A stretch of DNA of 64,000 nucleotides from Eutreptiella sp. 'Long Island Sound 2002'. Lineage: Eukaryota > Protista > Euglenida. The stretch spans positions 168,640,001 through 168,704,000 of the forward strand of contig OZ038378.1 in the NCBI GenBank assembly GCA_964036045.1, written 5' to 3'. The position numbers were made by a program, and so were the translations under genes. Each line of letters starts with the position of its first letter. Positions within the stretch are counted from its first letter, which is position 1. This document shows, piece after piece, positions 1 to 64,000 of the stretch. The notes beneath the pieces are model-generated. The model was not told the DNA's origin, searched no databases, and saw only the letters and a program-made list of their open reading frames with translations.

Positions 1-77
1 TTGTTGCGGGGCTTGTTGCTGCCGTCACTTGGCAATCAGACCGAGTTGTCTTGGCACCTGAATCGATTATGTCCGTA

Positions 78-300
78 CCCATTGTACACCATTCTACACC
101 ATCCTAAACCATCCTACACCCATTGTAGACCTGCGTACACCCATCCCACCCCATCCCACACCCATCGTACACCCACCATCATACACCCATTGTGCACCAG
201 CATACACTCCTCCTGCACCATCGTACACCCATTGTACGCCCATCATCACACACCCATTGTACACCATGGAATACCCGTCGCGCACGCATTGTACTCCCAT
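78..300. repeat. Degenerate minisatellite (CCATTGTACAC / CCATCGTACAC units)
   Basis: Repeated ccat(t/c)gtacacc motifs visible directly. Confidence 0.6.
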
Positions 301-1311
301 CCAGACCATTGCTTACCGACGGGGGGGGGGGTGTCGTTTTGGGGCTTCCTGGGGACTAGCTGATCCGCCCACCCACGCGAGCTGACCCCCCTCCCTACCC
401 CCCAGCAGGGGGGGGGGGGGGGATGCCTCATGTCTCATCCCGAAACGCAAACAAAGTGTGTATCTCAGCTGTACTCTCCAGATGGAAGAGACCTTGTGTT
501 CTATTTTGCAGCCAACCTCTTTCCATAGTCACCATTTTTCAGATGCTCCACCAAAGCACCACAATCACAAAGCAGTTTGGCAAGCCTGATCTGAAAATTG
601 ACACGACGTGCAGGAGACACTCCCTGCTATTGATTTTGAGGACAGGAGAGAGTTGTTGCAGTGGTGGTAGGAGAGGAACGCTGAAACGGACAAGATTAAG
701 CAGAATAAGGCAACGGAACATTTCCTCCCAAAGTGGGGTCCGCCAACAATCCAGAGTGTGTTGTGACAAAAGTAGACGAGCTCCAATGGCACAGGATGGG
801 GAACCACCTGAGGGTTTTCTTGCCATGAGCATTTTGGGGAGGACTGTGGGCTGAATTGTGAGGAGACCCCCCAGGAATGCCATGTGCATGCGCACCAACG
901 CCATCCAGGGCCACACTGTCTATTGTGTGAAATTCACACAATAGTCCCCTACATAATGCAGCTGCATCCTGTGACCACACCTCCATTATCGTAGGGATTG
1001 GGACATTGAGGTCATTCTATTGGGATGGGGTGATGCCAGGGGCTCAGGCCATGTTGGAGGGTCGGCCCTGCACTCCTCGATTTTAGGCTCAGGCCATAGT
1101 AGAGGGTGGCCTTGCTCTTCTCGATCTTGGGGGCTCAGGCCGTATTGGAGGGTGGACCCAGGTTTCCCCAGAAACCCCAGTTTGGCTCCACTGACCTTCT
1201 CTTCACAGTGTGCAGTCCGTCCGTCAGATGGAAGTTGTCTTTTACTGTGCCGTGTCAGGAGGGAAGCGTAGCTAGGGAAACCAGCCAAACCTTGCACTTC
1301 TGCCTCACATA

Positions 1312-1528
1312 CCTTATACCCCCCCTTGCAATCCCCCCCCCCTGGGGGCGAACGGTCACTTGGCCCAAAAGGCATAGAAAATACTCGGCGCCAAAGAAAA
1401 CTTTAACAAGGCGCCGAAGCTGATTCACACTGCGATACTATGGTACAGTTTTGTGGTGCAATCCCCCCCTAGGGGGGGGGGGGGGGGCGTCACGACATTG
1501 GTGGGGAGATTACAAGGGGGGTGTAAGG
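1312..1528. mobile_element. Tc1/mariner-type (Stowaway-like) MITE
   Basis: Imperfect terminal inverted repeats ccttatacccc..ttgcaatc and gattacaa..gggtgtaagg, with TA on both flanks. Confidence 0.65.
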
Positions 1529-1619
1529 TACATGCTGCGTGTCTGACACTGTCCCGCACGGATGCACAAACACAGTTGCATTACGTTACAGGCCCATATG
1601 CCTTGAGACATCTCATGCG

Positions 1620-1912
1620 ATGGCGGAAGCCATTACACCGTATCAGCAACAGCTTTTGGAGCGGCATCATTTAAGGCTGCAGTACAGCCAGGCCCAAGGT
1701 CGGTACTTGGTAACGACTAAGGCCCTCAAGGCGGGGGACGTGGCATTGCGCAGTCCGCCATACATCACCGTTGCGAAGCACGGCTACTGTGATCGCTGCT
1801 TTGCGAAGAAATCCGATGCGGGCGCGGATCTGCAGAGCTGTTCCCGTTGCAAGCGCGCAATGTACTGCAGCCCCGCGTGCCAGGCCGCAGCCTGGAAGAG
1901 CCATCATAAGCG
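1620..1912 (+). CDS. SMYD exon 1 (SET-N + MYND zinc finger)
   Basis: MAEAITPYQ...HHKR; donor CG|GTCTCT at 1913. Confidence 0.88.
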
Positions 1913-4900
1913 GTCTCTTTCTGTGCTCGGCTTCCCTACCTCCCCCCGTACCTCCCTCCACCTTCTCTCGCTCTCTCTATCGCTCTGACGCCTGAGTGTG
2001 TCGTGATGGTAGGCCATTGCAGGGGCACTCCCCTGGCCTTCGGGTTGAGGCAGACGCGAAAACGCCTCCAATGATGCACCCCTTGCCCCCAGGCGCCGTA
2101 CACCGACTGAAATGTTGCGTCTTATATCACGGCCACGGTGGTCCTGTCCTGGTCCCGGAACAACACCCGGAAGGCCATGGGGCGTCAGGCAACGGGGGAA
2201 GTAGGGGGGTCTCTCTGTTAGAGCCCTCCAAAAGTCTGGGGCGGCCGGGCTGGGGGCTCAATTGACCGGGACTAATTATCAGTCACCATGAGATCTGGTG
2301 CCAAAGGCGCCAATGAAATTTCTTTGGGGTCAAAAATGGTCAAGAAAATTTTCACCCAATCGCAGACCCGTGACGCTGTATTCCGACCCCCGTGGCCGCG
2401 CTGATCCCAAAGTTGCCATCGTTCTTTTTCTGAAATTTCGGGTCTGGGGCCATTGCGGGAAGCTTCAAGGGGGGCCGGTCCATCTATCGGCTGAGCCCCT
2501 TGGCGGGAGGGGGGCTTGCAGCCAAGGCGAGAGCCCCAGGACCAGAAACCGGCATGAGAGGGGCGGCTACTCACCCGATAAATGAAGGAAGATGGCAGAG
2601 AAGTGGTGCACGCTGCACGGCCTCTGAGGGGGGGATCCTCGACGCGGATGACGGTGGGAGGCAGGGGCCGTTGGATTCACTTGCGCGGCGGCATACCCGA
2701 CCCATTTGTCGTGCGTCGTACGTCCGTGGCGCGCTGGCGTAGTCGCGCTTCTCCTCAGGGAGTGCGCGATTTGGCAGAAGCTGGTGCCCACCTACGGCGC
2801 GAAAAACCCCGAACTCGACGAGCTCTTGGTCGTCGTCCGCGTGCTCCAAAAACGTGCACTGGAGCCCCCCGGGGGCCCCGTGGACGGCCTTGGCTTTGCG
2901 GACGTCGCTGGGATGGTGGCGAACCGCGACGCAGACCCGGACCGATACGAGGGCAACAGGCGGAAGGCGGCCGCGCTGCTTCCTTTCTACAGGTCGCCCC
3001 CCCCCTCCCCCACTCTCACCCGCCAGCGCTCGTGTGGTACAATCCAAGTGCTTGGCGATAAGAGGCCGAAGGAGACAAGCAGCGATGGTGATGAGTGGGA
3101 CACGCATTCCGCTCTCGCCCACAACAGCCCCCCCCCCCCCCCCCCCACACACACACCGCCAACCCCACCTGACCGTGACCCATTGAGGCCTGGCCGATGG
3201 AGTGCCAGCCCTGTGCAAGGGCCTAAGGGGTAGCGAGGAGGGTGATGTGTCAGATCCGCTACCACGCCATCGTGGGATCATCGGAGCACTGGACAGCTCT
3301 GAACCTTGATTCCAAGGGGTTATCTTGAGTACTGTGAAGTGAGCAGGCTACGCCAGCTCATCTTAGTCTGAACACCCCCCCAAAAGAAAAAGGGTAGCGA
3401 GGAGGGTGATGTCGTGGAATGAAGGCCAGCTGTCGTTGGCCGGAAAAACACGGCCAAACTTGAACAATGAGCCCATCGAAGAAAGCCTTATACTACCAAC
3501 AGCCGTGAGACCTGCCGCACATTGCTGCATGTGCATCCCCAGACGTGGGTGTGTGGAGCGCTCCTCGACCTGCGTGCCCCCCCCCCCGCCCCCCACCGCA
3601 CTCGGCCAGTGGTTCAGTGGTTATGGAGCTATGCTTCCACGCTGGGGCTTGTCCCAGTTACACTCACCACTGTTCCCGATGACCGCAGGCGCCAGAGCGG
3701 TGACGGCCCGTGCGGTACTGTGGTAGGGAACGCACATCGTTTAAGACACGGTCTGGGATCGTGCATCGGGCGCCCGTCTACGGACGCTGCCACGGCTCCG
3801 TCGAGAACCGAAGTGGAGTGTCCGATGGCGGCGTCAGGGGTGCCCAGACTCCGGTCAAACACGAGAGGCGTGGCGAGGGACCCGGCGTAGGGCCCATGGC
3901 TCCTCCTCCTCCTCCTCCTCCTCCTCCTCCTCCCCCGCCGACCACCTCTTGTCCCCGCCCAACACGACCAACGACAGCAAGTCGCACAAAAGACATGGCG
4001 CTGGGCCGCTCGTGCTCGACGAGGCCCAACCCGCCGTTGTGCATCACCCCCTCCTCTGTTACCCCCTCGACGACCAATTCGTGGATCGCTGCGGACGGGG
4101 TGCGGGGGCGCAGTGCGTACCTTTGGGACAATGGTGTGGGTCTCTCGGCGGATAGACCCCCTGCGAAAAAGCCCTGAGCAACGGCAGGTGTGCAAGACAA
4201 ATAGCGGTCATATGGTCATCCGTTCATGAGAGTACGTTAGCGCGCCGCGCGCGCCGGTCAGATTTTTCCCCGATTCTCCCAGTGGTCCCCCCTTTTGTCC
4301 CATTTTTTGTGGATGTGCCGGGGACTCCCGAGAAGGCAGGGGTGATGTAGCCATTCCGCCCAAACGTGGACCCCCGAGACGGCAGGGGTTCGGTCGCCTG
4401 GGCCAGAGGAGGGAGTGATGTTCGGGGGTAAAGCATTGGGATCGATGGCCGGAACGTTGATTTGGATGCCGGGCACGCCAGGCAAACGTACCCTCCATGT
4501 CCCAATGACGGCCTCTGTGCCCTGTCATTGATCAGCTTCGGGCAGCCGACAGTTGTGTTGGGGTGACTGGGGTCGGCCTTCTGCTTCAGGGGATGAGTGG
4601 GATGGGCCCCGGGGGCGTCGCGCAGAGCGCGCACCGATGGTCCCACGTCGAGCAAGCGTCAGGCCCACGGATCGGTACGAGGCACGGCCGTCCGCGAACC
4701 GAATCGCGTGGTCGTCGAAGGGCATCGAAAGCGCCCATAGCCTGTCCGCAAACCGTCCGGGCCGATGACGCGGCGTGTCGTGACCCACCAAACCCCCTGC
4801 GCCGAAGACGTCCACGTGGACGCGTCGGTGTTTCCCGGCCGGAGTCATGTGCGTTGCCCCGGTCTACTGGGCCTCCCCCGCCGCCCCCCCCCCCCCCCCC

Positions 4901-5979
4901 GGGATGCATTCGAAGGGAAGGGACCTCAGAGGCGGCCCCAGAAGCAGTTAGGCAGGCGGTTGGAGGAGGTTGCCGAAGCGGTTGGGGGCGATCACTGTCG
5001 GTTACAAATGCCATTGAAGCTGGCACTTGGCGTCAGGGAGACAGTAACTGGGCGTAGGGTGGGCGCCCTGGGGGGGGGCGGGGGGTACCTCCCCTCCTTC
5101 CAATGCATCCCCCCCCCCTATCCCTCACCACCACAACCCCCGTACAGCCCCGGCTTCACCGTGGACGACCTTGCGGTCCTGCTGTGCCGCATGGAGTGCA
5201 ACAACTTCTCCGTGTGGGACGACGTCCTGTTCGCGTACGCGGCGGCGGTGTTCCCCGTCGGGGCGCTGGCCAATCACTCGTGCACGCCCGCGTGCGTCAT
5301 CCTCTACGACGCCGGGACGCGGACGCAGGAGCTCCACTGCCTCCGCGACGTGGCCGCGGGGGACGAGATCACGCACGCGTACATCGACATCGCGTGCCCG
5401 GCGGCGCAGCGTCGGCAGCAGCTCGCGGAGCGGTACTACTTCCGCTGCGAGTGCGCGCACTGCGCGTCGCCGCTGGCGATCGACGCGCTGTTCGGTGCCG
5501 CACGGGACGGGACCGTGCACGACCCGCAGGCGGCCGGCGCGGAAATGCAGACCGCGCAGCGGCTGCACGCCCGAGGGGTGAGCTACCAGTACGGCCCGGC
5601 AGAGTCCAGGGACATGCTCGCGAAGGCGCACGCGGCGTACCGCCGGCATCTTCACCCGCGGAACTTGTCATTGATGTCGCTGACGTGCCATTATCTGAAT
5701 CTGTGCCTCGAGGCGCAGGATTGGGAGACGGCGTACGGCCTGTGCGCCGACGTTGTGGCGTCGTACGCCGCGGTGTACCCCCCGAACCACCCGATGATCG
5801 GGCTGCAGTACTGCACGTTGGCCGACGTGGCGGACATGCTGCGGCGGCCCGAGTGCTTCGGGCGGCACCTGCGGGAGGCCCATCGGCTTCTGACGATTTC
5901 GCACGGGACGCAGAACCCGCTGGTCCAGTCCATTGCAGAGCGGCTGCGGCAGGAGCGCCTGTTGGGCCCCGACGACTGA
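1620..5979 (+). CDS. SMYD-family SET/MYND lysine methyltransferase, 3 exons: join(1620..1912,2759..2992,5148..5979), 452 aa
   Basis: Exon 1 has SET-N (GRYLVTTKALKAGD) and the MYND finger (CDRC..CSRCKRAMYCSPACQ..W..HHKR). Exon 2 continues with EC. Exon 3 has NNF, ANHSC, EITHAY, post-SET CECAHC and a helical C-terminal domain. Both introns are GT..AG, both phase 2, and the total length of 1359 nt is divisible by 3. The start codon choice is inferred. Confidence 0.9.
2759..2992 (+). CDS. SMYD exon 2
   Basis: Acceptor cttctcctcAG at 2758; ECAIWQKLV...LPFY; donor AG|GTCGCC at 2993. Confidence 0.85.
3249..3391 (+). mobile_element. 5'-truncated non-LTR retroelement 3' end with A-rich tail
   Basis: Flanked by a 21-bp direct repeat gggtagcgaggagggtgatgt (3228-3248 and 3392-3412); ends in aaaagaaaaa; encodes CQIRYHAIVGS...GLS*, related to 29008-29038. 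Confidence 0.65.
4899..5113. mobile_element. hAT-type MITE, longer copy
   Basis: TIRs gggatgcatt..gaagg and ccttccaatgcatccc, embedded in poly-C; body closely matches 27071-27179. Confidence 0.75.
5148..5979 (+). CDS. SMYD exon 3 (SET-C, post-SET, C-terminal helical domain)
   Basis: Acceptor cgtacAG at 5147; NHSC and CxCxxC motifs; GC3-rich codons; TGA at 5977-5979. Confidence 0.92.
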
Positions 5980-8900
5980 GGGCGGTCGTGCCATTACTGA
6001 CACCGATACGACGTCGTGAGGATGGCATGGGCGACGGGAGCGACGAATATGAGGGGCCCAACTGTATGTAAGGCCCGAACGGCTGCTGCAGCGGAAGATG
6101 GTGGCGCGGTGTAAGGCTGGTGAAGACTCTACTGGGCAGGAGGGGGGGGGGGGGGGGCTTGGAGCCCCCGCAACTTTCGGAACTTTCGGGAGGGGGTTGC
6201 GGAAAGGGGCTCCAAGGGCCACAAGCTTCCTCAATACCAATGCCTGAAATCTTGCCTCCAACGATTTCAAATTGCTGCGGTTCGGTTTCCTCCTGCGTGG
6301 CATATGGGCACCAGCATTATGACTGGGTGTGCGGAAGTGTGGGCCTGCATTTCAGGTTTGGCAAGGGGGATGCGGCAAGTAATTAATGGCTCCAACACGT
6401 GGCAGGGCAGTTCTGCTATGTGATGTGAGAAACCAATGATGGAACAAAGAGAGCCGGCCCTTGGAGCCCCCTCCAGGGGAGGGCGGTTTAGAAAAGGGGC
6501 TCCACCCCCCCCCCAAAAGTAAATTTTGCGGGAGCCTAACCGCCTCGGAGGAGCACGTATCGACTCTGGAGTTTTCTTTGTGGAGTAGCAGTAGGTAGTC
6601 ACAACCGTGGCTCACAGTGGAGAAGGGCCCAGCCTTGTTCAGTATCCTGGGGTCTCTGCATGAGGATCTGTTCAAGCGTTTTCTGGCGGAAGGGGGGTTG
6701 CGAACATCTTGAAAGTCAGGTGGTCGCATCGCTGATCTACAAAATGCATGCGTCCACTTGGTCGTCCCAACCTTGCGAAACAAGGCGTCTTTTGCATGCA
6801 GCCCTTCTCTCCTTCTCAGGCGATGAATGGCAATCTGGGCCATCACATGGCAGTATAAATGGATTTCAACCGAAAGCCTATGGGTATGAGCAGCAAGAAA
6901 AAGGGGCAGGCCCATCTACCGTATGACTGACACGTGATAGTCTGGTGCTGGAATGGCGGTTTGTTAAGCAGGAGCCCCCCCACCCCCACCCCCTCTTCTG
7001 GCCTCCTCTCTTATGTCTGAGCCACGAATTGGTTTTTGGGCAAAAGTGTTTGGGTCATTTCCCATTGTGGCCAAAAAGAAAGCCGAAAACTTTGTTTCGG
7101 CGCCACGAATTCTGCAATTGCACTGGCACAAGCAAACCTCCAATTCCTCCTCCTCCTTTTCAAGCACACACCTGCTGACCAGGGATGGAGCATGAAGAAG
7201 GTTCAGGGGGGGGGGGGGATGCTGGCTGTCCGGTAATCTGTTTGAAGGTTTGATGCACGCTGCAGCTGCGCTGTACCACACCCGGCACAGTGCGTGAGAG
7301 GACCACCAGCTTGGAATGGAGACGATGCCCCTCTCTGGCTTTGATGCAGGCTCAGCGATAAAGGAAGGGGGCCTAACAGGCGCCGTGTGCACTGTGTGCA
7401 GAAATTAGCCATTCTTGGGGCTCCCACTCGGCGAGCACCCAAGGTCATCAATATAAAGGCGGTGTCCGCCGAATGGTGTATCGGGTTCTGTGTTTGCACA
7501 TGCAGTGCCTCTGTCACGGCTTGAGCCTTTGGCTACAAATACGGGCACCACAAGGCCGCTGAGTATTCCCGCCACAACGCCAAGATGGATCGAGTACGGG
7601 GTGATGACACAAGTAAACAAGTCACAAGATGTGGTAAATCCTTCAAGTGTTGTGTATCAGCTCTGCATGTTGAACGGTAGTGCTGTTGATGAGGTGCTGT
7701 CGTCGCTTGAATCACCCTGTCGGTCCCGCTGTGTAGGCCTTTTGGGGGGCTATGGTGCGCAAACTTTCAGGTGAATGACCCCACAGGTGGGCCCACACTG
7801 TACACAAACCCCCTCGAGATGCCATGTGGCATCTAAGGCCAAAATGGATGAACGCAACGAATCGAAACCAATGCACCCATAGCATGGGAGGTGTCAATTG
7901 GTCCTACGCGCAGAAGAGTGATGCATAGCATGAAAATCCATCAAGCAACCACGTCTGTTTGAGGCACAGTATTCAGTGTGCCATGTGAGGTGAGGCGAGG
8001 TGAGGTGAGGTGAGGTGCAGGTGAGGTGCAGGTGCAGGTGATTGAATGAATCAATTTTTCAATGGTGCCCTTGTAAAGCAGTGTTGCACCAACAATGTTG
8101 CCATTCACTTGGCTGCAATTTTGTAGTGCATGGTGCAAGCACCTTATCTTTTGGCATGCCACATTAGCTTGTTGACTGTGTTTGTCTATTTTTGGTAGGT
8201 GGCCGAAAACATTGGGGGAACCATTGCCATGGGGGACGGATTCAGATGTCTGTTGCTGCTGGGCCTACCAGCAGCCTGCATCACAGTTGCCTCTGTGTCA
8301 GCTTCATGAAAAATCCATGCAGTCTACATTGCATGCACACAACATGATGAGGGAATGCAATTCATGCAGCACAGACATTTGGCACCACGGTGGCTACCAG
8401 CACCCACCGGATTCTTTTTACATGATGTATTGAGAATGCTTTGCCCGCAGTGCACCTGCAGTGCAAATTTTTGTATGTCGGCAAATACTCATTTCCCTTA
8501 CCCCATTGCCCTCACTTTGTTACCCACTATACCGATAGTATGCCTATATGCATTTTCTACAGGGATTTCAGGCATCTCAGAATCAGATTGTTCTACTGTG
8601 TTGCTGCATCCGCATGTGTTGCTTGATGTTTCCTCCCTCCATCTCCTCTTGGTGGTCTTTGATACATGATGTATGGCCTGCCACACGGACCACTAGGATA
8701 GTAAAAATAATTTCCCGTGAACCCACCCAACTCAAGAGGTGGGCACCCAACCCACCTATCCACAACTAGAGGATTCGCTTCTCAAAAGGCAAACATGTGT
8801 GTACACCCGGAAGTATCAACCAGCATGCTCGTCGGGCTTTTACGGCACACGCCGCTACTTCGTCCGCTATTTATCTTTCTCACCAAGGCCCATGTATGGC

Positions 8901-9302
8901 TCGCTGGTGCAACGCCAAGTGAATTGAGTGTGAGGGCTGTTGAGCAGTTGTATGGACCGAAAGTAGCAGTGGCAAATTTTTGTACTCTTTCAATCAGTTG
9001 TCAGTGTATTTTGCGATGCTGGGGAAACTATGTGGGACTCTCCCCCCCCTCTTGTATAAGCTACGGCCTTGTCCAAGCTGCAGCAGGCGTAGGGATCGCA
9101 TTCATTTGGTACCTAATTCAATTCGATCCGAAATGTAGTGTAGCCTCATAAGACATTGATTTGGTCACGAATCTGCAAGTTACATAAGGTCATGGACATG
9201 TGTTTTGTGTCCTTGAGCTCCGCAGTCCTTCAGCATCTGCGCATCATCAAAGCAGCTCGGTGAGCGGGCGGATCTACCCTCCACACCCATATTGTACCCA
9301 TC

Positions 9303-9887
9303 ATGCGGATCGTGATGATACCGATCCGGCGCGGCCTTGATGACTGGTGCTTCAAATCCTTGACCGGCAAAATCATCGCCGGACGCGGGACGGTCACGTC
9401 CGAGGGCAGGGCGGCGGCGCTCGCGGACAACACGCCGACGCCCGACTTGCCCGAGGAACGGCGGTTGCCCGCCGACGAAATCGCGGCCAAGGCCCGGGAG
9501 GCCGCCGCCGCCCTCCCGGCGGCGGGTCATCCGTGCGCGATCCTGGACAGCGACACTGAGTTTACGGCGCTGACGAAACTGCAGGCACTGCACCCGGGAA
9601 CTGGGCCTCCACGGGGCAGCGTCAGAGGGACCGAGAGCAGGTGCGGGACCGCGTTGGTATTTCAGGACCTAGATCGGACGCTCGCCGAGCACTGGGCAAA
9701 GTGGCCCCCACAAGCGCAACGTCAGGTCTTGGAGGCCTTGGAGGCCTCGCCACAGGCCAGCAAGAATCAGGACAAGGGGACAGAAGAACAACCGTCCGAC
9801 GCAGCGTCGTCCAAGGGGGACGAACCGACCAAGTTGCCCGCCGAGGAGCCATCTCCATCGCCGGACAGCGCGTGCATGACCCTCTAG
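9303..9887 (+). CDS. Hypothetical GC-rich coding-like ORF (194 aa), possibly an exon or gene fragment
   Basis: GC3-rich codons in 9370-9585 and 9666-9760; no family recognised. Confidence 0.35.
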   Translation: MRIVMIPIRRGLDDWCFKSLTGKIIAGRGTVTSEGRAAALADNTPTPDLPEERRLPADEIAAKAREAAAALPAAGHPCAILDSDTEFTALTKLQALHPGTGPPRGSVRGTESRCGTALVFQDLDRTLAEHWAKWPPQAQRQVLEALEASPQASKNQDKGTEEQPSDAASSKGDEPTKLPAEEPSPSPDSACMTL

Positions 9888-11450
9888 ACTTGGAGATATC
9901 CCATACATTCGGTAGTAGACACCATCGTGTATTGAAAGAGCTTTTACAGGGGAGCCCCCAGCGCTGAAGCCCGACATGTTTGCTGTGAGCATGGTGCGCA
10001 GATAAGAACATCTGGCCGCTTGAGAGCTCTCTCAGGATATTGCTTCTGGGTCAAGAAACGATGGAAGAAGGGTTGTCCTTCCAATGCACAACGTTTTTTC
10101 TGTTGAACAGCAGGGCTTCCAGATCGCCATCGCCTCCATGGACAAACTTGCATCTGAAGAGGCTGCTGCCGGTATTGACTCAAGCATTGGTTGCTTTTTT
10201 TCTGCTTCTGGGTGCTTTTGCTGCGGGGGCTTCTAATATGATGAGGGGTATGACCCTGACTCCTCCTTGCCTCACAATTGCACACCCTGGGGTCATTGGA
10301 GTCATTGCTGCGAGGCAACTGCCAACGGACATCAATTGCGTTTCAGCACTCGACGAGTACCGTCGGTGGATTGCCATCCGCTAGCAATTTGTGATTATGA
10401 TTGCCCGACCATGGGCTATCAGCAGTTGACTGTGTTCCCAGACTGTCCTGATTTTGTCCCTGAAGGGACCCTATTGAGTTGGCCCCGGTTTCGCCCAGTT
10501 TGGTCAAGCCCGTGAAAATGAAGGGATTGGGGTGATGGATGACAGGATTTGAGGGTTAGAGGATTGCTTCCTTGCCTTTTCCTGTTGCTTGCGGCAATAG
10601 ATCTGGAAATGTAATGTAGTACCCAAGTCTCCTGCTGGTCTCCTGTACAGCAACCCTATATCACATTGTGTTCTTGTAAGTGTCTAAGAGACAGTTTTCT
10701 GCAGTGGTGACCACAGAACAATAAGTTGCGTAAATGCACATTGGGATTCATTCAGCACCCTTTGATCCCAGGGCTTCAAGGGCTTTTCTGTTACTTTTGG
10801 AAGTGTCCTAATCAATCTTGGAAATATCCGGTTAATTCTGTTGAATTGTTGGAAGTGTGTTGATATTTCTTGCTAATTGCCGGAATTGTCACGATCAATC
10901 CTTGAAGTGTCCTGATCAATCCTACGAGTGACCTATTCATTCTTGTTAATTCCGGAATTTTCCTCTTTTTCTTTTGATTTGGATGGGCTCATCACACAAA
11001 CAGGAATGAACAAGACTCTTCCAGGGTGCATCAGAATGCTTCCCGGGATGATTCAAACACTTTGTGGAAGTATCAAGAATTATTTGAACACTTCCAAGAA
11101 TGACCGAGGAGTAACAGGACGCCCGACGCCAACTACCCATCTTGGCTACCACCGTATGGAAGCACATTTTGAACACTCAAACAGAAGTAGTGAATCAAAC
11201 AAATCACCTGCAACGCAGCAATCAGCACCCAAGCCCAGCAGCATTGGCCCGTTCTCCACCTGCATCGACATTTTGAAGCAAAAGAATCGGACTATAAGCA
11301 GCGTAGTGTGGCCGGAACAATCGAATTATAACAGAGTATAGGATGTGGATGTACTTCCTTGGATCGTGCCATTGCCGTAATAAGGCAAGGCTATCACTTC
11401 AAAGTTTTTCTTTCTCACGTGCCGCGTACAAAATAAAGATTCAATCATCA

Positions 11451-11957
11451 ATGCCAAAAAACTTCAATCAATTAAGTGATGAGGTTGAGTCCATCAAAAA
11501 TTATCTCGGTTGGTCGGACATAGCATGCATGCAAATGACCAACAGAAGAATGCGTGAACTGATGAAGATGCCAATGACATGGGAGTGTATGTACACAGAA
11601 GAGCAGACCACAAATTCGTGCGACGTCTTTTGGTTTCACATTGCCAAGCTCATGAAGAAGTGGATCATAGACATGCATACACATGTTGCGCCCTTAGTAG
11701 CGCTAGGAACGATGTTTCAAATACCTGACACATTCACAGACATCGAGGTTGTCATCGATATGTACGGATATGGGTACCACAAGTTGTATCTGATATGGAA
11801 AACTGATTTGCAGGATCGCCGTGTGGGTGTCTTTTTACCCAGCGACCCAAACACATCAGAATTCATCAACCCACAATACCGCCGAATTTCTGATCTGAAT
11901 TTTGATCACAATGAGCACTATGAGTGTATAATTACCAACTACATCAAGGGCGCGTGA
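11451..11957 (+). CDS. Intronless AT-rich ORF with an N-terminal F-box-like motif (168 aa)
   Basis: LSDEVESIKNYLGWSDIACMQMTNRRMRELMKMPMTW fits the F-box pattern LPxE..I..YL...D....+.RRW+.L.....W. It lies inside the open 11343-11957 ORF and its codon usage differs from the GC-rich host exons. Confidence 0.6.
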   Translation: MPKNFNQLSDEVESIKNYLGWSDIACMQMTNRRMRELMKMPMTWECMYTEEQTTNSCDVFWFHIAKLMKKWIIDMHTHVAPLVALGTMFQIPDTFTDIEVVIDMYGYGYHKLYLIWKTDLQDRRVGVFLPSDPNTSEFINPQYRRISDLNFDHNEHYECIITNYIKGA

Positions 11958-13849
11958 TCCCGAAACACCGAAACACCCACCCAACAAAGAGGATATACCA
12001 GTGGATGTACGTCAGTGACTGCTATACACTGCAGTCTGGGACGAAGGGGATGACCAAAAGTGCAAGTTGACATGTCAAGGTCACATCAGCAAGAAGAGAC
12101 CTAGCAACCCAAGGCTGTGGACGGCTGGCAAATCAGAGCCAAGGTAGACAAGCAAACGAAAGTGGCAGAGTTGCAGAAAGTGGTAGCAAGTGGAGTACCC
12201 CCCCCCCCCCGGGTCTTTCCCCACCCCTTGTCCTTCCCTAGGGGGGACCTTGTCAACCTCAAATATTCGCTGCAGGTAAGTGTGTTGTCTTGTCTTGTCT
12301 ACAGGGGCACTTGTTCTGGGGCAGGTTGTTGGCTATTTCGAGCATGGTGATGCACATCACTGCATCACTTATGAGCGTGGTGGCAAACTATGCTGCCTGA
12401 TGCACCCACCACCGATGACGATAGTGAGATGAATTCTGACAGAAAGATTGTTTGGGCAAAGTGTGCTCGTGGTGTGTGGGGTATGGGACACAGTTTTGTG
12501 GACAAGTTGCATTTCACAAGAGACATCCCCGAAGACAAGTGCGTTCCGAAGGACCTGCTGGCACCTGTTTTTGCCAAGCCTCCTGCCAAAAGGCCAAACC
12601 ACCGGCCAAGGGTGCTGTCCAAAGCATCGCTGTGGAAAGTAGTGAGCATGTTCAGGAATTCAAGGTCAAATGGAGCAGGAGGAAGAAGTTTTACATTGAG
12701 CCAGTCAAGGAGTAAATTTCATTCCATCGGCAGCCCATTGAGTGCATGCACGATTTTCATATTTTTGCAATACTCGCTTTCATTTGTCACTGTGTGTTGA
12801 CCGTGACAAGCTCTGCAGACCAAAGTTTCTTATGCTTTGTTGCTTTGTTTTCTGCGGAAAATTCTGTGCTTCACAGTGTGCATGTACAGTGGTAGTACGG
12901 TTCCCCCAGGTGGGGTGGGGGATTGTTACTTGGCAACCGTCCCCTGGGGGGTGGCGGGGGACCATCCGTCTTCCCTGGGATGGGGAACGGCAGGGGGGAG
13001 GGGGGGGGGGCCAGAGTACAATGTGAAGGGGATGCCAGAAGAGGTAGTGAAGAAGCAAACAATTCTAGCATGACAAACAAGTACGTGGGAGGTAGGCTTC
13101 ACCTTCTATGCACTCTTGTAGTTGTTTGGCACGTGCTGCGGGTTTTTTGTGCTTTTGCAGGTTTTCGAAAACAGCTTGAAGCCCCCATCTTGACCTGTGA
13201 TATGGCAATTACTGGTTCCCAAAGATTGCCTTTCAAAGCCCATTATCGCCCTGGTGAAGAGGGGGGCAAGGATCCTCTAGACACCTTTTGGAATCACTTC
13301 AGCTTCCGACACAGCGCTCATTGTGACCCAAAGGCGGGGGGCCGGGATTGCTCATTGAGCAACGATGGCCAGAGTTCTGCTTAAGGCGGGTGGGCTGGGG
13401 CTGGGGGGCGCAAGGAGGAGGATGGATGGGGGGCTTTTGGCAGCTCCTGCCCTCCCGTCCCCCCACTACCACCAGCAGTAAAGGAGGGGCAGGGGCTGGT
13501 GGATGTATTCAGTGCATGTCTCGGATATTGGCTGGCGCTGGTGTTGACGTTACCAAATTGGCATCAGGTCAGGCATCGTGGGGGGGGGGGGGGGGGGGGG
13601 CATCATCCACTTCAACAGAGGATGGAAGTGCGGCTGGGCAACGGCCCCACCCATTGGGTATCATGGCCTTTGGGATCATCGCCACTAAGCCCCTCCTGCC
13701 ACTGGCATCATGAACACCCTTGCCACAACTTGGAGATTCCTCTCGCCCTGGTTACCCACGTATTTGATTCAAGCTGCAGCCCACTGTGGATAATGGTGGT
13801 GCTCATGTGCCCAATGCTGCGCGTGCTGGGTGCTTCAGTATCCTCAAGT

Positions 13850-14100
13850 ACCCCCCCCCCCTTCCTGTATAGTAACCGTCCTTGCATAGTAACCGGGGGG
13901 GGGGGGACCGTCACTTTCCGTTTTGCAAATTTACTCAGACGGTTAGATGTTGAGCTTCTCCTGTGCGTTTGCTGGCTGGACCAGGTGGTATTATTGGTGC
14001 ATTGCTGTGTAACCCAGATTTGTTGCATCCAAGGCACTCCACTGTGCCCTGTATCGTGTAGAACACTTCAGTTCTTCACAATTTCAGCCATGGACGTTGA
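13850..14100. repeat. Dispersed repeat family copy (second copy at about 32035-32295)
   Basis: Shared text ..accgtcactttccgttttgcaaatttactcaga..gctggctggaccaggtggtattattgg..catccaaggcactccactg.. Confidence 0.75.
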
Positions 14101-14854
14101 CCATATTGACGCACACTCACCTGATGCTGTTGTCAATTTTCAACGTTCCGGGGGTTACTATACAAGGGGAAGGGGGGTAGCTCATGTTGGCCAACAGACT
14201 GAACTATAACTGATTGACCCGAATCCGATGTCATCTTTAGTTTGCTGACCCTTCATCCCACAACCCCCCCCCCCCCCTTGTCCAGAGTACCGCAGCACAG
14301 CAGGTGTATGGTCCCTGTTTGTTTGGGAACTGATTGTAGTTCGGTCCCAAATCCTGTGCCTGGTCTCAGGGTGGGGGTGGGGTTTGATGCTTGGTTTTTT
14401 TCTTGTGCATATGTCAATGCCCAAGAATTTTTGATTTTGTACACAAGTGCTGTGGAACAAGGGGCCACTCTACGGTGGGCCCGCCATCCCCACCATCAAC
14501 ACTCCACCTCTGCATAACTGTTCCTGTTCCATAGACCTCATTCCTTGCCACTGTACAACGGCCCCTGTTCCTTGCCACTGTCCTACCAGAGGCCAAGTTT
14601 CAACAACCGCTTACTACCAGAATACTGCACTTGGACAAAGCTGTTACCAAAGGGTGACAGATATACTGTTGATGACAGTAAAACGGAGAAACCCAGACAC
14701 ACGACCCTTGTGAGGCAGGTGGTCGTTCAATGCAGTGACTCCAGTCATTCGGGTGTGACGAATTTCCCCCACCGACAGTACCCCCACCCAAACTTCCCCT
14801 CCGCCCCAATTTAATGGCTTCAGTCTCCGAAGGGCCTGCCATGCGGCCAGGGGA

Positions 14855-15368
14855 ATGGTCTTCGTTCGCCAGCGTCACCAAAAGCGCCCTGCGACCGAGC
14901 GCGGGAAGCGCGGCACGAGCTGCGGCAGCGGCCCGCGACCCTTGACCGCATGCGCACAGCCGAATGCGCTCTTGGAGATGCCGGGGCCGCCCCCCGTGGG
15001 CCGCCGCAGCGCCATCGACGTCCGTGCATCGCTGCCCTACCCCATCGCGCCGTGTGTGCCGGCGACCCCCAGGCTCTGGCACGAGCCCCCGGGTAGCACA
15101 GTTGATGGCCCGGACACACCGCCGCCGAATGGGCAGGCGGCGCTGTCGTGGGAGGCAGTACGCGGCCCCACTGAAGGGCGCGATCCGCCACGGCTGCACG
15201 GGCACAGCGCTGTTGTTGTGGGAGACCGGCTGCTGTTGCTGTTCGGCACGACCCGCGTGGGACTGTATCCGCCTGCGTTCAGCGAGTCGGTGCACTGGTT
15301 TGACGTTGCGCAGCAACAGTGGGGCCTGTACAAAGCCCCACAGGGGGACCGCCCGGCACTGCGGACAG
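14855..15368 (+). CDS. Kelch-F-box-WD40 exon 1 (Pro-rich N-terminus + Kelch blade 1)
   Basis: PPRLHGHSAVVVGDRLLLLFG..VHWFDVAQQQW; donor G|GTTCTC at 15369; 5' end uncertain. Confidence 0.8.
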
Positions 15369-17187
15369 GTTCTCCACCTACACTGCCCCTGTCACGCAGG
15401 CCAAAGCATCGTCGACCCACCTGACCGCCATTTTTCCGATGGTATTCCTGCCGTCGAAAATGGCCCGTTGTAGTGGGAAAAAGAGGCCAAAACGCCAACG
15501 TGACGTCCTTGCTTGATAGGTAGATTTGCGACGAGATGGGTCTCTAATCTGCACCTCCGTCCCACACATCACGTGGCTGCAAACTGTGGTTTGCTGGTTG
15601 CTCGGGGGTTTGCATGCACCAGACCCCTCGAAGGACTGTCTCAGGGCCAGAATCACTCACAATTGGTCTGAGACAGGTGCTGATACATTCATTCCCCGTG
15701 GGATCTTTTTCTTTTGGCAGAAAACACGGTTTTGATCCATCGTTGACCCATTTGCAGTCCAAAACGGCCTATGTTGAAGGCTCTGTGGGACTCTTTAGGT
15801 CCCAAACAGGTTTCAACAGGCTCATTTGGATTTGGAGCCATGCAGCACATGATTCTGCCCAATCCTGGTTTGGCCGTTTTCTGCCATAGTGCACAGATTT
15901 TGGGCTATTTTGGGCCTTTTAGACGGTGTTTCTTGGACGACTATCATGGGATATCATGGGAATAGCTGAAAAGGCTTTTTTGACACAAGTCAAGTCAGGT
16001 CCGTCTGGCTGGTTTGAGGTGGTTTTAGGGCCAATTTTTCGTCCAATGCTGCACAGATTTGGGCACCTCCGAATTCAGTGCCCGCGTTCTAGACAGCTAG
16101 CCACCATTGTGTTTGAGGCTCAAAATTTGGATTCGGGGCTGACACCTGTCAACGCACAAGATGGCTAGAGTAGAGTACAGTCTGAAGCGGTGGAACCCCG
16201 CAATGGCTACAACGGAAATGTGGGACGAGGGTGTACTAGTATATTACTACACCCCTCTCCCCTTAAATCTAGCTAACAAGCAAGCAAGCAAGCAAGCAAC
16301 AAGCAAGCAAGCGAGCAACCCTTCTCCTTTCCGTTTTGGCTATTGCTTCGCCTCATCGCTCCGGGCTCTGCTCTACTCTAAGCATCTTGGAGCCTAGGTG
16401 GTGCCCTTGCCGAATCCAAGTTTTGAGCCAAAAACTCACCGGTGGCGCCCCGGGGCGGGGGCGCCAAGTCGGGAGGTGCTCTCCCAAAATTGCGCATTTT
16501 GTGCCCCAAAACAGCCTTTTTTGGCCCAAAACAGCCCCATAACCCATTCGAAACGACCAAACGAAGGGAAACGATTAGTACACTTCACGTGGGCCTTGAT
16601 TGCCCCATGACAAAGAGCCCTTTGTTGCCCTCCAACTCCACAATATGTCCGAGAAACGGCCCAAAAAATGGCCAAAAATGGCCAAGGTTGCGCGCAGTAT
16701 GTGTCAACAAGCCCCAAAACCAAGAACGGGCCTCTGCCGGCCATGAGACAAAGCTGGGTGCATTCCTGTTTGTTTGTTTGTTTGTTGCGGTGTTTCCGCC
16801 CCCCTGACTAGTTACACTGTGTTCAGCATAGGGGAGGGTCCAAGGGAGAGACATGGCGAATGCTATGTTTTGTGGTTTGTTTGTTGCGGTGTTTTCACGC
16901 TCTAAACGGTTGGCACTATGTTCTGCACAGGGGCTAATCCCGGAGGGGAGCAGCATGTCCCGTGGAACGGAAACCAGAAAACCCTGGGTGGCCTGCAGCT
17001 GGCTAGGGGCAATGTTCATATAGGAAGGGATGCAGTATTGTTCCTACGGATATGAAGGTGCAAATTAGTGTGCTAGGGGCTCCTGCAAGGCCCACACACG
17101 GACTACGAACTCATGGTTATTGTAGCAATGTAGGAATGTAGGCCTGTTGAACCTCGCAGTTTGAGCATGATTGGAATTGATGCCTTG

Positions 17188-17226
<39 letters not shown>

Positions 17227-20200
17227 TAGAAGCCTTGGTATATATATGTATATGGCCTATACGTGCATCCCCCCCCCCCCACCTTGGACCCTAGTGTGCG
17301 ACTTGAGGCAGGACTAGGGACCCCTCCCCCCTATTTTGAGGTCGGGAAACACAAAAAAATGGGTTTCGGGGTCGGATGGGACAGTGGGAGGGCTGTATAC
17401 AGGGTTTTTGGGCTAAAAATAGGGTATGACATCACTTATGGCAATCTCCTACCCAAACTGCTAAAAATAGGCAACTTAGGGACAAAATTGGTAGTGTGAG
17501 CCACAGTTCTTCCCTAAAAGTGATTGTGAATGATGAAAATCAACAAAAGGAAGGCAAATGTTTCGAACCTTCATGGTATGGGGGGGCTAAAAGGTGGGGA
17601 TGGGCTATTTTTAGGGGCAAAGTGGCTAATTTTAGCATTTTGGGTAGGAGATTGCCATAAGTGATGTCATACCCTATTTTTAGCCCAAAAACCCTGTATA
17701 CAGCCCTCCCACTGTCCCATCCGACCCCAAAACCTTTTTTTTGTGTTTCCCGACCTCAAAATAAGGGGGAGGGGTTCCTAGTCCTGCCCCAAGTCGCACA
17801 CTAGGGTCCAGGGTGGGGGGGGGGGGGGGATGCGCGTATAAGCCATATACATATATATCCTCTAATCTACACCCCTCTCCCCAACTCTAGGTGGCTCCAC
17901 AAAACGGCTTTAAGGTACGTGCGAATTGTGCACCTTGGTGCATACATGTGGTGGAAGGGGCTAAACTGAGTCAAAACGGGCTCAAAATGGGCTCATCTCA
18001 CTTGTTTGTCCACCCCAAACGGTCCATGATAACTTTTGGGGAAACGCGTTTTTAACCCATTTTTGACCCATTTTTGATCCCTAAATGGCCCATTTTCAAG
18101 GTATTTTGGGATTTTCATGGCCCAAAACGCGTCACCACGGGCTCAAAATGGGCTAAAAAAAACACTTGTTTGAGCATCCCATATGGTCCAGGATCACTTT
18201 TGGAAAAAGGTGTCCAGGATCACTTTTGGAAAAAGGTGTTTTTGACCATTTTTGACCCATTTTTGGTCCCAAAACGGCCCATTTTCAAGGCATTGTGGGA
18301 TTTTCCACGGGCCAAAACACGCCACCACAGGTTCAAAATGGGCGAAAAACACTTTTTTTGAGGATCCCAAATGGTCCAGGATGACTTTTGGAAAAGTGCG
18401 TTTTTAACTCATTTTTGACCCATTTTTGGTCCCAAAACGGCCCATTTTCAATGCATTTTGGGATTTTCCAAGAGCCAAAACGCGTCACCACGGGTTCAAA
18501 ACGGGCTAAAAACACTTGTTTGAGCATCCTAAGTGGTCGAGTAACAACTTTGGAAAAAAAAAATTTTCCCGCCCCATGGACCCTTTTTGACCCACCGTTG
18601 GCCCCCACCCTGCGTGGCCCGGGCTACCCTCCAGCTCCACCAAGTGACCACTAGTACATGGGTCGAGGTGTCTCGCTGAGCGATTTTGAGAGTTGGAAAC
18701 CACAAAAAGTGGGGGATTGCAGGTGCACTGGGTGCCCTCGGAATTTGGTTTTGAGCCACGTAGCCCAAGATACGGCCCGTTCTTGGTTTGGGGTTGTTTG
18801 ACACATACTGCGCGCAACCTTGGCCATTTTTGGCCATTTTTTGGGCCGTTTCTCGGACATATTGTGGAGTTGGAGGGCAACAAAGGGCTCTTTGTCATGG
18901 GGCAATCAAGGCCCACGTGAAGTGTACCAACCATTTCCCTTCGTTTGGTCGTTTCGAATGGGTTATGGGGCTGTTTTGGGCCAAAAAAGGCTGTTTTGGG
19001 GCACAAAATGCGCAATTTTGGGAGAGCACCTCCCGACTTGGCGCCCCCGCCCCGGGGCGCCACCGGTGAGTTTTTGGCTCAAAACTTGGATTCGGCAAGG
19101 GCACCACCTAGGCTCCAAGATGCTTAGAGTAGAGTAGAGCGTGAAGCGTTGGAACGGAGTAATGGCCAAAACGGAAAGGAGAAGGGTTGCTCGCTTGCTT
19201 GCTTGTTGCTTGCTTGCTTGTTGGCTAGATTTAAGGGAAGAGGGGTGTAGTAATATATGTCCTCTAATCTACACGTCTCTCCCCAATTGTATGTGGCCGC
19301 ACAATACAGCTGTAAGGCACATCCGAAGTGTGCAAGTTGGTGCATACATATGACCAAAGGGGGTAAAATTGGTCAAAATGGGCTCAAAATGGGCGCATCT
19401 ATCCCGTTTGAGCACCCCAAATGGTCTAGGATCCTTTTTGGAAACACACATTTTTGACCCATTTTTGACCAATTGTGTTTGTTCACAAAAATGGCCCATT
19501 GTCAAGGCTTTGTGCGACTTAAACGGGCAGATTTGCCTCAAAACGGGCTGAAAAATGGCTCATTTCACTTGTTTTTGCACCTCAAATGGTCCAGGATCAC
19601 TTTTGGAGAAACACGGTTTTCACCCATTTTTGACCCATTTTTGGTCCCAAAACGGCCCATTTTCAAGGCATTTTGGGATTTTCCAAGAGGCAAAACGGGC
19701 TACAAACACTTGTTTGAGCATCCCAGGTGGTCTAGGAGCAACTTTGGAGAAAATCATTTTTTCTGCCCCGGGGACCCTTTTTGACCCACGGTTGGCCCCC
19801 ACCCTGCGCGGCCAGTGTTGCCCTCCAGCTCCACAAGCGACTACTGGTACGGGGGTCTAGGCGTCTAGTTGGGCGATTCTAAGGCTTGGAAACCACAAAA
19901 GATGGGGCGTTGCAGGTGGACTAGGCGCCCTTGGAAGTCAGATTTGAGCCACGTAGCCCAAGATACCGGCCGTTCTTGGTTTTGGGGCAATTTGACAAAT
20001 GTTGCACACAATTTGGGCCATTTTTTAGCCATTTTTGGGCTGCTTCTTGGACATATCATGGAGTTAGAGGACAACAAAGGGCTCTTTGTCACGGGGAGGT
20101 CAAGGCACACGTAAAGCGTACCAACCGTTTCCCCTTGTTTGGCCGTTTTGAATGGGTTTTGGGGCCGTTTTGAGCCAATAAAAAGACTGTTTTGGGGGCA

Positions 20201-23200
20201 GAAAATGCGTAGTTTTGGGAGGGCACCTCCCGACTTGGCGCCCCCGGCCCAGAGAGTTTTTGTCTCAAAGCTGGGATTCAGAAAGACCACCACCTAGGGT
20301 CTGTGATGGCCACGGTAGAGTAGAGCCCGTAGCGTTGAAAGGGTGTGGTGGCCAAAACAAAAAGGAGAAGTGCTTGTTGCTTGCTGCTTGCTTGATGGGC
20401 TCAAAATGGGTTCATTTCGCTTGTTTGTGCACCCCAAATGGTCCACAATCACTTGTGGGAAAACGCGTTTTTGACCCACTTTTGACCCATTTTTGGTCCC
20501 AAAATGGCCCAACTCAGGGCATTTTGGGACTTTCCACGGGCCAAAATGGCTCAAAACGACCTCAAAGTGGGCTCATTTCACTTGTTTTTGCACCGCAAAT
20601 GGTCCAGGATGACTTTTGGAAAACAAGTTTTTGACCCATTTTTGACCCATTTTTGGTCCCAAAACGGCCCATTTTCAATGCATTTTGGGATTTTCCAAGA
20701 GCCAAAACGCGTGACCACAGGCTCAAAACTGGCTATAAACACTTGTTTGGGCATCCCAAGTGGTCGAGGAACAACTTTGGAAACAAAAAAAATTTCCGCC
20801 CCAGGGACCCTTTTTGACCCACCGTTGGCCCCCACCTTACGCGGCCCGGGCTGCCCTCCTGCGCCACTAAGTGACCAGTGGTACGAGGGTGTAGGTGTCT
20901 AGTTGGGCGATTCTAAGGCTTGGAAACCACAAAAAAATGAGGGGTTGCGGGTGGACTAGGTGCCCTTGGAAGTCAGATTTGAGCCACGTAGCCCAAGATA
21001 TAACCTGTTGTTGGGGCTTGCTGGCACAAACTGCGCACAATTTGGGCCATTTTTAGCCATTTTTGGGCCGTTTCTCGGACATATCGTGGAGTTGGAGGGC
21101 AACAAAGGGCGCTTTTTTCCACGGGGAGATCAAGGCACACATGGAGTGTACGAACTGTTTCCCTTCGTTTGGCCGTTTTGAATGGGTTTTGGGGCCGTTT
21201 TGAGCCAAAAAAAAAAAGGCTGTTTTGGGGGGGGAAATGTGCAGTTTTGGGATAGAAAATGTGCAGTTTTGTAAGGGCACCTCCCGACTTGGTACCCCAG
21301 CCTCGGGCACCACCGGTGAGTTTTTGGCCCAAAACTTGGATTTCACAAGGGCACCACCAAGGGTCTAGGGTGGCTAGATGAGGGAAGGATCCGAGGCGTT
21401 GGGACGGAGCAATTGCCAAAACGGAAACGTGAAGTGCTTGCTTGCCTCTTGCTTGTTGTTGTTAGCTACAAATTGGCCCCTTTTCAAGTCTTTTTTGCAC
21501 CTTTGGTGGGCCATAACAAGCCCAAAGAGCCTCAAACTAGGCTCAAACAACTTGTTTTGGCATCCCAAGTAATTTGGGGTCATTTTTGGAAACCAAGTGG
21601 ACCCATTTTGGCCGCAACCATATTGGACTCTAACACACTGCTTGCTAGAGCCAAATGGGCACTAGTATGGGGGTCTAGGCATCCATTTGGGCGGTTTGGG
21701 GAGGGGGGTTCAAAACAACAAAAGCTGGCAAGTTGCAGGCGGATAAGGTGCCCTTGGAATCGTTTTTTGAGCCATGTAGCCCAAGGTAAGGGCCATTCTT
21801 GCTTTTGGGGCCATGTGATGAAAACAACACAGAGGACTGAACATTTTGTGCCCCTTTTCGGGGTTTTCTCGCAGATATTGTAGGGGACTAGGTAGCTTAG
21901 AACAGGGCTCTTTGATACAACAAAACCAAGCTAATCATGGCCTATGTCATTTGGGTTCCTTTATTTGGTTGTTTTGAACCACTTATGGGGCTGTTTTGAG
22001 CGGAAAAAGGCCATGTTTGGCCCAAGTGGCAGTGATTTGGAAGGGCACCTCCCGACTTGGCGCCTGCAACCCGGGCTACCACTGTTGGGTTGGGGACTCA
22101 AACTCGGGATATCGGAAAGCCATGTGTCAATGCAAAAGATGGCTAGAGTAGAGTAGAGCCCCCCATGTGGGTAGGTCCTGGGAACTTGGCAGGGCTCTAA
22201 TTGGGGGGTAGATTTGTGATAAGCCATATATATGTTACTACACCCCTCTCCCCTTAAATCAATGAAACAATTGGTGATAGTTGGTCAAAAATGGGTCAAA
22301 AAAGTAGTCTTCCTCCAATGATTCTAGACTATTTGGGATGATCAAGCACATGAAGTGAGCCCATTTTGAGCCCGTTTTGACACATCAAACCCAAGCACGA
22401 GCCCTTCAAAAGTCTTTCGAGGCTGGGGTAGGCCCCTTGGGGTGCCATCTAGAGTGGTGGAGAGGGGTGTAGATTAGAGGATATATCTTGTGGCTACACC
22501 CATGCCCCTCCTCACCAGCAAGGGGACCCCCCGGTGTCCACTATGTCTCATTGCACACCACATCATCTTCCCCTCGCAATCTTACTTTTTGGTATGCCAC
22601 CACGTCCGGGTCCCTTGCTCGGAGCTTTCCCTGTTGCCACATGGTCTTCCCCGACTGGTACATGCCAGCCAAGTCGTTTTGTTGGTGTACAAGGAGAGCC
22701 TTTGTTGCTGCCCGTGTTGCAATTTTGTTTTGTCTCTTGGAGGAGCACGAGACATTTGGGGAGTTGTTCCCACCCTTGTTTCCATGATTTGGCCGGTGGC
22801 GTTGCATGAAGGGCCGGGTTGGTCAGTGCCACATCCTCGGCATCCTTGCCGCCCTAGTCTACGCTCCCATCCCCAACCCTAGATGGCTTATCACCACCGC
22901 TAGAAATGGCCTTGAAGGACGTTTGAAGGGCTAGTACTTGTGTTTAATGGGCTAAAATGCGTCAAAAATGGGCTCAATTCCCTTGCTTGAGCATCCCAAG
23001 TGGTTTAGGATCATTTTTGGAAAAAACATTTCTGGTCCCCAAACGGCCCATTTTCAAGGCTTTGTGACAGCTTTGGCCGGCCATAACGAGCCCGGATGGG
23101 TTCAAAGTCTACTGAAGCAATTTGTTATTTGGCGAGCCAAGTGGTCTTGGATCATTTTTGGAAAAAGTCTTTTTTCACCTTTGGTGAACCAAGTGAACCA

Positions 23201-26200
23201 ATTTTGGCACCAACCATCTCGGGCTCAAGCCCTATAGACCCAATTGCATGGGTATGGGCATCTTAGCGCCATGTGGGTGATTATGAGGGATTAAAACCAC
23301 AAAAAGTTGGGGTTTGAAGGTGCCTTGGAATCGGATTTCGAGCCATGTAGCCATTCTTGGTTTAGGGTTGTTTGCTCCTCAACTGCGCAGAATTTGGGCA
23401 ACTTTGGGCCAATCTGGGGGTGTTTCGCGGACATGTCGTGGAGTTGGAGGTCACTGAAGAGCACCTTGAAACAACGAAACCAAGGCATATGCTTTATTCG
23501 GCTGCTTTGCACCACTTACAGGGCTGTTTTGAGCGAAAAATGGCCGTGTTTGGCCCAAATTGCAATGATATGGAAGTATAGCCCAAAGCGTTGGGACGGA
23601 GATGTTGGCAAAATCGAAATGTGGAGTGTTGTTGTTGCTTGCTTGCTTGTTAGCTAGATACAAGGGGAGAGGGGTATAGTAATATATAATGTAAAAGCAT
23701 GCATGTGTAGGATGGTTTGGCACGGGTGATACTCCACTATCAAGGGCTGGCAAATGACCTCGGGGCACTATGCCATTAACCAAAATACCACCATCCATCC
23801 ACCCCCTCCCAAACTTGTGCCTTCCAGTGACATCTGTGCAAAACTCAGTGAAACAATCTTTTGTATAAATTTGGTAAAGTAGTAAAATCAATTACAACTT
23901 TTTTCAAACAATTCTGTCGATACTAAAGTTAGTGTGTTTTCATAAAAAAAAAATTCAATCAGTTTTACTGAAACTGAGGAAAAAATATTGTCCAAACAAA
24001 TTTTTCGAAAAAGTGTTTTCCAAAGTTTTACTTCATTTCTTACTCATATTCAATGCTGGGATCAAACCCCCTGCAGGCCAAGCCTCCTCTTCCTTGGCCC
24101 CGGTACTGCCCTCCCCCTGCTCTGCAGCCACAATGTCCTTTCTGTCCCCCGCCACCTCAGGCCAGTCTGCATGCCTTTGGGAAGATGGTGTGTACATATT
24201 CGGGGGCCATGCAGGGCCCATGACTCTGTTCGATGATGTGCACCGCTTCGACGTGAGGGGCGACGGCATGTGGCAGCCGCAGCACTGTGTGGGCCAGATT
24301 CCGCCGGGCATGTGGGGGCACAGCGCCAGTCTGGTGCAGGACACCATGTACATCTTTGGTGGCAACACGGTGTGTGTTCTGCTGTGTGGTTCGTGTGAGC
24401 CCCTGAGTTCCTATAGGGTCTGGGTTTCGTTCCGACCTTTTGCAATTCCGTTGCGCGTGTTGGAAATGCCATGCATGCAGCGTGATGTTTGTCCTGTTGG
24501 TTTTGACTGCGGGCTCGCTTGTTGCAGTCCCTTCGCTTTCTGGAAGTCCCAGTATGCTTGCACAAAGTGGTGGGCAGGTTATGTTAGGATGTGGTATGCA
24601 CAAATTATTGCAGTGCAGTCCAGAGCTGGGTGCTACTGTTGTGGATGTGCTCAAATGAGAGCATGAACGGGTCCACCCAACAGAGTAAGTGAATGTACCA
24701 TTTCATTTCTACATCTTGGTTCCATCCTGGCATTAGCATCGTGCCTGGTTTGGTGGGCCTATACCTGCCTGCACATTTTACGCAGGCAGATTGTGCACAG
24801 GGATGCGCCACAGGACTTTTGTAGCCATGATTGGGCCGTGGATAGTGAATGCCATGGTCAACGCAAGCCTAGTGGATGGTTATCAAGGGTTCCTTACTGC
24901 ATGATCTCATCTGCCCGTTGCACGTCATAACCCCGGCTCGCCAGGCCACACCGAAGCATGGAGCGCTTTGTGACCTGCTTTTGACCCTAGTGCTGCAACA
25001 CCAAGGTCCTGTCACCGTGATTCACCACTTGGTCCAGCGACCACGCCCTCTCTTTGGCTGCCTACCCAGAATGGCAATGGCATCCAGAGGCTCTATTGAG
25101 GTCCCTAAGGGGCCCGGTTGCTTAAGGCATCCCGTAGGGAGTGTCACTCCCCCCTCATCCTTTTCTGCACTTACTATAAATGGTCCTCACGCCACTCATG
25201 CGCACACTCCTGACATCCCTGCTCCTTACCAGAGTAGAAGGGTGTGATTCCCTACCGCGCTTTGCACATCTGGTGGGGCCCTAGTCTCTCCTTTGTGGAG
25301 AGCAGTGGTGTCGTCACTGCAACGTGCATTATCTCTGAGAGAAAGGTTGAAAAGAATTTTTTTGTTGGTTCAGTTCGATCTTTGATGGCGCAGTTTAGAA
25401 AGGTTGGAGGGAGTTGCATTGCAGAGGATAGCTCTTTTCTTGCGGTGCACCTTGCGGTGCCAGCACATGAGCTGATACTACTTGTGCTGCCCAGCCAGAC
25501 GCAACTACCCAATTGCTCAGAAGCCTCTCTGTGGAGGATTTGTAATAGGTCACCCCTCACCCTTTTTGTGTCGATAGAGTGTCCTCCCCACTGTTGCTGC
25601 CCGTGTTGCAAATTTCTTTTGTCCCCGGGAGAAGCAGGACACCTTTGGGGGGCAGTTCCCATGCTGTCTCCTTTGGCCGGTGGCGTTGTTCTTGTCTGGT
25701 GCTGCATGTAGGGCTGGGTTGGTTAGGTTGCGTGCCATATCCTGGGCATCCCTGCCTACCTGCGCTGGCAGCAGGCAGTGGGTTCGATACTGGTGCAGGT
25801 TGGGCATGTCAAGTTGTGGCTTTGGGTGCAGCTGCCGTCCTTTAGGCTCTTGCTCCTGCCCTACCCACCCACCCTGTGGAGGGAGGGTGGTGGAGGGGAG
25901 CAGCTTGGTGAAGAAACGTGTTGTGCCGGCCCTACACAGCACAGGACCTGTACCCGAGGGGACTATTTCAGGGGTAGTGCTAGAATCCACGAGTATGGGT
26001 GGCAATACCACGATGCATTGTAGAGCACCCTCTCGCCCCTGTGCCCAGCCCTACCCCGGGTGGCGGGCCCCCTAGTACCCCCTGGGGCACCAAGTGACGG
26101 TCCCTGGGGGGGATGCGCCGCGGATGTGTGCAGGGAAACCGTGGAAGCAAACTGATCAACAATTTGGCAAAAACCTGCAGAGCAATGCTGTGGGCTGGGC

Positions 26201-29200
26201 GTTTGAGGCAACATCCTTGGCTTTTGGTATTTTGGAGACTCCCATCCTGCTCTCCGCTGAACGGCATGGAAGGCTGGGTTGAGAATTGTGTTGTGGGGCG
26301 TTGTAGGGGGACTGCACGGTGGGGGATTGTGTAAGAGGAGAATGTGCACAGATTTTGCGGCGCTCGTAGTGGACACCGCCGATGGAACGATTTAATTGTT
26401 GTTGGTATCGACAGTCTGGAGGCTGCGGACCCAGCGGTAGAGGGATGGCCAGGTGGCAAAGCAGGAAGTGGGACGCTTTTGGTGTCAAGGACACCAACCG
26501 ATTTTACTGATGTGCCGTCGACTGTCCTGGAAGAAAATTTCTTGTCTGATTGAAATGGAGGATGACGTGAGTGGAGCCTCCTGACCTTATTGCCTGGAGC
26601 AGGGGACACATTGCCGCTGGCAACCAGCACCACTATTGTCATCATGATTTTTGGATCCCCATGACAATTTGCAGCGGGGGTGACATTGTGTGCCGCGGCA
26701 AGCTGTGCGGTTGTATAACACCATGGGACCAGTGTGCTGCCTTCTGATGTCGTTTGCCACATGTTCACAGGAACGCGGGGGCTCCGGCGACCTGTGGGCG
26801 CTGCACCTTCCCACGCTCACGTGGACCTGCTTTGACCGCTCCATCGTTGGGGGAGACGTGCCCCTGGGCCGCGCCGGCCACACCGCCGCGGCAGCGCCCC
26901 CCAACACAATGTACGTCGTTGGCATCCGCAACTTGCGGGAGACGGTGTATCGCTTTGACCTGGTGACCAGACGGTGGCGTCGCTTGGCCGCAGCTCCGGC
27001 CCAGGTCGGCACGGGTCTGCGCGCCACGGGATGCGGAGTGTTACGTGCAGGGCCGGACCATCCCCCACCCCAGGGATGCATTAGAAGGGAAGGGACCTCG
27101 TAGGCGGCCCCAGAGGCGGTTAGGCAGGCGGTTGGAGGAGGTTACCAAAGCGGTTGCGGGCCCTTCCAATGCATCCCTGCCCCACCCCCACGCCCTCCTC
27201 CTCCAGGTGGGCCAATGAGGGCACACCCACCACACATCCAACAGCCACGCGGTTGTGGCAAAGGCCCGTGGGGCAATCGAGCGGATGAAGGTGTGGCGGA
27301 TGGTGAATGGTAAACGGGATTGTGTACTCGGCATTTCTCCCCCATGACCCTCCCTAACGCCTCAAGGCCCACGCAGTGCGGGCGGTGCAGGGCCCGGGGG
27401 GACTTCAGTTCCAGACCCCAATGGGCAGCGGGGCCGCACGTGGGCGGTGGGGGGGGGGGGGGCGGGGGAGTGGGTCAGAAATGTTTTGGGTTTGGGGGGC
27501 ACACGTGAATCCCCCGTTTCATTCTGCACTTTGGGCCCACATACGTCGGGGGCGTGAGGGAGAGGAATATTGGGGCACGAGGGGGGGCAGGTCGCGTACG
27601 ATATTGTAATTCTGCCTCATACCGCTGCCCCACACCCACCCGCCCGCTCCTGAACGCGCCCTGTCCCTCCTGAGCGCCCGAACGCCATTTTACAGCCCCA
27701 AGTCCTACCGACTGCCGTCGGTCACTCTTTTTTGCCGCGCCCCAACGGGCCACCCAAAAGCCTGTTCCCGTGGGTATCCCACGGCGCTTCATTTTGCTTC
27801 AGAAGAGGAAGGACGAAGGCAAGCCATCGCAGCCACAGCGGCTGTTGTTGGACCCCTGCACTGAAACCCTGTGGACCGTTGGCCCCGCAGGGCTGCACGC
27901 CCTTCCCCATGGATCGAAGCGGTTCGCGCGCGTCCCGGCCGCCAATTCGCAATTTTTACGGAAGCTGCATGGGCACTGCACGGTCTTGTACAACGGCGTG
28001 ATCTACATTGTGGTGTGTGCCATGCCCGGCGTATTTTCTCTGCCAGCGTAATTTCCAGAGTCATTGGTGGGGGGCATCTTCTGTGCTTTCGTAAAACCTC
28101 CTGAAAACGGCTGTCAAAAAATTGGTTCTGAGCCAATGGGAGAGTGCCAACACTGTTTTGTTCATGGTGTGACCACCCAGAACGGTCTGAACATCCGTGT
28201 AGAGGATTTGGGTGACCAGTGTGACCTTGGGTAGGCAAAACTTATGTCTGTAAGCATGCACGTAGTGCACAGTCATCATGGATTAGTGGCTATATCGTTC
28301 GCCTCACACGCGAGAGGTCGCTGGTTCGACCCCAGCTGATGATAGCTTTTTGCACACCCAAACGAAGAGGCAAGAATTATGTCTGTACGCACGCACACAG
28401 CCCTCAGAGTCATCATGGATTAGTGGCTATATCGTTCGCCTCACACGCGAAAGGTCGCTGGTTCGACCCCAGCTGATGATAAATTTTTGCTCCGCCGAAC
28501 TGTGAAATGCTGAACAAGGTTGTTGCATGGATTGCACTATTAAGAGGTACATGTCACCTTCAGGTCACCCACCCTTCATACCATCGATCCATTGCTCTGC
28601 CATGCCAGAGGTGGCGCAAATGTCCATCGTAGCTTCTTCACCGCAGCTGTGCTACGCTCATGACTGGCCACCACACACTGAGGAGCTGCAGTTACAAAAT
28701 CTCTTTGAGTCTGCCCCTTGTCGTCATCCCCTGCCCCTTCCCACCCTTCCTCTACTTGCACTCCTACCGGAAGTTTCGAATATTACGCTCTGGACCGCCC
28801 CCCTAGCCAAGCGAATAGTGACCAACTGTACCTTAATGTCATCCCCCTCCCTCTCTGGTGCTGTATGAATTGCAACCTGATTCATCTCGGCCTTCAGTCT
28901 TCGCACCGCTGTCTCTTTCAGCCTACAGTCTTTGTGCCTCGTGCACACTGGGAAGCCTACGGGCATGGCAGTCTAACCTGGTTTCAGACTCAGCCAATCC
29001 TTACTACGTGTCAGATCCAATACCACGCCATTGTGGGGAGCATACACCCGAAAGCGTCCGACGCGCGCCCGTCACGCACTCGACACGAACCCGACGCGCA
29101 CCCGACGCGCACCGGATACACGTACGCCACACGCATCCGACAGCTTTCGACGCGCAAACGACACGCACACAATACGCCCTTGACACTTGGTTGATTGAAG

Positions 29201-32200
29201 ACCGGCGGTCTCAATCTTTTGCTTGGCCTCACCAGGATCATCCCCACTCAACTGTTCGCCGGCACAGTATCTCGTACTTGAATGCAACGATCCGCAGTAA
29301 TGATGTAATGATTCTCTGATGAATCTTTGAGGGTAGAGGTCATACCCTGTGAAAGAGGTTGGATTGAGGCGCGGATCCCCTACCATTTTGGGGCCGCGTC
29401 CCAAGAAAAGGGGGTGGCGTGTTAGAATGTACTGACTGAACAGGTCATGTTTCAATTTTTCAATGAGGGCATCGGGTGGACAACCAGCACCCAGCGGCTA
29501 ATTTCCAGCCTCCAAGGCTACGCCCAGCTACACACTATGGCCCATGTTATGTCCGAACATATGTGTGTCTATCTTTCGTTGTGGGGTGTGCCTGCGCGTG
29601 CGCATGCGTGTGTGCACGCATGCCCACCACCAGCCACAAGGTGCCTGACACACCCTGACACGTGCCAAGAAATTGTGACACATGCCGAGAAATTGTGACA
29701 CCTGCCGACACCTGCCATGGCAGGTGTTAGCCTCAGGTATGTATGTTGTGTTGAGGGCGTTTTGTTGTGTGTCAGCAGCTGAAAAGCCAAAAATTCGAAA
29801 ACTAATGTTTTGATTTGTGACCATGCACATGATCAAACAACAGTAGGATCGAATGGTGTGCCCTCTCTTTCAAGTTTTCAAGCCCATTGTGCTATTGAGT
29901 GCTGTGGGGTGGGATGTAGGAGATTGCTTCGTGGCCGGCTGATACTATACTGGGGAGGGGGAGTATGAAGGGGGGGGGGGGGCATCCCGCAGCCCAGATG
30001 GGCTGTTTGCGCAACAGGAGCGGGAGCCCATCAGGGGCTGACCAGCCATGAGGGGGAAAAGGACAGATGGTGGACGGCCAGGACAGCGCGTGGAGGAACA
30101 GGGCACCTGGGCCTCGCGCACACAGAAACACAGCAAGGCAGGCTATGGACGGCCTGTGGACAGAGGCGCGTGGACAGCAAACACAGTCAAACGACCCCGG
30201 CAACAACCAGCACATCCTCAATACGCCAATCATTGGGCACCGCTGACGCGCAAATGGCACACCATGCCACATTCAGCACAGCCTCAACACACCAACTACT
30301 GGGCTCCGCGAACGCGGAAACGACACCAGCAAGAGCACCCGCCGCAGCGGCCGACAGAAAGCAGCGACCCAACGCAACAATCGAAGGGAAGAACAGGTGA
30401 CTGTCCAGGGCCCCGTACAGGAGCAACAACCAGACGGAATGTCACACAGGGGGGGTTGTCCCCTGGTTTTGGAAAGAGTGTAGCCGTCGCAGCTCTTTAG
30501 GGAGGTTGGGTGGGTTGCTGAGCTTGGTAGACCGCCAACATTGTCCGTGGACTGAGACGCGTTGTGAGGCATGGGGTGCTGCCACATTGTGCAGACTTGT
30601 TTGGCTTGCCAATTTTTGAATCAGTGCAGTTTGCTCCACTTGATCAACTTGGGGTATAGGGGACTTCTACTTGTCCCTGAGTGGCACAGCCCAAAGGCCT
30701 TCATTCTTTCCAGGTGTCTTTTGGTCTATAGGCAAGGTGAGCGGTAGCTGTGACCCCACCCCCTCCTTTCCCCTTGGGGTATATTTTATTTAGTTGGTGG
30801 GGGGTCAGCCGAATTCCCGGGAGGGCCAATGTAACCTGCTCCCCCCAGTATGACTCAGCAATCCCCTGGTGGGGTGAGGTTTGGGGAAGCTGGTGATGTG
30901 CACAAAGCAAAGCGTGCAAGAACTTTCCATGCGGTGTTCTCGGTTGCCCCCAAAATTTTCTCTGGGCGCCTTCAGTCTCTGTATTGTATGCATGCCATGG
31001 CTGACCTGGCAACCGACCTGACACCGACTTGACCTTTGGTCATTGCAACGACCTCCACAAACATTTGACACCGCATGAATTCTTCCACTTCCATTCGTAG
31101 TGCAGCACTTTCTGCGAAAGATGCGTCATGTTGAGTGTGCCTGCTTGCGATGCACATGTAGACGCAGGTGGGGGGATTTAGGGAGTGCCACACCGCAGTG
31201 TCTGCCCCTTGGGCCTTCACTCGACCTTCGCTCCATTTCGGATGAACATTTACAGGGCGGAGCAATTGATGACGTGCGCATGTCCTCCTGCATCTACCAG
31301 TTGGTGCTGCCGGAGCCTGAGGCTGCTGCTGGTGTGGGGATGCTGCTGCCCCGAGATGTGTGGTATGTTTGAGTTTTGCTCTAGAGACAATGCAATTCTG
31401 TGTTCCTTCACTTTTCTACATGAGGTCCATGTTCCCAGGGGGCGCACCGTGCGCTGTGCCCACGCTGTGCGAAAAGTCGGCTGTTTTTCACCACCGGCAG
31501 CCACGGGTCCCAGTGTCCTGAATTCTGTCCCCTACAGCCCCTGCCAGTACACCAGGGATTTTTTGTTTGAGTCCGATGCTTGCCATGGGTCCCAGGGTCC
31601 TGAATTCTGCACCCCTCATGCTGTTTTGAATGGGTCACGCACGCTTCTGTAGGTGGGTGGTTTTCAGGGGTGTTCCCGGGATAAACAACGCAATAATTGG
31701 TGCTGTGCGCGCGCTGTGCGAAAACGCCCCCCCCACATTGACCATTGGCAGTCGACCACGCAGTTGGCGGTCACTCAGCACCGATCATGGATTGCCTCAA
31801 TGCAACTGAAAGCTGTAGTCAGTCACTGAGAGCGATGACAGCATTTGTACATCTGCTCATGTGCACCGCAATTTTCCTTCGGGGCCCCTTAAGCCCTTCA
31901 GAGTGCGGTTGTGCTGATTTGATGCACCGGCGGAATGAACAAGGCCTTTTGTCCTTTTAAGTTGGGGAATCCTGGCCCAACCCTAGCAGCCACATGTGGT
32001 TTTGGGATATGGTCAGCGGTGGTGCCGCGGTGTTTGGTCCCCCCCCCCCCACTTGCATAGTCACTGCCCCTGCATAGTAGGCGGGGGGGGGGGGCGAGAG
32101 AACCGTCACTTTCCGTTTTTGCAAATTTACTCAGAAGGTCGGATATTAAGTTTCTCCTGTGCATTTGCTGGCTGGACCAGGTGGTATTATTGGTCGCTTG

Positions 32201-35200
32201 CTGTGTTCTTCAGATTTCTGGCATCCAAGGCACTCCACTGCACCCTGTATCATGCAGAACATTGCAGTTTTTCGCAATTTTAGCCATGGATGTTAATCTT
32301 TTTGACACTTGCCCAGCTGGTGCCACTCAGCTGGGCCCGTTCGGCGGCTGATTTGCTGGTTTGCCTCGAGCCACAGGGGCTGGAGCCCCCTGCCAAGCCC
32401 CCGATTCGCAATGATCCGAGAGCGCAGTTGCAGGGTTCAAGTGCTGGTTCATAAAGGGAATCCAAAAAGGACGTTGTTTACAAGAGATAGCAAGGCGGTG
32501 CCATGAAGGTTGGAATCCGCTTAGGAGTGTGTAACAATCCACCTGCTGATTTGTTGTATTGTGAACGTACAAGACGTCCCGTGATTCCCCATCATCATAA
32601 TCCAGCATCCATCTATAACAAAGAAAATGCAGCAAACCCGGGTGAAAAAGGGCAACAATAATGAGAACAAAACACTCCGTGGACTCCTCCTCTTCCCCCT
32701 TGCCCCCCTCCCCCCATTGTCCCTTGCCACACATCCTTCACAAATCTCCTCAGCGACCCCTCCATCCAGGACCTCCATCCAAGACCTCCATCCAGGAGAA
32801 AGTTCCTTGACTCCACACCACTACCCCCCCCGCTCCCTTTGCATAGTAAGCGGCTGGGGGTGATGGAACCAACCCAATGACGGTTCCCTCGCCCCCCGAT
32901 TACTATGCAAAGGATGCGTGACACAAAAGAAGTCATGCAGACACGAAGGCATATGAACCACAAAATGAGCCAAGAACTGCATGTTGGGATGCAAGTTCAG
33001 TTGTGCTCAGAAACTGGCTCTGTGTGCCACTTTTTCTGGCGGGAGTATTTGACTCTGAAGAGCTGCACATGCTCAACAGGGGCCACAAGAATGGGCTCTC
33101 CAGCTGTAGGCTGGGCTGCAGGCTTGGCTGCCCCCTATGCAGGTTTGGCTGCACTCTTGGTTGAGGGTTTGGCACGAGGTTTGGCAGCGTTATGAGTACC
33201 GGCCCACATAGGGCTGCTACAACTTGGGCCCCAAGCAGGTCAAGGCAGAATGTCTATGTCCCCAAAAGGCTGCCACCATCTTCCAACACACTCAGGCAAC
33301 AACAAATTGGGCTTGGCCACGGCCACCAACCGCCAGGGATATGAAGAACCTGGTGACGCCTTCATAAATGCAGGGTGCTTTCCTCCCTTCCTCCCTGGCT
33401 GGGTTTCATTGCGTGGGCACTGCACACAGTGCCCACGCAGTGCGCACGCGGTGCCCACACAATGCACACACAATGCATAGACATCCCCCCTACTTAATGC
33501 AAATTGTGCAAAATGACGTGCACCCCAGAAATCTTCTTGTTTTTTTTTTCCAGCGTGGTTTCACAGACACTGTGTGCTATAGGAAGACGACCGATGGTGG
33601 CAACTGCCATTTTCCTTGGCCACAGACGGCAGATGCCATGTAGTCTGAGGCATCTGAGCTCATGTTAGTGAGCACCCGTGCCCTTTTAATACCATTGGCA
33701 AGCCATTGAAGCCGTAGGGGTCGCCCGGTCAGCATTGACCGTCATCCGTGAACCGAAGGCTTTGCATGGGTCGCCGACGGTCTCGCTGCACTTCCCTTGA
33801 AGCGCTGTATTCGAGCCCAAGGAGGGGGCATTCCCGCGAGGTGCCGGCTCCACAATCGTGGCTGCCGAGCACCCCATCTGCACCCCCCATGGTGCTCTGC
33901 CGTTCAGTTGCCAAAGGAGTACTGCAATTGTTGTTGGAACCCCCGTTTTGTGCGAGCAGAGTGTTCAATTTGCCATGAAGAGAGCCATACGTGCGGCATG
34001 CATCATCGCATACGATCCAAGCCTCCTCCATGTAGACCCAAAGGTCTTCTCAATGCGATGCAGCACCCGCAACAACTCCTCTGAGGAATTGTGAGCGCAG
34101 GGACTGTGGCACCAAACAGGCAAGGCACGTGTTTGCTCAAACGCATTCCAAGGAGAACGCAGTGAATCGCCGGATAAAAAAGGGAGGGATGGAAAGAGCA
34201 GGGGTGTCGGGTTTTCAGACCGTCGGAGACCGAATACCTGGGGGCAGAATGCCGTTGGGGGCGGACCGAAATGCAAGTGCCAAGCGCATGGTACAGTACC
34301 GGAAATAGTGTTGGCTGGGGGCCTTGCTTCCAGACCCGGTCCCAAGCGTGGGTCGGAGGTCGGAGGCAGATATTCACTCGTTCATTGGGTGGCCCACGCC
34401 TCGGCACCTCAGGCCTGCCCACACTCTGCACACAGCTGAGCAAGGCAAGGCCGTTGTGTCCCCCAACACTAGTTCCCTGGAAACGGCCTGCAACGCTGCA
34501 TGGGCTGCCATAACAGACTGGTACTCCGTAAGCCTGGCCCCGCTTTAGGGTCGTCGGGACTTTCGCGGTGTCAGATGTGTGCCCGGAAGCCCTGCCAGGC
34601 CTGCACCTGCCCGTTCTCCCCCCAGTGGCATTCTGTGGGCCTGCAAAGTGCCGGTTTAGGCACTGCATCATCGCCACGTTGGAGATGCTCCCCAAATGCA
34701 AACACCCCGGAACCAGTTGCTCCGCGGCATGAGCTGAATGGGCGGGTGGAGGGAGAAGGAGAGGGGGAGGGGGGGGTAGGGAAGTTTTAGAATGGCCGTA
34801 CACCGCAGGAGGAACCCCCCCCCCCCCCCTCGCCCCTGACCCCCCCTCAGACCAAAGTGACCATCGTGGGAAAAAAAACCGAAATTTATAACAGCGAAAA
34901 TCTTGTTGTGCCATTTGTGGTGCACAAATTTTTGGGACCCAGACTCCCTCCCCCCTTCTACTGCTTCCTTGAGGGGGGGGGGTGTATGGGCAGTCCCCCG
35001 TTGTTGATGCCCCCCCTCCCCCCCCGCCGTGTCTTGACGGCCGAGGACGTCATAGTCTGGCCGTCGTCCAGTGGCCCTGCCGCCACTGCCGCCCTCTGCC
35101 ACGCCCGCATTGCTCAGGGATGTCGTGCTGCAGTACTGCGGGGCGGCGGACCTCTGCCGCGTGGGGCAGCTCAGCCACAGCCTCCGGGCCCTCGCAGGGC

Positions 35201-38200
35201 AGTGTGTGCTCTGGGAGGGGGCGTACGCGTGTCGCTGGGGAGCGGGCGCCGCGACCAAGACCGGGGGCGCGCAGTGCCTCGACACGTGGCAGAAGTTGTA
35301 TGGCGCCCGCGCGCTCGTGGAGCGCCATTGGGCCCGGGGGCACTTCCAGCAGAGCCTCGTGTTCGCGCGCTCGGGCGCGTTCCGCCACCTCCGCATCGCC
35401 GGCCACGTGCTGGTCACGTCGCAGGTCCACGGCATTGGCGGCACCGCTCTGAACTCGAGGGTCGGTTGAGATTGCTTGGGGCTGGGAAGTCTGTAGTTCC
35501 AGGCAGCGACCCGGGCGTCTCTGTGGACGTGCTTGTACCGACCGTTGGTGTTTAGGGGCCCAAAACATTTAAATGCACGACTGTTTTTGTGCAGTTCCCT
35601 CAAATTCCCTTGGGTTCTTTTTGCAGCTTCATTATGGTACAGATCGGGGTTTTTGCTCACCAAGAATTGCCCGATGCCCACTGAGATTTTGAAGACATGC
35701 AACAGCGAGTTATCAGGCCCGTTTTTTGAGTTCCTGGATTCCTGTGCGAAGGCACGCTTGTCCGTTTTCCAGAGCACCTTGTGAGTGGGGTTTGCTGGGG
35801 ATGTCATCCGAACGCCCCCTCCGGCCCGAGACACCCCTGGAATGTACACGCGCCACGAAGGACGCAGCCGTTAACCAGTGATCAGAGCCGGCTTGCATTT
35901 GACCGTAGCGTCGCGTGTGCGTATGAACCTTGGGCGTCACACTGCCGCATGATGGGGCTCTTTTGCCTGTCAGAGCGACAAAGAGCGTTGCGGCTCCATC
36001 TGATTTGTTCAAGCCATTTGAGGAGCGCATCACGGGAGATGAGACCCTCGGAAACAGCTGTTTGTATGCCTGACAGTCGTTGTGGCAGATTGGCTGATCG
36101 CAGCAGTCTGGCGGAGAAGGGGCACACCGCCCACTGCACACCGCCCAATGCATACCACACATGTGGCGTGTGCAGTGGGCAGTGGGCAGTGGGCAGTGGG
36201 CAGTGGGCAGTGGGCAGTGGGCAGTGTGGTGCTGGTGGTACACTACCCACTGCACACTGCGCACCGCTCACTGCACACTGCACACGACCCCCCAGCCACC
36301 CAAAGGGTCACACTGGGTATCACCCACACAAATGCTTTACACGCGCGTTCAGACCGTTCTGGGGGGTTACAACATGAACAAGACATCGTTGGCACCCTCC
36401 CAGTGGCCCGGGACGTTTTTTTGACAGCGTCCGTCGGGGTGGCTTCACCCGTTGCACACTACGCGTTGCGCACTGCACACCGCACCGCCCACTGCACACT
36501 GCTTGCGACGGACTGCACACATACCGAGGGACATGCGAAACAGAAAGCCTCCGAAGAAGTGGGGCCACAGCGGCAGCCGGGCCAACAGCGGCTGTTTGTT
36601 GCACGTTGAAGACAACTTGATCCCAAACGCCCCGCATTGTTGCGGGCAGACCATCACTGCCTTCGCCTCCTCAGGGCCCGGACAACAGCCTGTGCCTCTT
36701 CAACCGCACGAGCGGCCGCTGCCTCACACTGCGCCGCAGGGCCCCAAATGCCGCGGTGGCGCAGCCCGTCAAGCCCAAGCCCCGCGCAGCCGTTGCACTG
36801 GCAACTGCCGCGCACGGCCCTGCCAGTCCCGCGGCGCCTTCCCCGCGCCCTGCGCCGTGGGCCGCAGGACGGGGCCGCACGCCCAGCCTTGACGTACCGT
36901 GCGAAAGGGGCGTACCGGTCTGCACGCTGACGTGCCTGGACGTGGACGAAGGAAGTGGGCTCCTGGCGACGGGCTGCAAGGACCGCACGGTGATGCTGTG
37001 GTCTTGCCTCACCGGTGAGCTGCTGCAGCGGTGGTATGCACAAGGCCTTCTTCCCCCCCTGCAATGGCCCGGGAGCTGCGGTGGGTGTGACGTCCTCTGG
37101 CAAGCCTCCCCAGTCTCAAGACCTGCAGACCTCTGGTGGCCTGGCCCCGGGCATCACGTCTGGGATTGTGCGCCACCGCCATTTGTGTCTCGGACGCTGT
37201 GGCACGGCCTGGGACCTGCAGTGGCTGCCACTGCTTGCGGGTGGAGCTCGGATACTCAACTTACTGCATTGTGCAGGGCCTTAGTGCCCCCCAGGTCAGG
37301 AGCATGAATTGACATGGTTGTGTGTGGGGGTGGGGGTGGGTGTGCGGGTGTGGGTGGGTGTTGGGTGGTTGCATCCAGCACAGGCTGTATATTTTTTGGG
37401 TTGTCATGAACGCGCACTCCTCCGTGGGGGTTTTCTTGGTCTGTTGGTTAGTGCGGAACCAAAACGTGGTGCAGGTGGGGGCACAGGAGGAAGTCTGTGC
37501 CACACTGAACCCACTGTCCAGGACTGCACTTTGTCGGTCTCTATCAACAGACGGAAAGACGTCTCGGGCTGCCCTGCGGCTCCCGAGGAGTTTTCTTTCA
37601 CCGCTTCTCTTGCTCTGTTCTTGTTTACGGTTCTCATTGTGTGTGTGTGTGTGTGTGTGTGTCTGAGTGTCTATTTTTTTTTTCGGGTCAGCCTTTCAAT
37701 TTTTCCCTTGTCAAAATGTCCAAGAACGACATGGTCCAGTTGGCTGATGGCACCCAGATCCCTCTGTGCCGCCCGAACAGCGTGAATGACAAAGATTGGG
37801 CTTCCGTGAAGGATTACCTTAAGACCCACCCCAATGAAGCTAAGGCTCTGCAGAAGTCCGTCCAGGGTGTCACTGAGAACCCTATGCAGCTGGACCAGTT
37901 CCGTGAGGTGATGGCCCTGGCTGAGACCTGCTGTTTTTCCACCCCCTGTACACACGCCCTCATACATTGCTGGTTGGTCGTAACCGGTGACTCCACAGGC
38001 CTCGTCGTCGCTGACCGTAGTGCAGGGGGACTGAGGTGAGGGCTCTGAAACATTCCCGCAACCCATGTCTGAGCTTAAGTGACCCCTGTTTCTGTCCTTC
38101 ACAGGCCCTTGGCTTAGCGCTCTGCGCGGCTGCTGAGGGCTGGAGACGGTCGTGATCGGGTGCAGGATGTGCCTCTTCCTCTCGCCCTGTACTGCAGAAA

Positions 38201-41200
38201 GGCGCCTATTGGCGTCGGACATGCTCTGTCTTGTTTGATGTCCAACTGACGAGGATTCTGACACTCGGATACTGAGTTGTTGCCCGTTTGTCTCGCAATA
38301 GTGTGTGTGTGTGTGTGTGTGTGTGTGTCAGAATGTGTGTAAGCCCGTGTCAAGCACATGTGCAGGTGTCGGGCTTCACTGTGTCTGGGTCGCCCAGAGT
38401 CAGCGGTGGCCTGTAATCCCCGAGTCCAGCGCAGGGGGACCTGAGACACCCTGAGAGGCCTGCCGTAGTACCTTCGGGGAGGGCTCTTCAGGGGTTGTCA
38501 AGACTCGTCGTGGACACACTCCCATCCCATCCCCTGCCATTAAGGGCAAACATGACCGCGGCTGATGCACACCGCTTGTTGACTGACGGTGGATGGCCAT
38601 TCTTTGAGTATGGCTGGCGGATGACTGAGGCCGACTGGCGATTAGCCCTGACTTTTCAAGTGGCGAAGGCATCATCCAGACGCACAACAGTAGGATACCG
38701 CTGGGTCCTGTTCCCCTTGTTCTCGCCTGTGCATGAGGGTTGTGGCCCAGGGGGGCGAGGAGGTGGGATGTGTCCGGCGTCTCACGCAACGCCGCACGGG
38801 GTGCACTGCCACAGAAGGCCACCAGTTGGGTATGCCGTCGCATCTGTTGTCACGACCAAGCACCAACGGCAGCAGCATGCCGCAGCATGCCGCAGCGCCA
38901 GATTCTGGGAGCCGTTGGTGGGGGTTTTGAAGCATGCCGCAGCATGCCGCAGCATGCCGCAGCGAGCCAAAATTTTCACATGGTGTACTTTTTTTTTCAT
39001 AACATGTCAAACCTGTGAACCCTTTGTTGCCCAAATGTCTCAGAACTGGATGGTAGCTCAGTGGTCTATGTGCCAGGTCTCAGCTTGGAGGGTCTTTTTT
39101 GCCTGTCAGTTCCTCTCTATTGTTGCACAGATCTTCGCTTTTTGCGCCAGGAGCGGCTGGAATACCTCAGACAGACCTGGAAATCCTCCATCTGGTCTGA
39201 GGAGGACGATGATTCCTACACGCTACCTGACCCTGAGATACCCCTAGTGTATTCTCTGCACTATGGGCAACAATGTTCCCCTAAGTGGGATGACGGCTCA
39301 GTACCTGCCAAAACGGCTGATCGGTAGAAAAAGAAAGAGCATGGTAAGAGCAACCTCCATGCCGAGGAGGATTTCCTGCAGAAAATCGAGAGTTTGAACC
39401 TTGACCCCCGACTGAAGAATCTGCTCCTAACCTATGACGAGGTGTTCGGCGCCCTGCCGCCTCCCCTGTCCTGCAAAAAACTGGTCCAGATGGACCTGAA
39501 ACTGAAACCTGAATTCGAGAAGACGCGAGTGAGACGTCGTCCCTATCCCGCTCCTCAGGAACAGGTTGAAGAAATCGAGCGCCAGATCCAGGAATGTATT
39601 GATGCTGGCCTCGTTGAAGAATATAAGAAGGGGGACTACCCCCATCACTGCAGTCCGTGCTTCCTGGTTGCTAAACCTGGATCGACTGCCCTACGACTGG
39701 TTGTTGACTATGGTGAGGTCAACAAGAAAACCCAAAACCACTCGGGGAGTATTCCCAACATGGAAAACACCCTGGAGCGTATTGCCAAATGCCGGTACAA
39801 AACCAAAATGGACAAACGCAGTGGTTTCTGGCAGGTGGACCTAACAGCCGCAGCTCAAGAACTGCTGGCCTTTATAACCCCTAAGGGTCGGGTGTTTAAA
39901 TGGAAGGTCATGCCTTTTGGGGTGGCTAATGCCCCGGCACTCTTCCAAGAACTGATGAACAAAATTTTGTCCATACTGAGGCGCAGACCTTTAGTACAGG
40001 AGTTGATTTCCCGAGGGGCAGAAATGGAGGCCCACATCGATGACGTGAGTTTGGGTACCAATACCCAAGAGGACCATGTCCTTCTCCTCCGTGAGTTTTT
40101 CATTGTTTGTCAGGAAAACCATCTCCGAATCAAACTCGAAAAATGCGAGTTCATGAAAGAAGAGATGGAGTATTTGGGTTTCGACGTGGGGTATGGCTGG
40201 TGGAAACCAGCCGCGTCTAAGATGCAGCCCCCACAGGACATGCAGATTCGCGATGACCCTAAGAAGGGTCTACACGACGTGAGGAGTTTTGTGGGCGCCT
40301 GTAACTTCTATAGGCGACACATCCACAATTTTACCTACTCTTCTGCCCCTCTCACTGACCTAATCAAGAAAACTACTCCCTGGAGGTGGACCGCCAGAGA
40401 GGAGGAGTGTTTCCAGGAGTTGAAGAAGAAAATTGCCTCCTCCAACTGCCTGGGAGTACCCCGCCCCAAGGGCGAGATAGTCCTGATCACTGATGCCAGT
40501 GATGTAGGGGGGGGTGGAACCATATACCAATGGCAAAAGCTTAACCCAGCTGAACTAACTCATTGCCATTATCGCACCACAAGGCTGAACCGTGATGGTT
40601 CCCTGAAGCACGACTATCCTTCCAGTGAGTGGCGACTTGTACCACTGGGACACTGGAACTGGAAATGGAACCAGGCGCGTTCCAATTACAGCACCTACGA
40701 CCACGAGCTCCTGGCTAGTATGCTGGTGCTCTCATCCCAGTCCCTACTATTGGGATCTAACCCTATTGTCTGGCTCTGTGACCAGGAACCAGTGAAGTCC
40801 TTTCAGAAGGGCCCACCAGCGGAAAAAGCGAAACTAAAACGGTGGTGGACTTACCTGAGCCAGTTCAGGCTGACAGTCCATCATATCCCTGGTATAAAAA
40901 ATGAACTGTCTGACTACATATCGCGCAACAATTTCGATGCGCTTATAGGTGAGAGCTCTGAGGCTCTTGCCAAAGAGGCTTTCCAGCGTATGGATGTCCA
41001 GCTTGACCTGTCTATGCGCACAGCTGGAATCCCCGAGGGTTGGAGCCTAACTGACTATCGGTCAGAATATAAAGAAATTATCCAGATCCTCAGCACTGGT
41101 CTCGAACCCCGTGTCATTGACGGGCACCAGTGGTATAAAAATAACCAGTACCTCTTCTACGAGGACCGTATAGTCGTGCCTGAGGCTCGACTCGATGGGT

Positions 41201-44200
41201 GTCTACAGTGGTCCCATCTCAGCTCAGGTCACAGTGGCGCTAATCGCTCAGTGCACTTCTTCCGAGAGTGTTTCTACTCTGGTCTAACCCTGATTGAACT
41301 CAGGTCCCGAATGCAGACCATTGTTGATGCTTGTGGCTATCATGCCAGCAAGCACAGCGATAGTAGGGATAGGGGACTCATTTCCAGCCTACCCATACCC
41401 TATTGTACTAACTCTCTTCTCTACGTGGATTTCATCCACCGCCTACCTCGCTTCGGCGGCTATGATAGTTGCCTAGTGGTCACCTGTGGCCTGTCCCGCT
41501 TCACCCGTGTGTTCCCTTGCAATAAGAAAATCACAGGTGAGCAGACTGTGAAAATGTTGGTCGAACAATGGTTTGAACCATACAGAGCACCTAAGCAGGT
41601 GCACTCTGATGAGGATGTACGCATCCGCAGTGACACAGGATGGTACAAACGAGTGCTAAATGCCCTCAACGTTGAGGTAACCACAGGTGTGCCCTATACC
41701 CACACGTCTAATCCTCGTTGCGAGAGACAAAACCGTGTGGTGGAACAGAACCTGAGAATCCTGATGAAACAGGAACGTACCAAAGACTCGGTACGCCTAG
41801 TGCCCTGGGCAGTGCTGACCATGAACTCTCAGAGGAGCTCTTCTACAGGTTTCACTCCCCACGAGCTATTTCATGGAGGACGACCTGCTTGGTTCTTCAA
41901 AACCCCCTTTCCCGAGGACTTCAAGAGCCCGGTTTGTGATTGGCTGGAACACAAGCAGTCCATGCCTAACCAGGCTGGGACTAACCTGAGACATATCCGT
42001 GAACGTGAAGTGAGCCGACGAAATCGCCTACGGCGACCCGCCAGTTTCAAGGTTGGTGACCTTATTTTGGTTCACCATTCACGCCTACCCTCCTGGCCCC
42101 GCAACTGCCTACAGGACCCTTATTTTGGGCCCTATCGTATCATCAGGATAGATGGATCTAGAATCCATGTCAGGTGCAGTCCACGTCTAGGTGGTGAACT
42201 GCTTTGTGCTCCTAAGCAGTTGAGGCACTATCACTCCCCTGATGATTTGTCCTGGGATTAGTGGCGCCTCAGCGACAGTGAGGTCGAGCGTATCGACCTA
42301 GAGAACGCTGCCAGCCCTGAGGAGGCAGACGAACTCGAAGAGATGACTGCCGATGAGATGGCAGTCGATGGTTACTACGTGGTTGCAGGTATTGCCCGCC
42401 ACGAATATAAACAGGGCTGCAAATTCCTAACCCTGTGGGATGGATATGGGCTATCTGAGGCGACCTGGGCACCTATGTCCGCCTTTATACATCCAGATGG
42501 GAGTATCAACCCCATCTTTCGCTCCTAGCTCATTGAGAACAACGAGGGACAGCTACTAACCCGTGCTGAGACTTTGTCCCAGCGGAAAAAGAAAAACTAA
42601 TCTCCTTGTGTCTATCTATTAACTGTTTTTTAACCTCCCAGGGGCGGTGAGCACTCCTGCGCTAAATAGCTAGGCCTACTGTGTGTGTGCCAGGATAGGT
42701 TCAGAACTCCTGTAGAGCTCCAGTTACGTTGAATGTACTAACTCCCACCCTCAATCGGGTTCGGCACTCCAAACACCTACACATCCGCTGCTTGCGGAGT
42801 ACTGCACCTGCCCTGGCTGTGCCCTGCAGTCCCATGCCTATGGTTACTGGCGTGAGCCAGGTGGCCGCTTATCAGGTTTGCAGCCACCCAGCGAGTGTGT
42901 GCCTTGTTGACCATGTGTTGCATGGGAATTGCCCTGATGTAATGACCTTGGGGAGCCAACGAAGAGCGGTGGCTTTTTACTCCAGGCGGGAATGACAAGC
43001 AAGGTGCTGTGAAGCAAGGTGTGTCCACCCTCCTTGGGGACAAGCGTGCCCACAGTTGGGACCCCTGACTGGTCCAGACCCATGGGGTTCTACCCTTCCT
43101 TACAGGGGTACCATACCCCTAAGTGTGCTACGTATGTCTGTATGTGTCTCACTTCACTCCCCGGCGTGGCTCCCGGAGACCGGGCTTCGCTGACCTCGGA
43201 CCGAAGGTCCTAATCAGGTACTATTACCACTCCTATGGCGCCCAATTTCTGTGCTGGCGCCTATCCTTTGGGGGAAGACGGCAAAAGCCCTACCTACTAG
43301 AGGGGAGGGGTGGCCAAGTGTGCTAAGGGCATGCAAAACGCCCATTTTTCTAAAGGCCAAAAGCTAACACACTCCCCTGCCCACGAGGAAAAGCACGCGG
43401 GACACCACTACACTACACTCACTAATGCCAGCACCAGCCTTCGAAAGCAGGGTGAGCACAACCGCACTCAGCCCCTTAGGTTCGGAACCGGTTTTACCAA
43501 TTAATCGGAAAAAACGGTTATCGGCAATAATCGGAGGTTATTTTGAAAACAATCGGCACAACCGGTTATTTTGAAAACCGATTTAAACCAATTAATCGGA
43601 TTGGCTCCAAATTTTTCAGGTTCCTTTTTGGCGGTATATTTTGTCCAATTTTTGAACTAAACAGAAGCTTTGGTCGCAACAAACGATGGCCGATGGTGAA
43701 TGACAACTTGTCATGTAGTTTTGATCACTGTGCTCCGACCTGTATGGGGTCGCTTCTGCCGATGGCAAGATTATGGTTAGTAAAGGGCAAATAATCGGAA
43801 AAACCGGTTAATTTGAAAACTATTAATCGGCAAAACCGGTTATTTTTGTAAAAATAATCGTTTAAAACCGGTTATTTTCAAAGCTACCAGGTTCCAAACC
43901 TTAGGTGCCGACCCTAACCCCTACAAACGCTACTGGGTGGTCATGGCGAAGAAGTCACGAGCCCTACTCGCCCCCCTGTGAAAGTGCAAGCGAACACAGC
44001 GCTACTAAGCGACTGTGGCCTAATAGGGACGTCACCACACGTTTCCCTGTCAGGGCTTGGAGGGAAGGAGTGCTCTGTTTGCGTACACAACGTGTATGGC
44101 AATGAGGTCGGACTGTCCTCTCCACTCCAGGCTGAGGTACAGTTTGTTGATTGTGTGATCTGCGCCCTTTTTAGCTTGGGCAGAAAAATCCAAAGTCGCC

Positions 44201-47200
44201 GAAGGCAACTGCTGCTGCACCAATCACCCTGACCTTGCCCACTTGTAAAGCAAAGGCAGATGAGACCTGGTTAGCGGCTGAGGAACCAAGCCAGCCTCCA
44301 CGTATTATATGCTTCTCAGGCTGACCTATAATACGCTGTCCTCTAACCAGGCCGCAAGCAAGCAAGCTTAAGGACTCCGCCCGTTCTCTTATAGAACGTA
44401 GGGCGGAGCCCTGGGTAGCCTAAGCAAGGGTTATACCGCGTGCACAGCGCGTGGCCTACATCCCTTTAATGCATTGTGCGTATGCAGGGAAGGGAGACGA
44501 TACACAGCCACTGTTTTCCCCTAATTTAACCCCCAGCAACCAATCATTGCGTGACTCAACCAGGAGGTGAGCTCCTCCTGGGCTTACCTACCTTTCTCAC
44601 CAAGCACCATGTGAATGCCGAAGGGAACACGAACGCAAGGACAACCCTAAGGGTTTAAACAACCCTACGGCGAGTTATAAACAACCCTAATCAATTAATG
44701 CATCGTGTGTCATGCATGCCCTTCTTACCTTGTTACCTACAGAAGAATGAGAGGGAATGGCGAGCAACTGCACAGCGCAAAACAAGCCGAAGCGTTTTAA
44801 GCAACCCAATTTTAGCGCTACGGCAACACGAGCACGAGCAAGCACTTTCCTTTCAGACCTGTGAAGAAAAGAGAAGGGTGGATTAGGGCACAGGGAAAGC
44901 GCCACAACGTGTGAATGCCTAGATTAGGCACATGCATCGCGAGCACAGCGCATACACTAACCCTACGTGCGCGCTAGGTGCTCCATTCGTTACACATACC
45001 TTTCATTTCCGTATTGACCTGTGCAGAGCGAAGGAAGTGAATACCCGGACCCCCAACGAACGCCACGATGACAACCCTAGCGTTTTACAAAACAACCACC
45101 ACAAACGCAATGCATGCGTGTGACATGACACTAACATACCTGAGAGGTGGGTTGTCCACCTGCTCTGTTGTGTGGGGTTCTGTTCAATACTTTTTCCTAA
45201 AGTTTATAAAATTTTTGATGCAACTGTGCAAAAATTTCTTTTAAAAGCTTTAAAAACCACGGCTCATACCTTTTTATTCAGGAGCCGTTTACGCTTGCGC
45301 AACTCTTTTTGGGAGTGCGCTCCTGTTGCGCTTGTCTTCGACTTTAGGTTTTAGTCTAGAAATGACGATTTCTAACGTCGCTTTGTCAATTTTTAGCGAT
45401 TTGACTTCTTAAATCGCTAACCCTTTCGCTAAACCACAGGATTCACTCCCTGTTGGTTCCATTTTCTATTTTTTTCAGCTCCTGGAGTTTTGTGCCCTCC
45501 ATTGGGAGTATTGCTCCGCCCTGGCCTTTGGTCAGGACGTTTACTAAAACACTGTTTATACAGCGATCGCCGTCCACATTAGAGCGTTCGACTGTACCCT
45601 AGTGGGCAAGCATGTGTGCTCTAGGGAGGGAGTCCTGGGTTCAAACCCCACTACCCCCAAATTTTTTACCAAAAGTTTTCGCTGCACGCTGGCGACTTTT
45701 GAGGAATGCCCCCTCGAAGGGACATCATCCACGGTACATTACACTGTTTTTCAAGGGTACCTACCGTGTGATAGGCTTCTATGAACTGATGGGAATGTCT
45801 TTGGCTGGTTTAATGCATTTTCTGAGGTAATTTTGGGGAAGTTTGAGCCTTTTTCCTTGGTCCTACTAGCTTGATCAACTAGTGCTCCAGGGGGGAGTAA
45901 GAAAAAGTCACTGCCATGTCTTTCTTGGAGGACTTGATCCAGGCCAAGCCCCCCTAAAACCCTTTTGTTGATGCTGAGACTTACTTAATCATTTTTATCT
46001 TTCTTTTGAAGTTTAAAGTACACTTTCTCAAAGTAACTAGGGTTATAACCCTAGCCCCCCATGAAGTTCACCCCTACCACTCAACTTAGCGGAGGTATCT
46101 TCCTTCATGGAGGTTATACCGAAATAAAGTAGGCACTTCATGCCTAAGGCCTTGTAGGTTAAGCCTAGTGGTCCCCCACCTCAAGAACCCTATACTCAAT
46201 TGATTCTACCATTTATTATGGTTCTACTTTTTAACTGTTTCTGAATTCAGTTGCTTGGCCAAGTCATATTCTGTGTCTGGCTTAACTCTTATGTCCCAGA
46301 TTCCTAACCAACTCCATTTCATCCAAAAGAGTGCACATGAAGTGCTTGATGCTAACTTGGAGGCCAGAGTCATGCCTGTTTTCACATAAAAGTCATTTGT
46401 TTCATCCAATTGTGATTGAATCTTTTTACTTAAGCCTGCTTTGTCTATCTGCAGCCCTTCTGTGATACACTGGATTTCAAAACTATTCATTTATTCGATC
46501 CACATCGTGTTCTTGCTCTACTTGCTGCTTTGGTTCTGTTTTTCAACACCAAAACCTGCAGGATTTCATCAAAACTATTAGGGCATTAAACAAGGACATC
46601 TTTCTCTCAGAATAGGTCATTTGTCTCTAATCCCCTTGCATTTCATGTGTTGATTTGTCTGATTTTGTTAAATTACACCTCATTCTCGACCAGGACACGG
46701 TTTGGTATTCTTCGTGGATACATTTACGTGTCTTTTAACTTAGTTAGGCTTCTTTTCGTTTGATTTGGTTGTTTTTCATGTCTCATTCTTGTACATTCTG
46801 GTGTCATCTACCCTGATTCAGCCACAATCCATTGGATTTTGGGGACATTTGTGTAAATTTTGCTGTTACGAAGCGCGTTTTTCGGCTTTCGGCCACACTC
46901 ACTCCTTCGTTGACCCGGTAACACACCCCAGTGTGTTCTTGGAGGGGGAGTGTAAGTGCGGCTACCCTCAATCCGCGCAGATCTCAGGTCAATTACCCCC
47001 CATTTGGTCAGATTTAGATCATTTCCGGAGATCTATATATTCGGCGCCCCCCAAATTTTTACCGGAACAGTTCCTGTATATTATGGACACGCCGGACTCA
47101 TTTCTGGTGTCCGTTGCGGCTGAGATGGTCGCGTTCCGATGATTTGATTGGAATCGCCGGCGCGCGTGCGCAAACCAAATTAGCCAAATATTTTTTCATA

Positions 47201-50200
47201 AGCGGATTTTTTATAAATTATACAGGAAGAGTTATTGTGATTCATATGTATCATATTATCCGCCTACATTTTCTTGTAGACTGGGATTTTTTGCAAGTTC
47301 ATATCTTCATCTTCATTGGCTTCGCTGTCGTGCTTGTATATCATGGACCCCAAGGGCAAGGCCACAGCACCGACCCCTCCATACCGACGGGACGCTAAGA
47401 AGGGATACCTGCCCTCAGATGACCTTCCCCATGCCGGCCCTGAGCCCTCCGGCTACGCTCCGAGGAGTTTTCTTAAGGGGAATAGCTTAGACCACCACCG
47501 CGTTAGTTTCGCTTTCTCCGCTGGTGGGCCCTTCTGAAAGGACTTCACCGGTTCCTGGTCACAGAGCCAGACAATAGGGTTACATCCCAATAGTCGGGAC
47601 TGGGATGAGAGCACCGGTGTTGTTTTGACATGTCGCAATATGAGCAATGAGACGCTGCGCCATTTGGCAATGATGTATGGCAATAAAATGGACAAGAAAC
47701 GCAAAACTGAGGAGGAGCAGTAGAAACACGCCCAGTTATGAGTTGATTCAGCAGTGTTGACATTTACAGGGGGTTAGGGCATGTGATTCACTGTGTTTTG
47801 GTCTAGTTTTTGAAACCTGTGCCGCTTTCGGAAAATGATGGTACCCTTAACCAACAGCTTGAAGCATGCCACAGCATGCTGCAGCATGCCGCAGCATGCT
47901 GCAGCGAGCCAAAATTTTCTTGGGGACCGTTGGTGCTTGGTCACGACCTTCATTGCCCTGAGTTTCAATTGGGACATTGTCCCGCAGTGACCTGCGGTGA
48001 TCGAATCGGTGTGATCACAGTCGCCTTTTCTTGACCCAGGGTCAGATTTTTTTCCGACCCGGAGGATCCCCCCCCCCTCCTCACCGTCTCCATATCCCCG
48101 TCAAACAACAATGTAGTGGGCAGCGGTTGCGCGAATTTTTTTTGGCGTTTTTATCTTTCCTTGTCCTCTTTGCTGACTCACAGATGCGGCGCCAGGTATT
48201 TCTTTTCTGTTGCTTTGGCGTCAGGTGTTGATACGAACGAAATGGTGGAACATCATAAATGTGATGCGTCATGTGGGCGGGTGTTTCTCTCTTGCTCTTG
48301 CTCGTGCCCTTTCACATCAGATTCATTGGATGTTGTTCCTGTTCACAGGCCAGGGCATCATGGCACGTTGACGCAGGTCAGGCTTGACACGAGAGCGGTT
48401 GTGTCCGCTGCTTATGACAACTGTGTTAAGATTTGGCCCATCGATGCCGATTTGCCTTTGGCCACCCTCACGGATCACCAGGTGTTGCCTGTGCTTCGTT
48501 TCTATGTGGGAGGCTTGGGTCGTGCCAGGCTGTGCACCGCGGGAAGAATGACCACCCGCCGTGGGTCCAAGTCATTTGGGGGAGGGGGGGGGCTCACACA
48601 CACGGAACCACAGAGAGGCAGGTTGTGGATGGCCTGAGGATGGAGGTGTGTGGACAGCAAACACAGTCAAACGACCCCCACAACAACCAGCACAACCCCA
48701 GTACGCCAACTGCTGGGCGCCGCTGACGCTTAAACGGCACATACTGCCACATCCAGCACAGCCTCAGCAGCCGTAGCAACTGAAATGGAGCAGCATGAAC
48801 AGCAAATGCATGCCCGCCAGGCTTGTGCCCAGTAACCCAGGGGTTGGGGGGTTGAGAGACTTTGGAACTTTTCTCTAACGCTTTCACTTTACCCACCGGA
48901 TTTGGGTCAGTGGATGCCTCTACTTAGCCCTCAGTAATTCAGGTTTACCCCGTGTCTGATCGCAATGCAGCCCCCAGACAAAGTTCAGCGACCCTCTCCA
49001 GATTTTCTGTCATGCCTTCCTCATGCACCAACCCATTCTCAAACCCAATGACCCGCCATAAGCTCCGGCGTATGTGGGGCAGACAGTGGGAATTCCCGGG
49101 GGGCGCTGCATGGCCTCTTTGAGGCACACATCTCGCCACACCGACTGACCGGCGAAGGGGCTTCTCATGACCGCACATAAGAAGCCGTGCCAGACCTGTT
49201 TATCAAACAAAGACTTGCCAATGAAACCGAGTTTTTCGTCAATCACATGTCATTTTATCGTTGGAAAGAGCAGTGACTGTGGACAATCGAGGGGAGACAA
49301 GTGTACTACACTCGGAGTCTGAACACCGCCGATGGTTTTTTGGGTTACAGCCCTGTACAGTGCCAAAGGCTGTACCGTTGGCACCTGTTGACACAGCTGG
49401 CCAACATCATGACACAGCGGGTGGAGGGTGAGGAAAACCCACCAATGAGGCTAAGGGCTGACGTGCGTTATGCGTGTGCTGCATCGCAGCGATGACTTCA
49501 CCCACGGGTAGATCCGTTTTGGCACAGCATCTGACGTTTACATTGTCACTCGCTCGCTCGCTCGCTCGCTCGCTTAAATGATGGGCATTTGTTTGGGGGA
49601 GGTCCCACAGTGCCTCTCGCATGTCCTACCGCGTTCTTAGGACACGCCCCACCATCTCTTGTACGAGGCCGATTGCGATTGGCTGTGCACTGCATCGGAC
49701 AGCACCATTCTGCTGCACGATTTGCGAACTCTGGAGCTGCTGCGGTCGTATTCTGCGCAGACCACTCGCCGCATCTCCTGCGTGCACCGGGACGGCAATC
49801 TGATGGCGTATGGCAACAACGGCGGGTGTGTTCTGGACCGGGGACCCGCGTGCCCGGCATGACCCATCCAGAGGACCCCGCTCCCTGGGCCAACCGCTTT
49901 ACAGACCGACAGCTCAGCCGCCCTTGTTCGGCCGTGCACCACGACTTCGATGCCGGATTGGCATTGCGTACCGCACATTGGTCATCAGTGGCCACTCATG
50001 ACTCAGAAATCACGACACAAAAGAGCGCGCGCATAAAAACTGTCGTTTAATTATCAATCGCGCTCAGAGGACGACTAAAGGCCGTCGGTTGCGTTGAGAT
50101 GAACTTTGATCGAGACTGACCGCCAAAACCGCCAGGCGATCGACCGTCCACTGCTCATCGGGGGACCTGGACTTCCTGTACGGAGAACGCGCAAACAGGC

Positions 50201-53200
50201 GCTTGTCCCTCAAGAAACGCCCCGGGCCTCATAGTGATCCACAGCGTCCCTGATCCGCACCGAACCGCCGTAGCATCCGAGCAACGCGCACGCGAGGCCG
50301 TGTGACGGTAAAAGGCGACACTTGCTACTGTAATCAGCGTGTGTCTGAGGCGACCAAACCTGTACGTCTGCTTTGTCTGCCTTCGCAAAACGCGCTCTGT
50401 GGCATAGGCTTCACGTCTGCGATCTGCGGATGGACGCGGAGGTGGGGCACATCAACGTGTATCAAGGCGCAATGCTGACCCTCCGCATTGCAGACGCCAT
50501 GAAGATCTACACCGGAGGGGGTGATGATGACCCGCGACTGGTCTGTGCCGTGCCTACCCCGTTGCCAGAGCTTCCCCCCCTGATCTCCCTCCCTTTCTCT
50601 TGTCATGCCATCCTGCTGAGCAATGCCGCTTTGACGTTCGACCAGAATTTGTTTGCGCGGTGTGCTCACGGTGCGATGCGCAGTGCGCGTGCAGTACTGT
50701 GGAGGTGGCGCTTGGCATGCAAACACTCGAACCAATGAGGACAACCCACGGCTGCTGTTGCCGGCCCAGTTGCTGGACCCATCTTGGGGAGGTCGGTGCA
50801 ACATGCTTTCCTTTTGGGGCTCTCTCTGACTCTCTGCCTTGCCTTGGTTCGCCACACAACACATGGAAGAAAAGCAGACGCAGTGTAGTGCTCAGGGTGC
50901 GCTGGCATCCTCATGGGAAACAAAATTCATGGTGTGTGCTCTTTACAAGGATTTGGAACTCATACAGAAGGGCATCTGGGGTGCGAGGCAGTCTGGCGTG
51001 AGAAAGCGCGCTGCAGCGTAGAGGATGGGCATTGTAATGTGAGGAATGACTATTGGGGCGTTTTAATGGGAGGGAGAAACGTTTTGGCGTGAGATAACGG
51101 CATTGGGGTTTTCAGGAAGGGCCTCGCAGTGTGAGTGTAGGGCACTGGGGTGTGAGGGAAGGATATTAGCGTGTGAAGGAGGAGCATTGGGGGGTGAGGG
51201 AGGAGCGTTGGAGGCTAAGAGAGGAGCATCAGGGTGTAAGGTAGGAGCATTGGGGTGGGAGGGAGCATTGGGTGTGAATGAGGAGCATTGGAGTCAGGGT
51301 GTGAGGGAGTAGCTTTGGGGTGTGAGGGAAGAGCATCAATGTGAGGGAACAGCATTAAGGAGTGGGGGAGGAGCATTGGGATTCAGTTGGGGACGAGCGT
51401 TGGGGTGTGGTGAAGGATCACTGGGGTATGATGGGGGAGCATTGGGGTGTGGAGGGGGGGGCATTGGGGTGTGGAAGGGGGGGCATTGGGGTGTAAGGGG
51501 GAGGCATTGGGGTGTGAGGGGGGGGAATTGGGGTGTGAGGGGGAGCATTGGGGTGTGAGGGGGGGGGGGCATTAGGGTTTGAGGGGGGGGGCATTGGGAT
51601 TTGATTTGATTTGATTTGAGGGCCGATCTTGAGGCTCACAGGCAGCCTGGGGGCGCTCGATGGCTGTCCCGACGACTCTGCATATCGGTGGGCCATGCAT
51701 GCAGTGCACTCCCCGTCCGTGTCCGCGGGCCGGGGGGGGGGGGGGGACGCCTATTGCCGCGCCTTGGGATGCTTGAGGAGGGGAGGGGGGAGGGCGGTGC
51801 GCGCACTTGGCCGGGGGGGGGGGGGGGCTCCCGGGTAGGGGGGCAAGGGGGGGGAGGGAGGGGCGTCGGGGCTCCGGCGGAAGCTCACCCGGGGGCCTTG
51901 GGTCAGGGCACGTGAAAGACGACTTGCACCCTGCAACGTTGTCGCCATGCCCGCATGAGCTCGCGGGCGGCGAACCACGCACGCGCGGTGGCGTCCTCTC
52001 CCGCCCGGGGGTACTGGTGCTGCGGGGGCAGCGGGGGCACCCCCGGGGCAGGCAATACCACATACCACTCGGCATATACCGTGGGGATCGAGGCCTGCAC
52101 CGCGCCGGCTACCGCATACTGGTTGGGGGGCATGGCGAGGGACCGGTTGCCCCGGGAGAGGCACACGAAGGTGCCGTCGTGGGCCCCCGGACCCCTCCGC
52201 CACATCGTCCCGGCCCTCGACCACGAGCCGGGCGCTGCAGGGCGCTGGTCCAAGCTTGCGGGGTGGGGGCCCCGCCGCGGCGGATGGGGGACCCAGGTCC
52301 CAGAGGGGGGCCAGCAGAGGGGCCACCTTGTCAGGCCGCGTGCCCTCGCTCCGATGGAGGCGGGGGGACCGCCAAAGCGGGGCTCCCGCGCCGTACCTCC
52401 AGCCGAGGGCCTCATGGAGCGCGGGCCCGGACACTGCTAGGCGCTGGGGGACCCGCTGTAGCGCCGACAGCACCCACCGGCGGTCCGCCCCCGTAGCCGT
52501 CCAGTGGAGGAAGCACCCCATGAGGATGTCCTCCAAGCAGAGGTGGCTGGGGAGCAGCCCCCCGAGGATGTGCAGCGCATAGACAACGCTCGCTAGGGAC
52601 TGCTCGGAGCGTAGGAGGCGGGTGGGCAGCGCTTGGCTCACATGGCTGAGCCACAGGCGGAGGGTGGGCGCCGGATTGCACCGCGTCATCCAGCGGCGCG
52701 TCTGCTGTTCCCACGCGTGCAGGCGGCTGTGGGGTAGCGGGCCACGCCGGCCCCGCCTGAATGGGGACGGTGGCGGGAGGGCGCGGTAGGGGGGATATTG
52801 CACTTCACGCCGTGGCATTGAAGGAGCTGTACCTATGGTGCGGGGGGGCATTGGGGTGTGAGGGGAAGGGGCATTGGGGTATGACAAGGGAGCATTGGGG
52901 TGTGATGGGGGGGCATTGGGGTGTGAGGGGGAGCACTGGGGTGTGAGGGGGGAGCATTGGGGTGTGGGGGGGAGCATTTTGGTGTGATGGGGGAGCATTG
53001 GGGTGTGAGGGGGAGCACTGGGGTGTGAGGGGGGAGTATTGGGTTGTGAGGGGGGAGCATTGGGGTGTGACAGGGGGGTATTGGGGTGTGAGGAGGGAGC
53101 ATTGGCGTGTGAGGGGCGGAGCATTGGGGTCGGTTGGTCAGTCTGCCGGTCACTTATGCCACCCCCCCCCCCCCCTCACACCACAATGCTCCTCCACATC

Positions 53201-56200
53201 CCAATGCTCCTCTTTTCCACCCCCTACCCTCACACCCCAATGCTCCTCCCCCACACCAATGCTCCTGCCGCACACCACAATGCTCCTGCACCACAATGCC
53301 CTTTCCTCACACACTCATGCTGCTCCGTTTCCACCCAATGCCCTTCCCTAACAGCCAACCCCAGTGCTACTCCCTCACACCGTAAGGATTCATCTGGGAT
53401 CTCATGATGAGTTATGATGGAGGAATTGACTGGGACTCTTTTTGGGTTGTCATCAGGACTCGTGTCGATATATGGGATCCTAATGGAGAGACACATGTGG
53501 AGTTCCTGGCGCATCGTGTGGGGAAGTGGAGGGGAATCATGGGGATTTGGTGGAGAATGTTGTGGTTGTTTTATGGCGAGTCACATGGGATTCTTATGGC
53601 AAATTGTGTGGAGATTCTTATCAAAAATTGTGTGGGGCATCATTGGGAAATTGGGGAGTCCATAGATGAGTTGAATGTGGAGTGATGCGGCTGTTTTATT
53701 GATGCAACATGGGGATGCAGGTGGAGATTTTATCGGGAATCTTGTGGGGCTTCTATGGGAAATGATGTGTGTTCTTTGGGGAATCCTGATGGATTTTGCA
53801 GGGGGCATCATGTGGGGATTTTATGAGGAGTGGGAGTTAAGTGGGATTTTCTTGGTTATCATGTCGCAGGTTTTTTGTGGAAGTTGTGTGGGGTTTGTAT
53901 GGGGACTCGTGATTTTACGGGGATTTTACTGGGGATCTAATACAGAAGTGCGTGGCGTTGTGGAATAAGCATTGGGATTTGAGGGGGTTTACATTTTCCA
54001 TCAAACAAGTCCGATTGCTGAGCATCAATAGCTTTCTGATCGTTCGCCGGTCATGTCCGTAGAAACGGCCAACCTGGCAACCCAACGCGTCAGACCGATG
54101 AGCAAGACGAACCCTCCCCAAGGTGCTGCATGCCAACCCTTCCACAGGTGCTGCATGACCTGCGACGGCTCACTCCAGTCGCCCGCCGGAACACAAAGTG
54201 TGAGTCTCCGCATGTTTCGGGGATCTTTCGCATAATTCAAGCCAAGGGCTCGGCTACAGACCATTTGATCACGGCGGCCCATGACAACACCGTAAAATTG
54301 TGGCAATATCCGCAGGTCTCATTCTACCCCACCCATATCCGCCCCCCCGTACCTCTACGACTGAGGCGGATTTTCATTTCCAGCGCCGTTGGCTGGCATT
54401 CTCGGCTTACATCTTATCTTCATTTAATGCACTCTCCACTGCAATGCCTGTTTTCTCCTTCTTTCTTGTCATCTTGTTGCCCTCTGTAAAGAGGAACAGA
54501 GGCATCATGTGGCTGTTCCCATCCCTTAACACTACCCAACACACCATGCACTGAGCGCTCTCCATGTGCACAAGGGGTTGCATGCCCAAACAAATCATAC
54601 TGTGTTTTCGGGGAAGGTTTGCAACCTGTTTTTGGTCCGAGGCTCGGGTCCACCAAGTGATTCTTTCACCACTCCTAGTCCTTGTAGGTGGGTTGGGATA
54701 GAGTGCACCCACTGTTTGCACTTGCATTGCTTCATCTTGGAAAGCTACCATTCCCCAGGCGAGCTAAGACCCTATTTATTTGAGGGCACCCAATACATCC
54801 CACACTGTGTCTATTCTTATTCTCGCGTACCGTGCACAGCAATGCAACAACAAAAAGGGGGGGGGGCGCATCACAACACATGGCACTACAGAGTACAGGG
54901 CTGAATCAAGGATCATAGCTTTACACAAACACTGAGGCAATACACTGAGCCCAACCCAAGCTCGGTAACCATTTGGCAAACTGTGCCAAGCTAGCAACCG
55001 CCCAATAGCGGAACACTTGACTGCTAGTAACCTTGGCCTCCATGACCAGTAGGAAGGTTTCATGTTTTGGGACAAGCTGATTGTGTCCAGCTTTCTCCTT
55101 GGGGCCCTACACACTCTAGTAGTAAAGTAGCAAATTAGCAAAGTACATGGTTTTTGTGGCCTAGCCTTTTATTGCTTGGTGGTGCTAACCAATGCTTGGC
55201 TAACCCTGGTGGTAGGGGCACGATGCAATGCCTTTTCGACATGAGTTTGTCATTATTTCATATATCATGAGAGAAAGACCCAAAATATCAACCAAAGTCT
55301 CCACACAGGCCCACTCCGCACTTCTCAACCCCTCAACATGTCGGGTGGATGGACGCTTTGGGATTTCGCATACAGCGTAGATATCCGGGTGATCAAAGCA
55401 ACCACATGTACTCTTTCATGGCCAATCCCATGCTGAGCTAAGGGATGTCAACAGTGTGTTGACCCTTCCACATTGTGATGTGGCGGGGGGATTGGATAGA
55501 CATGGACAGACGGCACATTGCGCATGCGGAGTGCACACAATGCTTTTCTAGCAACAATTTTACGTGGTGCTAGTTTATCAACGTCTCAATAAATCCAAAC
55601 ATCGCAAACACGGGTATTTCTTGTTTTTGATGCGCACGCAACACAACCACATAGTGCCGTGAGACACACCCACACACACTTACACACTTACACACCGACA
55701 CACAATCATAGCACTGATAAGGGCTCACACATAGTCATACATGTTGTGTGATTCAAGGGCTATGGGGAAAGGAGTCGCATTGGCGCTCTGCTACTTATGA
55801 CCGAGGGGATGGTGTCCCTCCTCGTTGTCCCTCCTCCGTAACCACAGCAGAAGAGTGGGATTCCGTACCACGCTTTGCACGTTGAGCCGGGGCCATAGTC
55901 CCCATTTTGTAGAGAGCAATGGTGTCAACAGATCAACATGCACGGAAGTTTTTTGTTCCGGTGTATATTTCCTGGACAGTGTACACTAATGCTAATTACC
56001 CTGACTCTATGGTGCGTAGTACGCGCTCCCTGTGTCTCTTTGGATCCTTGCCTTTGCACAGTCCTCATCCATTCTCTTTATTTTATGTTGGGCTGGGACG
56101 ACATTGGGACGGTCTTTGCTTCATTCGATCTGCACGGCACGGCTGTTGTGGATTGCCATGTCTGTGGAGCGACCCTAGGGCGCAACAATTGCCAGTCTAG

Positions 56201-58129
56201 TCATCACCATCTCCTTGGTGACTGACGTGTGCCGCAAATCCCCTCGGCATGAAATATTTTGTACGTTGACAATACCTGAGAACTTTTTTGAGTGGTGGTT
56301 GAAAATCGCAAGGTGCAATTCTAAGCAAAGGCCCGAAAGTCGCATGGCCGAGAAAAAAATTAGGCTTTTGGTTTGGCACCCTACTTGGAACTCTGCCGCT
56401 TGGAAAAAGTGCTTGTAAATTTTGATGGGCGGGGCTGCTTGGGAAATGTGCTTGCGAGATTGCATGCGAGGTTGCTGGGTGGGCTGGGCTAGGATTGGTG
56501 CTTGAAAAAGCTGCTTGGAAAAGGGGCCAGGTGGGGAGCTTGGGAAAAGTGCTTCGAAATTTTTGATGGGTGGGGGTGCTTGGGAAATGTGCTTGCAAGG
56601 TTGCATGCGAGGTTGCCGGGCGCGCTAGGCTGGGATTGGTGCTTGGAAAAGGGGCTGGGGGGGGGTCTTGGAAAAGGTGCTTGGAAATTTTGATGGGTGG
56701 GGGTGCTTGGGAAATGTGCTTGCGAGGTTGCAGGAGAGGTTGCTGGGCGGGCTGGTCACCACAAGTGGTGCTTGGGGGCCCTTGTTTTGGTGTGATGCTC
56801 AGCCCTGCCATCTGTTTTTGTCCGTCCCTCCAACGGCCCTCCGGTTGATGCACGGAAAAAGTGCTTGGAAATTCTGCTTCCTTTGTTTCAATACCAAACC
56901 AGTTGTTATGTCTCATTAGAAGTTTGTTCGGGTTATTCCTACCAAGAAGTGCTCGGGAAAGTAGTTCCAACAATACCACGACACACCATCACGTGGAAGT
57001 GATTTTGGTCTCCATGGGCTACTAAAAGAAAAACTCGGTTGTGAATACGAGAGAAGAGATGTAGCAATACCCCTGACCAAAGGGACATTTTATGGGAACC
57101 ATATTTGTGGCATGTGATGGGAAACACAAGGGGTCTATAAACGTGGTGCCAACAGGCATTTTGGAAATGGCAAGGAAATGCATGGTCCCCTTGGGATGCA
57201 GATACACAAAAGTGTGTGGCTGTGGTCAAGATGGACATTCAAAGCAACAACAAACCTCGTACAGTGCCTTGCCCTGCCACCACCAAGCAACACATAAACG
57301 GGGGTTAGCCAGGCTTTGCCTCTCCCTTTCTCCGCCATTTCTCCGATCCATATTCTTCTTTACTGAGTCTGAAGCGATTGCTATCTGCCTGAACCTCAAT
57401 CCCAAGGGAGAGTCTTATGAGGTGGCCCTGAAGGCCGTCAAGTCAAGTCATTGCAGCCGTACGCTTTGTTCCCCTTGACCCCCCCCCCCCCCCCCCTCCC
57501 CCGCAGCCTGCAATCCCATCTTCCTCCAAGAGGCTGCGCATCTTTGGCACCCACTGAAGTGCACCATCTGCTCTGCCAATCTGAAGCCCAAGACAACTAT
57601 GGCAGCCAACAGAAAATCTCTTTGGTGTATTTTTCCAGGGCCCCACACAGTCAGACATTGCTCCTCAGCAGCTGGGGTGCTTAAACTTAATGATTCACCC
57701 CCCCCCCCCCCCCCCACACACACCCTTTTCAACGCTTTGTATTCGCCAGAAACTGCCTCCCAACCGCTCACTCAACCGCCGGTAAGCGCGTTTGCAACCA
57801 CCTCCTTTTGCCCCTGGTCATGGGACCGATTGATATCTTACGTGGGGCTTCAATCCGTTGTTTAATGGGACTCAGGCCTCGGGTCGCATTGATGTCGCAT
57901 CAGCCTTCAGCAAATGATTTCTCACGCTGGCGTTACCTGTACCGTCGCTCAGGCACATCACACGATCCGGTTCGAGGGTCGATCCGTTCCGCTGCGAGAC
58001 ATCAAGTGGGACGGCTTCAGCCTCGTGGCCCTCGCCGGCTCTGTCCTGCACATTCATGACTTCGCCCCCTCCAAGTCCACAGCCGCCGCGGGCAAGCGCA
58101 AGCAGCGGCCCCACTGGTTCGTCGTCTAA
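14855..58129 (+). CDS. Kelch(6)-F-box-WD40 protein, 12 exons: join(14855..15368,24161..24369,26771..27004,27803..28012,31256..31331,35072..35424,36675..37033,48349..48481,49641..49825,50408..50540,54148..54315,57953..58129), about 916 aa
   Basis: All 11 introns are GT..AG with matching phases and the total of 2751 nt is divisible by 3. Motifs read through the junctions (PALRT|GQSACLWEDGVYIFGG, IYIV|GGAIDD, VLVTSQ|GPDNSLCLF, QRW|PGHHG, DPRL|VLHD). The start codon and the 31331/35072 join are the least certain parts. Confidence 0.8.
16241..19256. mobile_element. Foldback-type element with about 490-bp inverted arms
   Basis: Arm 16241-16732 is the reverse complement of 18774-19256; the ORF track shows near-identical peptides on opposite strands. 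Termini read atattactacacccctct. Confidence 0.75.
17240..17858. mobile_element. Long-TIR MITE nested inside the foldback element
   Basis: About 230-bp inverted repeats (17240-17470 versus 17625-17858) around a short spacer, with TA-rich termini. Confidence 0.75.
19260..23700. repeat. Cluster of tandem and inverted fragments of the same repeat family
   Basis: Recurring tttttgacccatttttggtcccaaaacggcccattttcaa and gcacctcccgacttggcgccc blocks, as in 15900-19250. Confidence 0.75.
24161..24369 (+). CDS. Exon 2 (Kelch blades 2-3)
   Basis: GQSACLWEDGVYIFGG..VHRFD..W..GMWGHSASLVQDTMYIFGGNT; acceptor cctcAG; donor GTGTGT. Confidence 0.9.
26771..27004 (+). CDS. Exon 3 (Kelch blades 3-4)
   Basis: DLWALHLPTLTW..GRAGHTAAAAPPNTMYVVG..VYRFDLVTRRW. 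Confidence 0.9.
27071..27179. mobile_element. hAT-type MITE, internally deleted copy
   Basis: TIR CAGGGATGCATT..AATGCATCCCTG with an 8-bp TSD ccccaccc (27063-27070 and 27180-27187). Confidence 0.8.
27803..28012 (+). CDS. Exon 4 (Kelch blades 5-6)
   Basis: Acceptor ttgcttcAG; ..LHGHCTVLYNGVIYIV; donor GTGTGT. Confidence 0.85.
28272..28344 (+). tRNA. tRNA-Val(CAC), copy 1
   Basis: 73-nt cloverleaf: acceptor stem GTCATCA/TGATGAT, anticodon arm TTCGC-CT-CAC-AC-GCGAG, T arm GCTGG-TTCGACC-CCAGC, discriminator A, downstream TTTTT terminator. Confidence 0.92.
28409..28481 (+). tRNA. tRNA-Val(CAC), copy 2
   Basis: Identical to copy 1 except A at position 43, giving a perfect anticodon stem; followed by a TTTTT terminator. 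Confidence 0.93.
30160..30455. repeat. Dispersed repeat family copy (partial copy at about 48645-48775)
   Basis: Shared gtggacagcaaacacagtcaaacgacccc..caacaaccagcaca..tacgccaa..gggc.ccgctgacgc. Confidence 0.75.
31256..31331 (+). CDS. Exon 5 (end of Kelch blade 6)
   Basis: GGAIDDVRMSSCIYQLVLPEPEAAA completes the YIVGG motif; acceptor tacAG; donor GTGTGG. Confidence 0.75.
35072..35424 (+). CDS. Exon 6 (F-box and linker)
   Basis: LLRDVVLQYCGAADLCRVGQLSHSLRALAGQCVLWEGAY..WQKLYGARALVERHWARG, a Fbw7/beta-TrCP-like F-box plus linker; phase-1 acceptor gtccAG at 35071. Confidence 0.8.
35470..35790 (-). pseudogene. Possible decayed non-LTR reverse transcriptase N-terminal fragment
   Basis: KNGPDNSLLHVFK..LHK..FGPLNTNGRYKHV loosely resembles the LINE RT motifs KAPGPDG..K and YRPISLLN.DYK. 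Confidence 0.3.
36173..36290. repeat. (GGGCAGT)n / (ACTGCAC)n minisatellite
   Basis: Direct tandem heptamers with reverse-complement units nearby. Confidence 0.8.
36675..37033 (+). CDS. Exon 7 (WD40)
   Basis: GPDNSLCLFN..LTCLDVDEGSGLLATGCKDRTVMLWSCLTGELLQR; donor GTATGC at 37034. Confidence 0.85.
37662..37685 (+). other. Euglenid spliced-leader (SL) exon relic
   Basis: TCTGAGTGTCTATTTTTTTTTTCG matches the euglenid SL (ACTTTCTGAGTGTCTATTTTTTTTCG as recalled for Euglena gracilis), lacking the first few nt and with a longer T run. Confidence 0.85.
37662..37928 (+). pseudogene. Processed retrocopy of an SL-capped mRNA 5' end (SL + 30-nt UTR + about 71 codons)
   Basis: SL joined directly to ggtcagcctttcaatttttcccttgtcaaa-ATG(37716), followed by MSKNDMVQLADGTQIPL...QFREVMALAET with strongly biased codons. 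The frame stays open to TGA at 38037-38039, but the tail does not look coding. Confidence 0.75.
38301..38328. repeat. (GT)n microsatellite; also at 37638-37661, and (CA)n at 17191-17222
   Basis: Directly visible. Confidence 0.95.
39100..42600 (+). mobile_element. Ty3/gypsy chromovirus-type pol (RT-RNaseH-integrase-chromodomain), slightly decayed
   Basis: RT (LRLVVDY, MPFGVANAP, HIDDV), RNase H (ITDASD, YSTYDHELLA), integrase (H..GH, LYVDFI, HSDED, ERQNRVVE), GPY motif and chromodomain (YYVVAGIARH..KFLTLWDGYGLSEATW). One frame with in-frame stops at 39325, 42259 and 42526, ending at TAA 42598-42600. Confidence 0.93.
39394..42261 (+). CDS. Open pol segment, 955 aa (RT-RH-IN)
   Basis: Longest ORF in the window; motifs as above. 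Confidence 0.88.
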   Translation: MNLDPRLKNLLLTYDEVFGALPPPLSCKKLVQMDLKLKPEFEKTRVRRRPYPAPQEQVEEIERQIQECIDAGLVEEYKKGDYPHHCSPCFLVAKPGSTALRLVVDYGEVNKKTQNHSGSIPNMENTLERIAKCRYKTKMDKRSGFWQVDLTAAAQELLAFITPKGRVFKWKVMPFGVANAPALFQELMNKILSILRRRPLVQELISRGAEMEAHIDDVSLGTNTQEDHVLLLREFFIVCQENHLRIKLEKCEFMKEEMEYLGFDVGYGWWKPAASKMQPPQDMQIRDDPKKGLHDVRSFVGACNFYRRHIHNFTYSSAPLTDLIKKTTPWRWTAREEECFQELKKKIASSNCLGVPRPKGEIVLITDASDVGGGGTIYQWQKLNPAELTHCHYRTTRLNRDGSLKHDYPSSEWRLVPLGHWNWKWNQARSNYSTYDHELLASMLVLSSQSLLLGSNPIVWLCDQEPVKSFQKGPPAEKAKLKRWWTYLSQFRLTVHHIPGIKNELSDYISRNNFDALIGESSEALAKEAFQRMDVQLDLSMRTAGIPEGWSLTDYRSEYKEIIQILSTGLEPRVIDGHQWYKNNQYLFYEDRIVVPEARLDGCLQWSHLSSGHSGANRSVHFFRECFYSGLTLIELRSRMQTIVDACGYHASKHSDSRDRGLISSLPIPYCTNSLLYVDFIHRLPRFGGYDSCLVVTCGLSRFTRVFPCNKKITGEQTVKMLVEQWFEPYRAPKQVHSDEDVRIRSDTGWYKRVLNALNVEVTTGVPYTHTSNPRCERQNRVVEQNLRILMKQERTKDSVRLVPWAVLTMNSQRSSSTGFTPHELFHGGRPAWFFKTPFPEDFKSPVCDWLEHKQSMPNQAGTNLRHIREREVSRRNRLRRPASFKVGDLILVHHSRLPSWPRNCLQDPYFGPYRIIRIDGSRIHVRCSPRLGGELLCAPKQLRHYHSPDDLSWD
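43479..43900. mobile_element. PIF/Harbinger-type (Tourist-like) MITE
   Basis: TIRs GGTTCGGAACC and GGTTCCAAACC, TTA on both flanks, and many subterminal aaccggtt / aatcgg motifs. Confidence 0.7.
45590..45658 (+). other. Degenerate tRNA-like (SINE-head-like) sequence
   Basis: A-box-like taccctagtgg and B-box gggttcaaacccc at tRNA spacing, but no intact cloverleaf. Confidence 0.4.
46224..46490 (-). CDS. Short AT-rich hypothetical ORF (88 aa)
   Basis: Open frame with plausible amino-acid composition inside an AT-rich island; no family recognised. Confidence 0.3.
   Translation of the reverse strand: MNSFEIQCITEGLQIDKAGLSKKIQSQLDETNDFYVKTGMTLASKLASSTSCALFWMKWSWLGIWDIRVKPDTEYDLAKQLNSETVKK
47491..47614 (-). 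mobile_element. Inverted fragment of the same gypsy RNase H region
   Basis: Near-identical reverse complement of about 40725-40848 (VLSSQS.LLG.NPIVWLCDQEPVKSFQKGPPAEKAKL.RWW). Confidence 0.9.
48349..48481 (+). CDS. Exon 8 (WD40)
   Basis: PGHHGTLTQVRLDTRAVVSAAYDNCVKIWP; phase 2 matches exon 7. Confidence 0.88.
49641..49825 (+). CDS. Exon 9 (WD40)
   Basis: DWLCTASDSTILLHDLRT..RISCVHRDGNLMAYGNNG. Confidence 0.85.
50408..50540 (+). CDS. Exon 10 (WD40)
   Basis: LHVCDLRM..KIYTGGGDDDPRL; acceptor catAG; donor GTCTGT. Confidence 0.82.
51130..53380. repeat. About 20-bp minisatellite (GGGGGAGCATTGGGGTGTGA)n, interrupted by a LINE, with an inverted block at 53170-53380
   Basis: Tandem units at 51130-51598 and 52842-53130; reverse-complement units ccccaatgctcc follow. 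Confidence 0.85.
51599..52841 (-). mobile_element. 5'-truncated non-LTR retrotransposon with RNase H-like C-terminus and (AAATC)n tail
   Basis: GC-rich frameshifted coding remnants (HDGT..YAEWY..GEDAT..VQVVFHVP, an RNase H D-E-D layout); (GATTT)n at 51599-51618; gggggggcattggg on both flanks. Confidence 0.6.
54148..54315 (+). CDS. Exon 11 (WD40)
   Basis: VLHDLRR..DHLITAAHDNTVKLWQYPQ. Confidence 0.85.
56418..56750. repeat. Tandem repeat, about 130-140-bp unit, roughly 2.5 copies
   Basis: tttgatggg..ggtgcttgggaaatgtgcttgc.aggttgca occurs three times. Confidence 0.85.
57953..58129 (+). CDS. Exon 12 (last WD40 blade and C-terminus)
   Basis: LRDIKWDGFSLVALAGSVLHIHDF..KRKQRPHWFVV*. Confidence 0.85.
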   Translation, partial: AHHTIRFEGRSVPLRDIKWDGFSLVALAGSVLHIHDFAPSKSTAAAGKRKQRPHWFVV

Positions 58130-59319
58130 AGTCCCTTTGTCCCACAACGGGCAGCAGCCCCTGATATGTCGTGAGACGCGAAGGTTTAGCCGAGCAAATT
58201 GCACAGCCACGGGGCATGGGCTGGTCCAGAAAAAGGGATCACGACATGCGGTTGGCGGTTGGCGATTAACAGCCGGCGGTTGACTGTTAACCGCCCGCGG
58301 TTGGCCCGCGGTTGGCGTTCGTTGGTCGTCACCCACCACGGACAGTTGGCGTACGAAACGTCATTGCACAAGACCTTTTCTTTTGTTTTGCACCAGGCGA
58401 AGTCTTGGCCCATGTTCTCTGTCTCCTCTGAACCACTAAACCCCTGTACCGGTGTGGAGAGCCTTTGCGGTACCAATCCCCAACAGGTCACTCCACAGTC
58501 CCCCCCCCCCCCCCCCACAGTGCTTTTCAAACGTTCCTAGATACAATGGCATTGAGAACACTGTCTGTCTCCGCTTTGGTGTATTGCAGTGTACATAGAT
58601 AGAGGCAGCCAATGTCGGACAGGCAGTGGAACGTTTGGGACGCCAGTCGTGCGGTCCGTGACTCCTGGCAGCGCCCATTTGACAATCACCACAGGACATC
58701 GATACGACCTCCCCAAAGCAACACCCTTTGGGCGGTTTCGGGTGGGACATATAACTGCAACAATGACCCATTGCCAAGCCCCAGGTGTGTGTGGGTGTGG
58801 GGAGGGGGGCCTCGAAGGGCAAACAGGCAGTTTGTACACCAAAGTTTCAAACCATCCAGAAATGCATCCACCTGAAGTTTGTTGTTGGTAAAGAGAAGAC
58901 AGCCTAATGCACAGAAATTGGTCATTCACCAAGAGCGGATGGCCAGCAACCCACTGATTGATGGATTGAGGTCCATGTTCCGCTGACCACCACAAGCAGC
59001 AGATGGCACGCCTTGTGACAATGGCTGCCTGGTGCCTGGTGCACAGGCGAGGTCTGTCTTGCTCCTGCACCCCGCTCCCATGGGTACATGGATACATGGG
59101 CCATGACATATGACCAATCCCCTTGGGACTGACACGGCCCCGCAATCTTTCTGTGATATGTACCAAAAACCCCCTGTTCTCCACCCCCCCCCCCCTTTCA
59201 GGTTTGGGTATGGGGCTTTGGTAAGAATTGGGGTATTTGGGGGGTTTTTTGGTTAAGGTTGGGTTTTTTTTGTAAGGCATGATTTTTTTTGGTATGTATT
59301 CAGGGGGCTTTTGGTGCAG

Positions 59320-59650
59320 TCCATGGTCATGAGCCGTATTTTTTCCTTTCCCAGAAGGTACGGGTTATGTAGTCCCTTTCATTTCTCTGTGCTCCGGAGA
59401 CCCAAGAAGGCAAGGTTTACGTAGCCACTGTGATTACACCCCGATTTGGGGACCCCCCCATGTGGCAGGGGTTATGTAGCCACTTTGCCCACATTTGGGC
59501 CCCAGATTTCCTCCCCGCGTTGGGTACCCCCAAAACGGCAGGGGTTATGTAGCCTTTTCGCCCACATGTGGGCCGCCAACACAGCAGGGGTTATGTAGCC
59601 ACTTGGATTTCCTCCCCAAATTGGGGGCCGCCACATGGCAGGGGTCATCC
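59320..59650. repeat. Array of GGCAGGGGTTATGTAGCC motifs with related spacers (transposon subterminal-type repeat)
   Basis: Five to six copies of the motif; a similar motif occurs at 4333-4390. Confidence 0.65.
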
Positions 59651-62641
59651 TTTACATGTTTTGGTGCTTTGTAGTTGTTGTTCAACTATGTGAGGGTGCA
59701 AGGGTTCTTGGTATTTGTGTGGTAGGGCTGTCCAAACCCTTGGGGGGTCTGGGTTTTTTGGGACGATTCGGGTATTTTTTTTTGCAAAGCTTGGGTTTTT
59801 TTTTTATGATGAAACCGGTTCTTTTTGGAAGGTTCTTTATGGCAATGTTGGGTGTTTTTTTGGTAAACGGTGGTAGCCGGTTGGGGTTTTTTTTTTTTGG
59901 TAAAAGCACGTCGGTTTTTTGGTTAAGAAATGGGCGGATTTTTGGTAATTCGGGGACTGGCGGTTGAAGTGCGGGGAGTTTTCTGGTGAAAAACGGGGAA
60001 TTTTTTCGTATGTACCACTCCTTCTGTGCACACCTCGCTGCCATGCCCTCCTTCAGCCCACTCAATGTCGCTATACCCCCCTCCTCAAATGTATTCACGC
60101 TCATTGCCACACCCTGCTCCGATGCATAAACCCATGCTCCAACCCTGCTCCAACCCATAAACCCAGTCACCCTTTTATAGGCCCATTTTTTATGCATGAA
60201 ACCCCACTGGTGGACTGGCTACGCCTGCACATCTTTATCTCCTGCACAAGTTGACCCTAACCCTATTCTTTAATGCATCAGCTCTCGCTGCAATGCTGTC
60301 CTCCAATCTGTTCCCTTTCGCTGCTACGCCCTCCTGCAATGCATCAACCTGCAGTGCTACGCGCTTCTGATGCATCACTCCTCACTGCCCTTTGCTGGCA
60401 TGCACTCGCCACAGTTGCCATGCTGCCTCAATGTAAATACACCTTGCTGCCACACCCTCCTCCGATGCAATAACCCCCGCTGCTGCAATAAGGTTGTTCT
60501 TGCATTCCTTGAGAGGGATGGAGTTCCAAAGATGAGTGCCTTTGCATTATCTTTGTAAACACGCCTTGCCTCAGGGATGTTGGTTCGGATACCCTTCTCA
60601 TCGGCCTCTGTGACTGCCTGTGGCGATACTAGCGAGATGACAGGGGCTGTGTTCAGTTTCTTGAGAAGGGCCACTTTTTCACGAAACAAGGGAGCCAACG
60701 TGTTCAAGTTCAATCTGCACGTCAGGCACACTAGCAGTAGAGTGGTGGGCCAAGGATGAGCAATTGCGGCGTTCTGGAGGGCAGGGTGTCCATGGCACTC
60801 ATATGGTTCGTGCCTGACGTACTTGCCACCATTGTCACGGGAGGGACGCCAGATGTGCGGCTTGCCCAATGGCTATGTAACGCCACGGGTGCGTTGGTCC
60901 CGGGCACACAACCACCCCCGGTGGTTTATGCCCACTTTTTTGGAGGATAAAACCACCCCTTTGCCTTTGGGGGAAAAAACCACCCCTTTGGGGGACAAAA
61001 CCAGCCCCGTTGTTAAAACCACCCCCTTCGGCATGATTAAACCACCCTGGGGTGGTTTTATGGACTCAAAACCACAAATGACACAACACAGCAATCAAAA
61101 GCAGTCTCAGCAATGCACTCTGCAAAACGCTGAAGAATGAGGTTGATGTCGTTGTCGAGCAGCAAATCTAAAACCCATACGGTATCGTCACCTCAGCTGA
61201 TCTTGACAATTGCACCAACCTCGAATGACAAAAGCATGTGACATGGCGCGGCCCCATAGAGGCCCCAAAAGTACTCTTCTGTTGAAAACATAAGTGCACA
61301 AACAAATGCATGGGTGAAAAGCCATTATGATATGTAGAATATACCAAGCGGCCCCACATGCTAAACAAATGGAGCAAAATTGGACAATTTATTCGGGCCT
61401 GCTAGGTTGTATTTGCGGGCTGCGGTGTGTATCATTTCCACCTTCGGGGCTGTCATCTTTTCTTGTTCGGCCCTGTTTGTTACCAATCGCGGGAACAAGA
61501 GTGGGATGGGTTGGGTTGACGGGGCTGGAAGAAAGTATAGCCATCTTTGGAACACATTAAGTAGGATGCACTAATGCCCCAAAAGCGGCCTGCTCAGAAA
61601 CGTGCATGTGATTAGGGGGACACTTCGGCGCCGTTTTATCTACGCTCCAATTCACTTTCACCTCACCATTGTGGATGGTAGTGATGCCTCCCATATACAC
61701 AGAAATGGCATCATATTATCATTCATTTCATTATTGAACACAGCAATTTTCACCTACAGCCCAATCTGCCCTCTGTGGTTGTTGGGTTTCAAAAGTTTGG
61801 TCGTTTGCAACACTGCATCGAGGCTAACCGGCTAATTTTGTAAGGCACTTTTGTAGCAGTCAATGAGTTGCAAAGACAAAGCCGATCGGCACGGCACCTT
61901 GTTGCACCATCCGAGTCGGCATCCAAGCGCAAAACACGGTTTCCCACCGTTTTAGAGAAGGACGAATAGCAGCTAGAGAGGATATATACTCTGCAGAGAG
62001 TGGTTTTGCATCATTCAAAGTCCCCACCCATAATTGGTACCAAAAAGATATATGCACACACCTCGAATCGTCCGTCTGAATCTTTATTAGTACCACAATG
62101 ATCAATGGCCAAATGCAACAAACTTCTGTTAGCAATGCGCGATTTGGTTGTGGTTCAAGGATGTGCTTCATGGCTACCTCACTTGAAAGGAACAACCACA
62201 TGACCGGAACCCAATGGACTGCCGTGGGTTTATTAGTGAATCGAATTTTAGGTTTAAAGACAGTGTTGTAAATTTCAATCTACCAACCACCCGGAGCGTT
62301 TATTAGCCTTCGTGCACCACGTACTTGAAGTTATCAATGCATTCATCTTAATAGTCTCAGGCAACGGAGGCCTGAGGGTTGCGCCGAAGATGATTTTCCA
62401 TCATTACATCCGGAATGTAAACTGCTGTTCCGCATCTATCCATCGCTCGTCATGGAAGCGGTCATGTTTAGAGAACTTACCGGTGGCAGCATTTGGGGAC
62501 GCCACCAGAGGAAATTTTGAGGCATAGTGCCACAGGAGCCAACCAGTACTCAAATGCAACTTCAAACACCCCGCCAGTTGCCGGTGAGGGGATGGACGCA
62601 TGGGCTTGGGAGCTGGCAGGGGCCACCAGGCAAACTTTTGG

Positions 62642-63990
62642 CTAGGATGAACTTTTCCGCCAGTTTTGCAACTGCATTTGCTTTGTAGCAAATGAATGTT
62701 GCCGAAAGAAGCGAAAATGGACCCCAAGCAAAGGCAAAATTTCATTGCGGAAGATGCGGGCCATCATTGTGTAAAGACAATGTCCATATTCAAAGAAGTT
62801 AAAACATGTATAGCACACCGCTTTGTACATCATACTGGACAATGGAATTAAGCCGTTGGCAGTTGTTGTTAGCGGGCCAAAGTTTTGCCGATTCTTTGAC
62901 AGCTCAGACATATGAGTTTGTACAAGGTATCAAGTTGCTTCAGTCCCGTGCATGGGTTCAACAATAGTACTAATCTCGTGTACGATGCTCACTACGATGG
63001 ATAGTCCAACTCGATGATCGTCTTCTTGAGCCGAGTAGATGGAAGAAACGGAACACAAGAATATAAATGACAGAATTTCTACGTGCCCGCTACTGCAGTT
63101 GCTTGGTATTACATTTCAACTCACTATGTCATTGTGTATCTCCGACATATGCTATTGTCCCATGCGTTTGTGTGAGAGGTTCGCGCCTTTACTAATCGGG
63201 TCCCTGAAAAAATTGGTTTGGCACCGGGATAACTAGAAAACAGCGGAGATCCGGAAGGCACTTTTGGCGCAGGGGCACCGTAGCCGTAGTGTTTGGGCCC
63301 AATCACAAGTGCAACGTGGCATTGGGTGCATTGAAAAGGATGGCGACCTAGCCAACTTCGAGCGCACACCTCCTATAACCCACTCTCTCTTGTGCTCTCA
63401 ATCTAGGGGTGCGGAGCTGCCCATTACCGGCATGTATCATTTGCACCCAACTGTGTAGTAGCTTCCTTCTCCGTTAGCAAAGATAAATACATATAGCACC
63501 AACCAACAAAGCAGTCCAGTTGGTGAAGTACCTACATGGGACATGTGGAACATGCCCGTTCCGTCCCTTGCTTTGCACCACTTGAAAACAGTATGACCAA
63601 CGGGATGCCTGAAGTAGTTGTGTTCGTACAAACAATACGCACGTCACAAATGAAGTCCGACCACGATAGGTGCAAGCCAAACACAAGCAAAATCCGCATT
63701 GTGCGCACATCAGCACCCTCTGTGACGATATTCTTTAGGTCAGCGGTGCAAGCATTCCACACATGAGTGTAACAGTCCGTTTGCACATGCATGTTAATGC
63801 ATGAGTTCCCAAACCCATTGAAGATTGCCATCAAACTATCGCATTGTAGTAAATCCGGACTACCACCGTCTTCCGTGGTTGCAACTCACGTTGCCACCTT
63901 GTATGTGGCTAAGCACCTTGCCAAAAGAAACACGTCATGATCAAAATCAGTTGTCAGTCATTGGTAAAAAAAAAGAGTTAGAATGTTCTT
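62642..63990 (-). pseudogene. Decayed Mutator-like (MULE) transposase with SWIM zinc finger
   Basis: PDLLQCDSLMAIFNGF..CYTHVWNA resembles the MULE second-Asp and CxxH region. YTCFNFFEYGHCLYT (62769-62818) is a SWIM pattern CxC..F...G.CxH with two single-base changes. Multiple stops are present. Confidence 0.55.
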
Positions 63991-64000
63991 CTTGCGGCCA

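Follow-up and report, generated by a model that had tools for sequence, protein, structure and literature searches.

F-box receptors are thought to bear one substrate-binding module, placed after the F-box. FBXW7/yeast Cdc4 and beta-TrCP share with the gene model described here the order of F-box, helical linker (W..LY....VER.W..G) and WD40 propeller of seven to eight blades, and FBXO42 and the plant FBK proteins resemble it in uniting an F-box and a Kelch propeller in a single SCF receptor. The combination of F-box and Kelch is frequent in plants, and the known F-box proteins carry either Kelch or WD40 after the F-box (PMC4327156); in the literature we found no description of an F-box protein with both. 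Neither F-box nor Kelch proteins are mentioned in the Euglena proteome and genome papers. Here we analyze a window of 64 kb (the whole stretch of Eutreptiella DNA under study) in which Kelch, F-box and WD40 exons follow one another on the plus strand. They probably belong to one gene and encode one polypeptide, a reading that depends on a predicted splice between exons 5 and 6 (from 31331 to 35072).

The locus was treated as a nuclear gene with spliceosomal introns and spliced-leader trans-splicing, and its exon model was built from donors, acceptors and phases alone. Family scans, homology searches and docking were run exon by exon, the joined model being used for length, phase, stops and GC3, and the own-genome searches cover the 2.28-Gb assembly. 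Rebuilt independently, the model comprises 12 exons on the plus strand between 14855 and 58129 (Table 1), which join into 2586 nt, or 861 codons with one terminal stop. All 11 introns are GT-AG, the phases agree at every junction and the frame ends at a TAA (58127-58129). The twelve phase-compatible exons proposed in the sequence-only reading of this DNA are thereby borne out, whereas the join obtained here has 861 aa and not 916. In order, the encoded parts are an N-terminal tail of ~95 aa, the Kelch repeats, a Pro/Ala linker, the F-box, an FBXW-type linker and the WD40 repeats. A repeat motif is restored across the splice at 10 of the 11 junctions, for example ..VIYIV/GGAIDD.. and ..HVLVTSQ/GPDNSLCLF.. 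(slashes mark the splice); the sole junction without a restored Kelch or WD40 motif is that between exons 5 and 6, which sits in the Pro/Ala linker. The Kelch half and the F-box-WD half are alike in GC3 (0.783 and 0.786, respectively), and the introns have a GC content of 0.49-0.64. Three exon starts are ambiguous, those of exons 4 and 12 (alternatives in Table 1) and that of exon 7, where the acceptor scores 9.6 at 36675 versus 1.3 at 36981 and the leave-one-out codon score is 34. Exon 12 was placed by phase, an acceptor score of 7.8 and a codon score of 11. A Pfam scan of exons 10 and 12 returned no family, and the N-terminal 95 aa gave no family match.

Table 1. Exons of the model, with positions counted from the first letter of the window.
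Feature	Position	Strand	Content
Exon 1	14855..15368	+	From the first ATG of the open frame; Pro/Arg-rich tail of ~95 aa, closing strand ALSWEAV, Kelch blade 1
Exon 2	24161..24369	+	Kelch blade 2 and start of blade 3
Exon 3	26771..27004	+	Remainder of Kelch blade 3, blade 4; strong acceptor
Exon 4	27965..28012	+	First strands of Kelch blade 5 (LHGHCTVLYNGVIYIV); alternative acceptor 27920
Exon 5	31256..31331	+	Remainder of Kelch blade 5, start of Pro/Ala linker (..LVLPEPEAAA); blade HMM E 2.7e-05
Exon 6	35072..35424	+	Pro/Ala linker, F-box, FBXW-type helical linker (WQKLY..VERHWARG), first strands of WD40 blade 1
Exon 7	36675..37030	+	End of WD40 blade 1, Pro/Ala-rich insert of ~55 aa, WD40 blade 2
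Exon 8	48349..48481	+	WD40 blade 3 (GHHGTLTQV..AAYDNCVKIW); strong acceptor
Exon 9	49641..49825	+	WD40 blade 4, start of blade 5; WD40 E 5.7e-4; leave-one-out codon score 18
Exon 10	50408..50540	+	Remainder of blade 5, start of blade 6 (degenerate); position from phase and splice sites, with a codon score of 10
Exon 11	54148..54315	+	Remainder of blade 6, blade 7 (ITAAHDNTVKLW); best acceptor of the gene
Exon 12	57953..58129	+	Degenerate blade 8, basic C-terminal tail, stop TAA; alternative acceptor 57911

The N-terminal half is, judging by its repeats, a real Kelch propeller, most like those of LZTR1, the KLHDC proteins and FBXO42. Pfam Kelch families were found at 14855-15421, 23878-24663 and 26684-27100, several single-repeat models exceeding their curated cut-offs. 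In exon 1 the family PF24681 matches residues 98-172 (E 1e-05); this exon has a leave-one-out codon score of 38 and a CAG/gt donor, and its splice to exon 2 restores 'ALRTGQSACLWEDGVYIFGG'. Exon 2 matches PF24681 with an E of 1.7e-13 and exceeds the cut-offs of Kelch_4 (28.9 bits, cut-off 21.6), Kelch_6 (27.5, 25.3) and Kelch_1 (24.7, 20.1); exon 3 does so for Kelch_4 (28.0 bits, cut-off 21.6) and Kelch_3 (25.0, 22), with an E of 1.1e-09 for PF24681. Among PDB sequences, exon 2 matches the Kelch domain of LZTR1 (E 1.6e-21), KLHDC3 (7e-09), KLHDC10 (7e-07) and FBXO42 (1.3e-08), and exon 3 matches the Kelch domains of BSU1 and LZTR1. LZTR1 and KLHDC2/3/10, Kelch receptors of CRL3/CRL2, are the best solved relatives of these exons, and PF24681 is their best Pfam model. 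Exon 4, whose acceptor is weak, was recognized by the blade HMM (E 1.4e-05) and gives 'VIYIVGGAIDD' when joined with exon 5. The Kelch exons of the sequence-only reading were thus recovered in stop-free pieces of the plus strand, with tandem motifs in the family profiles, as expected of Kelch proteins, but not its six blades: five are recognizable, and the blade HMM finds no further one anywhere in the 64-kb window. Instead of a ring of six or seven blades, there are these five and an N-terminal strand, ALSWEAV, able to close the ring; a degenerate sixth blade may lie in residues 60-95.

Kelch blade 4, encoded by the second half of exon 3, has one copy elsewhere in the genome, on the minus strand at C1:79621208-79621378, with 68% protein identity. 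This copy lies inside an open frame of 215 aa, 89 Mb away on the same chromosome, and no other exon of the gene was found within 90 kb of it; because of this isolation, it gives no second look at the architecture.

In agreement with the sequence-only reading, an F-box followed by the linker WQKLY..VERHWARG was found on the plus strand at 35072-35424, with a Pfam F-box score below the cut-off. On 35056-35466 the F-box-like profile gives 16.6 bits (E 0.0066, cut-off 24.3) and the F-box profile 13.2 bits (family profiles PF00646/PF12937, motif of ~45 aa). Compared with PDB sequences, exon 6 shows only a marginal F-box-like match (E 0.31) and reaches no FBXW chain; its atlas neighbors are F-box and F-box/WD clusters at 0.83-0.86, which serve as a lead only. 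Among 1.8 billion representative proteins, residues 21-126 of exon 6 align with an E of 1.5e-4 to the F-box and linker of P0003, an unnamed F-box-WD40 protein of 578 aa from a JGI metagenome. It is the sole true relative of exon 6 in that set, with 30% identity over F-box, linker and first WD strands, the other matches being the window's own ORF (P0001) and a junk repeat protein (P0002). The Pfam F-box of P0003 (residues 204-245), its linker and its first WD repeat are colinear with exon 6, the F-box aligning to the motif TPALLRDVVLQYCGAADLCRVGQLSHSLRALAGQCVLW. The N-terminal 200 aa of P0003 are of low complexity and hold no Kelch, in contrast to the Kelch N-terminus of our model. Among the matches listed by a word search around the F-box of P0003, its relatives are plain FBXW/WD40 proteins, including one from Balamuthia mandrillaris, and the Pfam families listed for them include no Kelch.

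For Skp1, the partner expected of an F-box, this genome has at least three matches well above the Pfam cut-off (L002, L003 and L004; C9, C18 and C23), and full-length copies devoid of introns are encoded in it. The copy at L002 is a full-length ORF of 187 aa without introns. The 2.37-Gb assembly of E. gracilis holds 32,806 genes that have 8 exons on average (PMC11252322); an intronless Skp1 is unusual at such a mean and is possibly a retrocopy. Modelled docking of exon 6 on this Skp1 (L002:1492-2052:-) scored 0.64, the best of three controls scoring 0.02. The mark so passed is attained by 51 out of 78 solved complexes and by 2 out of 108 mismatched pairs. The docking runs share at least 69% of their contacts, with a partner pLDDT of at least 68, and the predicted interface sets exon 6 residues 13-38 (the F-box helices) against Skp1 residues 125-184. 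As in FBXW7 and beta-TrCP, it is the C-terminal helices of Skp1 that the modelled docking engages. The model predicts the Skp1 binding by which F-box membership is tested. Since Skp1-F-box complexes have already been solved, the predictor may have reached this score by reproducing them, and the docking speaks for likeness to a working F-box rather than for binding.

Exon 6 encodes F-box, linker and first WD strands without a break, and exon 7, with its very strong acceptor, completes blade 1. In exons 7, 8, 9 and 11 the best-scoring family is WD40, with 21.2, 16.5, 20.8 and 14.2 bits for the pieces at 36.9, 48.4, 49.7 and 54.3 kb, respectively. The E-value for WD40 is 4.3e-4 in exon 7, 0.013 in exon 8 and 0.071 in exon 11; exons 8 and 11 also match the TEP1 propeller (E 0.0023 and 0.0056), and exon 8 gives a tblastn match to the WD repeats of P0003. 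An HMM built from the WD40 repeats of P0003 was too poor for use. Taken singly, the exons display the F-box, helical linker and C-terminal WD40 that define FBXW proteins. An earlier estimate of about seven to eight WD40 blades holds in part: eight units, two of them degenerate, are present by motif, and WD40 is found in four separate exons, but only four units reach the Pfam WD40 family at E < 0.1. Since the F-box, the FBXW linker and the first WD strands share exon 6, and controlled modelling docks this exon on a Skp1 from the same genome, the prediction that the F-box-WD40 half is an SCF-type substrate receptor is well supported.

Whether this half continues the Kelch half depends on the junction of exons 5 and 6. 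No ATG lies in frame in exon 6, and a TAG at 35053-35055, 17 nt before the acceptor, closes the frame of this exon; the F-box must therefore join an upstream coding exon. The donor of exon 5 (CTG/gtgtgg, at 31332) has a leave-one-out score of 5.4, among the best of the gene and of a quality encountered about once per 1.5 kb, and it falls within the 39 nt that precede an in-frame stop at 31370-31372. Exon 5 and exon 6 agree in phase (phase 1 to phase 1), although this agreement is weak evidence because the two candidate acceptors of exon 6, at 35056 and 35072, differ in phase. The 3740 nt between the two exons are a typical intron length in this gene. The best codon log-odds in this gap (8.3) lies within intron noise, large real exons scoring 21-43, and a scan for an ATG plus a donor found no credible alternative first exon in it (best codon score 3.5). 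The likeness of codon usage (GC3) between the halves was also counted in favor of fusion.

The same junction can be read as the boundary of two same-strand genes, a Kelch-only gene of exons 1-5 followed by an ordinary FBXW gene, an arrangement that we consider rather unlikely. The Kelch gene would then close with the stop at 31370-31372 or with a last exon that escaped notice. The FBXW gene would begin with a short coding exon overlooked somewhere in 31.4-35.05 kb, which would supply the ATG, take the spliced leader and be joined to the acceptor at 35072 or 35056. Several observations suit it. With donor 31332 unused, the Kelch ORF stops 13 codons further on as a complete Kelch-only protein, whose propeller is already closed by the N-terminal strand, so that the fold needs nothing more; the acceptor of exon 6 is weak; and a first exon of less than ~30 codons could escape the codon scan. 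The F-box exon has P0003 as its sole relative, a plain F-box-WD40 protein whose N-terminus is not Kelch, and the relatives of P0003 are in turn plain FBXW proteins. The same-strand genes of the window lie 3-5 kb apart (the SET-MYND gene ends at 5979, a coding piece at 9887, and exon 1 starts at 14855), and in so dense a cluster an intergenic gap of 3.7 kb is not odd. On the other side, two genes would leave exon 6 without a start codon and the gap without any ATG-initiated piece that combines coding signal with a good donor, would make the exon 5 donor a chance site of its once-per-1.5-kb quality, and would have to accommodate the same codon usage in both halves. It is on these points, indirect as they are, that we prefer one gene.

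The Euglena genome has been remarked to be sparse (PMC6366073). The argument that in a sparse genome genes 3.7 kb apart are unlikely was rejected, given the spacing of the window's own same-strand genes.

Searches for an independent view of the junction were negative. Among the 1.8 billion representatives there is no transcript-derived protein or orthologue containing exon 6, the word search returning only the window's own ORF P0001; of 600 pattern matches to exon 6 in metagenome contigs, none was confirmed; and the own-genome searches revealed no paralogue of the gene, exons 6 and 7 being single copy. Of the words sampled from 31050-37049, a share of 0.10 was present in one RNA-type run and of 0.08 in another, from a different study, and the exon share of the words in this 6-kb stretch is 0.109-0.116 in the model, or 0.065 with the short exon 7; DNA runs from three other studies contained 0.58-0.75 of the stretch. 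These word shares hint that the locus is expressed and are silent on the join of exons 5 and 6.

They also bear on the view that the locus is not a working gene as modelled, being instead a decaying or unexpressed gene, a mis-parsed model or an assembly join. Euglena also has non-conventional introns that lack GT-AG. This view could draw on the absence of a family match for WD exons 10 and 12 as well as for the N-terminal 95 aa, on the single copy with no detectable orthologue, and on the 68%-identical exon 3 fragment, as a sign that pieces of the gene have been copied about. We regard it as very improbable: RNA-type runs hold roughly the exon fraction of words, the DNA runs of three other studies hold a large part of the stretch, and the 12 exons keep one 861-codon open frame with a GC3 of 0.78 and motif-restoring junctions.

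The surroundings of the gene contain other coding sequences and mobile elements. On the same strand, a SET-and-MYND (SMYD-like) gene extends over 1620-5979 and ends less than 9 kb upstream of Kelch exon 1; one of its exons matches zf-MYND (E 4e-10) and another SET (E 8e-06), and its stop codon occupies 5977-5979. A piece of 207 codons at 9264-9887 (plus strand; coding score 38), which ends in a stop and matches no Pfam family, may be the terminal exon of a further gene on this strand, located between the SMYD-like and Kelch genes. Just upstream of exon 1 (14000-14210) and in intron 5 (32060-32300) lie two copies of a dispersed repeat (..FANLLRR.D...LLC.CWLDQ..). Intron 1 holds at 16000-23700 many repeat copies in both orientations (..PIFDPFL(T/V)(H/P)FWSQNGPF... 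/ ..FDPPLAPTLRGPG...), members of a dispersed element family that fills most of this 8.8-kb intron.

Two elements lie in intron 7. At 37662-38039 a genomic spliced-leader sequence (CTGAGTGTCTATTTTTTTTTTCG) is followed by a short 5' UTR and an ORF (MSKNDMVQLADGTQIPLCRPNSVNDKDW...) with no Pfam family, an arrangement that looks like an SL-capped retrocopy. The 21-mer CTGAGTGTCTATTTTTTTTCG is one that we take to be the Euglena spliced leader. This 21-mer occurs in two Euglena papers (PMC5654406, PMC6242988). At 39328-42525 (plus strand) an uninterrupted pol-type ORF of 977 aa encodes reverse transcriptase, RNase H and integrase, and a chromodomain-like piece comes after it; this is a Ty3/gypsy retrotransposon of the chromovirus type; a direct-repeat search of 37.9-48.3 kb found no LTR pair of at least 80 nt around it. 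In intron 10, G-rich satellite arrays with a 21-nt unit (GTGAGGGGGGAGCATTGGGGT) at 51129-51605, 52838-53130 and 53227-53295 lie on either side of a GC-rich core; the copy at 53.2 kb is inverted, and the GC skew rises to +0.27 in this region. The core contains long ORFs on both strands that belong to no family, such as one of 457 aa at 51751-53124 on the minus strand.

Taken as one gene, the locus would comprise twelve GT-AG exons over 43 kb of nuclear DNA and encode a protein of ~860 aa. This protein would begin with a disordered N-terminal tail and a five-bladed Kelch propeller closed by an N-terminal strand, continue through a flexible Pro/Ala linker of ~25 aa into the F-box and a helical linker of the FBXW7/beta-TrCP type, and end in a WD40 propeller of ~8 blades. 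As a whole it would recognize substrates for an SCF (Skp1-Cul1-F-box) ubiquitin ligase. The F-box would dock on Skp1 of the Skp1-Cul1 assembly, and the helical linker would hold the WD40 propeller rigidly, aiming the main substrate at the E2. Loosely tethered across the F-box, at the position occupied by the D domain in Fbw7 and beta-TrCP, the Kelch propeller would offer a second, independent binding surface for a second degron or co-substrate, a co-factor or adaptor, or a localisation partner. What is said here about substrates we infer. We tentatively propose, with less confidence than the single gene itself, a lineage-specific SCF receptor in which the F-box stands between a flexibly tethered Kelch and a rigidly linked WD40 propeller, reading two signals at once; these could be a degron and a second mark or co-factor, or the receptor could bridge two proteins. 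An SCF receptor had been suggested from the sequence-only reading, and what sustains that suggestion is the F-box-WD40 half, with F-box, linker and first WD strands in one exon and modelled Skp1 docking, and the real Kelch propeller.

The architecture itself had been called unusual, and this agrees with the protein matches listed and with the literature, neither of which amounts to an architecture search; among the matches listed for exon 6 or for the neighbors of P0003, no protein has Kelch before and WD40 after the F-box. If the receptor is as proposed, it would be a natural example of a cullin-RING ligase that selects substrates by two inputs, a topical matter for degron logic and engineered degraders, and would add to the lineage-specific domain shuffling in the ubiquitin system of Euglenozoa. 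If instead the halves are separate, an ordinary Kelch gene stands beside an ordinary, very divergent FBXW gene.

The fusion, if real, is a variant of the F-box receptors that carries a second, different propeller, and its differences from the described systems can be stated for each part. LZTR1 and the KLHDC proteins are six-bladed and reach their cullin through BTB-BACK or a BC/Cul2 box, whereas five Kelch blades are recognizable here and the connection would be made by an F-box. In FBXO42 and the plant FBK proteins, Kelch follows the F-box and is the sole substrate domain; in our model it precedes the F-box, and WD40 takes the usual place. The sequence similarity to FBXW7/Cdc4 and beta-TrCP is very low, and the present model has an insert of ~55 aa, rich in Pro/Ala, between WD blades 1 and 2. 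In place of the short dimerisation (D) domain that precedes the F-box in those proteins, the model has a Kelch propeller on a Pro/Ala tether.

Follow-up and report, generated by a model that had tools for sequence, protein, structure and literature searches.

The DNA at positions 37663-37928 of the window (the whole 64,000-nt stretch analysed; the parts of the insertion and its upstream repeat described below lie on its + strand) was derived by reverse transcription from part of a mature, trans-spliced mRNA. The euglenid spliced leader (SL) joins RNA only, by trans-splicing, and its occurrence in DNA is an unambiguous mark of a reverse-transcribed mature mRNA. The presence of a leader-tagged copy of a message in the genome means that this alga reverse-transcribes its own messages. 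Most likely, the copy is a dead, single-copy chimera that arose from one insertion of a retroelement, here called X, with a template switch onto a host mRNA.

The insertion is ordered as a (GT)n tract, the SL with the 5' UTR and codons 1-71 of a host gene, the 3' end of X and a (TG)n tail. The (TG)n microsatellite on its upstream side (37638..37662, within a TRF row of period 2 at 37638-37670) is the tail of another element, Y, and the presumed insertion target. It is followed by the SL relic (37663..37685), by 30 nt of 5' UTR copied from the parental mRNA (37686..37715) and by codons 1-71 of an AKR2-like ankyrin-repeat gene (37716..37928), the captured part thus corresponding to the first ~270 nt of the finished mRNA, leader included. 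No 3' end and no poly(A) are found in the retrocopy because it ends at codon 71. The break point can be read directly, with ...GAGACC/TGCTG in the window, ...GAGACC/ATGAAG in the parent gene and ...CATTACC/TGCTG in another copy of X (L047), which means that mRNA and X are fused without filler and have in common an ACC microhomology (37926..37928) at the presumed switch point. The last ~374 nt of X, its 3' UTR, equivalent to 1396-1779 of a 1.78-kb reference copy, occupy 37929..38300 and contain an internal trans-splice acceptor of the element, ctgcAG/AAAGGCGCC (38190..38207, with the AG at 38197-38198). They give way to (GT)14 (38301..38328), identified by TRF and by comparison of X copies as the 3' tail of the element and as the downstream limit of the insertion, whose target-site duplication is unreadable inside a (GT)n microsatellite. 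The ATG at 37716 opens a chimeric frame of 107 codons and a stop (37716..38039), made of the 71 gene codons and 36 codons read through from the 3' UTR of X, and no Pfam domain was found in this predicted frame. An earlier note, made from the letters of the stretch, had already described the SL followed by a 30-nt UTR, an ATG and about 71 strongly codon-biased codons, the adjoining (GT)n tract, the 107-codon chimera and the retention of the 5' end in a copy devoid of 3' end and poly(A), all of which were recovered here.

The parent gene was found on the same contig, 1.01 Mb upstream (locus L001, C1:167,664,048 of assembly G000), where it is intact and intronless. In the parent, the place that the SL takes before GGTCAGCC in the copy is occupied exactly by a polypyrimidine stretch and an acceptor, ...ttgttcAG/GGTCAGCC, as the earlier note had anticipated for a parental locus. 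An independent transcript contig from a JGI sample (L080), which is identical to the parent across 1,213 nt with no intron, opens with an 8-T SL joined to GGTCAGCC. The leader is therefore found on the transcript at the very nucleotide that follows the acceptor AG in the parent, which demonstrates the RNA origin of the junction in the window and bears out the proposal that a mature mRNA was reverse-transcribed to create it. Since the parent itself has no intron, intron loss is uninformative as a test of a retrocopy. Copy and parent differ at five of 243 nt, two in the 5' UTR (37700 and 37709) and three at third codon positions (37793, 37805 and 37883), all synonymous, the protein being 100% identical over 70 aa, and their similarity ends at 37928. 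A 2,135-nt contig of sequencing run X3 carries the window variants, C at 37805 and T at 37883, yet departs from the window at 37928; this and the all-synonymous differences raise the possibility that the true source of the copy may be a second allele or a paralogue outside this assembly. The parent protein has C-terminal ankyrin repeats (Pfam Ank_2, E 2.5e-27), in line with the resemblance of the peptide to the N-terminus of AKR2-like ankyrin/STI1 proteins that the earlier note had suggested. Pfam called no STI1/DP-type domain ahead of these repeats in the parent; a green-algal homologue (P0042, 31% identity) has PF17830 and ankyrin repeats. Other old copies of the parent's gene family are scrambled and internally duplicated.

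The relic leader, CTGAGTGTCTA followed by ten T and CG, occurs just once in the window, where none is expected from 100 shuffles. It corresponds to nt 6-26 of the leader, i.e. 21 of the 26 nt of the Euglena SL, with ACTTT (nt 1-5) missing and a run of 10 T instead of 8. Apart from this 5-nt truncation and the longer T run, it matches both the SL-RNA genes and the transcript 5' end, which settles its identity as the leader of this species. Exact 8-T copies of the SL number 3,600 genome-wide, 906 of them followed by an SL-RNA intron, and this intron is missing from about 2,700 further genomic copies. Leaders with 10 T are present as 56 dispersed genomic copies, and leaders stacked by repeated rounds also occur (L026, L007).

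Element X is recognized from its many relatives in the genome, and its insertion habits are directly observed in them. A genome search returned 1,608 candidates, and the scored copies are 84-98% identical. The 19 other copies inspected start anywhere from 1 to 1385 of the reference, all end at 1776-1780 and then run into (TG)n, while (GT)n stands directly before 13 of the 16 that are 5'-truncated. Varying 5' truncation together with a microsatellite tail implies that X is not an LTR. In the window, X begins at 1396 and the (GT)n lies 266 nt further up, before the SL instead. One copy elsewhere (L041) carries (GT)n, the SL and AAAGGTGCC, the leader being joined at the internal acceptor of X, and the SL is found exactly at this acceptor in 84 dispersed genomic copies. 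RNAs bearing the 3' end of X have therefore been copied right up to the leader, which shows that the X machinery carries on along SL-capped RNAs until it reaches the leader. Among the 19 other copies inspected, no further chimera of a cellular RNA and X was found.

X is a non-LTR, (TG)n-tailed, microsatellite-targeting element prone to 5' truncation, and it is probably Penelope-like, its enzyme probably having an endonuclease ahead of a very divergent reverse transcriptase (RT). The ORF of X has RT-like motifs, placed C-terminally, with a consensus of QFRDN and not YxDD. In relatives, the open frames are some 1,250 aa long, and in a relative with N-terminal sequence (P0145) GIY-YIG is matched upstream of the RT at residues 23-102 with an E of 0.033, which is below the Pfam cut-off. 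The nearest named clusters to X in the atlas carry RVT_1, HTH_animal and GIY-YIG. Pfam assigned no family to the ORF of X and four longer relatives (E up to 1 to 5), a single DUF at E 0.18 being at chance level, nor to four ORFs of a tandem array (L081; E up to 0.1); a relative of X forms 1.86-kb tandem arrays. A profile search of PDB sequences gave no match. One of 1.84 billion representatives gave 756, almost all of them fragments, and only two of the 756 have sequence N-terminal of the RT. The AlphaFold2 model of another relative (P0072), built on an alignment of eight sequences, has a mean pLDDT of 44, too poor for a fold search.

The upstream neighbour, Y (37320..37637), is a short (about 290 nt), high-copy repeat that ends in the (TG)n tail. 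More than 1,500 first-look candidates were found for it. Those that were scored share 80-91% identity, the copies begin at about 20-60 of the query and stop at the microsatellite, and (GT)n flanks other copies as well. Nearby, coding sequence is hinted at solely by a WD40 match below threshold at about 36924-37040. Rfam, on 36-40 kb, yielded only spurious miRNA-like matches on a hairpin at 36.1-36.3 kb.

Taken together, these features fit a sequence of events in which a retroelement of family X would have inserted by target-primed reverse transcription into the (GT)n tail of the older element Y. Its RT would first have copied the last 374 nt of X RNA and then changed template at the 3-nt ACC microhomology, landing at codon 71 of the mature, trans-spliced mRNA of the abundant AKR2-like ankyrin-repeat gene. 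It would then have proceeded toward the capped 5' end of this mRNA, halting 5 nt before the end of the SL, and the cDNA would finally have been joined to the microsatellite. It is from the structure alone that we infer the arrival of both parts in one event. An origin in two events, in which an SL-capped retrocopy, longer or of full length, settled at the (GT)n and later lost everything after codon 71 through a 5'-truncated X insertion or a deletion, would agree with the dense piling up of elements in such microsatellite tracts (L074) and with the scrambled state of the older copies of the gene family. However, there is no (GT)n tract at codon 71 of the kind that precedes most truncated X copies, no match to the remaining mRNA is found downstream of the X tail, and the ACC microhomology is in keeping with a jump between templates, all of which makes two events unlikely. 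The earlier note had invoked template switching as well, but within an LTR-retrotransposon particle that integrated the captured mRNA together with LTR sequence. Template switching stands as the likeliest origin; the particle does not, and the sequence downstream that had looked LTR-like is actually the 3' end of X with its (TG)n tail, no LTRs flanking the copy. A Ty3/gypsy-type pol ORF (RT, RNase H and integrase) at 39394-42261, the nearest LTR-type element, could have lent colour to this scenario. However, X is no LTR, as its variable truncation and microsatellite tail indicate, there are no direct repeats of at least 60 nt in 36-44 kb and, apart from a minisatellite at 51-53 kb, no LTR-like pairs of at least 80 nt in 34-54 kb, and single-copy DNA at ~38329-38885, at least about 560 nt, parts X from the high-copy pol region. 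A role for such a particle is thus highly improbable.

That the junction is an artefact of cDNA contamination or of chimeric assembly has to be considered, because the same SL/UTR junction is found on every mature mRNA of the parent, but this is barely credible for a copy that has variants of its own and a 10-T leader and that sits between genomic repeats. Moreover, run X1 provides a short-read contig of 421 nt that covers 37675-38058 with no difference and spans the break at 37928, at a depth of 3.9 that equals that of the single-copy flank; this run possibly comes from the assembly's own project and is as such not fully independent, and the (GT)n/SL junction was passed over as repetitive. 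Over 37763-37825, the window agrees fully with contigs of runs X2 and X3, its letters at 37793 and 37805 included. In run X5, from organism B, both flanks are covered and no contig falls on 37684-38004, which may reflect either a presence/absence polymorphism or a hole in coverage. In the listed RNA runs, only ~0.2 of the sequence words are present, and these are probably microsatellite words. The last alternative, a variant SL-RNA gene or pseudogene, has in its favour that the SL exon sequence is there. However, true SL-RNA genes run on after the SL into GTATATACTCGCTCC..., next to a 5S rRNA gene in the one locus inspected as an example (L017), whereas the SL in the window runs into the UTR and coding sequence of the parent, with no SL-RNA intron and no Sm-site sequence after it. 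A search of Rfam over 36-40 kb and the X copies gave neither a hammerhead nor an SL-RNA family, and no match at the retrocopy. The alignment to the parent and its transcript refutes this reading, for which the residual probability is negligible.

There are several reasons why this locus matters. It provides, for one host gene, the full proof consisting of an AG acceptor in the parent, a leader-bearing transcript and a leader-bearing copy in DNA, it extends to euglenids a phenomenon of dinoflagellates, and it points to a (TG)n-tailed retroelement that targets microsatellites as the likely agent. The locus further suggests a contribution of template jumps onto abundant mRNAs to the Euglena genome, which is very large and rich in repeats. 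In practical terms, genomic SL copies are a confounder for gene models, for the mapping of trans-splice sites and for any count of the SL-RNA genes of the species. A broader scenario, which we offer tentatively and consider more doubtful than probable, is that in Euglena microsatellite-targeting Penelope-like RTs might routinely reach the capped ends of SL-bearing RNAs and jump onto host mRNAs, the ~2,700 leaders without an SL-RNA intron then including a sizeable class of host fragments and retrogenes. If this were true, euglenids would gain a datable, dinoflagellate-like record of retroposition, together with a route for scattering exon-sized pieces and fusing them into new frames.

The closest precedents come from three systems. 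In dinoflagellates, DinoSL-tagged retrocopies and relic-SL retrogenes have been described (PMC6050394, PMC5585692, PMC12014239), and the likeness is in genomic gene copies that begin with an RNA-only leader, a mark of retroposition of a mature mRNA, and in the stacked leaders that this genome has too. Full-text literature searches returned no report of SL-tagged retrocopies for euglenids. In contrast to the dinoflagellate retrogenes, the host here is a euglenid and the copy is a non-functional 5' fragment with neither 3' end nor poly(A), fused to the tail of a retroelement. With the Naiad/Chlamys Penelope-like elements, which have an N-terminal endonuclease and are known for frequent 5' truncation, partial tandems and insertion in microsatellites (PMC8557442, a paper in which euglenids are not mentioned), X has in common all three habits and an RT placed C-terminally in the ORF, although its RT escapes Pfam and carries QFRDN instead of YxDD, and its GIY-YIG match is sub-threshold. 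Finally, the architecture of the insertion recalls the chimeras made by template switching of LINE RTs, such as U6/L1 and mRNA/L1 in mammals and MGL in Magnaporthe (PMC2104539, PMC4476161, bioRxiv 10.1101/2025.02.02.635956). In both, a cellular RNA copied all the way to its 5' terminus forms the 5' portion and is fused directly, in the same orientation, to the tailed 3' end of a retroelement, and the whole sits at the kind of target that the element usually occupies. The differences are that the driver here is not a poly(A)-tailed LINE of the L1 type but a (TG)n-tailed, microsatellite-targeting and probably Penelope-like element, and that the captured RNA bears a spliced leader, which is proof that it was a mature mRNA.

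The leader relic (CTGAGTGTCTA-T10-CG, 37663–37685) lies directly downstream of a (TG)n tract (37638–37662) and is joined to a pyrimidine-rich stretch of 30 nt, followed at 37716 by the ATG of an open frame that ends at 38039. Its 19-nt core occurs once in the whole window, where none is expected by chance. The relic is without the first five nucleotides of the leader and its T run is of 10 rather than the usual 8, a form also found in 56 dispersed copies elsewhere in the genome. When codons 1–70 were used in a six-frame search of the genome, a second 100% match was found on the contig of the window, 1.01 Mb further upstream, in an open gene of 257 codons (L001, the parent). From the start of the UTR as far as 37928 the copy aligns with it and differs at 5 of 243 nt; two of these sites are in the UTR, and the other three are third codon positions. 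The parental protein has ankyrin repeats (Ank_2, E 2.5e-27), and among its relatives in the databases is a green-algal protein that combines such repeats with an STI1-type domain; the label 'AKR2-like', given in the earlier note, is therefore a reasonable one, although no STI1 domain is called in the Euglena protein itself.

The 5' end of the parent was compared with that of the copy. The acceptor AG predicted beforehand to replace the leader at the UTR start is present, since L001 reads a polypyrimidine run and cAG before GGTCAGCC, where the window has the leader before GGTCAGCC. A protein search retrieved a product of 277 aa in which residues 1–20 are translated leader and UTR; its source, a 1,245-nt transcript contig from a JGI sample (L080), starts with an 8-T leader directly attached to GGTCAGCC and shows no difference from L001 over 1,213 nt, as far as a probable poly(A) site. 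The parent is thus intronless and its mRNA is trans-spliced at exactly the start of GGTCAGCC, and what the window contains is this RNA junction copied into DNA. The finding is real, well supported and mechanistically informative. The retrocopy itself is a non-functional fragment and one example of a genome-wide process.

Alignment of the copy to both parent and transcript excludes an SL-RNA gene at this site. An artefact, whether chimeric assembly or contamination, is unlikely because the copy has private variants and because a 421-nt short-read contig, as deep as the single-copy flank, covers 37675–38058 without difference, while contigs of two further runs do so over 37763–37825, including the window letters at 37793 and 37805 (all these runs may, however, be from the assembly's own project). 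A 2,135-nt contig from run X3 shares the window letters at 37805 and 37883 and departs from the window at 37928, suggesting that it represents a second parental allele or a paralog. This may be the true source of the copy, which may then be younger than its 2% divergence from the parent implies. In run X5 (organism B, a second organism or strain), contigs were found on both flanks (36400–37626 and 38433–38884) and none on 37684–38004, which may reflect a presence/absence polymorphism or no more than a gap in coverage.

Downstream, the copy runs into the last ~374 nt (37929–38300) of X, a retroelement with 1,608 first-look candidates in the genome, whose scored copies are 84–98% identical. When 19 other copies were aligned to a 1.78-kb reference copy, their starts were scattered (1, 1, 18, 123, 663, 773, 879, 1041, 1114, 1236, 1271, 1271, 1323, 1335, 1351, 1351, 1352, 1375 and 1385), all 19 ended at 1776–1780 followed by (TG)n, and (GT)n stood directly 5' of 13 of the 16 truncated ones. 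This pattern is characteristic of target-primed reverse transcription into a microsatellite and not of an LTR. In the window X starts at reference position 1396, and the (GT)n lies 266 nt further up, 5' of the leader, a shift that exactly equals the length of the additional cDNA. The mRNA (...GAGACC) and L047, the closest of the X copies (...CATTACC), have ACC in common at the joint. The upstream flank (37320–37637) is another short high-copy element ending in its own (TG)n tail, the insertion having therefore gone into that tail. At L074:800-1830, a single microsatellite tract contains a head-to-tail stack of at least five short (TG)n-tailed elements, of which one starts with a 9-T leader and two have the cAG|AAAGG module.

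The earlier note had proposed capture of the mRNA in an LTR-retrotransposon particle, with LTR-like sequence downstream. This idea fails, as X is not an LTR, there are no flanking repeats, and a stretch of single-copy DNA lies between the copy and a pol ORF of Ty3/gypsy type on the + strand (39394–42261, 955 aa; RT and RNase H, plus an integrase-core match that falls below the Pfam cut-off); a search of the window from 34 to 54 kb detected no LTR pair. A two-step origin, in which a retrocopy was later cut by an insertion of X, is less likely: X normally lands in (GT)n, and there is no such tract at codon 71. Elsewhere in the window, two blocks of a G-rich minisatellite with 21-nt units (51100–53137) account for the strong GC skew at 50–54 kb, and a long hairpin or inverted repeat (36105–36320) has many sub-threshold miRNA-family matches on both strands that are probably spurious.

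X itself has an internal acceptor, ctgcAG|AAAGGCGCC (AG at 38197–38198, module at 38190–38207). In 84 dispersed genomic copies, the leader is joined at exactly this acceptor, as in L041 (1497–1640), which reads (GT)n, leader, AAAGGTGCC... and (TG)n. RNAs that end in the X 3' module are thus trans-spliced, then reverse-transcribed up to the leader, and the X machinery does copy leader-capped RNAs. Leader-capped short copies of the last ~105 nt of X with a (TG)n tail are dispersed over the genome and behave like a SINE that arises through trans-splicing.

As for the class of X, RT-like motifs occur in a frame of its longer copies (ADCKEQFN, IPMGGPFSAQ, and QFRDN replacing YxDD). It has thousands of genomic relatives, and in many of them the RT-like region lies at the C-terminal end of an open frame of ~1,250 aa; at L081:240-7870 (ENA contig ctg9674), units of 1.86 kb that are 99% identical form a tandem array, and every unit has a related RT-like frame of ~445 aa. 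In an alignment (A2) of RT-like proteins of the X family (P0072, P0066, P0074, P0077 and others), QFRDN is invariant where reverse transcriptases normally have YxDD, and the family carrying it is very abundant, with young copies present. For these proteins, no usable result came from Pfam, from a profile search of PDB or from an AlphaFold2 model. In a protein atlas, the nearest clusters carry RVT_1, HTH_animal and GIY-YIG, and a relative for which N-terminal sequence is available shows, ahead of the RT, a match to GIY-YIG that is below threshold (E 0.033). These traits match those of Penelope-like elements with an N-terminal endonuclease, described without mention of euglenids (Craig et al. 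2021, PMC8557442), and on balance X is likely to be one.

Across the 2.28-Gb genome, in which the window occupies C1:168,640,001–168,704,000, the exact 8-T leader has 3,600 copies. An SL-RNA intron (G, 5–9 nt, then CGCTCCT) follows 906 of them, clustered in arrays on C1, C2, C3, C7 and C9; the remaining ~2,700 are fused to something else. The SL-RNA example inspected (L017) has a 5S rRNA gene ~500 nt away on the same strand, the classical Euglena arrangement. Among the first 30 genomic leader sites, 8 were SL-RNA genes and 22 were joined to other sequences, several of them members of repeated families whose long frames are not recognized by Pfam; one family codes for a C-type-lectin protein. 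An intron-free, leader-headed frame of 434 aa that encodes a C-type lectin domain (E 6.5e-8), found in at least two places (L025:183-1484 on the minus strand, and L035), may be an SL-tagged retrogene derived from a host-type gene. The same ankyrin-repeat mRNA family is also represented by old pseudogenes of a paralog, leader-capped and in one case with two leaders, and by a leaderless 125-nt piece of the mRNA (last 8 nt of UTR, first 117 nt of CDS) embedded in a repeat in at least 10 copies, 90–97% identical (L009, L010, L012–L015, about 1493–1631 in each, plus four more places), which looks like an older capture, later amplified. No published description of the phenomenon was found in full-text literature searches or in either of the two Euglena genome papers. 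Leaders can also be stacked, with three in tandem at L026:1400-1600 on the minus strand (one full, one with G for A, one 5'-shortened) and two at L007:1370-1500 ahead of an old pseudogene of the ankyrin-gene paralog, in the same style as the record of repeated trans-splicing and retroposition in dinoflagellates.
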